From positions 41,540,001 to 41,604,000 of the forward strand of contig JBNRSN020000029.1 in assembly GCA_051313645.2 (NCBI GenBank): 64,000 bases of DNA, given 5' to 3'. Both the position numbers and the translations under genes were made by a program. This document shows, in pieces, positions 1 through 64,000 of the stretch; the stretch's first letter is position 1; each line of letters begins with the position of its first letter. The notes beneath the pieces were generated by a model. That model searched no databases. It had not been told where the DNA came from and was given only the letters and a program-made list of their open reading frames with translations. This stretch comes from Centroscyllium fabricii (Eukaryota).

Positions 1-210
1 GGTCGGCGGGCTGGTGTTTTTGCAGTTGCAGTGCGATTATATATAATGGCAAAAGGTTTACTACACCGTTTATGCAGCTTCAATCCCCAGTATTAAATTA
101 CAAAAGCCCGTTTTGTAGAATTATTTAATAAAATTAGACCCGAAATTTGTAATTGTATCAATTCTAAATGGACCACATTATGTAGTTTAATGTTTTGGAA
201 CAATAATTAC

Positions 211-237
211 CTTTCCCTTTGCCTGACGGTGATGATT
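211..237 (-). CDS. 27-nt phase-1 microexon of the minus-strand coiled-coil gene (ESSPSGKGK)
   Basis: Minus strand: tctccttcgttttttacag|AATCATCACCGTCAGGCAAAGGGAAAG|gtaatt; strong pyrimidine tract, multiple of 3, open in phase 1. Confidence 0.7.
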
Positions 238-396
238 CTGTAAAAAACGAAGGAGATAATAATGTTTCAAATAGATACAGTTATATACACAATTAGTGTT
301 ATATTTCTCTTTAAGTTTTATAAGTGGTGGGTCTTGGTGAATGAATCTCCATACATAATGCATTTCTCAGAAAACACACAAGCTACTGCTTCAGTT

Positions 397-571
397 GGGA
401 TTATTTTAACTAATATAAATCGTCCGATATAAATTGAGGCACCCACTATACAACAAGCACTATCTTATTTGCCATTTAAGTCAATGGTAGTGGAAATCGG
501 TTGGGTGTATAATGGACGGCCAATTCAATATTGCCCATTTTAAACCATCACCCATAATTAAAATAACCCCC
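397..571. mobile_element. Small MITE with GGG(G/A)T(A/T)ATTTTAA-type terminal inverted repeats
   Basis: gggattattttaact ... aattaaaataacccc inverted ends; related copies near 12770-12917 and 19399-19596. Confidence 0.5.
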
Positions 572-2450
572 ATGAAATTTGCACATTCGCACAATTTGGA
601 GCAAATTCTGCAGACATCCATGACTAACAGCTCAAGCCATTTGATACACTTACAGTTACTTGCCCAAATAAATTATATGGGCTTTTGCACTCAAAGTGCC
701 TATCAGCCAACTATTCAAAAAGTGGAGCGTGCTCTACAGAGCATCTGGGAGCAGGCGAGAGGTTAAAGAGACAAAGCAACACGTACAAAACACATTTTAA
801 AAAAAAATTTAGATCTCCAAGGAAATACAATTCTATAGAAATTAGACTACAAAACTTTGTTTTCAGTACAAGAAAATTCGTTTGGCATTAATCCATACTT
901 ATCATGCCTTTGAAAAGATATTTACACTGAATTGCACAAACTCCATTTTTTCTGGCGAGAGTAGTCCGTATCTTTCAGGTATGTACAAGATATTTACAGT
1001 TGTTCAATGTATTTGCATAGTAATTCAGACTGCGCGATACCGGTGTCACGCAGCCTTTTTCAGGAGATGGGCAACCACCTGATTTTCGAGCGAAACTGCG
1101 CACTTGCAGTCGGCGGAAGCTGTAGTCCGAATTCAAAGTAAAAATAACTGTCAGCCTCACTTTTATTTCTACTGAAAAATCACGCCGAATATTTTTTTAG
1201 CAGTTTTTAATAGCTGTTAATCATTTGTGGGGGTGAACATTAATTTGCCCCACATGACAAAAATAACAGGCGGTTTCAAAGCAACGGATGGTTTTATAAT
1301 CTGCCCTGATAGCAATGGCAAAGCAAAATGGGCGGTACACATCAGGCTACTGCCCGTTTTTCACACTAAGGTAAAGCTGATTGCTCCCTTATCAGAGGAT
1401 AATTTTTTAAGCACCTAATGTTATATGTTATTGTCAGGGACGAAAAAATGTAATGTTTATAAACAAATTATATTTGCTCAGCAATGTCTCCCATGGTATC
1501 ATTCAAAGTCTCTAGTTTTAAACAAAATCACACAATAGCACGACTTGTCAATTTCAATATATGAGCCTAGAAATTGGGGAAGTCTGGAAAGCTGTCAGTA
1601 ACATTGGCGGCAAAATATAACGGCCACCGCCGAGAGAGCACAGGCAGTACTGGCATTTTGGTACTCATTAACAGCAGCGTGCCGGTGAATTGCTAGCGCA
1701 ACACCCACTGATTATCAGTGTCTAACAATATGACATCCAATTGTGAGTTTTGTCATATAATACAATCTGAATTCACCATCATAGGTAGCGAATGTATTGC
1801 GGTCCTGTTTGTTGGTCAGTTTAGGCAGATGGTATTCACTTATAAAATAAATGGAATGATGTTTAATTACCAAAAACTGTATCAACGCAAGTGAATTTGA
1901 ATTTATGAGTCTTATTTATTCGCGGATGTTTGGTTCATTTGTTGAGTCCAATTAATAGGAAATGGGTGAGCTTTTGTTGAGGGGTGACATTACTTACTGA
2001 CCCACAAACACCGTGGGCCTTCCGGCAAGCTGCCAGAAAGTGAAATCACGCCTTCCGTCCCCCCCCTCCCCGCAACACACTCACACACACACACGCACAC
2101 TGATGGGAAAAACAAAAGTTTAAAAGAATTACCTTGGCAAAGGAGGAGGTTGAAGTTCCGCCGTTAATCCTCTTAAGTCCTGCCATGCTCCTGAAGGCCG
2201 TAATGCTGCTGCAAGAACGTTTCCCCGCAGCACTCATGTCACAGCGCGGTCACGCTCCAATTCATTTAAATGCTGTCGCGGACAATAGGTAATCGCTATG
2301 CTTCCGGCCTGTGGACAATGGCGGCCGCCACGGGACATGCCGCCAAGTGATGGATGAGCGCCGACTGCCATTTTTCGCCATTTCATGGTGGTGGCGGGCG
2401 GCACAATCCACATGCATATCTCGGCCTGGGTCTCCAGAACGTACAGTTTT

Positions 2451-2502
2451 CAATTTTTAGTTAAAAAAAACTTGATTGGCATTAACAGGATACATCCCTA
2501 TG
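2451..2502 (-). mobile_element. Very short 5'-truncated copy of the RTE-X-like LINE 3' end
   Basis: Near reverse complement of catagggatgtatcctgtcatgccaat and the tail seen at 8470-8525. Confidence 0.55.
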
Positions 2503-2712
2503 TACAGACTGGCTTTCACAATCATTAGCAGTAGCATGTAGAAGCGCGACAACGGACACGATTTGCCTTTCAGCACAAATAATTTGTATTTGATTGCAGA
2601 GTCCAGTGCGGCAATTTTTACATTAGGCTGCCAACAATGTTCTCATTTATTCAGGAAGTATAAGTTACAAAGTGTAAATAAGAACTGCTGATAATAGTAT
2701 AAGGACATTCAT

Positions 2713-3915
2713 CATAGAAACACAGAAAAGCACAGAAAGAAATCATTCGGCATACCGAGTCTGCACCGGCTCTTTCCAAAAGCAGTCCTGTTAGTCCTGC
2801 TCGACGGTTCGTTCTCCGTATCCCTGTAATTTGTTTCCTTCAATATTTATCCAATTTACTTTTGAAAGCTAACATTACATCTATATCCGCCACCCAACAG
2901 GCAATGCATTCCAAATCCTCACCACTCGTTGCGTAAGAAAATGTTTAGTATTTATGTCGCCTCTGGTGTTTTAGCCAATCAACTAGAATCTGTGCCTTCT
3001 GGTGACAATCAACCATTCGAAATATTTTATCTTGACTTGCTCTATCTAAACCAATCATGATTTTAATCCACAGTGTCAAATTTTCTGTTAGCTTTCGCTG
3101 CTCAAAGAACAACTACTTCAGTTTCTCCAGTCCATCCACGTAACATGTAACCCCTCAACGCTGATATTTTTCTAGATAAAAGCTTCTACACCCTCTCAAA
3201 ATCCTTCAGGTTCTGCCTAAATTGTGGTGCCCAGAATCAAAAAAGTGCTCCAGTTGTGTTTGAACTAGTGTTCTATATATGTTTAGCAAAACTTTCTGGC
3301 TTTTGTACCCTACGAGTCTATTTCTAAAGCCCAGGATCAGAGAAGCTTTATTAACTGTTTTATTAACCATTTACCTTACAAAATTATGCACTATCAACCC
3401 AGGTCTCTGTGTTCATGCAGCCCATTTATAAATGTACAATTTAGGTTGTGATGTCTCTCATTTTACTTCCTACCAAAATGCATCACTTCACATTTCTTTG
3501 CTTTGCACCTTATCTGCCATGTATCCGCCAATCCCAACAGGCTGCCTGTGTCCTCTTGAAAGCTTTTACTGTCTTCCCCACTATCTGATATTCTCAAGTC
3601 TCGTGTCATCTGCGAATTTCGAAAATCTGCCCTGCAACCCAACGTACAATCTTTAATGTATAAGAAAAACAGAGTCATAGTACTAAACTCTGGGAACTCC
3701 AATTTATACCACCCAATAGTCAAAAAAAAGCCATTCACCAGACCTGTATGTTTTCAATTCCTCAGCCATTTTTGGATCCTTCTATCCCACGGGCGTCACG
3801 TTCTGTATCAAGCCTATAATGTGTTACTATATGAAGCGCCTTTTTAATGCCCATATACAAAACATCTACTGCACTACCCTTAACTGTCCTCTCGGCTACC
3901 TCAGCAAAAATACAA
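2713..3915 (-). mobile_element. Degenerate CR1 LINE (RT C-terminal half and 3' tail)
   Basis: Translations WQIRCKAKKCEVMHFGRK and FAEVAERTVKGSAVDVLYM resemble CR1 ORF2; catagaaac-type tail at 2713; many stops. Confidence 0.85.
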
Positions 3916-4243
3916 TCAAATTGGTGTGGCATGGTAGGAACAGAAAATGCCAGAAAAAATGTTACACAATCAATACAGTCGGTTTGAGAGTGTGAGGGCA
4001 TTTGTCTACTCTGAAGAATGTTGCTCAGTGAGAATATAACTTTAAAATTCAAAAAAAGGAACTGAACACATGGCATGGGTGGCATTCTGTGTTTTTATTT
4101 ATTCATTCACAGGATGTGAGTTTCGCTGGTAAGGCCATCATTTTCATCGCATCTCTACTTGGCCTCGGGAAGGAGGTAGTGAGCCTTTAATATATACGAA
4201 TGGCCCTGATTGTGATGTGGTACTGCTAGCAAAACTGTCACTG

Positions 4244-6075
4244 TTCAATTCAATTCAATTCAAGTTATATTGCCATTGCAGAGTACTAGTACAATCAAAA
4301 CGAGATGAAGACTCGCCGCTCCCGAGAGTAGTGCAAATAATTTACATATAAATTGCATACACTAAGGTACATTTCAGGTGTGCCGATACTGGAGGTTTTT
4401 GTTAGAGTTCAGGAGGCTGACAGCCCTGGGGAAGAAGCTGTTCTTGAATCTAGTCGTGCGTTTGCAAATTGATCTGTAGCGTCTCCCGGAGGGCAGGGGG
4501 CGAACATACTGTGGCTGGGGTGTGCGGGGTCTTTTGTAATGTTCAGAGACCTCCGTAGGCAGCGTTTGAGGTAGATGCATTCAATTGACGGCAGCTGGGT
4601 GCCAGTGATTTATTGAGCAGTCTTGACTACCCGCTGCAGGGCCTTCCGATCCGAGATGGTGCAGTTTGCATACCAGACTGTAATGCAGCTTGGCACTATT
4701 CTGCCGATTGTGCAGCGGTAGAAGTTGGAGAGGATGCTGGATGACAGTTTGGCATTTTCAGCTTCCTTATGAAGTACAGGCGCTATTGGGCCTTCTTGAT
4801 CAGAGATGAGGTGTTTAGTGACCAGGAGAGGTCTTCCGAGATGTGGACCCCGAGGAACTTGAAGCTGGACTCCCTTTTCACCTCGGACCCTTGGATGAAG
4901 ATGGGCGTCTGTCTTCTGCTTTCAGTCTTACAGAAGTCCACTTTGATCTCCTTAGTTTTCTTGTTGTTCGGTGCCAGGTTGTTGTCGGCACACCATCCCA
5001 CAAGGCGCTGGATTTCATCCCTGTAGGTTGACTCATCATTGTTGGTGATCTGGCCAACCACCGTGGTGTCGTCCACAAATTTGATGATCCTGTTGGAGCC
5101 ATGGACAGCTGCACAGTTGTGGGTGAAGAGGGAGTAGAGGAGCGGGCTCAGCACACAGCCTTGTGGGGCCCCCGTGTTCAGGGTATGGGGGGGAGGTGGG
5201 GTTGCCTACCTTCACAGACTGTGGTCTGTTGGTTAGGAAGTCCAGGGTCCAGTTACAGAGGGAGGTGTACAGGCCGAGGGTGAGTAGTTTGATAGACAAC
5301 TTGCTGCGGACGATGGTGTTGAATGCTGAGCTGTAGTCAATAAACAACATTCTGATATACGTATCTTTGCTATCCAGGTGGTTTAGTGCAGAGTGAAGAG
5401 CCGTAGTGATTGCATTTTCCATTGACTTGTAGGCCGGCTGGCCTGTTCAAGTGCCGTAAATGTCTATTGTCTATTGTCTATATTGATCTGTTTCCACGAT
5501 AGGTGAACTGGTATTGGGCCAGGACCAGCTGCTCAAAACAGTTCATGATTATGGGTGTGAGTGCGACAGGGCGGTAGTCGTTTAGGCATGTCACGGCCGT
5601 TTTCCTGGGCACAAAGATGTTGGTGGCAGTCTTGAAGCAGGTAGGGACAGCTGCCTTCGCCAGTGATAGGTTGAAGATGTCGGTGAAGACCTCAGCCATT
5701 TAGTCAGCACAGTCTTTGTGTGCCCGGCCGGGGATGCCGTCAGGACCTGTGGCCTTCCGTGCATTCACTCCACGTAGAGCACCTCTTACGTCGGAGGAGG
5801 ACAGTATTAGTGGCTGGTCTTCCGGAGATTGGAAGACTTTGGTGGCCTGCTCCCTTTTGTCCATGTCGAAGCGAGCGAAGAAGTTGTTGAGTTCCTCCGG
5901 TAGGGAGGCATCGCTGGTCAGGGGGCTGGTGTTTTTGCACTTGTAGTCCGTGATGGACTGCAAGCCTTGCCACATACGCTGAGTGTACGAGTTGTTGTGG
6001 AAGTGTTTTTCTTTCTTCAGTGTCTGATTTCGTTTGGCAAACCTGATTCCCCTCTTTAGGTTGTCGTCGTCATTA
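4244..6075 (-). mobile_element. Rex1/Babar non-LTR retrotransposon, 5'-truncated and frameshifted RT
   Basis: ORF fragments [74 protein letters not shown]; (TTGAA)n 3' tail at 4244-4263. Confidence 0.92.
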
Positions 6076-6369
6076 CACTCTAAAACTGACCGTACCTTCA
6101 GGCTTAACGCATGCACAGTGATTCTAGAGTTGTGAACAGTCATTCACTGCTCCACCACAGGCGGAGCTGTGGAATTCCCTATAGCTGGCAATCAGTGAAA
6201 TCATTTGAAAGAACATAAACGTCCCCTTCTCGACTTTCATATCACTGTTAATCACCTCATAAAATGTTAAGCTCTGTTGAACGAGGTGTAATGTGTTTAT
6301 AACGGGGTATTGACTGCTGAACCATCGTTCTGGCCCGGAAAAGCTAATTTAATATTTTTATGGAATGTC

Positions 6370-6830
6370 TCTTTTTTTAATTGATTATGGGATGTTGGCT
6401 TCGCAGGTAAGGCCAGAATTTATTGTCCATCCCTAACTAACTTTGAGAAGATGGTGATGTTCTGCCTTCTTGAACCGGTGCAATCTGTGTGGTGAAAGTA
6501 CTCCCACAGTGCCGGTAGGTAGTGAGTTCCAGGATTTTGACCCAGCTGCGATGAACTGTCTGCGATATACTTCTAAGTCAGGATCGTTTGTGAATTGGCG
6601 GGGAGCTTGGAGGTGATGGTGCTCCTGTGCAAATGCTGCCCTTGCCCTTCCAATTGATAAAAAATAGCGGTTTATGGAGCTGCTGCAGAAGAATCCATGG
6701 CGTGTTGCTGCAGCGCATCCTGTAAATGTAAAACACTGCAGCCATGGTACGCCAGCGGTGGAGGAAGCGAATGTTTAAGGTGTTGGATGGGTGGCCAATC
6801 AGGTGGGCTTCTTTGTCCTGGATTGTGTCA
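6370..6830 (-). mobile_element. 3' portion of a second CR1-group LINE family
   Basis: Reverse complement matches the plus-strand copy at 42420-42742; short copy also at 4095-4190. Confidence 0.7.
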
Positions 6831-7025
6831 GGTCCCCCCTCAGCCTCCTCTGCTCCAAGGAAAACAACCTCAACCTCTCCAGTCTCTCTTCACAGCTGGA
6901 GCTCCCCAGCCCAGGCAGCATCCTGGTGAATCTCCTCTGCACCCTCTACAAAGCTATTACATCCTTCCTGTAGTGCGGCGACCAGAACTGCACACAATAC
7001 TCCAGTTGTGGTCTTACTAGCGTTT
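6831..7025 (-). mobile_element. CR1 LINE fragment
   Basis: Minus translation [34 protein letters not shown] is a CR1 ORF2 C-terminal motif. Confidence 0.85.
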
Positions 7026-7194
7026 TTCCCCTGGATTGCTGTCTGTGAAAATTCCTTCATATGACTGGCTGCTTCGGCAGCTTTGTGACATCACTGAGGC
7101 TGGACGATGGGGATTCCCTTTTGACAGGGCTAGAATCAAATTACGGTGGAGAATTACAACATTTTCACCAAATACGTCACAATGGGCGGTATTT

Positions 7195-7921
7195 TGCAAA
7201 CCCTATCAGCGCATACGAGGTGTATACACACCCAGATGTGCCGCGCAAGTGCCGGGTTTAGGCATGCGAAATGCATGTGCTAATACCCGGCACGTGTGAT
7301 CTGTCAGTAATTGACAGATCGCACGCATTCCCGCGGGAAGGCCCTCCACGGCTGTGGAGTTGTGCTTTTTGCATAACATCCGACTGCTGAAATCGTTTTA
7401 AAATCTTTGCCTGGTAACATTTTAGCAATAATTTGTAATTTTAAAATACTTTTAAGAAATATAGGTTCATTTTTAGCTCCGTAAAAAAGTTAACATTTTT
7501 AAAATATTTAATTTATTTTCGTTTGAATTAATTTATAATATGTAATTAAAATAATTATTTAATGTTTTACTGTGTTTTAAGTGATCCCTTTTCATACTTT
7601 TGACAGTTCCGTACGTACAGAATTGTCAAAAGTGTGAAAAGGTATTTCGTTCTTTGATTGGCCCCATGGTTACCTGATCCCAGGGATCCTTGCGAACTGG
7701 TATACCAGGGCCTCTGCGCATTTCGTAGTATAAAGGCCCAGGATCGAAATTCTCGGGATCTATGGAACCAGCAGTTAAGTACGTAGATTTTTGTTCCAAT
7801 CATAGTAATTCGTCTGCAGGGAGCCGGCGATCGGAAAATGAGCTCAAACCCTTTGTGAGCTACCTACTTCAAGACCAGTGGCGATCGCCGTCAATTCGCT
7901 CCTGACTGTAAATTGAGGCCC
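7195..7921. mobile_element. Harbinger-like non-autonomous element (hairpin-rich, about 1-kb MITE family)
   Basis: Internal palindrome gatctgtcagtaattgacagatc, AT-rich centre, terminus aaattgaggccc|aat shared with other copies; left boundary approximate. Confidence 0.6.
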
Positions 7922-7924
7922 AAT

Positions 7925-8525
7925 GACAGACCCTCACCAGGTACAGACTAAGTGACCACCAGTTGGCAGTCGAAAAAGGAAGACAGAAGAAATCTGGCAG
8001 CCAAGAGAAAATAGAATATGCGGTCACTGTTTGACAGATGAGGTTGAAACAGAGGTGCAGATCCTCCTAAAATGCAAAAAAATCGACAAAACAAGGAAAA
8101 CATACTTTGACAAATTAAGCTTGGCAATCCCAAATTTCAAAGAACTAGATGATATATCAAAACTAAGTATAATCCTTGGCGAGGGAAATTGGGCACAACT
8201 TGGTGCACAATACGTAACAGCATGCCACAACCTGAGAGACAGTGAATGACCAACATGCACACACGCACGCACACACAAACAGAGACTAATCAACACTAAT
8301 TATTATACTGTTTGTAACTGCAAGAACTTGTAGCAACCGATAAAAGGTTACAGATGTATTGTGTGTATATATATAAATATGTACAGGGGCATATCTGCCC
8401 ATACATTGTATACCTGTACCTGTATCTATGCATTTTAACTATGTATGTTAGGTTTTATACTTTGCCAACATAGGGATGTATCCTGTCATGCCAATAACGT
8501 TTTTTAAACTGAAAAAATTAAAAAC
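7925..8525 (+). mobile_element. RTE-X-like LINE 3' end
   Basis: YRLSDHQLAVEKGR...EVETEVQILLKC...ACHNLR C-terminal region, followed by a 3' UTR ending catgccaataa. Confidence 0.7.
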
Positions 8526-8845
8526 ATTGAAGTGTAGATAAGGTTTTCTGTCCAATAGAAACAGAATGTCGACGTAATGAACTTTCATGTAAATGGTTAG
8601 CAATGTAATTAGAGAGGACAAAGTCATGACGGCCGCAATAGCTCTCAAAAACGTGGTAACGCGCACAGAAGTTTAAAGGTAGAACGCAATGGGTACAGCA
8701 CCAATTTCACTTGTAAGTTAGGAGCATGTATTGCATTGGAAGGTAATCAAAAACGTCCAGTTTATTGGGGACAGAATGAAGACTTTGAAAACTTTTTCTT
8801 ACCGAAGGTAGCTTTCTTACTCTAATGCATTTGCACAACATTTAC

Positions 8846-8872
8846 CTTGATTCTTTTTATTCAATGCTTTCA
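8846..8872 (-). CDS. 27-nt phase-1 microexon (VKALNKKNQ)
   Basis: ttgtttgtgttttcttacag|TGAAAGCATTGAATAAAAAGAATCAAG|gtaaat. Confidence 0.78.
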
Positions 8873-9486
8873 CTGTAAGAAAACACAAACAATGTGGAAG
8901 AGCGGTTTTTGGACAAAATGCGTTCATTCTGGAATATGTTAAATAAGATACAACAAAAGTAAATCTGCTACACAATTATATGTTCTGAAATGTATGCAGC
9001 ATTACCAATTGTAAAGCGTTGGGCACTAGCACAAGTTTTTCAAATGGTTTATCGCTCATAGAGGCTCTGAAAGTGAAATGTACCTTTGTCTGTAGCACAG
9101 GACGGAATAGCAATTCGACGACATGTGTTACTTCCACCCAGTTCCATTGTCGCAAAGGTAAAAGTCGGGCAGAATGCAACACGGACTACTGACGTTATCG
9201 TTCCTTTTCCACAACCTTCCAAGAGGAATGTTTGCCTTCTAAATTCCGGTAGAACTCAACAACATGCTTTGACATCAACAAACCGACGTAGTGAGAAAAC
9301 AACAGAACCTGAACGTTCACGTCCCCAGCGGTTCCATAATGTTGCAACAAATAGGGAAAAAACCCAATGCTTAAATCAAAAGCAAATCTTAGGTGTACGT
9401 ACAGATCACAGAGCGTGGACTGTCAGGCAAAAACTGAGTAGGTTACCGAATGGACTATGCCGTTGTTTAGTTAAAGATTCCCTTAC

Positions 9487-9501
9487 CTGCATTGTCTAAA
9501 T
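9487..9501 (-). CDS. 15-nt phase-1 microexon (DLDNA)
   Basis: tttcttctttttcag|ATTTAGACAATGCAG|gtaagg; near-consensus sites; stop in phase 0, open in phase 1. Confidence 0.8.
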
Positions 9502-11056
9502 CTGAAAAAGAAGAAATGATTTACCGATCCATTTTCAAGAAATTACCATTCGCGTTAGAAATCATTTTGCTCTTTTAAGCTCATGAAAGAAAATACAGGG
9601 TAATTCCTCCCTTAAAATAACATAACATGATAGAATGTAACTTCCGGTAGTCGCCAAATTTCCAACCCATGTGTCTCATTAAGACATGCTAACTTCCAGC
9701 TGCCTGTCGAAAAATGTCATCCACACGTAACTGATCTCATCGCGGTAGGTGAAAATCTGTGCTCCGAGGCTGCAGGCGGGAATAAACATTCCGCTAAATC
9801 AGGAAGGGGTATTAAGCAAGGTTCTGTGAATAGGAAGCGGGGAGATCCGGGTAGTAGACGCATTGAGGTTGGTTGTGGGGACAGTAGTGCACTCATTCTC
9901 CTCTCGGTCTCAAAAGATATTTCTTAACTTTTGTAACCCCCGTTTAATGTTCCTTCGGTTCTACTTGCAGGGACAACGGTAGATTCGGCACTGTCGAGTA
10001 GGCTGTTCATGTTCCCTTGGTGATCCTATCTAAATGGTAGGACGCCGATTGATGAATATTAATATGGAATCAAGCGCCCGACGGGAACTGATACTGTGAT
10101 GAAAAAAGCAGACATAACTTCTGTTGCTTTTGTTTCAGGCAGCTGGAGGGTGTTGAAATCCCCCCAAATACGACGATTCGAGACCATCGTGCTCTCAGTG
10201 TGTCAGAATATTGCTGGAATTATTTATTTCTAATTGGCATCAGTTGTCAATGCAGGTTGATTTCGCTATCATCCTTTGATTGTTTTATAATAACTTTTGC
10301 AAATAGACTAATCGCACACCTGTCCCATTCCAGCAGCATTCAACGGAAATGCTCAAAATAATTTTAACTTTGGGAGATGATGGAAAATACGCTTCTGGAA
10401 TTGCTTGTCCATTATACACCACGCCTGATTTGGTCAAAGCAAAGTAAAATCGCCTGCGTGTAAAATAGACTAGTTCGACCTCATGATTCTAATTTTCTTG
10501 GAAGTGCTGGCGATTTATAACCAGGTGGGTTATATTGATTCTTCTGCTTATTATTATTATGTTCCTTCCCGTTGGATGCCGTCTGAAGGTGTACACTGAA
10601 CCTTCCCACCAGGAAATTGATGGGATGAGATCGGCCCTACTTTTACAAACCACAGAATTTTACACGCCGTTGAATTTAATAGAATGGAATGTAAGATTGG
10701 GTGGAGCTTAAACGGTCGGCGGATCCGAACCCATAAATTTCTCGGCATTCTGATTTGTTTGAATGTTATGAGAATGCATTTGAAGGAACCGTTGTACTGC
10801 ATGATATGTAATGTTTTGGAAACGGTATAGAATGTGTGATATCGGATTGGACAACCATTATACCCATGTTCCGATTTTTATTTTCTATTGAAGTCATTAG
10901 AAAGAAAAATTGGCGGGGCGTACGCTGTGAGCCAATTTGATATGGCCTGTTTCACTCCATTTCAGAAAGGTAAAATTGCCCCCCCACCCCCAGAGTGGTA
11001 TGTAGTCCCATGGAACGCCTCCTATGAACGTAATAAACAATGAAATAGACAAGGAT

Positions 11057-11209
11057 GTGTGTCGGTGTAGGCTCGATAGGGATATGGGGAGGGGGCAGGG
11101 GTGGGGTGCTGGGTTTGGATGATCAGCCATGATCTCATTGAATGGCGGAGCAGGCTCGAAGGGCCGAATGGTCTACTCCTGCTTCTAGTTTCTATGTTTC
11201 TATGTTTCT
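11057..11209 (+). mobile_element. 5'-truncated V-SINE (CR1-derived 3' tail only)
   Basis: Matches the 3' part of the SINE at 16430-16818, ending (TTTCTATG)n. Confidence 0.85.
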
Positions 11210-11338
11210 ATACTGTGTAGGATATTCGAATCTCCACTAAGTGGAAAAAAGTATCAAAGCATACTTAAAATGTTAGACGTAATATTTTTGTTGACCAGTT
11301 TTGTAACGTTTGTAAACTTACAATATGTCAATGCTTAC

Positions 11339-11365
11339 CTGTCTGCTTCTGCCTCAGTTTTTCTT
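11339..11365 (-). CDS. 27-nt phase-1 microexon (EEKLRQKQT)
   Basis: cgttgtcttaacag|AAGAAAAACTGAGGCAGAAGCAGACAG|gtaagc. Confidence 0.78.
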
Positions 11366-12287
11366 CTGTTAAGACAACGCTTGCGTGTCAAAATCAATTA
11401 GGAATAAAAAATAAACTTTCTGTAACTTTATGCTGAATACCAACTGAAGGCGATGCACACATTATCTAAGTTAGAGAACAATGAATATTTTGATTATCTC
11501 GTATCTGGTAAATTACTATTATGGATACAGCGTCAACATCGAGCTCTGTGTATAATGTTCTTGGCATTCTTCACGTTAACAAGAGTTACGTCGCGCTCAC
11601 CTCTATCTTTCAAATTTTGTGCACAATCGCCTATTGCTGAAAATCAAAACAAAATCACTGAATTGTTAATTTTCAGTCCAAGCACCTCTGCTTTGCACTT
11701 CGTAGAGCTTCAGTTCTTTAGCTTCATGTTATGGTTCATCTGTTTCTTTCTGTACAAAGTTCCAGATTTAATTATCAATCACATTAGCAGTCAGAATCAT
11801 CACATGACAATAGTGGATTGTTCGCAGTTTTATTTGTCTAACCCTTCGTCGAATTACATTTACAAATGCATCCTGAGATTAGCATACGTCAGAACAACAG
11901 TTCTTTCTTAATTGTATAAAAATCAGCACAACAATAAATTTTTGGGTTGCTTATAAACTAATAAAATGATGAAATTCAACTGTTAATGTTACAATTAATA
12001 TAAACTGCATCGACTTCCTTGATTACTCTTAATATTCGAGCCATAGTTGTATGGGGAATTGGGGCAGTCTGTTGTAAGTTAAATCCTCTGAATGATGGCC
12101 ACATTCAGAAAGCTTTTGTTTTCGTTGTGAGTACCATTTCGAATTCAAATTCAGAAGAAAATATGTCTATTCGAATGCATGCTTAAAGCAAGTAGAAATG
12201 TCAGGATACATCGACAATCGTAATTACGCAATGCATTTATGGAACAACTAATTTAATGCTAATGCCCTGCAGGTTTCTCTGATTTAC

Positions 12288-12311
12288 CTCTCAATTCCGC
12301 AGTTTTTTCCA
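12288..12311 (-). CDS. Candidate 24-nt phase-1 microexon (VEKTAELR)
   Basis: tctattttcgtccgttttatcag|TGGAAAAAACTGCGGAATTGAGAG|gtaaat; fits the frame but overlaps a possible old MITE terminus. Confidence 0.45.
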
Positions 12312-13512
12312 CTGATAAAACGGACGAAAATAGACCAAATAATTAATACTAGAAAATGTATGTGTGCTCATAGTTAAACCGCTAAAAGGTACGCATTGCC
12401 ATTATTCCGACTTATCAAAAACTCGTCTAGCCTTTCAGCATGCGGCTCCACGTCGATCGGCTGCTTGTTATGGAAACCACACAATTTTTACTCCCAGTAA
12501 AGTGAATGGAAATTAAATTGGACTGTTTCTCTAACAGGTGACTCGCTGGCGGGGGAATTGAGAATCTCCCCATGTGTTTGCTGGGTGCACCATTTTAAGT
12601 ACCATTTTCTCAAGTTTTGGATTTTAGTAATAGGTTTTTATATTCAACAATGAACCACATGATTGCCCAGATACTATATGTTCTGTTCAGTGCTTTAACT
12701 AACATTGCAGCCATGTTTTTGAAAATCCTGCCAAATTTATGGACAGAGGTATACTTGAGATATACTATTTAATTTTGACGCCAGAGTAAAAATAGCAATA
12801 TTGGATCGGCCATCGCTTATACAATTCAATGGAAAGGAAAATCGAAAGACGTGTATAACATGCAGCGAATCCCCAATCTTCCGTTTGACACTATCGCCAA
12901 AAGTTGAAATTACCCCCTCTGACCGGCATAATTGTTTCTCCCGTCCGTTCCCATACCAACATCCTCCTCACACACGCGCGCACAATGTTATACAATACGA
13001 TTCTGTATTTAAACATTGGACAGGCCAAATGCATATTCGATTATGATCAATGAACAGGGAACTCAATTTCCAAACATCTTCTGCCAATGTTTTTTCATGA
13101 GTCTGCCAAACGCCGGGAGAAACTTTATCAATGTCTAACAATTGGAAAAACCGGTGGATATTTTTTGCCATAGTTATTCTAGAAAATGCTAAATGAACCC
13201 CATTAACGGGCTTCTTTGCTTCTTTGTGCCTGGTAGAATCGGATTGAGCACATGTGGAAAGTGGATGGCCAAGCCATTGAATTTACATTCAGCAAATTTA
13301 ATTGTCGGAGCATCATGGGTGTAAGTTCTCCAACTGCTTTCCCTGTCCAGGGAAATTGAAACAGAAGCATTTGGTCGGATATTGTTTAGAGAGCAATTAA
13401 CTAAACATTTGTTTATGCAAAATCTTGATATTTGCCTAATTATTCAAGTATAAGGGAATTGGCCAGTACCAACTCTGTACAATACATTATAAAAAGTTAA
13501 TTGATTTCTTAC

Positions 13513-13539
13513 CAAGTAATCTTCGTAGATTATTGTTCT
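13513..13539 (-). CDS. 27-nt phase-1 microexon (ENNNLRRLL)
   Basis: aatttcttccaataatag|AGAACAATAATCTACGAAGATTACTTG|gtaaga. Confidence 0.75.
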
Positions 13540-13759
13540 CTATTATTGGAAGAAATTACACGTATACATCAATAAATACAAGATGAATACTCATGTCCTT
13601 ATTTTAGTGAAATCATTAATGCAAATAATGTTTCATCACAACTTTGAGAATTTAAAGAAAGGTTTTTGAATGCCTGCAGATTTTTGAAGCTACTGAATCA
13701 GCTTATATATTAACATACAAAAAGGGCAAATATCAAGTTGAGGCTTGTCTATATCTTAC

Positions 13760-13777
13760 CTCGTTTCAGCTGTTTTA
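13760..13777 (-). CDS. 18-nt phase-1 microexon (VKQLKR)
   Basis: tttgcttcctttcctccag|TAAAACAGCTGAAACGAG|gtaaga; near-consensus sites. Confidence 0.8.
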
Positions 13778-14369
13778 CTGGAGGAAAGGAAGCAAATTGT
13801 GTAATGATTAAAAAGACTTCAGTTCCTAGATTGAAGTTATTGTGAATTCACAACATCCCCATTGTATCTGCAATGGTGGCATCTATGTATCGAAGTAGAC
13901 CATGCGGTGCACGAAGCACTGGTTTCAATACGGATGTTTTTCACTAATACGACACCATTCTTTGTTTTCTTGTTTCAGCCTTTAAGAACATGTATTGCAA
14001 CAGCTATGCCTATGCCTTGTATGAATGAAACGTGGAACAATCTTCAAAATATGAAACCAGGATATCTGATTTTCAATCAATTATATTATTAGTTTTTTCT
14101 AAGGAAGAAGAAAATGCGAAAAATGTAAACAGTTGTACGAATATTTTTGAGATTATGGGGTACAAGAGAAGTCGCCAATTAGAACAACTGGTGAATTTTG
14201 CTAAGGGAACAGATTAGAAGTAGCAAGCATATTCCGTTATTATTAGATTTAGGCTTCAAGGTCCTGTTCTATAAGACAAATGGTTTTGCTTAAAATGGCA
14301 GATGTACCGGTGACGAGGGAGAGGACTCCTTTGTAATAAAATCCTAACGTAATTGGAGAAGAATTTATT

Positions 14370-15672
14370 GGGCCGAAAATGTGTATCCCTAATGGTGTTT
14401 ACGCTCTGAAAACCGGCAATTCCAATCTCTCAAACGTTTTCTTGATTGGTCGGATGCCTGCCCTAGAGATAGTTATGCTTTCTGGAGAACCTCTGCCCGC
14501 AGAACACCCTTAAAAATATTACGGCTGGTAAAAGCAGGCATAGGGCCTGTTTTCACCAACATAGGAGTTTAGAAAGTGAACATTTTTTTCACTCATGTAT
14601 CATTTTAAAAAATAGGTGAGTCTATTTTTAGCCCCGTAAAAAAGCTAAATTATTTTTTCAAAAATCATTTTTTTGGTTAAAATATTTAATTTATTGGCCT
14701 AAAAATTAGCCTTGGAGCCTTCCTGCGTGTGCAAGGCTCCAAGGTACACTTACCCTGCACTTCTGCCGTTTTGTAATTATAGGATGTGAAATCGCAAGTT
14801 GTACAGCTGCTGCAAGCTCCAAGCGCCCTGCTGGTGCAACTCAACGGGAGAGTTAGCGCACGGGACCACGTGATCTGCAGGGAACCAATCAATGGAAGCA
14901 ATCCTCCATTCATAAATTACACGGAGAAATCTGTGTAATTATGAAAAGAAAGAGCTTAAAAAACACACCTAAACACAAAAATAAAATTAAAAAAACACCA
15001 TACTTTTTAACAATACTCTAATTGACATAAATTACGTATTTTAAAGAAAAATTAAACATTTAGAAAAAGAAAAGTTTTTGACTGGCCTAAAAGAATACTT
15101 ACCTGACTTTACAGTTTAATTTTTTTTTTTAAACTGTTAAAACAATGCTTAAATTTTATAAAATAAAGACTTACATGATAAAAACGGGTGGTTACGGCTG
15201 ATATTTTTAACTGTGAAATCTTTCACACTTACCCCAATAAAAAACACAGAAAAAAATCGGAAGTCCAGCTGGCTCGCGCTCCCCCACTAAACGCTATTTC
15301 AGGGCTTGGATGCGTGAGCACCCGGCTCAAAAACCTCCCCTGATCATCGTAATTTTTGGCCCATTGTAAATTCAACTCATTTAAAAAATGTGGTTAAAAT
15401 GTATTTAATATTTTACAGGGTGATCTCCAGTCATATATTTCACAGGTCTGGAAATTGTATGATGGGATAATTCCCTTCTCCTATTGGCTCCCCATGGCCC
15501 ACGTGGTCACAGGGATACTGGTGATTTGCTTGCCCCTCTGGTATACGTGGGCCCTGCGTATTTACAGTTGGAGAGGCCCAGCAATGGAAGCATACACACA
15601 TCCGGAGCCCTCCGGTAAGTCCGTAATTGTTTTTTTCCAGACCAGAGGCCTCTGCTCGGAAAATACAGCCCA
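14370..15672. mobile_element. Harbinger-like MITE containing a nested related copy (14696-15362)
   Basis: GGGCC-type termini; nested copy att|ggcctaaaaatt...aatttttggccc|att with 3-bp ATT TSD. Confidence 0.65.
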
Positions 15673-15804
15673 ATATTTCTGATGTCTTGTCTAGCTCGAT
15701 GCTGCTTATTATAATCCTGAGTGATGCCAGGCAGTAATTAGTTACAATGTCCATGAGAGAATGTAGAAACTTTCCAGCGGTACTCACTGCTTCTGGAATA
15801 TTTT

Positions 15805-16893
15805 GGGCCATATTTTCCGATCGAAGGCTTCCCGTGTGCATTGGCCTCCGATCTGAAAAAAAAGTCACGGACCTACCTGAGGGCTCCGGAGGTCCGGACA
15901 CTTCCGCTCCTGGGCCTCTCCAACTCGAAATATGCAGGGCCCATGTAGCCCGCATGTGGTTCGCAAGCGTCCCTGGAATCACGTGGGCCACGGGTAGCCA
16001 ATCAAAGAAGGGAATCGCCCTTCAAACACTTGACCGAAATACCTGTCAAATATATTAACGGAGATCACATCAAAAACACTGTAAAACACCAAATATATCT
16101 TTAATCACATTTTTATACTGTGCATAATTTACAATAAATTAAATATTTTAAGCAAAAATTTAACTTTTTGAAAAAGAAATTCACATTTTTTACGGGGCTA
16201 ATGATAAACTTACCTTTTTTTAAAGTATGCTTAAATGATAAATGAATGAAAAACATTTTTGTATTTACATTTTTCAAAACTTATGCTGGTTTTCCTAAGG
16301 TTTATAAGGGTTTTCTGCGGGCGGAGGTTCTCCAGAAAGCGGAACTATCCTCCCGCAGAGTGCCTTTTCCAGGGCAGGCATGCGATCTGTCAAGGTGATC
16401 TTGATGCATCAGAAGTGCCGGTCTTCAATGCATGGTGGCACAGTGGTTAGCACTGGAGACCCGGGTTCAAATCCAGCCTCGGGTACTATCTGTGTGGAGT
16501 TTGCACATTCTCCCCGTGTCTGCGTGGGTTTCCTCCGGGTGCTCCGGTTTCCTCCCACAGTCCAAAGATGTGTGGGTTAGGTTGATTGGCCATGATAAAT
16601 TGACCCTAAGTGTTAGGGGGATTGAATATGTGGGGTTACGGGGATAGGGTGGGATATGTGTCGGTGCAGGCTCGATAGGGATCGAGGGATATGGGGAGAG
16701 GGCAGGGGCGGGGTGCTGGGTTTGGATGATCAGCCCTGATCTCATTGAATGGCGGAGCAGGCTCGAAGGGCTGAATGGCCTACTCCTGCTCCTAGTTTCT
16801 ATGTTTCTATGTTTCTATGAAATCGGCATTTCTGATGTACTAAGGGTGTGTACACAGCGCATACACACCCGGAGGGATCAGAATATACGACCC
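15805..16893. mobile_element. Harbinger-like MITE interrupted by a SINE
   Basis: Left end gggccatattttccgatcg; right end ggatcagaatatacgaccc with subterminal hairpin gggtgtgtacacagcgcatacacaccc. Confidence 0.7.
16430..16818 (+). mobile_element. V-SINE (HE1-like): tRNA-derived head, V core, CR1-derived tail
   Basis: A box tggcacagtgg, B box ggttcaaatcc, core tgtgtggagtttgcacattctccccgtgtctgcgtggg, tail (TTTCTATG)n. Confidence 0.92.
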
Positions 16894-17559
16894 ATTTTCA
16901 GATACTACACAGCATATCCACGTTTGTTTTACTGTTAAGTGCAAAATTCTGTGTCAGTTTTAAGCATTTTATTATTCATAATGCATACTCCACCATGATA
17001 ATTTGCACTATTTCCGTTTCTTTCGGCCAACTGCAACAGTCCAGCGCCATCCCCAATTACTTTTTGTACTATTCAACTTTACATAATTTGGTGGTTGCTG
17101 TTGTAAAATATATAAGGTTACAGTAGAAACCCATAGTTACTGCGTCAACGTCTTATTAGCAATGACTGCAGGTATAATGTACTGCTTAGATTATACGCTG
17201 CAGTATTTACCCTGACAAGACAATTTGCGTTATTAATAGTTAACATTCAATTTGGGATCACTCTATTCTATTAAAATAATGCACTTATGTGAGAAAGGGT
17301 ATGGGATATGCTCAAAGCTAGCAATGACATGTAGGCATTGCAAGAAACCAATATGTTGGTGTCTAATGTATTCTGCACAGAGTTCATCTGCAAGTGCGAT
17401 TTTTTTAGTGAGATATTCCACAGGCTTTTGAGGGGGACGGACTTTATGGAGTTTGGCAGTAGAAAAAGCCGAGTAGCGCACTAACACGTGGAACGAAATG
17501 GTTCCATGTGGTAAATAATGTTGTATCTTCTCGTTTGTCTTGCGTTTCAAGCTAAAAAT

Positions 17560-18372
17560 GAAACCGCATTGAACGACGGCGCAAGGGACGGTTGGCAATT
17601 CCAGTAACAATGGCCCAATCTTTCCGATCGTGCATATTGATTTGGAGCTCCGGTGCAAGCGCATCCGAGCTCCAAATTGCATGAAGCAGCCATTTGCAGC
17701 TTCTTCGTGACATTCCGAAGGCGGCGGGGGGGGGGGGGGTGTAGGGCAGAGCTGCATCGCAGGAACCTGCGCAGCACGTGGTGCGCAGTGACTGTGCGAT
17801 TTTTTTTGAAAGAGTTTCATGGGGTAAGCACTGAAGATTCTACGCTTGAAAATACCAGTCGTAAGCACCCGGTTTTAGCAGGTAAGTCTTTATTTTATTG
17901 ATTTTAAGTGTTGTTCTTCCAGGTTAATATTTTTGTTAACTTTAAAGACAGGTAAGTATTCTTTTAGGGTTGTTAAAGAGTGTAAACAAAATTCGAAATT
18001 TTTATTTTTTCTTTAAAATAGGTAATTTATGTTAGTTGGAGTACTGTTAAAAAATGTGGTGTTTTTAAAATTTTGTTTTTGAGTTTAGATGTGTTTTGGA
18101 AGATCTCTCTTTTCAAAAGCTACACAGATTCCTCCGTGTAAGTTTTTAATGGAGGATTGCTTCCATTGATTGGCTCCCTGCCGAACCCGTGATCTCGTGG
18201 GAGATTTCGAACTAATTAAGCACTTCATTTTTACAAGCAGCTCGCACAGAGCTCTGACAAGCTGGACAACTCCGAAACTCACAGTGCAAAGATTCAAAAC
18301 GGAAAAAGTGCTGGGTATGTGCAAATAAGAGCTCTGCACTCGCACGAAGGCTCCACGGCTAATTTCTGGCCC
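17560..18372. mobile_element. Harbinger-like MITE copy
   Basis: Terminus aatttctggccc|aat and AT-rich centre shared with the family; left boundary uncertain. Confidence 0.5.
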
Positions 18373-18774
18373 AATATCTTAAAGTTAAAGGGAACTAGAA
18401 AGTCTCAGTTGAGAGGAAGCTATGAAGTAACGATGCTGTCGTTGAAAATATTGCTGTTCCTTCGGACTATCCTGTATGCACAACATTATAAATCTCCTCT
18501 ATGTTGTCCAGCCTACGTGGTAAATAGTCATGTCGTTATTTCCTGCTTTTGTCATTGGAGGGCGGAAAGGGCAAATGAGGTAACTTAGGCCGGGTACTCC
18601 CAGAATTTCATTTCATTATACAGGAAGGTTTTTCATCGATGTTGGTCGCCAGCTGTTGCACTTGGGGGTAACCAAGTACCTCAATGGCGATACGCAAAGC
18701 TCATTTCTCCATCCATTCCAGGCCATGAAAATTAAAATATGGCGGGGTGGAAAGAAGGTCATTCATTAATTATT

Positions 18775-19365
18775 ATGCGTCCTCGCTGAACAGCACCAGC
18801 TCCCGGTCCGGTAACGCCTCAATTTTAAAATTATCATCATTGTTCTCAAATCCCAACACGTCCTCTTCCGTCCATATTTAACTCCCTCCGGCCCGAAACA
18901 CCTCCAAGATTTCTGCACAACTCCAGTTCTGGCCTAGAGCGTATCTCCCATCATCATCGCGGCACCATTGGCGGCTGTGCCTTCAACTGTCAAGGACATA
19001 CACTCTAGACCAGGGGTCCCCAACCTTTTTTGGACCGCGGACAATTTTGGGCTTGTCACTTTTTTCACGGACGGATGGGGGGAGGCTGGCGGAGTTTTTT
19101 GGACTGACCGGGGGGTGCTGGCGGAGTTTTTTTGACTGACGGGGGATGGGAGGGGCCCGCTGCTCTAGACCTCGCTAAACCTTTAAGTCTCTCGAACACT
19201 CTCTCCTCCTTTATGATGCTCCTTAAAACCTACCTCTGTGACCAAGCTATCGGTCACCTGTATTAACATCTTTTTACGTGGCTCAGCGTCAAATTTTGTT
19301 TGATAATGCTCCTCTGAAACATTTGGGATGGTAAGCGCGGTAAAGCAATGCAAGTTTTTATTGTG
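18775..19365 (+). mobile_element. Degenerate L2-type LINE 3' end
   Basis: LAEQHQLPVR*RLNFKII resembles the L2 LHWLPV..RI.FK motif; ctccttaaaacctacctc (LLKTYL) and 3' UTR. Confidence 0.7.
19011..19162. mobile_element. hAT/Charlie-type MITE (152 bp)
   Basis: Starts CAGGGGTCCCCAACC; perfect 8-bp TSD CTCTAGAC at 19003-19010 and 19163-19170 (Charlie NTCTAGAN preference). Confidence 0.88.
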
Positions 19366-20285
19366 TTGCGTTCAGAATTAATCCCTTTGTCACATGCAGG
19401 AGATTATCGTAAACGGAATAATCTTTACATGGTGATGGTGTAAAACGGGCTATACAGGATTATCCACCCATGATACACCATTTTACTGCCATTTTCGTTT
19501 CCATTGCGGTCATTGCAAAGAAATTCGGGCGTGGCATATAATGGGCGGCCGATACTGCCCTTTCTACACAATCGCCCAAAGTTAAAATTATCTCCAAATA
19601 TTGTTAATTTACCAAGTAAACCTGGGCATACTATGCGCCAACAAAATTTTCAAGTTCAAGAGAAGTATATAACAATCTAAATGTAAACACAGTTTATCCT
19701 TCTGTGAATCAAGTTTATTTTACAAAAGGCCAGTCAAAAGAAGTGTGGGGCCAAAAAGGGATCAAAAGGGAAACGCACTTGTGGAGGAAAAGGGCATGGC
19801 TCAGGTACTAGATGGCAACTTTGCATCTGGCTAGGCTAAAAAAAAGGATGCTGCTAATGACACTGTAAAACTGATGGCTAGAGCAATTGGATCGGGTAAG
19901 CATAGATAAAGAGGTGTTACATGGCTGTAATCGCTCAAATTACAAAAGTCTCTCGGACCATAAGGTTGCATTATGGGTTTCTAAGAGAATTAAAGAAAAT
20001 ATAGCGAGGCTTTATCAACAGGATGGTTGTTTTCCATTTTGTTGCTATTGGCATTTCGGTTCCCACGAGCTTTTCAGCATAATTTGATAGGGTGTCACAT
20101 TTAACAGCAATATTTAAAAATGAAAGTGCACTAACCGTAGCTTTTGTTTCATTGAGATCAAAGGGCTGTGCAACATGAACTGTGCGCCCACAATGTATTG
20201 CTAACCTGGAACTATTTCCATACAGCTTAGGATCTTCCATCTTTTTCTACTAATTGAGGAAATGTGTTTATTTTTCGCTACTCAC

Positions 20286-20312
20286 CGGTGCTTGATGAAA
20301 CGGCGGTCTTGT
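20286..20312 (-). CDS. 27-nt phase-1 microexon (DKTAVSSST)
   Basis: aataatgatattgcag|ACAAGACCGCCGTTTCATCAAGCACCG|gtgagt; strong donor, weak pyrimidine tract; xKTA start shared with the exon at 40514-40540. Confidence 0.6.
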
Positions 20313-20740
20313 CTGCAATATCATTATTTTTCGGATTATTATCAACACATCAGCTGTTCTAGCAAAGAATTAGTAAAATCGCGTTAAAATATCAACAGCT
20401 GTCCTGAAGCCATCGATTAATATGGTCGATTGATTCCTTAAGATTCCTCACGAGGTGTCACGTATCCCATGCCGGAGTGCAGTCTGTCTTTTCAACAAGA
20501 ATTACAAGACAAATGTGGGTAATGAGCTCCGCTCCACTAGTCGCCATGCTGTGTAGCGGCTTTTGCACACTTTAATGTTTATAAGAGTTAATATCACCTC
20601 TTAAGCACTTGCTAGCTCGTGATTGCCCAAAATTAAATTTACCGGGCAGGACATTACTCGATGTTGAATGAAGAACAGATACAAATTTTACGTTTATTTG
20701 GCAGTTTATAGATGGTTTGAATCCCAACATAAAGAATTAA

Positions 20741-21138
20741 ACATAGAAACATAGAAGATAGGAGCAGGAGTATGCCATTCGGCACTTCGAGCCTGCTCCG
20801 CCATTCAATGAGATCATGGCTGATCATCCAAACCCAGTACCCCGCCCCTGCCCTCTCCCCATATCCCTCGATCCCAATTGACCCCCCACCATCGGGAACC
20901 TATCCCCGTAACCCCACATATTCAATCCCCCTAACACTAAGGGTCAATTTATCATGGCCAATCAACCTAACCCGCACATCTTTGGACTGTGGGAGGAAAC
21001 CGGAGCACCCGGAGGAAACCCACGCAGACACGGGGAGAATGTGCAAACTCCACACAGATAGTACCCCAGGCTGGATTTGAACCCGGGTCTCCAGTGCTGC
21101 GAGCCAGCAGTGCTAACCACTGTGCCACCATGCCGCCC
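20741..21138 (-). mobile_element. V-SINE (HE1-like), full length
   Basis: Reverse complement of the SINE at 16430-16818, with a full gggcggcatggtggcacagtgg head. Confidence 0.93.
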
Positions 21139-21414
21139 TATTAGAATGCATCCAAGAGTTAGCCTGCCAGTTTGCTCCGCCGTTGCCACGTATATTTGTT
21201 TAGTTTCATTCCTGCTGCCTTTTCGACAATTTACTCTAACTCTAAATATCTATATTTCACCCGAAGTGAATATTAATGGCTGATGCTGGTGTCAGTATGA
21301 GTTCTAGATACAGAGGATTATTTTAACTTTGCCATTAGTGAAACATGGGAGTTGTCGACTTGGCCAAGCATTATGCGCCCCGCCCCACTTTCACGTCCAT
21401 TGAATTAAATGGGC

Positions 21415-21545
21415 CCTCAATGTAGTGCCTGTCTATGTCCCATTGAAGGCTCTTTGCATCCTCATCACAACTTACATTCCCAAATAGGTTTGCATCATCA
21501 GCAACCTTAGATACATTAAATTTTGTCCACTCGTCCAATTCATTG
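21415..21545 (-). mobile_element. CR1 RT fragment
   Basis: INELDEWTKFNVSKVADDANLFGNVSCDEDAKSLQWDID (degenerate FADD region). Confidence 0.8.
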
Positions 21546-21550
21546 ATATT

Positions 21551-23030
21551 GGGCCGGATTTTCTGGCCGGAGGCTTCCTGCGTGCAGCTGCCTCCAATCT
21601 GGAAAACTCTACGCATTTGCCCGCTGCATGAATATGCCCAGAGACTTCCGATCCTGGGCCTCTCCTGGTCAGTGTGCGCAGAGTTCCAGGTATCGCAGGG
21701 GCACAGGCAGTTCGCAAGCGTCCCTGGAATCACAAGAGTCATGGGGAACCAATCAAATAAGGGGTCACTTTTGCAAGGTCTCTACGCATATATCTGTCAA
21801 AGGTTTGAATGGGGATCTCAATTAAAGACACAATTAAACATTAAATCATTTGTTTTAAATGAGGTATTAAATAAATTTACTCGGTAAATTAATGGGGCTC
21901 AAGGTGGATAAATCACCTGGACCTGATGGCTTACATCCTAGGGTCTTGAGGGCAGTGACGGTAGGCATTGTGGATGCATTGGTAATGATTTTCCAAAACT
22001 CCCTGGACTCAGCAAAAGTCCCGACAGACTGGAAAACTGCCAATGTAACACCCTTATTTTAAAAAGGCAGTAGACAGAAGGCTGGAAATTATAGACCAGT
22101 TAGCCTAACGTCTGTCATGGGTAAAATTTTGGAGTCCGTTATTAAGGAGACAGGAACAGGACATTTGGATAAACTTAATTTAATAGGACAAAGTCAGCAT
22201 GGTTTTATGAAGGGGAAGTCTTGTTTGACAAATTTGTTTGAGTTCTTTGAGGAAGTAACATTTAGGGTGGATAAAGGGGAACCAGTGGACGTAGTGTATT
22301 TAGACTTTCAAAAGGCATTTGGCAAGGTGCCACATAAAAGATTATTGATTTTAAAAAAAATCACGGTATTGGGAGTAATATTCTGGCATGGATAGAGGAT
22401 TGACTATCTAACAGAAGGCAGAGAGTTGGGATAAATGGGTCATTCTCAGACCGGCAATCGGTAACTAGTGGTGTTCCGCAGGGTTCGAGGTGTACTGGGG
22501 GGATGCCTCGGATCATCAACAAACTACCCATTTACCTGGTGGTCCGGAAAATATGGAGGCTTGCGATCCTGCGCCTTTCTTGGGAGGAATGCAAAGAGGC
22601 CCACCAATCGGTTTTTTGAAATTCTAAGGCCTTTCACCTGCTTTTACCAGGTGTAAGAATTTCACGGCCATTTAGCAAATGGTTAAATAACGCAACTCTC
22701 CAGCCACAAAGGCCCATTGCCTGGGGATGCGGAGGTTCTTTCTTGACAGATCGCAAGTGCCAGGCTTCGGTGCATGCCATACACCTGCTTTTACCAGGCG
22801 TGAGAATTGTAAGAGTTTACTGCGGGCGGAGGGTCTCCAAAAGGCGGACGTCTCTGCCAGCGGAGAGCTTTCTAATTGGCAGGAGTCCGATCTTTCAGGA
22901 GCATTCTTGACAGATCGGAAATGCCGGTATCAGCGTATGTGCTGTGCCTGCCTGAAACCGACGTTCCATTATCCTTCTGTATGGACATACAGCGCGTACA
23001 CACCCGCAGGGATTGGAATATGTGGGTAAT
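21551..23030. mobile_element. Harbinger-like MITE interrupted by a CR1 fragment
   Basis: Left end att|gggccggattttctggccgg; right-end hairpin gcgtacacacccgcagggattggaat. Confidence 0.6.
21886..22490 (+). mobile_element. CR1 LINE RT fragment
   Basis: KSPGPDGLHPRVL, NYRPVSLTSVMGKILES, SQHGFMKGKSCLTNL, VDVVYLDFQKAF, GVPQGS. Confidence 0.95.
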
Positions 23031-23599
23031 TGTTTCTATAATGGTATTCCGTTGTACATGGCGATGTCAAGTTGAACACCTACTACATTGAGATCCGGCA
23101 GAAAAATTGCTCTTGAAAGAATTGGATTGTACGAATTCCACCTACGGCACACAGATATTCGAGCTGGTGTAACATAGCCCCGAAGGAAAACCATTTGCAC
23201 TCATACTTCCACCTTGTTCGTGAAAGCCACGTGAATGATGAGTTGGCGCCTCACTAACATCACAGAGTAAATATAAGTGATCTTTAGGGTCACTAACTCC
23301 ATAACCCAGAACGTAGATTCTGAACAACGGTGCAAAGTATATACCTGGCTGTCTTTATATGAAAATGGGATGGCAGGAAGTTATGATCCAAGTCAATGGA
23401 AACCTCAACGGATTTTCATCTCTACCTGGATTTTGTTTTATTTCGGCATGATTAAGGCCACTATTCAAAAACATATGTGCAGATGACTGACGTCGATCTG
23501 CTTATCCATCATTATAAACCTCCATTCTAATTGTCACCAACACTAATTACGTCTTAACTGGTTCAGTAAGAGAGTCAAAAACGATTCTTTCACCGCCAC

Positions 23600-24850
23600 T
23601 CTAGGGCCCTAAATACTCTTTCCAGGCAAGACAGCGATTTAATTGTACTTCGTAGTATACTGTATACCCTGCTCACATTGCGGTCTCTTCTATGTTGGGG
23701 CATCCAAAAGCAGATTGGATGATTGCTTTACTGAATAGTTCCGTTCAGTGTGCAACCGTGATCCTCAGGTTCCAGCCGCTTGACACGTTAATCATCCATC
23801 CCAGCTCCACTCTGATCTCTCAGCCCCTGGCCTCTTACAATGTTCCAGTGAACCTCAACGCAAGCTCAAGGAACAACACTTCCCCTTCCGATTAGGCACT
23901 TTACAGCCATCTGGCCTCAATATTAAGTTCGCTCTTACAGATCATAACCACTGCTCACAACATTCAAAAAGCATTTGGATGAGCACTTGAAATGCCACAG
24001 CATACAAGGCTACGGAACAAATGCGGGAAAATGGGACTGGTATAGACTGGGATTGATGGGCGGCACGGACGCGATGGGACGAAGGGCCTCGTTCTGTGCT
24101 GTATTACTCTATGTCTCTATGACTCTATGCTCCAATTTGCTCCGGACAGCAGGTTTTGGTAGTGGTTCGTTTGCCCATTTGTTGGGCACAACTTTTGTTT
24201 CTTTATTTGACCCATTGCCACCCTCTATTGAAATGCATAATCACACTGCCCTGCACCGTTTCGCTGAGCTTTGCATTTCTTATTTCCTAACCCTCAACTG
24301 TCCTTTATCCCTGGCACTGCAGTCACCAAAAAGGTGCTAGATCTCTAACCTCTTGATGTTCTAATAAAAATAATTGACCTGAAACGCTAAGTGTTTCTTT
24401 AGCCACAGGGCTTAAGCATAAAAACATAGAAGATAGGAGCAGGAATAGGCCATTCGGCCCTTCGAGCCTGCTCCGCCATTCAATGAGATCATGGCTGATC
24501 ATCCAAACCCAGCACCCCGCCCCTGCCCTCTCCCCATATCCCTCGATCCCTATCGAACCTGCACCGACACATATCCCACCCTATCCCCGTAACCCCACAT
24601 ATTTAATCCCCCTAACACTAAGGGTCAATTTATCCTGGCCAATCAAACTAACCCGCACATCTTTGGACTGTGGGAGGAAACTGGAAACCCACGCAGACAC
24701 GGGGAGAATGTGCAAACTCCACACAGATAGTCATCCGAGGCTGGATTTGAACCCGGGTCTCTAGTGCTGTGAGGCAATAGTGCTAACCGCTATGCCACCG
24801 TGCCGCCCTTCTATGGATTCCTGAGTGATACCAGCCATTTCTGTTTTTTT
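23600..24850 (+). mobile_element. Degenerate Penelope-like element (GIY-YIG region and 3' UTR), interrupted by a CR1 tail (23960-24128) and a SINE
   Basis: YCIPCSHCGLFYVGASKSRLDDCFTE and FRLGTLQPSGLNIKF motifs; decayed hammerhead-like gacctgaaacgctaa near 24376. Confidence 0.75.
24417..24808 (-). mobile_element. V-SINE (HE1-like), full length
   Basis: Same head, core and tail as the other copies. Confidence 0.93.
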
Positions 24851-25032
24851 ACATTTAGACAAACATACTAATATATTAAAATTGTTGCGCGCATTTTCGT
24901 ACATTTGATAGATGATTCCCTGATTGTGGGTATAAATATCTCATTTCAGTAAATGTATGAATACACAGAGCAGTCAAATAGAGCAGTGCCCATGTCCAGA
25001 AGGCAAACCTATCCTTAACCATTGTGTAAGTT

Positions 25033-25245
25033 CAGAAAATGCTGGAAAACCTCAGCAGGCCGTGCAACATCCGTGACGAGAGAAATAGAGTCAACATTTC
25101 GAATCTGGACCCTTTGTCAAGACTGTCTTGACAAAGGGTCCGCATCCGAAACGTTGACTCTATTTCTCTCTTTACCGATGTTGCCAGGCCTGATTAATTT
25201 TTCCAGCATTCTCTGTTGTTATTCAGATTTCCAGCATCGGCATTA
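25033..25245. mobile_element. Inverted pair of Penelope-like terminal repeats forming a long hairpin
   Basis: Perfect 17-bp arms ggaccctttgtcaagac-t-gtcttgacaaagggtcc centred on 25124; imperfect arms extend about 90 bp; hammerhead-like ttgacaaagggtccgcatccgaaacgtt. Confidence 0.75.
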
Positions 25246-25328
25246 TTTTATTATCGAACTGTATACATTCATTAGTCTATTTCTGCTGAATTTTGAATTC
25301 AATATGAAACTTAATAGATTTCCCTCAC

Positions 25329-25364
25329 CTGGATTCCGGCTCTCTCCTTTCAGCTTTTCGATTT
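25329..25364 (-). CDS. 36-nt phase-1 exon (EIEKLKGESRNP)
   Basis: ctgtttccacattcag|AAATCGAAAAGCTGAAAGGAGAGAGCCGGAATCCAG|gtgagg; paralogous to 62768-62803. Confidence 0.82.
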
Positions 25365-27074
25365 CTGAATGTGGAAACAGTTTCGAGGTTTTACCATAAA
25401 TTATTGTTTAAATCCTTGCCACTAACACGGAAAGCCTTTCGCTCCGTTTTCTTTTGATCTGATTTCGATTATTTTCTTTTAAGTATTTAGTTTGAATGTA
25501 TTAATTTAAGGCTGTGAAGATTATTGAATGGAGTGAGGTTTTAACAGCATATAGGCTGTCAAACAACCGTTCTGGCCCTGAAAAACTACTTTCATGTTTG
25601 TGGAGTAGCAAAGTTCTCCTTTACAATAAAAACTCCAAATCATTGTAAACGTTTAATTGCTGAAAAATTGCTCACGATATTTCAGCTTCTACATCGCATC
25701 CATGCGGAAGTTACAATTTTAATTTTGCACTCTGTAACTTTTATTAAAGTTCAGATAAACAGCAGCTTTTAATTTCCTGGTTTGCTAGCTGTGAGATTTC
25801 TTCAATGTGATTGGTTGCTTATACATCTGCTTCACGTCACTGCAGCTGATCGCTGGCAATCTCTTATTCAAAGCGCTGCAATCAAATGAACATCGGAAAA
25901 GGCAAACCTCTCGCAAAGCACTCTGTGGGGAGAATTCTTCGGAACCAGAGGCGAGCGCTTTTCCTTCGGCACTGACCTCGAATTACGGGTCATTTTTGTC
26001 AGATAAACTGTAAGAGACTTAGCGCAAAGTACAGATGCAACGTCTTTACAAAGATCGTTGGTGGCTGCGGAATACACTGTGTGAATTAATGTGTGAAGCA
26101 GAGAACACGGCAACATTTGAGAATAAGATACATAGGTGTTTGAAGGAAATGGCAACAATGTTATATTGCAACAGGGATAGAATATCCAGATGTGCTATTG
26201 CTCGTGCATTCACTGAATTCTCACAGGAACTAACGAAGCAACAAAAGCTCGAAGTTATATTTACTTACTTCTACGAAATTGTGTGTAATTGATCATAGTT
26301 TGCTGGTGTTAAACTATGGAATGGAGAAACTTTGCCCCTTGTCCCTTTACTATAACGGGAACCTTACTCTCTACAGAGGACGACATTAAAGAAAATCGCT
26401 TCCTTTCACGAGCTGAAGAAGGATTTTACATGTTTTAGACGAGGCATTCTTGGTATAGTCATACATAAATCAAAATAAAATTATTCAAGAAAATTATCGG
26501 TCTGCAGAAAGCAGCAACGTTTCATTTCTTATTTATCATAATTTATCACGATGGTGCCCGATTGTACAATCTTTGTTGCCACATTTCTGTAACACCTTTC
26601 TTTGAACATTTCACCGTGTTTGCAAGCATTCTCCGCCTGCAGTGATGAGTGGATAATTCAACTCCGCCTCCTGCGAAGCTTCCCACTCTCACGGAAGCCA
26701 GACTTCAGCTAATTCGAATCACGCCACGTGACATCAAGAAATAGCTGAGTGCAACGTCGGAGAGCCCCGACAACAGCTTGGCTGTAGTGCTGAAGACCAA
26801 TGTTCCAGTTCTAGCCGCCTCCAGCAAACTGTTTCAGTAAAGTTACAGCACAGGCATCTTACCGAAATGGTGGAAAATTGCCCAGTATTATCTTGCCCGT
26901 ATAAAGTAGAAAAAAATTAACCTGGCCAAAAAGCGCCCTGTCCACCTATTGCCACTCATCAGCAAATTGATGCGAGTAATTAATAACAGCGCTCACAAGT
27001 GCCACTTGCAATCGCCATCTCATTGATGTTCACTTCCACCCGGCTTGGCTCTAGACTTCATTAGTCTTGATTTC

Positions 27075-27787
27075 GTTTATTTATTCGTTCATGGGATGTG
27101 GGCGCATATTGCCCATCCCTATTTGCCCTTGCAAAGATGGTGGTGAGACACTATTTCAGACGGCAGCTAAAATTCAATCACAGTGCTCTGTGTCTGGAAT
27201 CAGATGTAAGCCGGAGGGCGAAACGACGGCAGGTTTCCTTCCGTAAAGGACATCAGTGAACCAGATGCGATTTTACAACACTCCAGTCGTTTCATGGTCA
27301 CAATGACTGATACTAGCTTTTTAAAATTCCAGATGTATTAAATTAACTGATCTTAAATTCACCTGCTGCCGTGGTGGGATTTCAACTCTTGTCATGGAAT
27401 CATAGAAGAATCATAGAATCCCTACAGTGCAGATAGAGGCCATTTCGGCCCATCGAGCCTGCACCGACACATATCCCACCCTATCCCCGTAACCCCACAT
27501 ATTTAATCCCCCTAACACTAAGGGTCAATTTATCATGGCCACTCAACTTAACCCGCACATCTTTGGAGTATGGGAGGAAACCGGAGCACCCGGAGGAAAC
27601 CCACGCAGACACGGGGAGAATGTGCAAACTCCACACAGATAGTCACCCGAGGCCGGATTTGAACCCGGGCCCGTAGAGCTGTGAGGCAACAGTGTTAACC
27701 ACTATGCCACCATGCCATCTCTGGATTATTAGTCCAGAGTCTCTGGATTAATAATCCAATAACATTAGCATTATGGTACCATTCCCT
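27075..27787 (-). mobile_element. Second tRNA-headed SINE family with a tail from the second LINE family; hosts a V-SINE
   Basis: Minus-strand B-box-like gagttgaaatcccacc and tail gcccacatcccatgaacgaataa shared with the LINE end at 42690-42742. Confidence 0.6.
27401..27716 (-). mobile_element. V-SINE variant with a different CR1-derived tail
   Basis: Same head and core; tail reads gctcgatgggccgaaatggcctctatctgcactgtagggattctatga on the minus strand. Confidence 0.9.
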
Positions 27788-28139
27788 CAAACATGGTCGT
27801 AAGATCTGTATTCCAGACGTTGGGTGAATGTGCTTGCCCTCGACTTCGAGGCAGCAGTAAACCCATATTGGCTCAATGATCTCTTATACAACTGAAGTCA
27901 ATGGTCATTAAGGGCAAAATAATCCAATAGCTCGAGTCATAACTAGCACGTAAGACCCGCTTTTTTAAGCATAAGAGTTTAAATGAACGTCGAAATACAT
28001 TTTTTTAAATTATTAAAACACAAGAAACCTGTAAAGTAAATTCAGGTTATTTTGGCCCATTGAAAAGGTTAACATTTATTTTTCAAAAAAGGACTTTTTT
28101 ATATTTAATTAATGAAAGTAGATTGATGGGGCCATAATT

Positions 28140-29410
28140 GGCTGGATTGGATTTGTCCTGCTTTTAGTCGACAGGACATACCTGGGCAGATTTCCACATT
28201 GTCGGATAGATGCCCGTCCTGTAGCTGTACTGGAACAGGTTGATGAGATGTGTGGCTAGTTCTGGAGCGCAGGTCTTCAGCAAGATAGCTTGGACTTTGT
28301 CAGAGCCCGTATTCTTTTCTGCCTCCAGTATTATCAGCCATTCCTTGATATCACGTGGAGTGAATCGAATTAGCTGAAGACTTGCTTCTGAGATGGGAGG
28401 AGCTCTGGTGCAGGCCGAGATTAATCATCCACTCGGCACTGACGGCTGAATATGGTTGCAAATAGTTCAGCCTTGTCTTTTGCAATTGTGTGATGCGCTA
28501 CTCCATCACTGAGGATGGGAATGTTCATGGAGCCCCAAGCTCCACTTTGTTGTTTAATTGTCCAGCAGCATTCACGACTGAATGTGACAGGACTGCAGAG
28601 CCTTGATCTGACACGTTGTTATGGGATCGCTTAGCCCTGCCTATAGCATGCAACGTCCGCTTTTAATCATGCAAGTAGTCCGGTGTAGCAGCTTCCCCAG
28701 GATGGCATGTCGTTTACTGTTACGCTGGCTGCTGCTCTTGGCTTGATGGTAGTAGTAGATTTAGGAATATGCCGGGTCACGCTTTCACAGATTGTGGTGG
28801 AATACAATTCTGCTTAGGATGATCGCCCACAGCGCCTCATGGATGCACACTTTTGAGCTGCTAGATCTGTTCTGAATCTATCCCACTTAGCATGTTCCTA
28901 GTACCACATAATGATAGTGCCATGATGGAGGGTGTCCTCAATATGAAGATGGGTGAATTACTCCAAAAGGACTGTGTGGTGGTCACTGCTACCAAGACTG
29001 TCATGGTACGACAGGTAAATTGGTTAGGTTCTCTTACCACCTGCTGTAGGCCCAGTCGGGCAGCTATATCCTTCAGGGCACGGCCAGATCGGTCAGCAGT
29101 GGTACCACTGAGCCACTCTTGGTGATGGACGTTGAAGTGCCCTAACAAGAGTACATTGTGTGTCATTGCTACTATCAGAGTTTATTCCAATTAGTGCTCA
29201 ACATGGACGAGTACTGACTCATCAGCTAATGGACGGCGGAAGGTGATAATCAGCAGGAGATTTCCTTGCCTATGCATGACCTGAAGCGATTAGATTCATG
29301 AGGTCTGGAGTCAATGCAGAGAATTCGCAGGCCACCCCCTCCCGACTGTATACCACTGCGCCACCTCCGCTGGTGGGTCTGTCCTGCTGGTGGGACAGGG
29401 CACCAGTGTG
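28140..29410 (-). mobile_element. Second CR1-group LINE family: APE endonuclease to RT start, degenerate
   Basis: LLLGHFNVHHQEWL...LGLQQVVREP (GDFN endonuclease motif) in ORF 28861-29166. Confidence 0.8.
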
Positions 29411-29837
29411 GAACACGCTAGCTCTTAATTCTTATGTTGTTATGTTCTTATGATTCGACGGTTCTAAAGACATTTTGCCACGAATTTTAAATTTATGATA
29501 TGTATTCGGTGATGGTTCCTTCCAGGTGTAATGCAGTCTTCATAAAGACCAAAAGCACAAACAATAGTAAACAGTCTATTCTCTCTGCAATGCTGCAGTA
29601 ATAGTCAAACTCTTCTTCTAAAATATCTGAATACTTTGTTTCAAGGCAACGTGGAGTGCTTTGCATGCAAGTTTACTGTATCTCGTGGGTGCAGCTTTCG
29701 CCCATTAATGTCAGTGCTGTGATCCAAGAATGTTATGCACATGGTTGCATTGGATAGCACCTTCAAGGATCGGGCACATGTTCGATGGGTTACATTGGCT
29801 TTTCCGTACTGTACCATTCTATGATTCTATGATTTAC

Positions 29838-29864
29838 CTTTATCTTTCTCTGCGATTTGTTCTT
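29838..29864 (-). CDS. 27-nt phase-1 microexon (EEQIAEKDK)
   Basis: gtgcatttcccctcaatag|AAGAACAAATCGCAGAGAAAGATAAAG|gtaaat. Confidence 0.8.
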
Positions 29865-30383
29865 CTATTGAGGGGAAATGCACAACAATATAGGCATTAG
29901 TTCAACAGGGAAAATCAACGTGTATATATATATATGGTCAATAGTTCTGATACAAAAGAGTAAAGAAGGAGTTGAAAACTCAGATTCACGCTTCTCGAAT
30001 GCACACGTCCGCCATATGATTCTCGTTTATCTTGCATGATGTTGTTTTGCCCATAATTTAAAAGCAAACAATGTTTCATTCACAACAAATTCGATCAGGA
30101 CACCCTTAAAGTGAAGGTAAAATTATCAGCTTCTTCACTGTTTATGTCTCAATAATACAGAAATAAATTATTGGCTCAGGTCACTGCATGACTAACTTAC
30201 AAATTCTAAATTTTCGGCATATTTAAATAAACTAACAATTCGTTGTTGGAAAGCCAAACACGCACACTAAATTATAGCCGGGACTAACCATTACCTCTAC
30301 ACTTTGGTGAACTGTATTGAAACAATAGATATCATTCTTGCAGTAACGGATGTGTACAACTAAATTTCAGAAGCTTTTCACAC

Positions 30384-30419
30384 CTAAAGATTTGATAGTT
30401 TCCTTCAGTCTTCCGATGT
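30384..30419 (-). CDS. 36-nt phase-1 exon (DIGRLKETIKSL)
   Basis: ttttgtttttctgtttcag|ACATCGGAAGACTGAAGGAAACTATCAAATCTTTAG|gtgtga; xI.xLKE pattern shared with the other 36-nt exons. Confidence 0.78.
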
Positions 30420-30539
30420 CTGAAACAGAAAAACAAAATTTCAGCAATTTAAATGCTATGAAATTAAATCTATCTTTCTCTTTCTTGGCAATAAAACCTT
30501 TTTAAGAGAACGTCAGGTCAATAGTCGTACACAAAGAGC

Positions 30540-31417
30540 NNNNNNNNNNNNNNNNNNNNNNNNNNNNNNNNNNNNNNNNNNNNNNNNNNNNNNNNNNNNN
30601 NNNNNNNNNNNNNNNNNNNNNNNNNNNNNNNNNNNNNNNNNNNNNNNNNNNNNNNNNNNNNNNNNNNNNNNNNNNNNNNNNNNNNNNNNNNNNNNNNNNN
30701 NNNNNNNNNNNNNNNNNNNNNNNNNNNNNNNNNNNNNNNNNNNNNNNNNNNNNNNNNNNNNNNNNNNNNNNNNNNNNNNNNNNNNNNNNNNNNNNNNNNN
30801 NNNNNNNNNNNNNNNNNNNNNNNNNNNNNNNNNNNNNNNNNNNNNNNNNNNNNNNNNNNNNNNNNNNNNNNNNNNNNNNNNNNNNNNNNNNNNNNNNNNN
30901 NNNNNNNNNNNNNNNNNNNNNNNNNNNNNNNNNNNNNNNNNNNNNNNNNNNNNNNNNNNNNNNNNNNNNNNNNNNNNNNNNNNNNNNNNNNNNNNNNNNN
31001 NNNNNNNNNNNNNNNNNNNNNNNNNNNNNNNNNNNNNNNNNNNNNNNNNNNNNNNNNNNNNNNNNNNNNNNNNNNNNNNNNNNNNNNNNNNNNNNNNNNN
31101 NNNNNNNNNNNNNNNNNNNNNNNNNNNNNNNNNNNNNNNNNNNNNNNNNNNNNNNNNNNNNNNNNNNNNNNNNNNNNNNNNNNNNNNNNNNNNNNNNNNN
31201 NNNNNNNNNNNNNNNNNNNNNNNNNNNNNNNNNNNNNNNNNNNNNNNNNNNNNNNNNNNNNNNNNNNNNNNNNNNNNNNNNNNNNNNNNNNNNNNNNNNN
31301 NNNNNNNNNNNNNNNNNNNNNNNNNNNNNNNNNNNNNNNNNNNNNNNNNNNNNNNNNNNNNNNNNNNNNNNNNNNNNNNNNNNNNNNNNNNNNNNNNNNN
31401 NNNNNNNNNNNNNNNNN
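30540..31417. other. Assembly gap (N run)
   Basis: Run of N. Confidence 1.
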
Positions 31418-31419
31418 TA

Positions 31420-34096
31420 GATAGACTGCAGTCCCCAGTCTGGCACCGTGAGGCAAAGGACCGCACAGGGTCTACAACAACGCATATGAATGTAGAGGTA
31501 ATTGGGGAGTCGATACCCAGGGAACAGACAAGCAGTTCAGTTACCGGTGACGTAAGGCCCTTGCGGTAGGTTGCCTCCTTGATGCCTGGGACAGGGACAT
31601 CAGAGAGAGGGTACAGTATTGCGGGCGGAAGGGGAAGTTCCAAAAGTCGTGATCCATGTCGGAAGCAATGAAGTAAGGAGGGAGGCGGTTGCAGTGCTGC
31701 AGGCTGACTTAAGGACCTGTGTAGGACATTAATAAGCAAGACGTGAAATGTACATTTTAACATTAATAGGTGCAATAACTATAGAGCACTTATAATGGTA
31801 GACTTTTAATACCCAATATTGAGAGGAGCACTAATTATGTTAAGGGCAGAGAAGGGGAGGAATTTCCTAATTGTGTTCTGGAAAGTTTTCCTGAACTGTA
31901 TTTTTCCTGGTCAACGAAGAATGAGGCATTGATATTTCTAGTCCTTGGAATGGATTGGGTCAAGTAGAGTTTGTTACAGTTGGAGAATATCTCGGGAATA
32001 GTGTTCATAGTATCCTAACGTTTAGGTTAGTTATGGATAAGGTTAAGGAAAAATCTAGACTAAAAATACTCAACTGGTGGTAGGCTAATTTCAGCGATTT
32101 GTAAACGAATCTGGTCCGGTAAAACGGAATCAAAAACTGGCAGGCAGAAATTAAATGGAGCAATAGGCAGCCTTTCAACAAAAGATGGTTCAGGTACAGT
32201 CTAGGTACATTAGTACAAGGGGGATAGGGAGGGCAAACAAACCCAGAGCTGCGTGGATGACGATAAAGGAAAATGTGAAAGAGGGGCGAAAACACAGAAC
32301 GAGAATAGACTGGCGGCAAATATAAAAGAAAATCCAAAAGTCTTCTGTAGGCATATTAACAGTGAAAGGGCTGTCAGAGGAGCGGTGAGGCAGATTTGGG
32401 AACAAAATTAAAAACATCTGCTGGATGCAGAAGGCATGTCTAAGGTAGTAAGTGAATATTTACCATGGAAGAGGACTTTATCAAAACTATCATAAAGGAG
32501 GAGATTGCTGGTATTCCGGATTATATTACATAGATAAACAAATTAAAGTGGAGAAATCATCCAGTCCTGATGGGATTTATCCTAGGATCCTGAGGGAAGT
32601 AAGGGTATACATTGCATCGGTGCTGTTCACAATCTTTCAATCCTCTTGAGAAAGTATGGTGGTGGAAAAGGACAGGAGGATTGTAAATTTTACCCGTTTG
32701 TTCAAAAAAGGGGAGAAGGATAAGCCTGCCAATGACATACCAGTTTATTTAATGCCAGTTGCGGGGAACGTTTTAGAAACAATAATGCGGGAAAATTTAA
32801 CAGCCACTTGGACAAGCATGGACATATAAGAGACACAGCACGGATTTGTTAGGAGCCAATCGTGTTTGACTGACTTCATTGCGTTTTTGATGAGATACCA
32901 GAGAGTGTAGATGAAGGCAGTGCAATCGATGTTGTGTTGTGTTCAAAATGCGTTAGATAAAGTACAGCATATTAGGCGTGTTAGCAAATTTGGGATAAAA
33001 TGGGCAGTAACAGCATTGATACAAAATTGGCTAATGGATGGAACACAGAGCGTTGTGGTGAATGGCAGCTTTTTGGACTGGAGGGAGGTATAGTGTGGCG
33101 TCCCCTAAGGTTCAGTACTAGGTTGATACAGATTCATAATTTCGACTTCGGGGTACAGGGCACAAGTTAGAAATCTGCAGATAACTCGAAACTTGGAAGT
33201 AGAGTAAACAGTGAGGAATGCAGTAATAGATTTCAAGAAGCAATAGCCAAGCTGGTGGAATGGGCGAACACATGGCAGGTGAAATTCAACACAGAGAAAT
33301 ATGAGCTGATACGTTTTGGTGGGAAGAATGAGGAGAGACCACACATAATAAATGACACAATTTTAAAAGGGGTGCAAGAACAGAGAAACCTGGGAGGCAT
33401 GTCAACAAATCTTCGAAGTTGGCAAGATAGGTTAACACTGCAGTTAATAAAGACTATAAGATACAAACTTTCTAAATACAAACACAGAGTACTAGCCAGA
33501 AAGTTATGCCGAAGCTATGTAAAACATTAGTTCGGCCCCAGCTGGAGTTCTGTGTCCAATTCTGGGCACCACAAATTACGAAGTACGTGTAGGCTGTAGA
33601 TCGGGTACAGAAGATATTTCCTAGACTGTTTTCCGGGTTGAGGGATTAAGGTTACTTGGATATACTAGAGAAGCTGGGGTTCTTCACTCTGGAGCAGAGA
33701 AAGCAGAAAGAAGATTTGATGGAGGTGTTTAAAATCCTGAAGGATTTAGATTGAGTAAATAAAGCGCAACTGTTTCCAATGGTTGAAAAGGCGAAAACGT
33801 GAAGGCACAGATTTAAGGTGATTGGCAAAGGAACCAGTGGCGAAAAGAAAAACAACTTTTTTTCGCAAAGAGTGGTTAAGATTTGAATGCACTGCCTGAT
33901 AATGTACTGGATATAGTTTCAACAGTAGCATTCAAATGGGAATTGCAACCATAGTTGAAGGGATAAACTGCGGGGTTATGGGGAAAAACTGTGGGAGTGA
34001 GACTAGCTGGATTACACTTCAAAAGAGGCAGCGCTGACTTGATGAGCTGCATAGCCTCCTTCTGTGCTGTACTCGTTTGTGAATCTATGATTCTAT
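31420..34096 (+). mobile_element. Degenerate CR1 LINE: ORF1 esterase remnant, ORF2 and 3' tail
   Basis: VVIHVGSNE (esterase-like), KSSSPDGIYPRILRE, WQVKFNTEKYELIRFG, PQLEFCVQFWAP, tail gaatctatgattcta. Confidence 0.88.
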
Positions 34097-34574
34097 TCAA
34101 TATTGTTCGCATAAGGATACAGACACATTTCTTGGAAATATGTTTTTTTGGATTCAATTATCACTGTAAAACATAGTCTAAAATAATTGCTTAGCTCATA
34201 AAATAACATCACTTTCCTCAAGTCATCTCCGAATATTAAAAAGTTACCGTGATAAAAGGAACAAGACGTTACATTTTTTGTTTCATGCTTTGGCTCTGAT
34301 ATCACCAAATTATGATCAATAAAATAAAATTGTATCAAATTCAATGAAAGTTTCAAGAAGGAAAAGGGACTTCTGTCCCAAAAAGTTGGTGTTACTATTG
34401 ATCAAAAATTTCTAAGAATGGTATATTAGTTGAAATGTAGTATTGGTACCGTAATAGATCTTAATGCTTGGTCACAGTTTTCTCGTTCCCGTAAAGTCAC
34501 TTCAAAAGCATACTTTGTGGTATCCTCTTCTGTGAAACGCCTTGGAGCATGCACGGGCATCATACTAAAATATT

Positions 34575-37500
34575 GGCCCTGAAATTATACTGGTTTTTAG
34601 AGCGTTCGCACAGTGCACACTGTCGGAAGCCTTCTGAAAGGGACTACAACTTCAAGGTTCCCATTTGCACTGCGCATGCGTGAAAACCTAGAATTTGTGA
34701 TATGTCACGTCTCAATTGACAGATTGGTCGAATCCGCGGCAAAATCACTTTCAATGGTTCACACTTGCCCAACTACTGACTATCGAATGCCCATGAACCC
34801 CTTACTCCTGGTAAAAGCAGGCATAGGGCCTTATTTTACCAGTGTAAGGGTTAAAATAAATGTTAAAATAGATTGTTTTAGTGATTAAAACATCTACATA
34901 TATTGAAAATTAGTTTAGTTACATTTCGTTCCGTTTTAAAATGTTTCATTTATTTTTCAATTTTTAAAAATTTTTTTTAAATATACATTGGCCCATAAAT
35001 TCCGTTCTCTCCGGGTGTGTACACACTGTGTGCTTACCCGTAGGGCCAACGGAAGTGCTGGTTTTAGTCATGCACTGTGCAAGCACTGGAAACCGGAACT
35101 TCCGTTTTTCAAAGAAAAGGCTTCACATGACAAATGCCTGCACCGGATAAGCAGCACGTACGGCTGCAACTTCAGTTTTTTCACTAGTGGCTTCAGCCCG
35201 GTTAAGTCTGAAGCAGCAGCTCCTGGAAAAGCAGATGCAAGGCCTGCTTTTAACAAGGTAAGAGCTGAAGAAAGTAAAATGTTTTTTTCCATTGATTTAT
35301 CATTTTAAAGTACTTTAAAGAAAGGTAAGTTTATTTTTAGCCCCGCTATAAACATTGATTCCTTTTTTCAAAAAATGACAATTTTTGTTTAAAATAGTTA
35401 ATTTATATAATGTATAAGTCATCCAGACTCGAACCATCTTCAGCTTGTTCTGCGATTTTAAGTAAGAAAAATCATGGTTTTTAAAAAAATCATTCTGTGG
35501 GATTTACAGCAGATTAACATTTGACCCTGTGACTGCACCCTTTTGATATGTTGGAAAATCTTGGACTGCTTTGATGTCCCGCCTGATGTAGAGTCATCCG
35601 GACTAGGGACATCTTTGTCTTATAAGGAAATTCCTTTTTTTAAATCATTCTGTGTGTTTTGCAGCATTTGACCCCCCTTGCGACTGTGCCTCATTGCTCG
35701 CAGACTGAGGTGTTAAAATATGTTAATATGCCTTTGTGTGCTTTATGTCTCTAGGGTGAGATGTGGAAGAGATCGGATTTCTCCCTTCCTCCGATATGTG
35801 TGATCTTTAAGTCAGTCTCTCTGTCCACCTGAGGAAGGAGCAGCGCTCCGAAAGCTTGTGATTTAAAATAAAACCGTTGGACTATAATCTGGTGTTGTGT
35901 GAATTCTTGCATTTATATAATGTGTAGTCGTTTTTAAAATGTGATATATTTTTTTAATGTATTTAAAGTTTTACTTATGTTTTAGGGCTGATCTCTTCAC
36001 AGATAAGACAGGTCTTCGTGTCAAAAGTATGAATAGAGACTCCCTCCTCTGATTGGCCCACGTGATCCCAGGGATGTTGCGAACAAGCTGCTCCTCTGGG
36101 GAACGCTTGCCCTGCACACCAGCAGTCTGAGGAGGCACATGAATGGTATGCTGCGCCTCCAATGAGTCCTGCGGTCCAGGCGCAGATTTTTCAGAATCAC
36201 AGCCCTACGCCCGCGTGAGGGCTGCGAAAGCAATTTCTGGGCTATTAATAAATTAAATATTATAAACAGAAATGTAGGCCCAGAAAAGGGGGTCTCCATG
36301 CGTGAGCTTGCGCTGTTTACTCACCCGTAGGCCCAACAGAAGGGCCGGTTATGTGCATGCACTGCGCGTGCACTGGGAACTGGAACTTCTGTTCTCCTGA
36401 AGGAAGGGGTTTGATGGTCAAAATTGTGCACCGGAGAGGCAGCGCATAGACCTGGACCTTCCGCTTTTTTCACAGGTTTTTCAGTGCAGGTATGTCCCTA
36501 GCAAATATGTATGGAAAACGTAGGTGCAAAGCTTACTCTTAACAAGGTAAGAGGTTAAGTAAGTAAAATTAAAACATTTTTCCAAAGGTTTATCATTTGA
36601 AAATATTTTTTTAAATGGTATATTTATTTTAGCCCCATTAAAAACTTTAAATAATCTTTTTTAAATTAAAATTTTTGTTTAAAATAGTTAATTTATGTAA
36701 TTTATAGTTAGTAAAAAATGTGATGGCATTTTTAAATTTATTTGCAGTTTTACTTAGGTGATGGGGCCGATCTCTATTCATAGATTTGACAGGTTTTCCT
36801 GCCAAATTTATGAATGGAGATTCCCTGCTCCGATTGTCTCTCCATGCTCCACCAATCCCAGCATTGCTAGGAACTTGTTGCGCCCCTGGAATATGCCTGA
36901 CCTGCACACCGGCAGCTGCAGCAAGCCCAGGATCAAAATTCCACGCGGGGCAACAGCACAACAGCAGGCGCGCTATGGAAGTGCAGTTCGGCGGCTTGCT
37001 CCCGCGGGAAGCCTCCGACCCGAGTTTCTGGTCCTACGTAACTTTTTGAAGAAAATAATGAAAGTTTTCTACCGGCTTAAATATAAACTTACCTTTTAAA
37101 ACGATTTTTAACTGATAAATGAGTGAGAAGCAAAATTTGCTATTACTTTTTTCAACTCTTATCCTGGGGCCTGCTTTTACCAGGCGTAAGAACTGTACAG
37201 TTTCTTTGCGGGTGGTGTGTCTCCAGAAAGCCGAACTATCAGTCCGCAGAGGCACTTTTCCAAGGCAGGCGGAGTATCAGTCAAGAGCCTTGTTGACACA
37301 TCGGAAATGCTGATTCTCAGCGCATGCGCCGTGCATGCCTGAAACTGGCATGTTTGCTGTCCGGAACAGTGTCTGCACAGAGCGAACAGACCCGTAGAGA
37401 TTGGAACTTCCAGCCCAATAAATTCATGGGAATTCCGTATGTAAATTGAATCGCCATATGCATCATAGGAATCCCCATTATTTATTGTTTGGCCGGACCC

Positions 37501-37685
37501 GCGGGATCCCAGGGACACCTGTGAACCACTGCGCCCCTGGGATCCGTGGGACTTTATGCAGACATACGCCGGCATGCCCTAGAAGCGAGCTCTCCGTAAT
37601 CGTGGAACGAGGAGATAAGTAGGGAAATATTTCATGGGTCGGAGTCGTACTCAGGAGGTACGCCACCGACCTCAAATTCAAGGCT
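34575..37685. mobile_element. Nest of Harbinger-like MITEs
   Basis: Outer copy att|ggccctgaaatt...aaattcaaggct|att; inner copy 34990-36243 also flanked by ATT; further copies at about 36276-37034 and ending about 37415. Confidence 0.72.
35414..35910 (+). mobile_element. Penelope-like element 3' end with a hammerhead-like motif
   Basis: 13-bp direct repeat atttatataatgt at 35401-35413 and 35911-35923; CTGAGGA-A-GGAGC-agc-GCTCC-GAAA at 35829-35853 followed by AATAAA. Confidence 0.78.
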
Positions 37686-39069
37686 ATTATATTTGCACCC
37701 TCTACGGTAGTCTACAAGTACTTCGTTTATTTTCTCACATGTTTACTCACTGTTTTGTGTGAGATTGTTTTCCTTTTAAAATTACGTATCCCCAATTTAA
37801 TGGGTTTTCTCGAATAAACGCCCTACTTATTTGTGTTTCTACCACCTACCGTATCATATATGAATGCTGTGTAAAATGTTGGGAGCTAAATAGGGACTAA
37901 GTATGCATAATTCTAAATCATACTAATCTCACGTCTGACTGTTCTGGTCCAATTAACCACTGCCTTCATATTGTCCTTCAGAGGAAGAATACTGTCCATC
38001 TTCCCTCCTGATTTACAATTCATGGGCCGCCAGTTAGTAAAAAAATTTCCAAAACATTTTAATATGCTGGATTATATTAAAACTTAGTTTAACGACCCTA
38101 AAGGGGTTCTGTTGTTCTCGGCGACGCTCCTTTCCAATAAGGGAGAACTATTTTGATGTATTGGTCTTGCTTTACTTTACCTTCAAGCTAAAGAAAAACG
38201 TTTCAAAGAGCATGCTAACGAAGTTTCCAGAATAGTATTTTGTTTTTTTCGAAATTTGGGTTTTATGTCTGCATTGAGATGTCTCAGTTTTCTTCCAAGT
38301 CTAGTGCTTCTTTAGGGAGCTACAGCCAGCGCATTTGTGTCATTGCAGCAGAACTGTTCCATAATACAAAGTACAGTGCGCCAACATGGTGCCACTGTAC
38401 GAATGATCAATCCAAGATGACAGTCATAAGAAATGTGCCCCTGTAACCTACACGGCTTCATTTACCTCTAAACACCAGATCAGTGCCATCCACGCTGGCG
38501 GATGAAATATATCGAAGCAGGAAGAGTGAAGCACGTAGATCAGTCACCAGGTTCAAAGGAAATAGAGGGGAGATAAAGACTGGCGCCCTCACCAGAATGT
38601 GAATCTGCAACCCTTCAGCTGATGTTAAAAATAATACAGTACTTCTGGAGGATGCTTAGAAAAGTAGAGTATTCTCTGAGCAGGAGAGTTTGTGTATTCT
38701 TTGGGGAATGTTTCTAGCAGTTTCTAACATAGCAACAATTGTGAAGGAGTTCATATGCCGAAGGTATATTGCTCTGCGGCAAGGCATTCAGAAGTTGCAG
38801 ACGCAAGCGAGGCAATTCACCGCACTGCGGTAGTCTGTGTTGCAACCATGGGTATTTGACAGCAAGATGTCAGACTTAGTCTGTTTCTTACTGCTGTATT
38901 TTGGGCAGTTTGCAGAAAAATGTCTTTTGTCATAGAACGGTTCGCAGATGTATGGGAATAAATGGGGATAGACGTGGCAACACACATGGGAGTGCCAATA
39001 AAGTTGGCGGGTCAGTTTGCACACTGAGGAACACGAAAAGCTGCATGTCACGTGTTTTACATCTTGCAG

Positions 39070-40006
39070 CACGGGAGTAGATGGAAGTACAGTTACAAAT
39101 TGGTGGATGGCACCAAATTGTGGGTATGCTATTATGAGGAATTATACGACAAAAATATAAGAAGCCATTAATAAACTTGAAAAATTGGCCTGCAAGTAGC
39201 TAATTAACAATAACATAGATAAGTGTGAGGTGGTGAATTTTGGATTGAGGAGTAAGGGAACCACATATTCCTTGAAAAATAAGACTCCATACGGGGTAGA
39301 CGAGCAAAGGTCTCTGCGAATACACATTTACAAATCATTGAAATAAGCAGGCAAGTTAACAAGGCCATAAAAATGCAAACAAGGTACTGCGATTCAAATC
39401 TAGAGCAATGCAATATTAAAGCAGGTTCTAATGTTGAATTGTAAAAAAGCTTGCTTAGACCGCAGTTAGTGTATTGTGTACAGTTCTAATCTACATTTCA
39501 CAAAAAACAAACAGGGGCACGGAAGAAGGTGTAAAAAATGATTTACACGGATATTTTGAACTGAGATGTAAAACCTATTAGGAAAGACTCAATATGCTGA
39601 GGTTAATTTCCGTAAACCACAAAAGACAAAGCTGTAACCGGATAGAGGTTTTGAAATACAGAAGCGGTTTGATATGGTAAACGTAGAGAAAATATGTTCA
39701 TTTGTTGGAGAGTCAAAATGTAGCGGACATAAATATAAGATAGTCACAAATAAAACTAATAAAGCATTCAGGATACAGTTCTTTATCCAGAGAGTGGTGA
39801 GAATGAAGAATTTGCTACCACATGGAGTAGGTGAGGCGAATATCCTAAATGTCTTAAAAGGGAAGCGAGATAAGTAGATGAGGAAGAAACAAATGGAATG
39901 ATCTGCAGATAGGGTTCGATGAAGTAGGGTGGGAAGAGGGTCATGTGGAGCATAAAGACCACCAGAGATCAATTTGGTCGGATGGCCTCTTTCTGTGCAA
40001 TAATTG
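39070..40006 (+). mobile_element. Degenerate CR1 LINE 3' portion
   Basis: DKCEVVNFG, GHKYKI..FFIQRVVRM..LP motifs and CR1 3' UTR running into the gap. Confidence 0.85.
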
Positions 40007-40240
40007 NNNNNNNNNNNNNNNNNNNNNNNNNNNNNNNNNNNNNNNNNNNNNNNNNNNNNNNNNNNNNNNNNNNNNNNNNNNNNNNNNNNNNNNNNNNNNN
40101 NNNNNNNNNNNNNNNNNNNNNNNNNNNNNNNNNNNNNNNNNNNNNNNNNNNNNNNNNNNNNNNNNNNNNNNNNNNNNNNNNNNNNNNNNNNNNNNNNNNN
40201 NNNNNNNNNNNNNNNNNNNNNNNNNNNNNNNNNNNNNNNN
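40007..40240. other. Assembly gap (N run)
   Basis: Run of N. Confidence 1.
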
Positions 40241-40513
40241 AATCAGCAGCTAACGAAAAGGCCAATAGACGCACATTAAGGCACATAAAGTAATATCAGA
40301 GAAATAGGAAATAAGATGAAATTCAATGAACTGAGATGTGCTGAAATCGATGGTGACAACATGAGGTCAATAATGTTTGAATGTGTATGTCCACTGGACA
40401 ATAACAAGGCGCCACAAACCGTTGCATGATAATTCCTTTCAAAATGAAAAGCAATCGTTCCATTCAATGAAATGTTTATGTTGGGAATCATATTACTTTC
40501 TTTAAGCATTTAC

Positions 40514-40540
40514 CTTTCTCCTTTTCCTCAGCTGTTTTAT
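40514..40540 (-). CDS. 27-nt family microexon (NKTAEEKEK) with non-canonical acceptor (cat instead of cag)
   Basis: attatttttacctgcat|ATAAAACAGCTGAGGAAAAGGAGAAAG|gtaaat; an in-frame cryptic CAG lies 9 nt inside. Confidence 0.55.
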
Positions 40541-40738
40541 ATGCAGGTAAAAATAATAATTGCAATATTAAATAAATCTCTAAATAGACCGGATATCTTT
40601 CTTACAGAAACGCTGAAAATCTATTTATAACACTACAGCATACGAAATGTATATTAGCAGCTTTGCAGAGGAACAATCATAGCCTCAATAGGTTGTGGGC
40701 ATTTCAATGAAATATTAAAAATTTAAAAGGACCACAGT

Positions 40739-41195
40739 GGCCCTTATTTTCCGATCGAACCTATGCCTTACCTGTGGGCTCCAAAGGTCCAGATATGTCC
40801 TGTGACTCCGCACGACGAAATGCGCAGAGGCACAGGCAACCCAGGTGGTCCGCAAGCGCCTCTGGGATCATGTGGCCCATGAGGAAACAATCAAAGAACG
40901 GAATCCCCGTCACACTTTTGAGAGGTCTCTCTGCTTAGACCTGTCAAAAGTGTGAATGGGAATCACACAAAATACACATTAAAACCTTAAGTACATTTTT
41001 TTTAAACTCACCTTTTAACAAATTAGTTATAATTACATTATTAAATTAAATATTTTAAACAAAAATGTAATTTTTTGAAAAAAATAATTACAATTTTTTA
41101 AGGGGCTAAGCATAAACTTGCCTATTTAAAAATTATTTTAAATTATAAATGAGTGAGAGAAAAATATTTTTACTTTTCTGAACTCTTCTGCTGGT
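40739..41195. mobile_element. Truncated Harbinger-like MITE (left half)
   Basis: ggcccttattttccgatcg left end and internal sequence shared with the copies at 15805 and 21551. Confidence 0.65.
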
Positions 41196-41197
41196 AA

Positions 41198-41653
41198 TCG
41201 TTATACTTCCAAGTGTACTTATCATCGTACCCGTACAATTGAATTAGGAAGGGAGGAATGTGGCGTATGGACAACATACACCTATGTACTGATGATGCTA
41301 GACTCTACCTCGGCATCACCCCTCTATATCCCCCCGGTGCTATGCGATGGCCTGTGCCTTTAACGATGGTGCTGGACACTGTATCATGTGATGCCACCAG
41401 GCTGCAGTACCCTTACCAGCCACTGTCGGGTATATAAGCTCGTGTGTGTGTAGTTCCGGTTCAGTCCTCTATTAGTCCTCTATTAGTCCTCGACTAGTCC
41501 TCTACTAGAAAATGTTGTAAGCTACTGTAAATCTGTTGGTGCGAGAAGCGCCACTGGTTAAGTTGTGATTTTACCATGCCCAGTAAACATCACCCACTTA
41601 GAACTTAACCTGAGTCTGTCGTTATTTGTCCTCCTTAAACATTAAACGTAACA
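41198..41653 (+). mobile_element. 3' end of an LTR retrotransposon: PPT and a 395-bp LTR (41259-41653)
   Basis: PPT aggaagggaggaa then TG...CA (tgtggcg...cgtaaca); TATATAAG near 41431; agtcctctatt-like unit x4. Confidence 0.6.
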
Positions 41654-41659
41654 ATGGTG

Positions 41660-42805
41660 ATAGACTTAACAGCGTGAATAGGCAAATGTATGGCAGATGA
41701 AGTACAATGTAGATAAATGTGAGGTTATCCAGTTTGGTGGTAAAAATAGAGAGGCAGGCTATTATCTGAATGGTGGCAGATTAGGGAAAGGGGAGGTGCA
41801 ATGAGACCTGGGCGTCATGGTACATCAGTCACTGAAGGTGGGACTGCAAGTGCAGCAGGCGGTCAAGAAAGCAAATGGCATGATGGCCTTCATAGCAAGG
41901 GGATTTGAGTACAGGAGTAGGGAGGTGATGCTACAGCTGTAGACGGCCTTGGTGAGGTGTGCAGGTTTGGTCTCCTAACATGAGGAAGGACATTCTTGCT
42001 ATTGAGGGAGTGCAGGGAAGGTTCACTAGATTGATTCCTGGGAAGGCCGGACTGACATATCAAGAAAGACTGGATCAACTGAACTTGTATCTTCTGGAGT
42101 TCAGAAGAATGAGGGGGGATCTTATAGAGACATTTAAAATCCTGACTGGTTTAGACAAGTTAGATGCGGGCAGAATGTTTCCAATGTTAGGGAAGACTAG
42201 AACCAGGGGTCGCAGTCTAAGTATAAAGGGGAGGCCATTTAAGACTGAGATGAGGAGGAACTTCTTCACCCAGAGAATGGTGAATCTGTGAAATTTGCTG
42301 CCACAGAAGGTTGTTGAGGCCAGTTCGCTCAATAAATTCAAAGGGGAGTGAGATATAATACTCACAACTAGGGGGATCAAGGGGTATGGCGAGAAAGCAG
42401 GAATGGGGTACTTAGGTAGCATGTTCAGCACCTTCCAAACCCGCGGCCTCTACCACTTAGAAGGACAAGGGCAGCAGACGCATGGGAACAGCACCACCTA
42501 CAAGTCCCCTCCAAGCCACACACCATCCTGACTTGGACCTGTATCGCCGCTCATTCACAGTCGCTGGGACAAAATCCTGTAATTCCCTTCCTAACAACAT
42601 TGTGGGTGTACCTACACCATATGGACTGCAGCGGTTCAAGAAGGTGGCTCACCACCATCTTCTCAAGGGCAATTAGCGATGGGCACTAAATGCAGGCCTA
42701 GCCAGCCAGCGACGCCCACCTCCCATCAATGAAAAAAAAAATGAATAGACCAGGCTCGAAGGACCAAATGGTCTACTCCTGCACCTATTTTCTATGTTTC
42801 TATGT
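41660..42805 (+). mobile_element. CR1 LINE 3' portion interrupted by the second LINE family's 3' end (42420-42742)
   Basis: RKDILAIEGVQGRFTRLIPG, RRMRGDLIETFKIL, RRNFFTQRMVNL; tail tttctatgtttctatgt. Confidence 0.92.
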
Positions 42806-45800
42806 AAAATATAAGGGTGCCCATTCCAGTTAAAATATAAGGGTGCACTTTCCAATAAAAATATAAGGGTTCCCCATCTAATTAAAATAGAAGGGTGCCC
42901 TTTCTAATTAAGATATAAGGGTGCCCATTCAAATTGAAATATAAGGGTTCCCATTCTAATTAAAATATAAGGGTTCCCTTTCTAATTCAAACGTAAAGAG
43001 AACCTTTCTAATTAAAATATAAGGATACCCTTTCTAATTAAAATATAAGGGTTCCCATGCTAATTAAACTATAAAGGTTCACATTCTAATTAAAATATAA
43101 GGGTGCCCTTTCTAATTATAATATACGGGTTCCCATTCTAATTAAATTGTTAGTGTGCCCTTTCTAATTAAAATAAAAGGGTGCCCAATCTAATTGAAAT
43201 GTAAGGGTTCCCATTCTAATTAAAATATAGGTTTTCCCTTTCTTATTATAATATAAGGGTTCCCATTCTAATTAAAATATAAGGGTTCCCATTCGTATTA
43301 AAATTTAAGGCTGCCCTTCCTAATTAAAATATAAGAGTTCCCTTTCTAATAAAAATATAAGGGTTCCCATTCTAATTAAAATATAAGGGTTCCCATGCTA
43401 ATTAAAATATAAAGGTTCCCATTCTAACTAAAATATAAGGGTTCCCATTCTATTAAGAATATAAGGGTGCCATTCTAACCAAAATATAAGGGTGCCCATT
43501 CTAATAAAAATATAAGGGTTCCCATTCTAATTAAAACATAAGGGTGCACTTGCTAATTAAAATATAAGGGTGCCTTTTCTAATTAAAATTTAAGGGAGCC
43601 ATTTCTAATTATAATGTGAGGGTGCCCTTCCTAATTAAAATATAACGTTGCCATTTCTAATAAAAATGTAAGGGTTCCCTTTCTTTTTCAAATATAAGGG
43701 TTCCCATTCTAATTAAAATGTAAGGGTGCCCATTCTAATTAAAATATAAGGGTTCCAATACTAATTAAAATATGAGGTTGCCCTTTCTAATTAAAATATA
43801 AGGGTTCACATTCTAATTAAAATATAAGGGTTCCCTTTCTAGTTAAAATAATAGGTTGCCCATTCTAATTAAAATTTAAGGGTGCACATTCAAATTTAAA
43901 TATAAGGGTCCCCATTCTAATTTACATATATGGGCTCCAATTCTAATTAAAATATAAGGTTGCTCATTCTAATTAAAATATAATGGTTCCGTATCCAAAA
44001 AATATATAAGTGTTCCCATTTTAATTAAAATATAAGGGGTCCGTTTCTAATTAAAATGTAAGGGTTCCCATTCTAAATAAAATTGTTGTTCTCATTCTAA
44101 ATAAAATATAAGGGTGCCCTTTCTAATTAAAATATAAGGTTGCACTTTCTAATAAAAATATAAGGCTTCCCATTCTAAGTAAAATAAAATTGTTCCCATT
44201 CTAATTAAAATATATGTTTGCCCATTCTAAATAAAATATAAGGGTGCCCTTTCTAATTACAATAGAAGGGTTCCCATTCTAATTAAAATATAAGTGTTCC
44301 CATAATAATTAAAACATAAGGGTTCCCTTTCTAATTAAATTATAAGGGTTCGCATTCTAATAGATATATCAGGGTACACATTCTAATTAAAATATAATTG
44401 TTCCCATTCTAATTAAAATAAATTGTTGCCCATCCTAAATGAAATATAAGGGTGCCATTTCTAATTAAAAAGAAGGGTTCCCATTCTAATTAAAATATAA
44501 GGGTTCCCATTCTAATTAAAATATAATTGTTCCCATTCTAATTAAAATAAATTGGTGCCCATTCTAAATGAAATATAATGGTGCCATTTCTAATTAAAAA
44601 GAAGGGTTCCCATTCTAATTAAAATATAAGGGTTCCCATTTTAATTAAAATGTAAGGAGAACCTTTCTAATTTAAATATAAGGGTACCCTTTCTAATAAA
44701 AATATAAGGGTTCCCATGGTAATGAATCTATAAATGTTCACATTCTAATTAAAATATAAGGGTTCGCATTCTAATAAAAATATAAGGGTACCCATTCTAA
44801 TTAAAATATAATTGTTCCCATTCTAATTAAAATAAAAGGGTGCCCATTCTAAATTAAATATAAGGTTGCCCTTTCTAATTAAAAATAAGGGATCCCATTC
44901 TAATTAAAATGTAAGGGTTCCCATTACAATTAAAATTTAAGGAGAACCTTTCTAATTAAAATATAAGGGTACCCTTTCTAATTAAAATATAAGGGTTCCC
45001 ATGGTAATTAATCTATAAATTTTCACATTCTAAATAAAATATAAGGGTGCCCTTTCTAATTAAAATATAAGGGTTCCCATTCTAATTAAAATGTAAGGGT
45101 GCCCTTTCTAATTAAAATATAAGGGTTCCCATTCTAATTAAAAAATAAGGGTGCCCTTTCTAATTAAAATAAAAGGGTGCCCAATCTAATTGAAATGTAA
45201 ATGTTCCCATTCTAATTAAAATATAGGTTTTCCCTTTCTAATTATAATATAAGGGTGCCCATTCTAATTAAAATATAAGGGTGCCCATTCTAATAAAAAT
45301 ATAAGGATGCCCTTTCTAATTAAAATATAATGGTTCCCATTATAACTAAAATATAAGATTCCCATTCTAATTAAAATTTAAGGCTGCCCTTCCTAATTAA
45401 AATATAAGGGTGCCCTTTCTAATTAAAATATAAACGTTCCCATTCTAATTAAAATATAAGGGTTCCCTTTCAAATAAAAATATAAGGGTTCCCATTCTAA
45501 TAAAAATATAAGGGTGCCCATTCTAATTAAAATATAAGTGTTCCCATTCTAATTAAAATATAAGGGTGCACTTTCTAATTAAAAGATAAGGGTGCCTTTT
45601 CTAACTAAAATACAAGAGAGCCATTTCTAATTATAATGTAAGGGTGTCCTTCCTAATTAAAATATAAGGGTGCCCTTTCTAATTAAAATATAAGGGTTCC
45701 CATTCTAATTAAAATGTAGGGGTGCCCTTTCTAATTAAAATAAAAGGGTGCCCAAACTAATTGAAATGTAAAGGTTCCCATTCTAATTAAAATATAAGTT

Positions 45801-48800
45801 TTCCCTTTCTAATTATAATATAAGATTTCCCATTTTAATTAAAATATAAGGGTGCCCATTCTAATAAAAATATAAGGTTGCCCATTCCAGGTAAAATATA
45901 ATGGTTCCCATTCTAACTAAAATATTAGGGTTCCCATTCTAATAAAAATATAAGGGGTCCCATGCTAATTAAAATATAAGGGCGCACATTCTAACTAAAA
46001 TATAAGGGTTGCCATTCTAATAAGAATATAAGGGTGCCCTTTCTAATAATAATATAAGAGTTCCCAAGCTAATTAAAATATAAGGGTTCCCATTCTAATT
46101 AAAATATAAGGGCTCCCATTCTAATTAAAATATAAGGGTGCCCATTCTAATAAAAATATAAGGTTTCCCATTCTAATTAAGATATAAGGGTGCCCATTCT
46201 AATAAAAATATAAGGGTGCCCATTCTGATAAAAATATAATGGTTCCCATTCTAACTAAAATTTAAGGCTGCCCTTCCTAATTAAAATATAAGGGTGCCCA
46301 TTCTAATAAAAATATAAGGGTGCCCATTCTGATAAAAAATATAAGGGTTCCCATTCTAATTCAAATATATGGGTGCTTTTTCTAATTAAAATATAAGGGT
46401 GCCTTTTCTAATTAAAATATAAGGGAGCCATTTCTAATTATAATGTAAGATTGCCCTTTCTAATTAAAATATAAGGGTGCCCTTTCTAATTAAAATATAA
46501 GGGTTCCCATTCTAATTAAATTGTAAGTGTGCCCTTTATAATTAAAATAAAAGGGTGCCCAACCTGATTGAAATGTAAAGGAGCCAATTCTAATTAAAAT
46601 ATAAGTTTTCCCTTTCTAATTATAATGTCAGGGTTCCCATTCTAATTAAATTATAAGGGCACCCATTCTAATTAAAATATAAGGGTTCCCATGCTAAATA
46701 AACTATAAGGATTCCCTTTCTAATTAAAATATAAGGGTTCACATTTTAATAAAAATATAGGGGTACGCATTATAATTAAAATATAAGGGTTCCCATGCTA
46801 ATTAAAATATAACGGTTCCCTTTCTAATTAAAATATAAGGGTTCGCATTTTAATAAAAATATAAGGGTACCCATTCTAATTAAAATATAATTGTTCCCAT
46901 TCTAATTATAATAAAAGGGTGCCCATTCTAAATGAAATATAAGGGTGCTCTTCCTAATTAAAATATAAGGGTTCCCTTTCTAATTAAAATCTAATGGTGC
47001 CCATTCTAATTAAAATATAAGGGTGCCCTTTCTAATTAAAATATAAGGGTATGCATTCTAATAAAAATATAAGGGTACCCATTCTAATTAAAATATAATT
47101 GTTCCCATTCTAAATAAAATATAAGGGTGCCCATTCTAAATAAAATATAAGGGTGCCCTTTCTAAATAAAAAGAAGTGTTCCCATTCTAATTAAAATATA
47201 AGGGTTCCCATTCTAATTAAAATACAAGGGTGCACATTCTACTTAAAATATAAGGGTGCCATTTCTAAGTAAAATATGTGGGTGACTTTTCTAATAAAAA
47301 TATAAGGGTTCCCATTCTAATAAAAATATAAGGGTTCCCTTTTTAATAAAAATATAAGGGTTCCCTTTAAAATTAAAATGTAAGGGTGACCTATCTAAAT
47401 AAAATAAAGGGGTGCCCATTTGTAATTAAAATATAAGGGTTCCCATTCTAATTAAAATATAAAGGTTCCCATTCTAACTAAAATTTAAGGGTGCCCTTTC
47501 TAATTAAAATAGAAGGGTTCACATTCTAATTAAAATATAATGATTCCCATTCTAACTAAAATATAAGGGTTCCCATTCTAAATAAAAATTAAGGGTGCCC
47601 TTCCTAATTAAAATATAAGCGATCCCTTTCTAATTAAAATATAAGTTGGACCTTTCCAATTAAAATATAAGGTTTCCCATTCTAATTAAAATATAACGGT
47701 TCCCATTCTAATTAAAATATAAGTGTTCCCATGCTAATTAAAATATAAGGGTTCCCTTTCGAATTAAAATATAAGGGTTCCCTTTCCATTTAAAATATAA
47801 GTGTTCCCATTGTATATAAAATAAAAGTGTGCCCTTTCTAATTAAAATATAAGGGTGCCCTTTCTAATTAAAATATAAGTGTAAAAAATCCTAATTGAAA
47901 TATAAGGCTTCCCATTCTAATTAAAATATAAGGGTTCCCATTCTAATTATAATATAATGTTTCCCTTTCTAATTAATATATAAGGTTTCCCTTTCCAATT
48001 AAAATGTAAGTGTGCCTTTCTAATTAAAATATAAGGGTTCCCATTATAATTAAAAAATAAGGGTGCCCTTTCTCATCAATATATAAGGGTTCCCATTCTA
48101 TTTAAAATATAATGGTACTCTTTCTAATTAAAATATTAGAGTGCCCATTCTAATTAAAATATAGGGGTGCCCTTTCTAATTGTAATATAAGATTTCCAAT
48201 TCTAATATAAAAATAAGGGTGCCCTTTCTAATTAAAATATAAGGGTGCCCTGTCTAATTAAAATATAAATGTTCCCCTTCTAATAAAAATATAAATGGGC
48301 CCTTTCCAATTAAAATATAAAGGTTTCCATTCTGATTAAAATATAATTGTTCCCTTTCAAACTAAAATATAAAGGTGCCCCTTCTAATTAAAATATAAGG
48401 GTTCCCTTTCTAATTAAAATAAAAGGGTGCCCTTTCTAATTAAAATATAAGGGTTCCCTTTCTAATTAAAATATAAGGGTTCCCTTTCTAATTAAAATAT
48501 AAGGGTGCCTTTTCAAATTAAAATATAAAGGTACCCAATCTAATTAAATTATAAGGGTTCCCTTTCGAATTAAAATATAAGGGTTCCCATGCTAATAAAA
48601 ATGTAAGAGTTCCCATTCTAATAAAATATAAGTGCGCCCTTTCTAATTAAATCATAAGTGTGCGCTTTCTAATTAAAATTTAACAGATCAATTTCTAATT
48701 AAAATATAAGGGTGCCTTTCTAATTAAAATATAAGTGTTCCCATTCTAATTAATATATAAGGGTTCCCATTCTAATTAAGATATAAGCGTGCCCTTTCTA

Positions 48801-51800
48801 ATTAAATCATAAGTGTGCACTTTCTAATTAAAATTCAACAGATCAATTTCTAATTAAAATATAAGGGTGCCTTTCTAATTAAAATATAAGTGTTCCCATT
48901 CTAATTAAAATATAAGTTTGCCCTTTCAAATTAAAATATAAGTGTTCCCATTCTAATTAATATATAAGGGTTCCCATTCTAATTAAGATATAAGCGTGCC
49001 CTTTCCAATTCAAATATATGTGCGCCCTTACTAATTAAAATATATGGGTGCCCTTTCTTATTAAAATATACGTGTGCCCATTCTAATTAAAATATAAGGG
49101 TTCCCATTCAATTCAGGTTTTAACGGTGCCCTTTCTACTTAAAATAAAAGGGTTCCCATTCTAATTAAAATATAAGTGTGCCCTTGCTAATGAAAATATT
49201 AGTGTTCCCATTCTAATTAAAATATAAGTGTTCCCATTCTAATTAAGATATAAGGGTAACCTTTCTAATTAAAATATAAGGGTACCCATTGTTATTAAAA
49301 TATAAGTTTGCTTTTTCCAATAAAAAGATAATGGTGCCCTTTCTAATTAAAATATAAGGGGCCCTTTCTAATTAAAATATAATGGTGCCGTTACTAATTA
49401 AAATATAAGAGTGCCCTTTCTAATTGAAATATAAGGCTTCCCATTCTAATTAAAATATAAGGGTTCCCATTATAATTAAAATATAAGGGTTCCCATTCTA
49501 ATTAAAATATAAGGGTTCCCATTCTAATTAAAATATAAGGGTTCCCTTTCTAAATAAAAGATAAATGTTCCCTTCCCAATTAAAATATAAGGGTTCCCAT
49601 TCTAAATAAATTATAAGGGTGCCCTTTATAACTAAAATGGAAGGGTTCCCATTATAATTACAATATAAGGGTGCCCTTCCTAATTAAAATATAAGAGTTA
49701 CCATTATAATTAAAATATAAGTGTTCCCATTCTAATTAAAATATAAGGGTTCCCTTTCTAATTAAAATATAAGGGTTCCCATTCCACATAATATATAAGG
49801 GTGCCCTCTCTAAATAAATATAAGGGTACCCATTCTAATTAAAATATAAGGGTGCCAATTCTTATTAAAATAAAAGAGTGCCCTTTGAAATTAAGATATA
49901 GGGATGCCCTTTCCCAATTAAAATATAAGAGCTAATATTCGAATTAAATTATGAGTTCCCCTTCTAATTAAATATTAGGATACCCATGCTAATTAAAATT
50001 TAAGGGTGCCCTTTCTAATTAAAATAGAAGGGTTCCCTTTCTAATTAAAATATAAGGGTGCCCTTTCAAATTAAAATATAAAGGTGCCCATTCTAATTAA
50101 AATATAAGGGTTCCCTTTCTAATTAAAATATAAGGGTTCCCATGCTAATAAAAATATAAGGGTTCCCATTCTAATAAAATATAAGTGCGCCCGTTCTAAT
50201 TAAATCATATGTGTGCGCTTTCTAATTAAAATTTAACAGATCAATTTCTAATTAAAATATAAGTGTGCCTTTCCAATTAAAATATAAGTGTTCCCATTCG
50301 AATTAAAATATAAGTTTGCCCTTTCAAATTAAAATATAAGAGTTCCCATTCGAATTCAAATATAAGCTTTCCCTTTATAATTAAAATGTAAGTGTTCCCA
50401 TTCTAATTAATATATAAGGGTTCCCATTCTAATGAAGATATAAGCGTGCCCTTTCCAATTCAAAAATATGTGTGCCCGTTATAATTAGAATATAAGGGTT
50501 CCCATTCTAATTAAAATATAAGGGTGTCCTTTCTAATTAAAATATACGTGTGCCATTTCTAAGTAAAATATAAGTGTGCACTATCTAATTAAAATAAAAG
50601 GGTGCCAATTCTAATTAAAATATAAGCATGCCAATTCTAATTAAAATATAAGGGTGCCCTTTCTAATTAAAATATAAGGTGCACTTTCTAAATAAAATAT
50701 AAGGGTTCACCTTCTAATTAAAATATAAGGGTGTCCTTTCTAATTAAAATATAAGGGTCCCATTTCTAATTAAAATATAAGGGTTCCCATTCCAATTAAA
50801 ATAGAAGGGTTCCCTTACTAATTAAAATATAAGTGTGCCCTTACTAATTAAAATATAAGGGTGCCCTTTCTTATTAAAATATACATGTGCCCATTCTAAT
50901 TAAAATATAAGGGTTCCCATTCAATTAAGGTTTTAACGGTGCCCTTTCTACTTAAAATAAAAGGGTTCACATTCTAATTAAAATATAAGTGTGCCCTTGC
51001 TAATGAAAATATTAGTCTTCCCATTCTAATTAAAATATAAGTGTTCCCATTCTAATTAAGATATAAGGGTAACCTTTCTAATTAAAATATAAGGGTTCCC
51101 ATTCTATTTAAAATATATGGGTTCCCATTCTAATTAAAATATAAGAGTGCCCTTTCTAATTAAAATATAGTGGTTCCCATTCTAATTAAAATATAAGGGT
51201 GCCCTTTCTAATTAAAGTATAATGGTGCCCTTTCTAATTAAAATATAAGGGTACCCATTGTTATTAAAATATAAGTTTGCTTTTTCCAATTAAAAGATAA
51301 TGGTGCCCTTTCTAATTAAAATATAAGGGGCCCTTTCTAATTAAAATATAATGGTGCCGTTACTAATTAAAATATAAGGGTGCCCTTTCTAATTGAAAAA
51401 TAAGGGTTCCCATTCTAATTAAAATATAAGGGTTCCCATTCTAATTAAAATATAAGGGTTCCCATTCTAATTAAAATATAAGGGTTCCCATTCTAATTAA
51501 AATATAAGGGTTCCCTTTCTAAATAAAAGATAAATGTTCCCTTCCCAATTAAAATATAAGGGTTCCCATTCTAAATAAATTATAAGCGTGCCATTTATAA
51601 CTAAAATAGAAGGGTTCCCATTATAATTACAATATAAGGGTGCCCTCTCTAAATAAATATAAGGGTTCCCATTCTAATTAAAATATAAAGGTGCCAATTC
51701 TTACTAAAATAAAAGAGTGCCCTTTGAAGTTAAGATATAGGGGTGCCCTTTCCAATTAAAATATAAGAGTTAATATTCGAATTAAATTATGAGTTCCCCT

Positions 51801-54800
51801 TCTAATTAAATATTAGGATACCCATGCTAATTAAAATTTAAGGGTGCCCTTTCTAATTAAAATAGAAGGGTTCACATTCTAATTAAAATATAATGATTCC
51901 TATTCTAACTAAAATATAAGGGTTCCCATTCTAATTAAAAATTAAGGGTGCCCTTCCTAATTAAAATATAAGGGATCCCTTTCTAATTAAAATATAAGTG
52001 GGACCTTTCCAATTAAAATATAAGGTTTCCCATTCTAATTAAAATATAAGGGTTCCCATGCTAATTAAAATATAAGGGTTCCCTTTCGAATTAAATAATA
52101 AGGGTTCCCTTTCCATTTAAAATATAAGTGTTCCCATTGTATATAAAATAAAAGTGTGCCCTTTCTAATTAAAATATAAGGGTGCCCTTTTTTAATTAAA
52201 ATATAAGGGTAAAAAATCCTAATTGAAATATAAGGCTTCCCATTATAATTAAAATATAAGTGGGCACATTCCAATTGAAATATAATGGTTTCCATTATGA
52301 TTAAAATATAAGGCTGCTCTTTCTAATTAAAATATAAGGGATCCCATTCTAATTAAAATATAAGGGTTCCCATTCTAATTATAATATAATGGTTCCCTTT
52401 CTAATTAAAATATAAGGGTTCCCTTTCCAATTAAAATATAAGTGTGCCTTTCTAATTAAAATATAAGGGTTCCCATTATAATTAAAAAATGAGGGTGCCC
52501 TTTCTCATCAATATATAAGGGTTCCCATTCTATTTAAAATATAATGGTACTCTTTCTAATTAAAATAATAGAGTGCCCCTTCTAATTAAAATATAGGGGT
52601 GCCCTTTCTAATTGTAATATAAGATTTCCAATTCTAATATAAAAATAAGGGTGCCCTTTCTAATTAAAATATAATGGTGCCCTGTCTAATTAAATTTAAG
52701 TGTTCCCCTTCTAATTAAAATATAAGTGGGCCCTTTCCAATTAAAATATAAAGGTTTCCATTCTGATTAAAATATAAGGGTCCCCATTGTAATTAAAATA
52801 TAATTGTTCCCGTTCAAACTAAAATATAAAGGTGCCCCTTCTAATTAAAATATAAGGGATCCCTTTCTAAATAAAATATAAGGGTGCCCTTTATAACTAA
52901 AATAGAAGTGTTCCCATTATAATTACAATATAAGGGTGCCCTTCCTAATTAAAATATAAGGGTTACCATTCTAATTAAAATATAAGGGTTCCCTTTCTAA
53001 TTAAAATATAAGGGTTCCCATTCCATATAATATATAAGGGTGTCCATAAATAAATATAAGGGTTCCCATTCTAATTAAAATATAAGGGTGCCAATTCTTA
53101 ATAAAATAAAAGAGTGCCCTTTGAAATTAAGATATAGGGGTGCCCTTTCCAATTAAAATATAAGAGATAATATTCGAATTAAATTATGAGTTCCCCTTCT
53201 AATTAAATATTAGGATACCCATTTTAATTAAAATATAGGAGTTCCCTTTCTAATTAAAATATAAGTTTTCCCTTTCTAATTAAAATATAAGGGTTCCCAT
53301 TCTAATTAAAATATTAGGATTCCCATTCTAATTAAAATATAAGAGTTCCGTTTCTAATTAAAGTATAAAATTTCCCATTCTAATTGAAATATAAGGGTTC
53401 CCTTTCTAACTAATATATAAGGGTTCCCTTTCCAATTAAAATATAAGGGTTCCCATTCTACATAAAATAAAAGAATGCCATTTCTAATTAAAATATAAGG
53501 GATCCCTTTCTAAATAAAATATAAGGGTGCCCTTTATAACTAAAATAGAAGTGTTCCCATTATAATTACAATATAAGGGTGCCCTTCCTAATTAAAATAT
53601 AAGGGTTACCATTCTAATTAAAATATAAGGGTTCCCTTTCTAATTAAAATATAAGGGTTCCCATTCCATATAATATATAAGGGTGTCCATAAATAAATAT
53701 AAGGGTTCCCATTCTAATTAAAATATAAGGGTGCCAATTCTTAATAAAATAAAAGAGTGCCCTTTGAAATTAAGATATAGGGGTGCCCTTTCCAATTAAA
53801 ATATAAGAGATAATATTCGAATTAAATTATGAGTTCCCCTTCTAATTAAATATTAGGATACCCATTTTAATTAAAATATAGGAGTTCCCTTTCTAATTAA
53901 AATATAAGTTTTCCCTTTCTAATTAAAATATAAGGGTTCCCATTCTAATTAAAATATTAGGATTCCCATTCTAATTAAAATATAAGAGTTCCGTTTCTAA
54001 TTAAAGTATAAAATTTCCCATTCTAATTGAAATATAAGGGTTCCCTTTCTAACTAATATATAAGGGTTCCCTTTCCAATTAAAATATAAGGGTTCCCATT
54101 CTACATAAAATAAAAGAATGCCATTTCTAATTAAAATATAAGGGATCCCTTTCTAAATAAAATATAAGGGTGCCCTTTATAACTAAAATAGAAGTGTTCC
54201 CATTATAATTACAATATAAGGGTGCCCTTCCTAATTAAAATATAAGGGTTACCATTCTAATTAAAATATAAGGGTTCCCTTTCTAATTAAAATATAAGGG
54301 TTCCCATTCCATATAATATATAAGGGTGTCCATAAATAAATATAAGGGTTCCCATTCTAATTAAAATATAAGGGTGCCAATTCTTAATAAAATAAAAGAG
54401 TGCCCTTTGAAATTAAGATATAGGGGTGCCCTTTCCAATTAAAATATAAGAGATAATATTCGAATTAAATTATGAGTTCCCCTTCTAATTAAATATTAGG
54501 ATACCCATTTTAATTAAAATATAGGAGTTCCCTTTCTAATTAAAATATAAGTTTTCCCTTTCTAATTAAAATATAAGGGTTCCCATTCTAATTAAAATAT
54601 TAGGATTCCCATTCTAATTAAAATATAAGAGTTCCGTTTCTAATTAAAGTATAAAATTTCCCATTCTAATTGAAATATAAGGGTTCCCTTTCTAACTAAT
54701 ATATAAGGGTTCCCTTTCCAATTAAAATATAAGGGTTCCCATTCTACATAAAATAAAAGAATGCCATTTCTAATTAAAATATAAGGGTGCCCTTTCTAAT

Positions 54801-55432
54801 TAAAATATAAGTGTAACAAATTCTAATTAAAATATAAGGCATCCCATTCTAATTAAAATATAAGTGGGCACTTTCCAATTAAAATATAAGGTTTTCCATT
54901 CTGCATAAAATATAAGGCTGCCCTTTCTAATTAAAATATAAAAGTTTCCATTCTGATTAAAATATAAGGGTCCCCATTCTAATTAAAATATAAGGATTCC
55001 CTTTCAAACTAAAATATAAAGGTGCCCATTCTAATTAAAATATAAGGGTTCCCATTCTAATTAAAATAAATGGGTGCCCTTTCTAATTAAAATATAAGGG
55101 TTTCCATTCTAATTAAAATTTAAGGGTTCCCCTTCTAATTAAAATATAAGTGCTCCCTTTCTAATTAAAATATAAGTGTGCCCATTCTAATTAAAATATA
55201 AGGGTGCCCTTTCTAATTAAAATATAAGTTTGCCCTTTCTAATTAAAATATAAGGGTTCACATTCTAATTAAAATGTAAGTTTGCCCTTTCTAATTAAAA
55301 TATAAGGGTTCACATTCTAATTATAATGTAAGGGTGCCCTTTCTAATTAATATATAAGGGTTTCCATTCTAATTAAAATATAAGGGTTCCCATTCTAATT
55401 AAAATATAGTGCTGCCCTTTCTAATTCAAATA
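42805..55432. repeat. Satellite array, 26-bp monomer TTCTAATTAAAATATAAGGGT(T/G)CCC(A/T), about 12.6 kb (roughly 480 copies)
   Basis: Continuous tandem repetition of diverged monomers; 643-bp higher-order unit x3 at 52856-54784. Confidence 0.98.
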
Positions 55433-55435
55433 TGC

Positions 55436-58400
55436 TGGGGGGTAATTTTCGTGTGCCGGGCGGGCGGGGTTTTCGGCGGGCGGGAGATGAAAATTCGACA
55501 TTTTTGTTCCCGTCCAATCCCGCCCATTTTCCCGCCGGTTTCGAATTTTCGTCCTGGTTTTCTTGCCACCCTGAATCCGTCCCACCGGCGCCCGGGGCGG
55601 ACAACTCGATAACCAAAGTTTCAGAGGGACAACTCGTTAACCAAAGGGCAGTGGGACAACTCGTTAACCAAAGTGTCAGCGGGACAAATCATTAACCAAG
55701 GTTTCAGAGGGGCAACTCCTTAACAAAAGGGCAGTGGGACAACTCGTTAACCAAAGGGCAGTGGGACAACTCGCAAACCAAAAGGGCAGTGGGACAACTC
55801 GTTAACCAAAGGGCAGAGGGACAACACGTCAACCAAAATTTCAGAAAATATATATATATAATTTGGCCGCCGCCCAGTATGGCATTCGATAGGGCAGGCC
55901 AAGCCGATTCTAACAGTATGAAAATGGCATCGCTCTGACGTTAGAGTGCGCAGATACGGCCATTCAAACTTGTACTGGAAGTCGCCAAGGGAAAATATTT
56001 GACCACCCGTGACCGAAAAAATATCCAGAGGTCGTTCACAAAAGTCAAGTCCTTCCCGCCGATTTGACACTTGTCATTTCTGGCTAGTGGGGTTGGCGGG
56101 GTACCCGGAGAATGGTAGGAGGTGGCTTTTCGAGACTTGGTCCGATTTTCAAAATAAAGTCTCGAGCCTCCAGGTCTGCAGAGACCGACCCAGGCTGCCG
56201 TTTAGCCTACTTTTAACCCATTTTGGTGGAAATAGTTTTCCGATTTTTGACCATTTTTCGTTCGGGATTACAAACGGCGGCCTGCCGCCTGGCAGAGGCG
56301 GGGGCTTCGGCTTCCTTTTGGAAGGGACCTAATTCGACCCGATTTAGCCTGAAAAAGTGATCCCAGGGCGGCCGATAGAGCGAGCAGAGGCGCAGGAATG
56401 GCCAGGTGGGCAACTCGTTAACCAAAGAAAACTTGGTCTGCTGGAGAGACTAAGTCCCAGGCTGGGCAACTCGTTAACCACTGTAAAACTATTTGGCTGC
56501 TGCGGGGTCTAAGTCCCAGGCTGGGCAACTCGTTAACCAGAAAAAAACTTGGTCTGCTGGAGAGACAAAGTCACAGGCTGGGCAATTCGTTAACCAGAAA
56601 AAAACTTGGTCTGCTGGAGAGACTAAGTCCCAGGCTGGGCAACTCGTTAACCAGAAAAATCTTGGTCTGCTGGAGAGACTAAGTCCGAGTCTGGGCAACT
56701 CGTTAACCAAGGAGCAGAACAGGGGTGCCTGGAATGCGGGAGAGAGAAAAAACCCGAAAAAACCCGAAAACACGGAAGTCCCTATGAGGTTTTATTTGGC
56801 CCCCTTTAGCGGGGGGGGGGGGGTGTATGCTCGTTTCGGGAATGGTGAAGCGAGTTGGTCCCGTCGAATTGACACTTGGTTTTCGATTTTGAACAACTCG
56901 TTAACCAAACACGGTAGTCCCATGAGGTTGGATTCGGCCTGCCGTGGCGGGCCTCGGGTGATGCTTCCCGGCTTGCGGAAGTGAGTTGCTCCCGCCGAAT
57001 TGACATCTGCCATTTCTGGCAAGTGTCTCCGAACCATAGTTAATGAGTTGTCGGCTGGCAACTCGTTAACCAACACGGAAGTCCCGATGAAGAAATAAAA
57101 AAGGGGCATTTACGGGGATTTGGATGCTCATGGGCGGACTGAGGTGGTCGTTTCTCCCGCCGATTTGACACTTGTCATTTCTGGCTGTGGGGGTTGGCGG
57201 GGTGCCCGGAGATTTTCAGGAACACGATTTTCTGAAAATGTTTGTGTCAGCAGGAGCACTTTGAAACTACCCGAAAACTGTTTACTTGCGAAAAGGCTCT
57301 TTTTCCCGAAATGGAGACCTTACAAAAGAGTATTCGAAAGTCATTTTTGAACAGTTTTGTGATGATAACTTTGACTTTTCGGACTCTTAGAGAAAATCTG
57401 AAATCGTAGACAGACAGCATTGGCAAACATATATGTTTTAATGCCTTTTTCCTAGTATCACGTTGCTGTCTGTCAAACACAGGTGCCTCTGAGCGGGTCA
57501 GGGCCTGTGGCTCCACCGAGCAACCGATGCACATGCAGTGTTGGCACTGAGTTCCCCTGTGTAGTGCACTCGGTGGATCCATCTTGCGATCGATCACACG
57601 CATCGTGTCCGATGTGGGAGGGCCTGAGGCGGTCCAGTAAGAGAGAGAGAGAGAGGCTGGTTGCTCAGGCTTTTCGGGCTTTTGGTCCCTCGGGTGACAT
57701 GACCATAGCCGAGTCAGAGAGAGGGGTGTCGGCGCGTCTCCCGGTGTTTGCTCCTTTTGTCGGCGCCCGTTTGTTTGTCCACCAATGCGCCGTGTGTGGC
57801 CACGACGCCCACCTTTGTTTGCAGTGGTCCGATTCGAGCACCCGAGCGGGCATCCGACTTCTCAAACCCGAAATCTGGTGGTGCGAGAGTGTGCTCAGTG
57901 TGTCCCGTTCCGGTAGTTGAACACAAGATTTCTCTGGCAACTTTATACAAAGAGAACCGCTCACGGAGACACACGCACACATGGTGTAGGCTGTTGTGTG
58001 AGGGGCTTCTTCTTTGCCTTGATGGTAACCATTTGGAAACACGACCAGAAGTTTTAAACCCGGCACCAACCTCCCTGTTCGTGACGGGGAGGATTTCACT
58101 GAGGCAGGCAGCAGTGGCCATGTGCGCAGCACCAGGCAGAAAGTGATCAGTGGTTTAGTCTGTTGTGTTGAGCGGCTTCTTCCTTTACCTTGATGGTAAC
58201 CGTTTGGGAAAACGACCACAAGTTTGAAACCCGGGACCAACCTCCCTGTACATGACGGGAAGGAGGCCACTGAGGCAGCAGTGGCCAGGTGCCCAGAAAG
58301 AACCACCCTGTACGTGACGGGGAGGAGGAGGCCACTGAGTCAGCAGTGGCCAGGTGAGCAGCACACAGCACCTGGCATAGCGATCGCTGGATGGTGGTGG

Positions 58401-58977
58401 CTAATTTTACCAGAAATAAAGTCAATTCGCTGAGCTTTACCCCAAGCGTGATCTCGCCAGCTGGTGGATCTTTCATCCTGATGGTCTCCGTGGCTCAGCC
58501 CGATGCAAGAACACTGTAGGCCTCACACAAAGTGGTGTGCTTAAAATGTCCGAGCGTGTTGTTTGCATCATTATGGACGTTCGACCCTGTGGCGAGTCCG
58601 GCAAGGTGGGCTTTCGTTGTCGACTTTTTTATTTTTTGGTTTCCTGTGTTACACGTTGCTCCCTTCCTGGCAGCTGAGTTTGCCGACCAAAAGCAAAAGC
58701 GCACACAGACACATGCGCACGGGGTGCAGGTTGTCTGTCGTGTGGCTGGGTTTCTCCTTGCCTTGAAGGTTACCTTCTGCAAAAACACGAAATCGCACTT
58801 TCTAAACCGAAACTGAACCTCCCTCTACGAGACGGGGAGGAGGCCATTTGGGGCGGCTGGCCATGTGGCCAGCACAGCACCAGGCAAAGCGATCGGTGTT
58901 TGGTGGTGGCTAATTTACTCGGAAAAAAGGTCAATTCGCTTAGCTTTACCCCGAGCGTGATCTCGCCACCTTGGTAG
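55436..58977. mobile_element. GC-rich, probably DNA-transposon-derived segment with arrayed subterminal motifs
   Basis: Begins GGGGGTAATTTT like the local MITE termini; about 17 copies of GGRCAACTCGTTAACCA; internal hairpin repeats; no recognisable ORF. Confidence 0.45.
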
Positions 58978-59259
58978 TGATGTATCATCAATAATATAAA
59001 GACGCGTAGTTACCTTAACTGTAGGCTTTTATTAGATTTACAAAGGAGCTACGCTCCGGTCGAACATCAGGTACAGAATGAATGGGGGCAGGTCAGACCC
59101 CACATATAAGGCACTCACCTGAGGGGAGGAGTTAGAGGTGTGGCTGACCTGACCCCGCGACATTGTCACAATACAAAAACTATGTACAGTGCACCCAGCC
59201 GCTATACATGCTGGTTTATATTGTGCTTCACTATTACAGTGGTAATAATGGTTACCACA
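58978..59259 (-). mobile_element. 3' LTR (282 bp) of Gypsy element A
   Basis: Minus strand TGTGGTAACC...GATACATCA; PPT aaagaaggggtgca immediately upstream (59260-59273); AATAAA present. Confidence 0.92.
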
Positions 59260-59279
59260 TGCACCCCTTCTTTGAAAAT

Positions 59280-61505
59280 TTAGTCCGGCTGGGTGAAAGG
59301 ACAGAGCAGTTCATAATAAGTCTCTCCAGCGGTCGCGTCTGCCTTGAGGATCACCGGGTCTCTGTTAGCGGCGCTGGTGCCTGTAGTGTCGGCAGCGCTG
59401 GTGCCAGTATTGTCGGTGCTGGTGTCGGTAGTGGCGGTGGGGCCGGGCCCTCCAGTGGCTGTGGTGCGGCGGCCAGTTCTTGGTCCTCGGCTGATAGTGG
59501 CGGGGGCTCCGGTGTGTGTGTGTGCATAGGCCAAAATCCGGTGGGTTGTGGTTGGTGTGTAGGCCAGTGTTCGGTAGGTAGTGACTGGTCGGGCTGAGGC
59601 TCGACAAGGGGCTCTGCTGTGGTGCTCCCGGCGGGCGCTAGGTCCCTGATGGAAACTGTGTCCTCGCGCCCGTCCGGGAACTGCACGTATGCGTACTGTG
59701 GGTTAGCATGCAGCAGCTGCACCTTCTCCACCAGGGGGTCGGTCTTATGGCCGCGGACATGCTTTCTAAGTAAGACTGGCCTCGGCATCGTGAGCCATCG
59801 TGGGAATTCTGTCCCCGAAGTCGACTTCCCCGAAGTCGACTTCCTGGGGAAGGAAAAGAGCAATTCGTGAGGTGTGGCATTGGTAGCCATACACAGCAGA
59901 GAGCGGATGGAGTGCAGCACGTCTGGGAGGACTGCCTGCCAACGGGACACTGGAAGGCCTATGGACTTCAGGGACAGGCTGACCGCCTTCCAGATGATCC
60001 CGTTCTCCCTTTCTACCTGGCCGTTCCCCGGGGGTTGTAACTGGTCGTTCTGCTTGAGGCAACCCCTTTCTGAAGCAGAAACTGACGCAGTTCGTTGCTC
60101 ATGAACTACGACCCCCGGTCGCTATGGATGTAGCTGGGGAGACCGACAATGGCGAACAACGTGGTGAAGTGTTTGATCACCGTTGTGCTCGTCATATCTG
60201 GGCAGGGGAAGGCGAAGGGGAAGCGGGAGAACACGTCTACGACCGTGAGGAAGTACGAGTTGCGGTCGGTGTAGGGGAGGGGGCCTTTGAAGTCCACGCT
60301 TAGACTTTCAAAAGGGCGGGTGGCCTTAATGAGGTGTGCCGTGTCTGGCCTGCAAAATTGGGGTTTGCAGTCGGCTCAAACAGGGCACTCTCGGGTCATA
60401 GCCTTGATCTCCGTGATGGAGTAGGGGAGGCTACGGGACTTAACGAAATGGGCAAGTCTGGTGATACCCGGGTGGCAGAGGCAATTGTGGAGTTCCTTCA
60501 GCCGGTCTAGCTGGGCACTGGCGCACAGTGCGTCCGGGGGTTCATTGAGTTTGGCTGGTAGGTAAAGAATGTCGTACTCATAAGTCGAGAGCTCGATCCG
60601 CCACCGCAGGATCTTATCATTCTTGATTTTACCCTTTTGTTTATTGTTAAACATAAACACGACCGACCGTTGGTCGGTGAGCAGGGTAAAACACTTACCA
60701 GCCAGGTAATGACGCCAGTAGTGCACGACCTCCACGATGGCCTGGGCCACCATTTCCACTGCAGAGTGGCGAGTTTCGGGTCCCTGTAGGGTGCAGGAGA
60801 AAAACGCTACGGGCCTGCCTGCCTGATTCAGGGTGGCAGCAAGGGCAAATTCCGAAGCGTCACTCTCCACCTGGAAAGGGATGGACTCATCAACGGCGTG
60901 CATGGCTGCCTTGATAATATCTACCTTGATCCGGGCGAACGCCGTGTGGGCTTCTACCGAGAGGGGGAAGATGGCAGCCTTGAGGAGCGGTCTGGCCTTA
61001 TCCGCGAACTGGGGAACCCATTGCGCATAATAAGAGAAAAATCCCAGACATCTCTTCAGGGCTTTGGGGTTGTGAGGTAGGGGCAGTTCCTGTAAGGGAC
61101 GCATACGCTGTGGGTCGGGGACGAGGACCCCGTTTTCCACCACGTATCCGAGGATGGCGAGCCGATCTGTACTAAAGATGCAAATATCTTTAATGTACAT
61201 GAGATCGAGCCGTTTCGCCATGTGGAGAAATTTGGCCAGATTGGCATTGTGGTCCTGCTGATCATGGCCGCAGATGGTCACGTTGTCCAGGTAGGGGAAA
61301 GTGGACTGCAACCCGTTCTGGTCAACCATGCAGTCCATCTCCCTCTGGAATACCGACTCCGCATTGGTCACGCCGAAGGGGACCCGGAGGAAGTGGTAGA
61401 GCCGACCGTTCTCCTCGAAGGCAGTGTACGGGCGGTCGGCTTTCCGGATCGGGAGTTGGTGATACGCCAACTTAAGGTCGATTGTGGAGAACACCTTGTA
61501 CTGGG
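59280..61505 (-). pseudogene. pol: Gypsy pol (RT-RNase H-integrase), disrupted and truncated within RT
   Basis: FSTIDLKLAYHQ, YTAF, PFGVTNA, PYLDNV, ESDASEFAL, HNCLCHPG..CPV, DFKGP, VVDVFSRF, HSDRG; stops and frameshifts. Confidence 0.95.
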
Positions 61506-61805
61506 TGTGGTAACCATTATATATGTACGCTTTTACCACCTCAATATTGTGCCAATATTGTATTGCATGTATAGCGGCCGGGTGCATAATACACTGCACT
61601 GTATTGCGACACTGTCGCGGGGTCAGGTCAGCCACACCTCTAACTCCTCCCCTCAGGTGAGTGCCTTATAGGTGGGGACTGATGTGCCCCCATCCATTCT
61701 GTACCTGATGTTCGATCGGAGCGTAGCTCCTTTGTAAGCTAATAAAAGCCTATAGTTAAGGTAACTACGCGTCTTTAGTTTTATTAGACTATTGATGATA
61801 CGTCA
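61506..61805 (+). mobile_element. 5' LTR (300 bp) of Gypsy element B, opposite orientation
   Basis: TGTGGTAACC...GATACGTCA; homologous to the reverse complement of 58978-59259 but with a diverged 5' U3. Confidence 0.92.
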
Positions 61806-61832
61806 ATTTTATTAGCTTAGAAAAATTCTAAA

Positions 61833-62390
61833 ATGGAGAGCGGCGCTGTAAAACCCGAAAAGCTGGACATTAGTCCACAGGACCCAGCCGCCGCCAACAC
61901 CTTCAAACACTGGTTCGGCCTCGTGGAGGCCTACATGGACGCCGCCAAGGCTACAACCGACGGGAACAAGCTACATGTTCTCCGGTCCAGGATCTCCAGC
62001 CGGGTATTCTCCATCATCCGTGATGCCACAACGTATATTGAAGCAGTGGCGAAACTGAGGAAATGCTACGAGCGCCCGGTCCCCTCAGTGTACGCCAGAC
62101 ATGTGCTCGCGACCAGACCACAACTACTGAGTGAGTCTAATGAGCAGTACCAGCTGGCACTCCAAGCCCTTGTCCAGGCCTGTGGCTGCCAACCATGGAC
62201 GGCACAAGAGGAGGCAAACCTCCTCGTCCGGGACGCCTATGTAACGGGACTCAGGTCCGCAGAGGCCCGCCAGCGGCTGCTGGAAAAAGACACTCTAACT
62301 CTGGACGAGGCGATCTCTATCTCCAACGCTGTGGAGGGCGCACGCCCCAAGCTACAGGCGTACGGCGGCCCAAACCCACACCAGACGTAG
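61833..62390 (+). CDS. gag: Gypsy gag N-terminal part (185 aa, 3'-truncated)
   Basis: ATG 28 nt after the LTR; ARHVLATRPQ..ES..Y..AL..L...C and VRDAYVTGLRS...RQRLLE..TLTL gag motifs; ends at a junction with MITE sequence. Confidence 0.85.
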   Translation: MESGAVKPEKLDISPQDPAAANTFKHWFGLVEAYMDAAKATTDGNKLHVLRSRISSRVFSIIRDATTYIEAVAKLRKCYERPVPSVYARHVLATRPQLLSESNEQYQLALQALVQACGCQPWTAQEEANLLVRDAYVTGLRSAEARQRLLEKDTLTLDEAISISNAVEGARPKLQAYGGPNPHQT

Positions 62391-62592
62391 ATTTTTAAAG
62401 GCTTTCAACGGACGGAGGTTCTGCAGAAAGTGAAACGCTCCACCCGCAGAAGCCCTCCTCCAAGACAGGCAGATGATCTGTCAAGGGGATTGTTGACATG
62501 CACTGCGCATGCCTGAAACCAGTGCTTTTGAGTTCCCTGCGGGTGTGTACACGGCTCGTACACACCCGTATGGATCAGAAAATACGGGCTCA
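62391..62592. mobile_element. Right end of a Harbinger-like MITE
   Basis: Hairpin cgggtgtgtacacggctcgtacacacccg and terminus ggatcagaaaatacgggct as in other copies. Confidence 0.75.
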
Positions 62593-62767
62593 CAGTTTGA
62601 TTGAAATTGCTCGTTTATGAAGCTGTAGCAAGATGCCTAGTCTATTAGAATGGCGTCCATGTCAAAAAGAGATACATTTTAAATAAATCCTTAACAGCAG
62701 CTTCCATTCATTGGATTATTTATACTGGTCTATAAACTCAGTATGGAACTCTGTCGATATTCCTCAC

Positions 62768-62803
62768 TTGATTCACCGGAAGCCTCTTTCAACTTTTCGA
62801 TTT
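62768..62803 (-). CDS. 36-nt phase-1 exon (xIEKLKEASGES), the most 5' exon found in the window
   Basis: attatttttcttccag|AAATCGAAAAGTTGAAAGAGGCTTCCGGTGAATCAA|gtgagg; paralogous to 25329-25364. Confidence 0.82.
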
Positions 62804-63032
62804 CTGGAAGAAAAATAATGTTTTATGTTTCACCTGCAAAATATCAAAATCCGTGCCACTGACCCAAATTGAGAATCGACTGCTTTTCTTTAATTTGAAC
62901 TATTAATCCTTATTTTTATTTTGGTCGTTAAAGGGCACAATTGAAATAGCTAATATTAAAGAACGAAGAATCGCCAGCAAGGCAGCGGGGATTTCTGTTT
63001 TGTCATCGTTTTCGTCCCAGGCCCGGTCCTTA

Positions 63033-63312
63033 GAAACATAGAACAATAGGAGCAGGGATAGGCAATTCGGCCCTTCGAGCCTGCTCCACCATTCACCATG
63101 ATAATGGCTGATCCTCTATCTCAATACCATATCTCAATACCCTGCTCCTATCTTAATCTTTCTATAGGGTAATGAATTTGGATGGTCAGCCGTGATCTCA
63201 GTAAATGTTGGAGCAGGCTCGAGGGGCCGAATGGCCTGCTCCTGCACCTATCTTCAATGTTTCTATGCTTCTATATCCCCGCTCTCTCTCCATACCCATT
63301 GATGCCTTTAGT
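63033..63312. mobile_element. Nested CR1/SINE 3' tails in opposite orientations
   Basis: Minus-strand tail gaaacatagaacaataggagcagg interrupted by a plus-strand tail ending gtttctatgcttctat. Confidence 0.75.
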
Positions 63313-63734
63313 AGTGATGATGAGAAAATTAGGTCCACGTTGAAATGCAGCATTTAGTTATTACACGAAACACAAGTAAGCAACTAAAATATATAATTCG
63401 GCTTGAGATTAACCTGGATTATCGCATAATGTTAAAAAGAGGAAGTACAACGTTCAGATAAATATATAATGGCTCTTTACAAAGCAACTCGTCATGATGT
63501 TCAAAAAGGTTTATTTTCATGCAGGGCTTAGTAAACAGCAATGAATCACGAATCAACATCTGTTACTGAATTCGACGAAAGCGCCACCCTGTGAAGCACT
63601 TGGAAATATTTACTGGAAGAAATATGCTAAATTAAAATTACGAATAGCAACCCACTACACGTTTGCGTCTGTGGGGGAATTGATGCAACTCTTTAATGAA
63701 AAGCTCCTCGATATTGAAATATTTCCCTTTGGTC

Positions 63735-64000
63735 ACAGACACAAAAGATAGGAGCAGGAGTAGGCCATTCGGCCCTTCGAGCCTGTTCCGCCATTTTGAC
63801 GAGATCATGGCCGATCATCCAAACCCAGCGCCCTCCTCCTCCTCCTCCTCATATCTCCAACTCTCAGAACAATATTATCTCACACACATACTCATGGGCA
63901 ATTTCGTTTTATTATTATCTCCAATTCAACTAACCTGCATGTCTTTGGGTGGTGGGAGGAAACCGTAGTACCCGGAGGAAACCCACATGAACACGGGGAG
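63735..64000 (-). mobile_element. V-SINE, diverged, running off the window end
   Basis: Tail gataggagcaggagtaggccattcggcc and core gggaggaaaccgtagtacccggaggaaacccac. Confidence 0.85.

Follow-up and report, generated by a model that had tools for sequence, protein, structure and literature searches.

A 1.7-Mb array of phase-1 microexons in Centroscyllium fabricii, related in design to butyrophilin and chicken BG genes yet distinct from both

In chicken BG genes, a long heptad coiled coil is encoded by numerous tiny exons whose first codon is split. The length of the coil varies through splicing, and the genes are on an MHC-bearing chromosome (sections of PMC4046983, PMC5938342 and PMC8813856). 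According to the same sections, BG genes lack a B30.2 domain and have an IgV domain and a membrane segment, and their 13-36 exons measure 21 or sometimes 24 nt. The soluble BG tail, or 'zipper protein', indicates that a heptad tail without a B30.2 domain can function (part of PMC4046983). Micro-exon genes of Schistosoma also have coding regions made of tiny exons, mostly of triplet length; these undergo alternative splicing and were overlooked by annotation (sections of PMC10526429).

We found a microexon array in C. fabricii whose gene is related in design to, yet distinct from, butyrophilin and chicken BG genes. Like BG, it is predicted to specify a heptad rod from tiny exons with a split first codon on an MHC-bearing chromosome, although it is ~35 Mb from the MHC and not adjacent. 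In contrast to BG, the array contains ~250 exons of 27, 36, 24 or 18 nt, no Ig exon was found, and there is an intact B30.2 exon at its end. BG has no B30.2; here, of two microexon blocks, block A has a dead B30.2 of its own and that of block B is intact. As in butyrophilins, heptad exons come before a terminal B30.2 exon, with a putative linkage between the intact B30.2 and the window (the whole 64,000-nt stretch of DNA that was analyzed). The exon preceding the intact B30.2 is 27 nt long and phase 1, as in butyrophilins; this is the size found in BTN and TRIM genes. Butyrophilins have few heptads and an IgV-IgC-membrane organization, whereas no Ig exon was found at the array locus. TRIM-B30.2 proteins share the coiled coil plus C-terminal PRY-SPRY, but the locus and related models have no RING or B-box, and their B30.2 belongs to a separate clade. 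In public databases, the labels 'zinc-binding protein A33-like' and 'TRIM39-like' appear to reflect the B30.2 match alone. Enterophilins, which are mammalian, have a long leucine zipper of ~30 heptads and a B30.2 domain. A review connects them with SNX1 and EGFR (part of PMC13749957). Likened by layout alone, they are the closest in domains (soluble heptad rod, C-terminal B30.2, no Ig or RING). The Schistosoma genes are an analogy with no known relationship: they have 10-20 exons and make short secreted proteins, unlike the at least ~1,500 residues of coiled coil predicted here, where no signal exon was found. We found no description of the family in the openly accessible literature, searched by title and start of abstract. 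TRIM, butyrophilin and B30.2 are all absent from the text of PMC10751288.

The window is a slice of block A and contains 14 microexons on the minus strand (211..62803). An earlier note on this DNA had claimed 12 minus-strand segments with GT donors. All are present at the places it implied, and on re-reading, the lengths total 330 nt, 11/12 end in G and 11/12 have an AG acceptor, as claimed. Eleven of the 12 stand unchanged. Exon 2, drawn as 27 nt after an AT acceptor, is better placed at another boundary, and two exons (12311-12288, 24 nt, and 11636-11601, 36 nt) had been overlooked. We rejected the 27-nt version of exon 2; an 18-nt version (40531-40514) has a canonical AG. Exact AG, GT and open frame at the 18-nt boundary are kept in 30/30 paralogous copies, and an AG at the 27-nt position is absent in all 11 copies displayed (window copy included). 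The corrected set of 14 exons is 381 nt when spliced, with zero stops.

The window microexons are real. The first (62768..62803, 36 nt, phase 1) belongs to a locally amplified 36+18 unit and has 32 paralogs, with AG and GT kept in 31. It is followed on the minus strand by the phase-1 18-nt exon 2 (40514..40531), a 36-nt exon (30384..30419; acceptor score 12.6, donor 6.2; two paralogs), a 27-nt exon (29838..29864; 4/4 paralogs intact) and a 36-nt exon (25329..25364; AG/GT kept in 11 paralogs). The 27-nt Ser/Thr-rich, hinge-like exon at 20286..20312 (donor 10.1) is the least certain of the set because its acceptor scores -0.3 and it has no paralog. Next are exons of 18 nt (13760..13777; acceptor 11.2, donor 10.1) and 27 nt (13513..13539; 5.6, 7.4), then the two newly added exons of 24 nt (12288..12311; 8.7, 8.1) and 36 nt (11601..11636; 8.5, 9.8). 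The remaining exons are of 27 nt (11339..11365; 3.4, 11.2), 15 nt (9487..9501; 12.1, 11.6) and 27 nt (8846..8872; 11.2, 9.0), and the last is a 27-nt Gly/Ser/Pro hinge-like exon (211..237; 12.9, 8.8). A paralog is absent for 9 of the 14, which therefore rest on splice signals, frame and position. Between 8,700 and 13,900 of the window, six substitutions and three indels were all intronic; exons are only 3% of this stretch, so the observation is uninformative. Four sequencing runs behaved as DNA contigs, with no splice joint at the exons, and say nothing about expression; no RNA data set was listed for the distal B30.2 exon of the array.

Strand, length and phase statistics set these exons apart from chance matches. 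Using an approximate splice matrix and a K/E filter that was picked after the exons had been seen, we counted 12 candidates on the minus strand of the window and 1 on the plus strand. Sixty third-order Markov simulations of the window averaged 0.53 candidates and never exceeded 3. This comparison with K/E-rich pseudo-exons on the plus strand and in simulated sequence, similar to one that the earlier note had proposed with shuffled sequence, came out in favor of the exons. Over 1.86 Mb and with no composition filter, AG..GT pairs on the minus and plus strands numbered 85 vs 5 at 27 nt, 77 vs 2 at 36 nt, and 29 vs 6 at 24 nt. A comparable minus-strand excess was absent at other lengths from 12 to 60 nt, and at 21 nt, the BG-type exon size, there was no excess (12 vs 11). 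Phase 1 was open in 84/85 of the 27-mers and 76/77 of the 36-mers; phase 0 was open in 10/77 of the 36-mers. At a score of at least 20, there were 245 candidates on the minus strand and 3 on the plus strand.

The array consists of ~247 (about 250) phase-1 exons on the minus strand over 1.7 Mb, from ~+442 kb to -1,260 kb (outside the window, coordinates are the position on the contig, C811, minus 41,540,000). Candidates with any of five motifs judged repeat-derived or off-type were removed before counting. The counts hold an estimated 3-18 false candidates, based on the plus-strand rate, and miss real exons, including two of the window's and several others recovered through paralogs. Block A extends from ~+442,000 (5' limit uncertain) to -668,789 and is followed by a decayed B30.2 exon (from -683,971), block B (-709,640 to -1,260,045) and the intact terminal B30.2 exon (-1,269,395 to -1,269,915), all on the minus strand. 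A paralog with its own B30.2 is the upstream neighbor on the same strand (+647,859 to +505,242). Among the 36-nt exons of block A, 85% have a hydrophobic residue at position 1, 94% at position 4 and 35% at position 8, and the split codon encodes Glu at 86/157 junctions. These placements and the phase counts bear out the claim of symmetric phase-1 microexons encoding a coiled coil. The donor of the final block-A exon is perfect, and the three exon types that close block A also precede the last microexon of the neighbor gene. Close block-A paralogs are absent for ~35 exons at the start of block B.

A scan of the flanks for B30.2, suggested in the earlier note, identified the intact exon downstream of the window. 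This distal exon, which terminates the array, is phase 1 with a stop and an AATAAA, is 56% identical to a catshark RefSeq model, and matches SPRY (E 3.3e-9). The neighbor copy matches SPRY and PRY, and its closest solved structure is BTN3A1 (PDB 4n7i, E 2.6e-30). The internal copy is decayed: it has a stop and frameshifts, with divergence even over codon positions, and its first 29 codons have diverged to about the same degree as the remainder. Its acceptor is intact. The homologous AATAAA is lost, and other AATAAA sequences are 1.1 and 1.4 kb past its stop. The 27-nt penultimate exon type, present before the two intact copies on the contig, was looked for before the decayed exon and not found. 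Many further B30.2 exons of undefined type are elsewhere on C811. In a B30.2 tree with rows chosen among search hits and the decayed copy excluded, 13 of 38 rows formed a separate clade at 100/100, including three intact copies of C. fabricii; its named members are exclusively sharks and rays. The distal B30.2 groups with four elasmobranch RefSeq fragments at 100/100.

Chaining of exons to a catshark RefSeq model (P0001) gave a score of 464 for block B, vs 106-228 for 15 exon-order shuffles. Block A scored only 201, within the block-B shuffle range. Block-B exon lengths equal catshark residue spacings (371/380/389; 410/419/428/440/449; 505/517/526; 572/581/590), and the distal exons are colinear with the predicted model XP_038671249.1. 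This and other elasmobranch RefSeq fragments (XP_038671246.1, XP_072329362.1, XP_069775418-28, XP_043533988-9, XP_060706632.1 and XP_078422387.1) belong to the same family as the array gene. They are predicted models, shorter (175-945 aa) and with unrelated names, and none was seen to cover the window exons; among named shark and ray relatives, the longest that we found has 945 aa. When scanned, six related models from sharks and rays that contain B30.2 showed SPRY and no Ig, RING or B-box. Nine predicted isoforms from Narcine differ by in-frame blocks of 12, 11, 23, 8 and 8 aa. Together with the catshark model, these predicted isoforms give indirect support for splicing of the C. fabricii exons. 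The clade and the fragmentary, misnamed models agree with the earlier proposal of a lineage-restricted, poorly annotated gene, and in-frame blocks of 8-23 aa among RefSeq isoforms of relatives agree with its proposal that symmetric microexons vary the length. A profile search among proteins of 30-116 residues found no short fragments of the family. Giant coiled-coil-B30.2 proteins in Lates and other relatives begin with signal-peptide-like sequences; we rejected orthology to these because their B30.2 is in another clade.

The earlier note also suggested BG/butyrophilin membership and a flank scan for IgV and transmembrane exons. Neither the scan nor the other comparisons supported membership: no Ig or convincing membrane exon was found, exons are 27, 36, 24 or 18 nt and not 21 nt, and the B30.2 clade is separate. 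Of 33 IgV and 32 butyrophilin-type IgC (C2-set, PF22705) matches in the genome, none is on C811; the best BTN-type Ig exons are on contigs C1500, C324 and C800. IgV was also not found by tblastn over 1.99 Mb, or with a 12-sequence profile against 16,313 minus-strand ORFs. The search of the locus reached 66 kb upstream of the neighbor's first microexon. For RING/B-box, the best tblastn match at the locus was no better than E 0.7, and a 38-sequence profile found none. Hydrophobicity scans of the 5' gaps for a membrane or signal exon gave frames at chance level, none convincing. Because no Ig exon, RING/B-box exon or clear membrane anchor was found, we conclude that the gene is probably not a butyrophilin, BG or TRIM gene. 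ATG-plus-donor and CpG scans and mutual BLAST of three 5' gaps gave no convincing start exon. The 30-nt exon at 421,403 contains one candidate start, an in-frame ATG whose -3 position is A. Basic motifs are present in 5' candidate exons; the one at 428,642 resembles a furin site, which would be compatible with secretion. Both genome matches to MHC class II alpha are on C811 (4.26 and 5.01 Mb), ~35 Mb from the array.

Duplicated exons show conserved structure. We tested 45 block-B exons; 32 had a block-A counterpart identified via flanks and 13 had no match. Leaving out two redundant block-B exons gave 30 non-redundant pairs, and 30/30 keep AG/GT, length and frame at ~28% flank divergence (chance ~3e-9 or less). 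The exon bodies are 75% identical vs 72% for the flanks, dN/dS is 0.67 (bootstrap 0.47-0.96), and 55/68 hydrophobic positions are kept. The internal B30.2 is decayed, yet 30/30 upstream duplicates are intact, so the window exons are either joined by splicing to the distal B30.2 or form a headless rod. We lean toward splicing through to the distal B30.2.

Our somewhat favored model, drawn from the genomic sequence, is that there is one gene, in which the window exons are part of the 1.7-Mb array, the decayed B30.2 is skipped, and the transcript would end in the intact B30.2 1.27 Mb downstream. A copy of the 3' part of the gene, with its terminal exon, may have come to sit inside the gene. The inserted terminal exon would then have decayed while its microexons were kept, giving a longer rod. 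Splicing would bypass the decayed B30.2 and join block A to block B and the intact B30.2. We predict an oligomeric rod, soluble and probably located in the cytoplasm, with at least ~2,350 residues; at 0.15 nm per residue, its length would be ~350 nm. Such a rod would act as a spacer for ligand-binding B30.2 heads and would resemble a butyrophilin/BG tail, hugely lengthened and lacking an ectodomain. Skipping of symmetric exons would tune the length, and selection would act mainly on length, frame and heptad pattern, and less on exact sequence. More tentatively, this could be a single 1.7-Mb unit with at least 250 coding exons, nearly all of 36 nt or less, lengthened by internal duplication with silencing of a terminal exon. 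It would be among the highest vertebrate exon counts (titin has 363) and would encode a rod of ~350 nm, with its length set by splicing, that carries a shark- and ray-specific B30.2 sensor. Such a gene would be a third, MHC-linked design, not yet described, alongside butyrophilin/BG and TRIM.

Block A could instead stop at the decayed exon, since that exon keeps its acceptor and is followed by the two AATAAA sequences, and the ~35 front exons of block B may be the front of a separate gene because they have no close block-A paralog. There would then be two tandem genes, an arrangement we consider rather unlikely. Gene A (~160-180 exons, ~1,500 residues, window included) would terminate in the first 29 codons of the decayed exon as a stub, giving a headless rod like the BG 'zipper protein', and block B would be a separate rod-plus-B30.2 gene. 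The intact acceptor, the AATAAA 1.1 kb past the stop, the three exon types at the end of block A, the unlike front of block B, the separate pieces modeled in relatives and the functional BG heptad tail without B30.2 (part of PMC4046983) are consistent with this arrangement. However, divergence of the stub is similar to that in the remainder of the dead exon, both the homologous poly(A) signal and the penultimate exon are missing there, and no first exon common to the three 5' gaps was found.

It is improbable that the product is a butyrophilin/BG-type membrane receptor or a secreted protein, with signal, Ig or membrane exons that are too divergent or further upstream and the neighbor B30.2 as an alternative last exon. 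The absence of Ig matches on C811 (0/32 IgC, 0/33 IgV) and in the 1.99 Mb, the six relatives with SPRY and no Ig, and the other B30.2 clade of the Lates-type proteins argue against it, set against the match of the neighbor B30.2 to BTN3A1, MHC class II alpha on the contig, the signal-peptide-like N-termini in Lates and other relatives, and the basic motifs in 5' candidate exons. That the window segments match by chance, or are remnants of a dead gene, we regard as very improbable. Such a reading could draw on the dead B30.2 of block A, the 9/14 window exons with no paralog, and exon bodies that diverge almost as fast as their flanks, but it conflicts with the strand, length and phase statistics and with splice sites and frame kept in 30/30 block-A duplicates and 30/30 copies of the 18-nt exon.

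Our results indicate that megabase genes made almost wholly of exons shorter than 40 nt can go unannotated in vertebrate genomes, with relatives publicly modeled as fragments under unrelated names (golgin-like, A33-like, butyrophilin-like). Sections of PMC5938342 and PMC8813856 raise the questions of the origin of the chicken BG tail and of a possible cooperation between heptad rods and 'orphan' B30.2 domains. Bearing on both, sharks keep rod and B30.2 in one gene, with no ectodomain detected, and the C. fabricii genome also has a rod that lost its own B30.2. The array is a natural example of sequence drift (dN/dS ~0.7) with retention of splice sites, frame and heptad pattern, the behavior that a molecular ruler would show.

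We found that the window, positions 41,540,001-41,604,000 of contig C811 in a 7.2-Gb genome, contains a series of real microexons on the minus strand. The closest protein relatives mark the organism as an elasmobranch. All 12 segments described in the earlier note were present there, confirming that observation. The second of them fits better as an exon of 18 nt that opens after a canonical AG at 40,531, a boundary kept in 30/30 paralogs. Two further exons, at 12,311 and 11,636, had been missed, and the corrected set is 14 exons (381 nt) free of stops. With a filter picked after the exons had been seen, the window yielded 12 candidates on the minus strand and 1 on the plus strand, compared to a mean of 0.53 and a maximum of 3 in 60 simulations. 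Candidates collected without the filter over 1.86 Mb gave stronger support, with minus to plus counts of 85 vs 5 (27 nt), 77 vs 2 (36 nt) and 29 vs 6 (24 nt); almost all opened in phase 1. Splice sites were scored with an approximate weight matrix, and the sequence examined around the window comprised 1.93 Mb of flank on the same contig (C811) and 70 kb of contig C1233.

The window is part of an array that spans about +442 kb to -1,260 kb (relative to the start of the window; negative values are downstream). At scores of at least 19, block A (+442 to -669 kb), which holds the window, contained 158 exons (4,482 nt) and block B (-710 to -1,260 kb) 89 exons (2,550 nt), counts that contain a few false candidates and omit some genuine exons. 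Introns had a median length of 3.8-4.5 kb. The 36-nt exons encode hydrophobic residues at positions 1, 4 and 8, the codon split at exon junctions is Glu in most cases, and 36- and 27-nt exons tend to alternate, giving three heptads per pair. Pro is nearly missing, and scattered Gly/Ser exons look like hinges. After the last 27-nt exon of block B there is an intact phase 1 B30.2 exon on the minus strand (-1,269,395 to -1,269,915; distal B30.2), with a TGA and an AATAAA.

Between about +66,000 and +330,000, a unit of 36+18 nt is present in about 30 local copies, some of them duplicated in tandem as 10-12-kb segments. This unit encodes a repeat of 18 residues, not 21, in which Cys is frequent, and its 18-nt exon seems to have arisen when a 27-nt exon gained an inner AG. 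The intron between the first two window exons is 22 kb, vs about 400 bp in paralogous units, because it is stretched by a 26-bp satellite (about 488 copies, 42,798-55,433) and an LTR-type retrotransposon reading frame (reverse transcriptase and RNase H; 60,379-61,665, minus strand).

The distal part of the array has an ortholog in catshark. The distal B30.2 shares 56% identity with that of XP_038671249.1, a 945-aa model with a coiled coil plus SPRY. Block B chained to this protein in order with a score of 464, compared to 106-228 in 15 shuffles, and residue spacings in the protein match block B exon lengths. Therefore, XP_038671249.1 joins orthologous exons as predicted. Block A had a score of just 201, so the window's own exons fall outside the coverage of this test. 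In-frame blocks of 8-23 aa distinguish nine Narcine isoforms; these isoforms and the other shark and ray RefSeq relatives are predicted models.

When 38 B30.2 domains were placed in a tree, the three intact B30.2 domains of this genome and ten others, six of them named shark or ray models, formed one clade (100/100) that was separate from Lates-type giant coiled-coil-B30.2 proteins and from proteins bearing RING or Ig domains. Neither Ig nor RING domains were present in the related models scanned (6/6). One of the three intact copies belongs to an upstream paralog of the same build (505,242-647,859; about 40-45 microexons), and groups with Narcine XP_069775385.1 and catshark XP_038672308.1; no start exon was found in the 66 kb read upstream of it. 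The third (C1233, 1.630-1.647 Mb, minus strand) has just three candidate microexons ahead of it within 65 kb, of 24, 15 and 27 nt. Further B30.2 exons form dense clusters on C811, C25, C800, C125 and C1433 (552 candidates, 150 scored). Four proteins of 1,300-2,600 aa (two from Lates), with names such as 'interaptin', combine a B30.2 with a giant coiled coil and an N-terminus that resembles a signal peptide; they fall in a separate clade and so perhaps represent a convergent secreted design. In four others, three from named fish, 3 to 8 tandem B30.2 domains lie after a PYRIN domain. Judged from titles and abstract openings, we found no description of a microexon coiled-coil-B30.2 family.

The earlier note had suggested a coiled coil perhaps of the butyrophilin/BG type. 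This reading was supported in part: the heptad microexon coiled coil held up; membership in butyrophilins or BG did not, and TRIM also fails. No IgV, IgC, RING, B-box or PYRIN exons were found in 1.99 Mb of the locus, and butyrophilin-type Ig matches were on other contigs (0/32 and 0/33 on C811). Nor did we find a convincing exon for a signal peptide, a membrane segment or the start of the array gene, with 66 kb read upstream of the neighboring paralog. Both MHC class II alpha matches (2/2) are on C811, about 35 Mb from the window. In domain layout, enterophilins appear closest to the array gene. Published accounts describe chicken BG tails built from 13-36 exons of 21 nt, together with an IgV and a membrane segment, and butyrophilins with few heptads and a B30.2 (PMC4046983, PMC5938342, PMC8813856). 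Schistosome MEGs (PMC10526429) are an analogy only to the microexon array.

We found a second, decayed B30.2 exon between the blocks, at -683,971. At the DNA level it shares 70% identity with the distal B30.2. Codon 30 is a stop, there are gaps of 2, 2 and 1 nt, and the AATAAA is missing from its homologous position. Four DNA runs, from no more than two samples of which one may be the source of the assembly, had the same breaks. Around this exon there were 15 variable sites in 1.2 kb, compared to 9 differences over a 5.2-kb part of the window. The decayed exon closes a duplicated segment, in which the stretch from -449 to -684 kb corresponds to that from -884 to -1,160 kb together with the terminal exon. 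Flanks located a block A counterpart for 32/45 block B exons. The AG, GT, length and frame were kept in 30/30 non-redundant pairs at about 28% flank divergence; therefore, block A stayed under selection while its own B30.2 died. These 30 pairs had 58% amino-acid identity and a dN/dS of 0.67 (0.47-0.96), and 55/68 hydrophobic positions were kept. As judged from these alignments, selection is on frame, length and heptad pattern more than on exact sequence.

Our results lean toward the notion that a copy of the gene's 3' part was inserted inside the gene, that the inserted terminal B30.2 exon decayed and is spliced past, and that one transcript would encode a rod at least 2,350 residues and about 350 nm long, with B30.2 at its tip. 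However, block A might also terminate in a 29-codon stub of the decayed B30.2, making a headless rod like zipper protein, the soluble protein of chicken BG-tail heptads. This main alternative is less probable; in its favor, the acceptor of the decayed exon survives and there is an AATAAA 1.1 kb further on. A membrane or secreted form is unlikely. A dead array, set beside the intact A/B pairs, is very unlikely.

The single B30.2-tipped product would work like a butyrophilin or BG tail, greatly lengthened. If it behaves as BG tails and TRIM proteins do, the rod would oligomerize in the cytoplasm and hold paired B30.2 binding heads at a distance, and exon skipping would tune its length.

Follow-up and report, generated by a model that had tools for sequence, protein, structure and literature searches.

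A primer-binding site complementary to its own LTR at the poly(A) signal points to self-primed reverse transcription in a Gypsy lineage without a recognised chromodomain

How is reverse transcription primed in a Gypsy element whose 5′ LTR is followed by no tRNA-type primer site? The question is raised by an element fragment in a 64,000-nt stretch of Centroscyllium fabricii DNA (here called the window, for the whole of that stretch), in which the position of the primer-binding site is complementary to the LTR of the same element, across a presumed poly(A) signal. An earlier note on this DNA had proposed tRNA-independent self-priming and/or a switch, specific to the 5′ LTR, that masks AAUAAA. 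We conclude that the junction pairing is almost certainly real and selected. A primer derived from the element itself, of whatever kind, is very probable, and the best reading is that the lineage primes in cis with its own RNA, which we consider probable. The evidence for a primer consists of DNA sequence and predicted folds.

The locus carries two sister-element fragments, A and B, lying back to back:

58978–59259, minus strand: 3′ LTR of element A, 282 nt, an 87% match to LTR B, with an arm variant at 59027–59040
59260–59273, minus strand: polypurine tract of element A, in the sequence directly upstream of LTR A
59351–61505, minus strand: broken pol fragment of element A (RT, RNase H, integrase) with RT motif YLDN, from Pfam RVT_1, RT_RNaseH and rve and from tblastn with a full-length relative
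61506–61805, plus strand: 5′ LTR of element B, 300 nt, TG…CA, 87% identical over 243 nt to LTR A, with ends taken from the alignment
61833–62390, plus strand: truncated gag of element B, 185 codons, stopping short of the zinc knuckles, from protein comparison with relatives

Element A retains RT, RNase H, integrase, polypurine tract and 3′ LTR, with stops and frameshifts, and element B its 5′ LTR, primer site and 185 gag codons; the pol of B is absent within the window. LTR B interrupts element A within the RT: B was inserted into A, and the RT present in the window is that of A, on the other strand. Gypsy hallmarks are present, both in the LTRs (TG…CA ends and a polypurine tract) and in the order of pol domains, which is RT, RNase H and integrase in element A and protease, RT, RNase H and rve in full-length relatives of gag B. 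Each of the two window elements has one end. Apparent target-site duplications were seen in relatives (CCAAT/CCAAT in L051, CTATA/TTATA in L022), three other paired elements being unclear or cut. Among named proteins, those closest to gag B come from rays (about 50% identity), followed by crustacean ones (34–38%), a pattern from which a cartilaginous fish would be the probable host. The best gag match (P0001) groups with the RT of element A with a support of 1.0, which ties elements A and B to one lineage. ARAGORN found no tRNA gene in the window, Rfam gave no match in 54000–64000, and no relative of the element was found in the viral contigs scanned.

Several other repeats occupy the same window. 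A 12.6-kb satellite at 42805–55408 is built of about 486 copies of a 26-nt AT-rich unit, with 79% matches. Tandem repeats of 27 nt and 57 nt at 55599–55837 and 56402–56709 share the core CAACTCGTTAACCA and lie in a GC-richer stretch adjoining this satellite, with scattered copies to about 57075. A short dispersed repeat, SINE-like by its look, is found at 63031–63270 and 63739–63855 and also at 11.1, 16.7, 20.7 and 24.4 kb; two copies are mutually inverted.

The junction between LTR B and gag B contains the following features, all on the plus strand:

61735–61747: LTR arm, complement of the primer site and presumed self-primer, whose 3′ end would be A61747; 13/13 Watson-Crick pairs, with the same layout in 13 other families
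61741–61746: AATAAA inside the arm, by its sequence a presumed poly(A) signal
61748–61762: small hairpin GCCT…AGGT at the presumed cut site, predicted to stack immediately 3′ of the arm; RCCT/AGGY recurs in families
61779–61787: second TTTTATTAG in U5, missing from LTR A in the LTR alignment
61806: one-base spacer between the terminal CA and the primer site
61807–61819: primer-binding site without TGG, complementary to the element's own LTR

Inspection of the sequence bears out what the earlier note had described. Positions 61735–61747 (TAAGCTAATAAAA) are the exact reverse complement of 61807–61819 (TTTTATTAGCTTA), a single base (A61806) separates the terminal CA of LTR B from the paired stretch, TGG, with which a tRNA-type primer site starts, is absent directly after this 5′ LTR copy (61506–61805), and the gag ATG indeed stands 13 nt past the paired stretch, at 61833. 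Outward, the duplex runs into a G·G mismatch (61734/61820) followed by three more A–T pairs; inward, pairing ends immediately. The fold of 61690–61860 has a z-score of −2.8, one of 200 shuffles being equally good. The note had also stated that a pairing partner exists only downstream of the 5′ LTR. As a qualification, a 9-nt partner is present inside LTR B as well, in the second TTTTATTAG (61779–61787), an indel relative to LTR A; in the predicted fold that copy forms its own local hairpin, which does not cover AAUAAA. At the other element, the outer flank of LTR A is not complementary to the LTR A arm variant (59027–59040).

Related elements allow the pairing to be followed through changing sequence. 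Alignment on gag led to 69 metagenome loci, which fall into 13 groups, and to two loci (L070 and L071) from genome contigs labelled bacterial MAGs. Two groups were left out, L008/L009 with no recognisable primer site and L046 as too short; the 11 groups kept, together with the window, L070 and L071, make 14 families, each represented by its best-pairing copy, with gag identities of 25–65% over the 91 pairs. Since the families are kin and many loci are identical re-assemblies, the counts that follow are not independent events; they show a maintained trait, not independent origins.

A motif-free scan matched the 65 nt ahead of the gag ATG with an arm 25–75 nt further up and took the best pairing over 14 nt, four of the 71 loci being too short for it. 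At least 12 of 14 pairs were found in 53 of the 67 scorable loci and at none of 67 control positions in gag, so that the complementarity is maintained in other copies, a point on which the earlier note had made its reading depend. The other 14 loci (L006, L008, L009, L021, L025, L033, L034, L048, L052, L059, L065, L066, L068 and L069) score 9–11 of 14 and are read as decayed or rearranged copies. When distinct copies are counted (37, two too short being left out), 30 reach 12 of 14 with their own LTR, compared with 17 of 1164 cross-family combinations, the best position being allowed in cognate and cross comparisons alike.

The same holds when the hexamer is set aside. At site positions 7–13, which lie outside it, 97 of 98 cognate pairs hold across the 14 families with letters changing on both sides; cross-family pairing at these positions averages 3.2 of 7 and is complete in none of 182 combinations. 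Positions 7, 8, 9 and 10 each show four different pair types. Permutation of family labels, carried out with the first 12 families, gave 0 in 200,000, and L070 and L071, fetched after the rule was set, obey it with runs of 13 and 17 nt. The longest perfect runs, in three families, measure 18 nt. Each family's site tracks its own LTR.

The register of the pairing is likewise fixed. Where both LTRs are available (L004, L010, L022 and L051), their similarity extends as far as the CA ahead of the site and no further. In all 14 family representatives the site is preceded by CA and one further base; sites were located by means of this pattern, on which the motif-free scan does not depend. In the families the gag ATG follows within about 10–40 nt, which leaves no other primer site. 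It is this register at the LTR edge, with the two-sided covariation in 14 families, that supports the tRNA-independent self-priming proposed at the outset. A CA..TGG in 8 of the 67 loci, all in one family (L006/L030/L065), was considered as a tRNA site and rejected: those letters belong to the gag start, ATG-GCG, some 25 nt beyond the end of the LTR.

Two observations concern the loci themselves. In L018 and L020 (about 5714–7695), two copies of LTR, primer site and gag start lie about 1.7 kb apart in the same orientation, as tandem or nested copies of one family. L070 and L071 carry Gypsy gag, LTR and primer site on short contigs filed as bacterial MAGs, probably through eukaryotic contamination.

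Variation among copies was read from short contig pieces that cover the stretch in four of the 20 runs listed, pieces that do not phase arm and site. Run X1 gave 19,840 pieces matching the stretch, so the family is abundant there. Among the 40 substitutions listed for the four runs, none falls in the LTR arm and none in the primer site; the positions that vary among those listed are 61731, 61752, 61796, 61820, 61821, 61825, 61828 and 61830, and the indels among those listed lie behind 61735 and at 61819–61828. An A inserted behind 61735, which gives a length like that of LTR A, accounts for about 5% of depth in X1 and X6, with no partner change in the site among the rows listed. Position 61694 is T in about two-thirds of the depth in X1.

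The surroundings of the arm also recur. Its end lies 32–60 nt before the LTR end, and the local 5′ duplex closes a loop of 33–60 nt and dominates the predicted fold. RCCT stands directly after the arm in 11 of 14 families, and an AGGY partner follows 7–18 nt on in seven of the 14, against 0.8 in shuffles (none of 5000 shuffles reaches seven); in the predicted fold, the two pair as a small hairpin stacked on the duplex. With its 3′ end opposite the site's first base and directed towards U5, the arm has the orientation required of a primer.

These features suggest the following scheme. In the transcript, a segment of 13–18 nt in the 5′ LTR, ending in …(A/U)AAA, is predicted to pair by a fold-back with the site that begins after the one-base spacer. 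By analogy with Tf1 and its RNase H cleavage, a cut at the 3′ end of the duplex, between the last A and the RCCU hairpin, would free a 3′-OH facing U5. RT would then copy U5 back to the cut, on a template that would start at RCCU, and the strong-stop DNA would jump by means of the short segment that extends from the cut to the poly(A) site. The duplex would also hide the 5′ copy of the hexamer and is predicted to have no local counterpart at the 3′ LTR. Should the primer be copied during plus-strand synthesis, each cycle would bring arm and site into agreement, and the covariation itself would be a product of the mechanism. From this geometry one would expect an RNA 3′ end that coincides with the arm's final A and an RNA 5′ end that starts at RCCU; the poly(A) signal should be closed in the 5′ LTR and open in the 3′ LTR.

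Covariation in DNA is blind to the copy that is used, and the 3′ LTR arm, identical in kind, pairs with the site at 11–14 of 14 positions in all five elements scored (their 3′ flanks pair at only 3–5 of 14). The self-derived primer might therefore act in trans, as a short abortive transcript or as another packaged RNA, or come from the 3′ end, as the arm copy in the 3′ R, which also has the hexamer. It would be trimmed to a 3′-OH, and in the last of these versions the arm would circularise the genome by pairing with the site. Against this, the local 5′ duplex with its short loop should form first during transcription, and the precedent, Tf1, is a 5′ fold-back (PMC7175516). We regard a trans or 3′ primer as improbable, although of the competing explanations it fares best.

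The hexamer raises a second alternative, in which the duplex would serve mainly to mask the 5′ poly(A) signal and thereby allow full-length RNA, with another primer in use. In nine families AATAAA or ATTAAA reaches exactly to the arm's end, and in two (the window and L070) it stops one base earlier; families with ATTAAA carry the matching TTTAAT in the site. In the predicted fold of 61727–61830, the probability that the hexamer is unpaired is 0.00–0.07 with the primer site and 0.99 without it. Yet three families (L004, L065 and L071) pair over perfect runs of 10–17 nt with no AATAAA or ATTAAA in the arm, and in L030 an ATTAAA 11 nt downstream of the arm stays unmasked. Moreover, for masking alone the partner would not have to begin exactly one base after the LTR, and the element would be left with no primer site. 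The register at the LTR edge and the three families lacking the hexamer favour a primer role over masking alone, which we consider more improbable still than a primer in trans. The 5′-specific masking put forward in the earlier note thus stands in part: the predicted fold agrees with it, but it is not universal, 3 of 14 families having no hexamer in the arm. That masking is a second function of the duplex and matters in vivo is suggested by the modelled fold, and we would put it at somewhat under an even chance.

A host RNA, such as a tRNA half, a tRNA fragment or another small RNA, might also prime, the match to the LTR being incidental. Among Copia elements there are cases of priming by half-tRNAs with no TGG (PMC6317226), and the G·C pair at position 10 in 11 of 14 families, with the T-rich starts of the sites, could mirror an outside constraint. 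However, sites track their own LTR and not those of other families, so that 14 different host RNAs would have to match 14 arms, and we hold this to be very improbable. Finally, coincidental complementarity in AT-rich sequence or an inverted duplication peculiar to this copy, which the 13-mer with only two G/C and the rearranged, nested and truncated locus might invite, can be dismissed: a complement to the 13-mer was found in one of 100,000 shuffles of LTR B, neither arm carries a substitution among the 40 listed for the four runs, and the pairing is kept in 13 other families with different letters, the cross-family result refuting this explanation.

Self-priming in cis, the reading we prefer, still leaves two positions for the arm in the transcript. 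The LTR upstream of it contains two signals on the plus strand:

61640–61662: branch-point-like CTAAC, pyrimidine tract and CAG|GTGAGT (splice acceptor- and donor-like at one point), from sequence
61667–61699: TATA-like word at 61667–61670 and, 29 nt downstream, an initiator-like word (A at 61696), giving a candidate start site 35–39 nt upstream of the arm, predicted from sequence

In 8 of 14 families an initiator-like TCAKTY is found upstream, 35–125 nt from the arm end (mean of shuffles 2.2; 2 of 2000). Such words upstream of the arm fit poorly with a strict Tf1 geometry, and a long primer would require a second trim. As in Tf1, the RNA may begin with the arm itself, but we lean slightly towards an arm inside a longer leader.

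The names given to the motifs at 61640–61662 are presumptive. This block is the most conserved part of the LTR and is identical in LTR A; in the window it lies 91 nt before the arm end. A pyrimidine tract followed by YAG occurs in the interval 12–70 nt before the arm end, at distances of 15–50 nt, in nine families (L001, L002, L003, L004, L017, L037, L065, L070 and L071, the window not being among them), against 2.5 in dinucleotide shuffles (0 of 1000) and 2 of 14 families in the neighbouring interval, a significance that is overstated because the interval was picked after the positions were known. The acceptor-like signal could belong to a leader intron or act as an upstream enhancer of 3′ processing. 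A spliced primer was considered and set aside as unnecessary, unspliced arms already pairing fully as judged by eye. It is conceivable, though on balance we think it rather unlikely, that one RNA junction does two jobs: the primer site would swallow the 5′ poly(A) signal, a later cut at the end of the signal would make an internal piece of the leader the primer, and the acceptor-like signal would be part of the switch, as leader intron or as enhancer of 3′ LTR processing.

Read depth is also uneven in this part of the LTR. All four runs have a depth peak at 61619–61652, and in two distant runs the highest depth of the LTR is at 61615–61659, a segment identical in both window LTRs from 61619 on and holding GGGGTCAGGTCA, which presumably resembles tandem nuclear-receptor half-sites.

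To which lineage do these elements belong? The relatives have a single gag-pol frame of about 1200 aa in elements of about 4.2–4.3 kb, LTRs of 230–300 nt, 5-nt target duplications, and a gag with two Cys/His knuckles. None of 13 full-length relatives matches Pfam Chromo or SH3_Tf2-1, and the integrase tail of element A matches no Pfam family; SH3_Tf2-1 was found in 4 of 12 distant matches scanned. In a midpoint-rooted FastTree phylogeny of 101 RT-RNase H rows, which contains no named Tf1/sushi sequence, the 76 close relatives cluster with a support of 0.97, separately from 25 of the 45 distant matches. Membership of Tf1/sushi is not supported. A PDB search, with Ty3 as the best match, did not place the clade, and a cluster look-up of 10 relative proteins returned no names. 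Single frame, size and two gag knuckles are features of Mag or Cigr-1, animal Ty3/Gypsy elements without chromodomain to which the lineage may be likened in these respects.

The RT has a peculiarity of its own. In the sub-branch that includes the window RT (60379–61505, minus strand), L002, L006, L022 and L004, the catalytic motif is YLDN, YMDN or YVDN instead of YXDD (42 of 191 proteins fetched). As a diagnostic of paired families, YLDN was rejected: among paired families, L002 and L022 have YLDN but L001 and L026 have YLDD. Our literature search for the YLDN motif of RT found no paper.

Self-primed reverse transcription has been worked out only in Tf1 of fission yeast and, among Gypsy elements, is tied to chromovirus kin in the portions of the literature covered. 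In Tf1, the RNA's first 11 bases pair with the primer-binding site, and RNase H cleaves between base 11 and base 12 (PMC7175516). Tj1 of S. japonicus is a further precedent (PMC4600332), self-priming of Tf1/sushi type is also reported in vertebrates (PMC4600332, PMC6317226), and the Tf1/sushi, Tcn1 and TAR lineages are described as self-priming (PMC6317226). Like Tf1 and Tf2 of Schizosaccharomyces pombe, Tj1 and the Tf1/sushi chromoviruses, the elements described here have no tRNA site, a site that pairs with their own 5′ LTR, and the Gypsy domain order. Unlike Tf1/sushi, the lineage shows no match to Chromo or SH3_Tf2-1 in 13 of 13 full-length relatives, and its duplex measures 13–18 nt. In contrast to Tf1, the arm stops 32–60 nt from the LTR end, in 11 of 14 families at the poly(A) hexamer or one base beyond it, and may be internal to the transcript.

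For plant Tcn1 (Gypsy) and TAR, Houba and Osr-1 (Copia), self-priming was inferred in the same way, from complementarity between LTR and site across a lineage, which shows that self-priming arose more than once (PMC6317226); these belong to another superfamily or to a chromovirus branch, have plant hosts, and are given no link to the poly(A) signal in the part of the paper covered. Skipper has no TGG either, but no LTR complement is reported for it in the portion covered (PMC5006619), and the precursor of LTR elements has been proposed to have been self-priming (PMC3601003). Mosquito Mag elements have tRNA-Leu, -Ser or -Arg primer sites (PMC3286476), whereas the present lineage has none of these.

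If our reading is right, a second, chromodomain-less lineage, found in rays, crustaceans and marine samples, left tRNA priming again or kept an older state. The Mag lineage (A, B and C clades) and the Cigr-1 clade likewise have no chromodomain and a single frame. Self-primed elements would be expected to escape silencing by 3′ tRNA fragments aimed at tRNA-type primer sites, and annotation tools needing a tRNA site will miss them. Repbase entries are said to call some animal Gypsy families self-primed, so that a prior mention is possible. In the literature covered in part, which includes PMC6934838, PMC6238403, PMC3587641, PMC12471100 and PMC8220671 and has most subscription journals and Repbase Reports outside its scope, we found no description of self-priming at a poly(A) signal in a chromodomain-less animal Gypsy lineage.

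What the sequences point to is a known mechanism, self-priming, in a lineage to which the literature covered does not tie it, and linked to the poly(A) signal. For that link the nearest likeness is a retrovirus. In HIV-1, AAUAAA is buried in a 5′ poly(A) hairpin within the LTR, and priming is by tRNA-Lys3. Here too the hexamer is predicted to be part of a stem, close to the RNA's 5′ end, but its partner is the primer site, outside the LTR.
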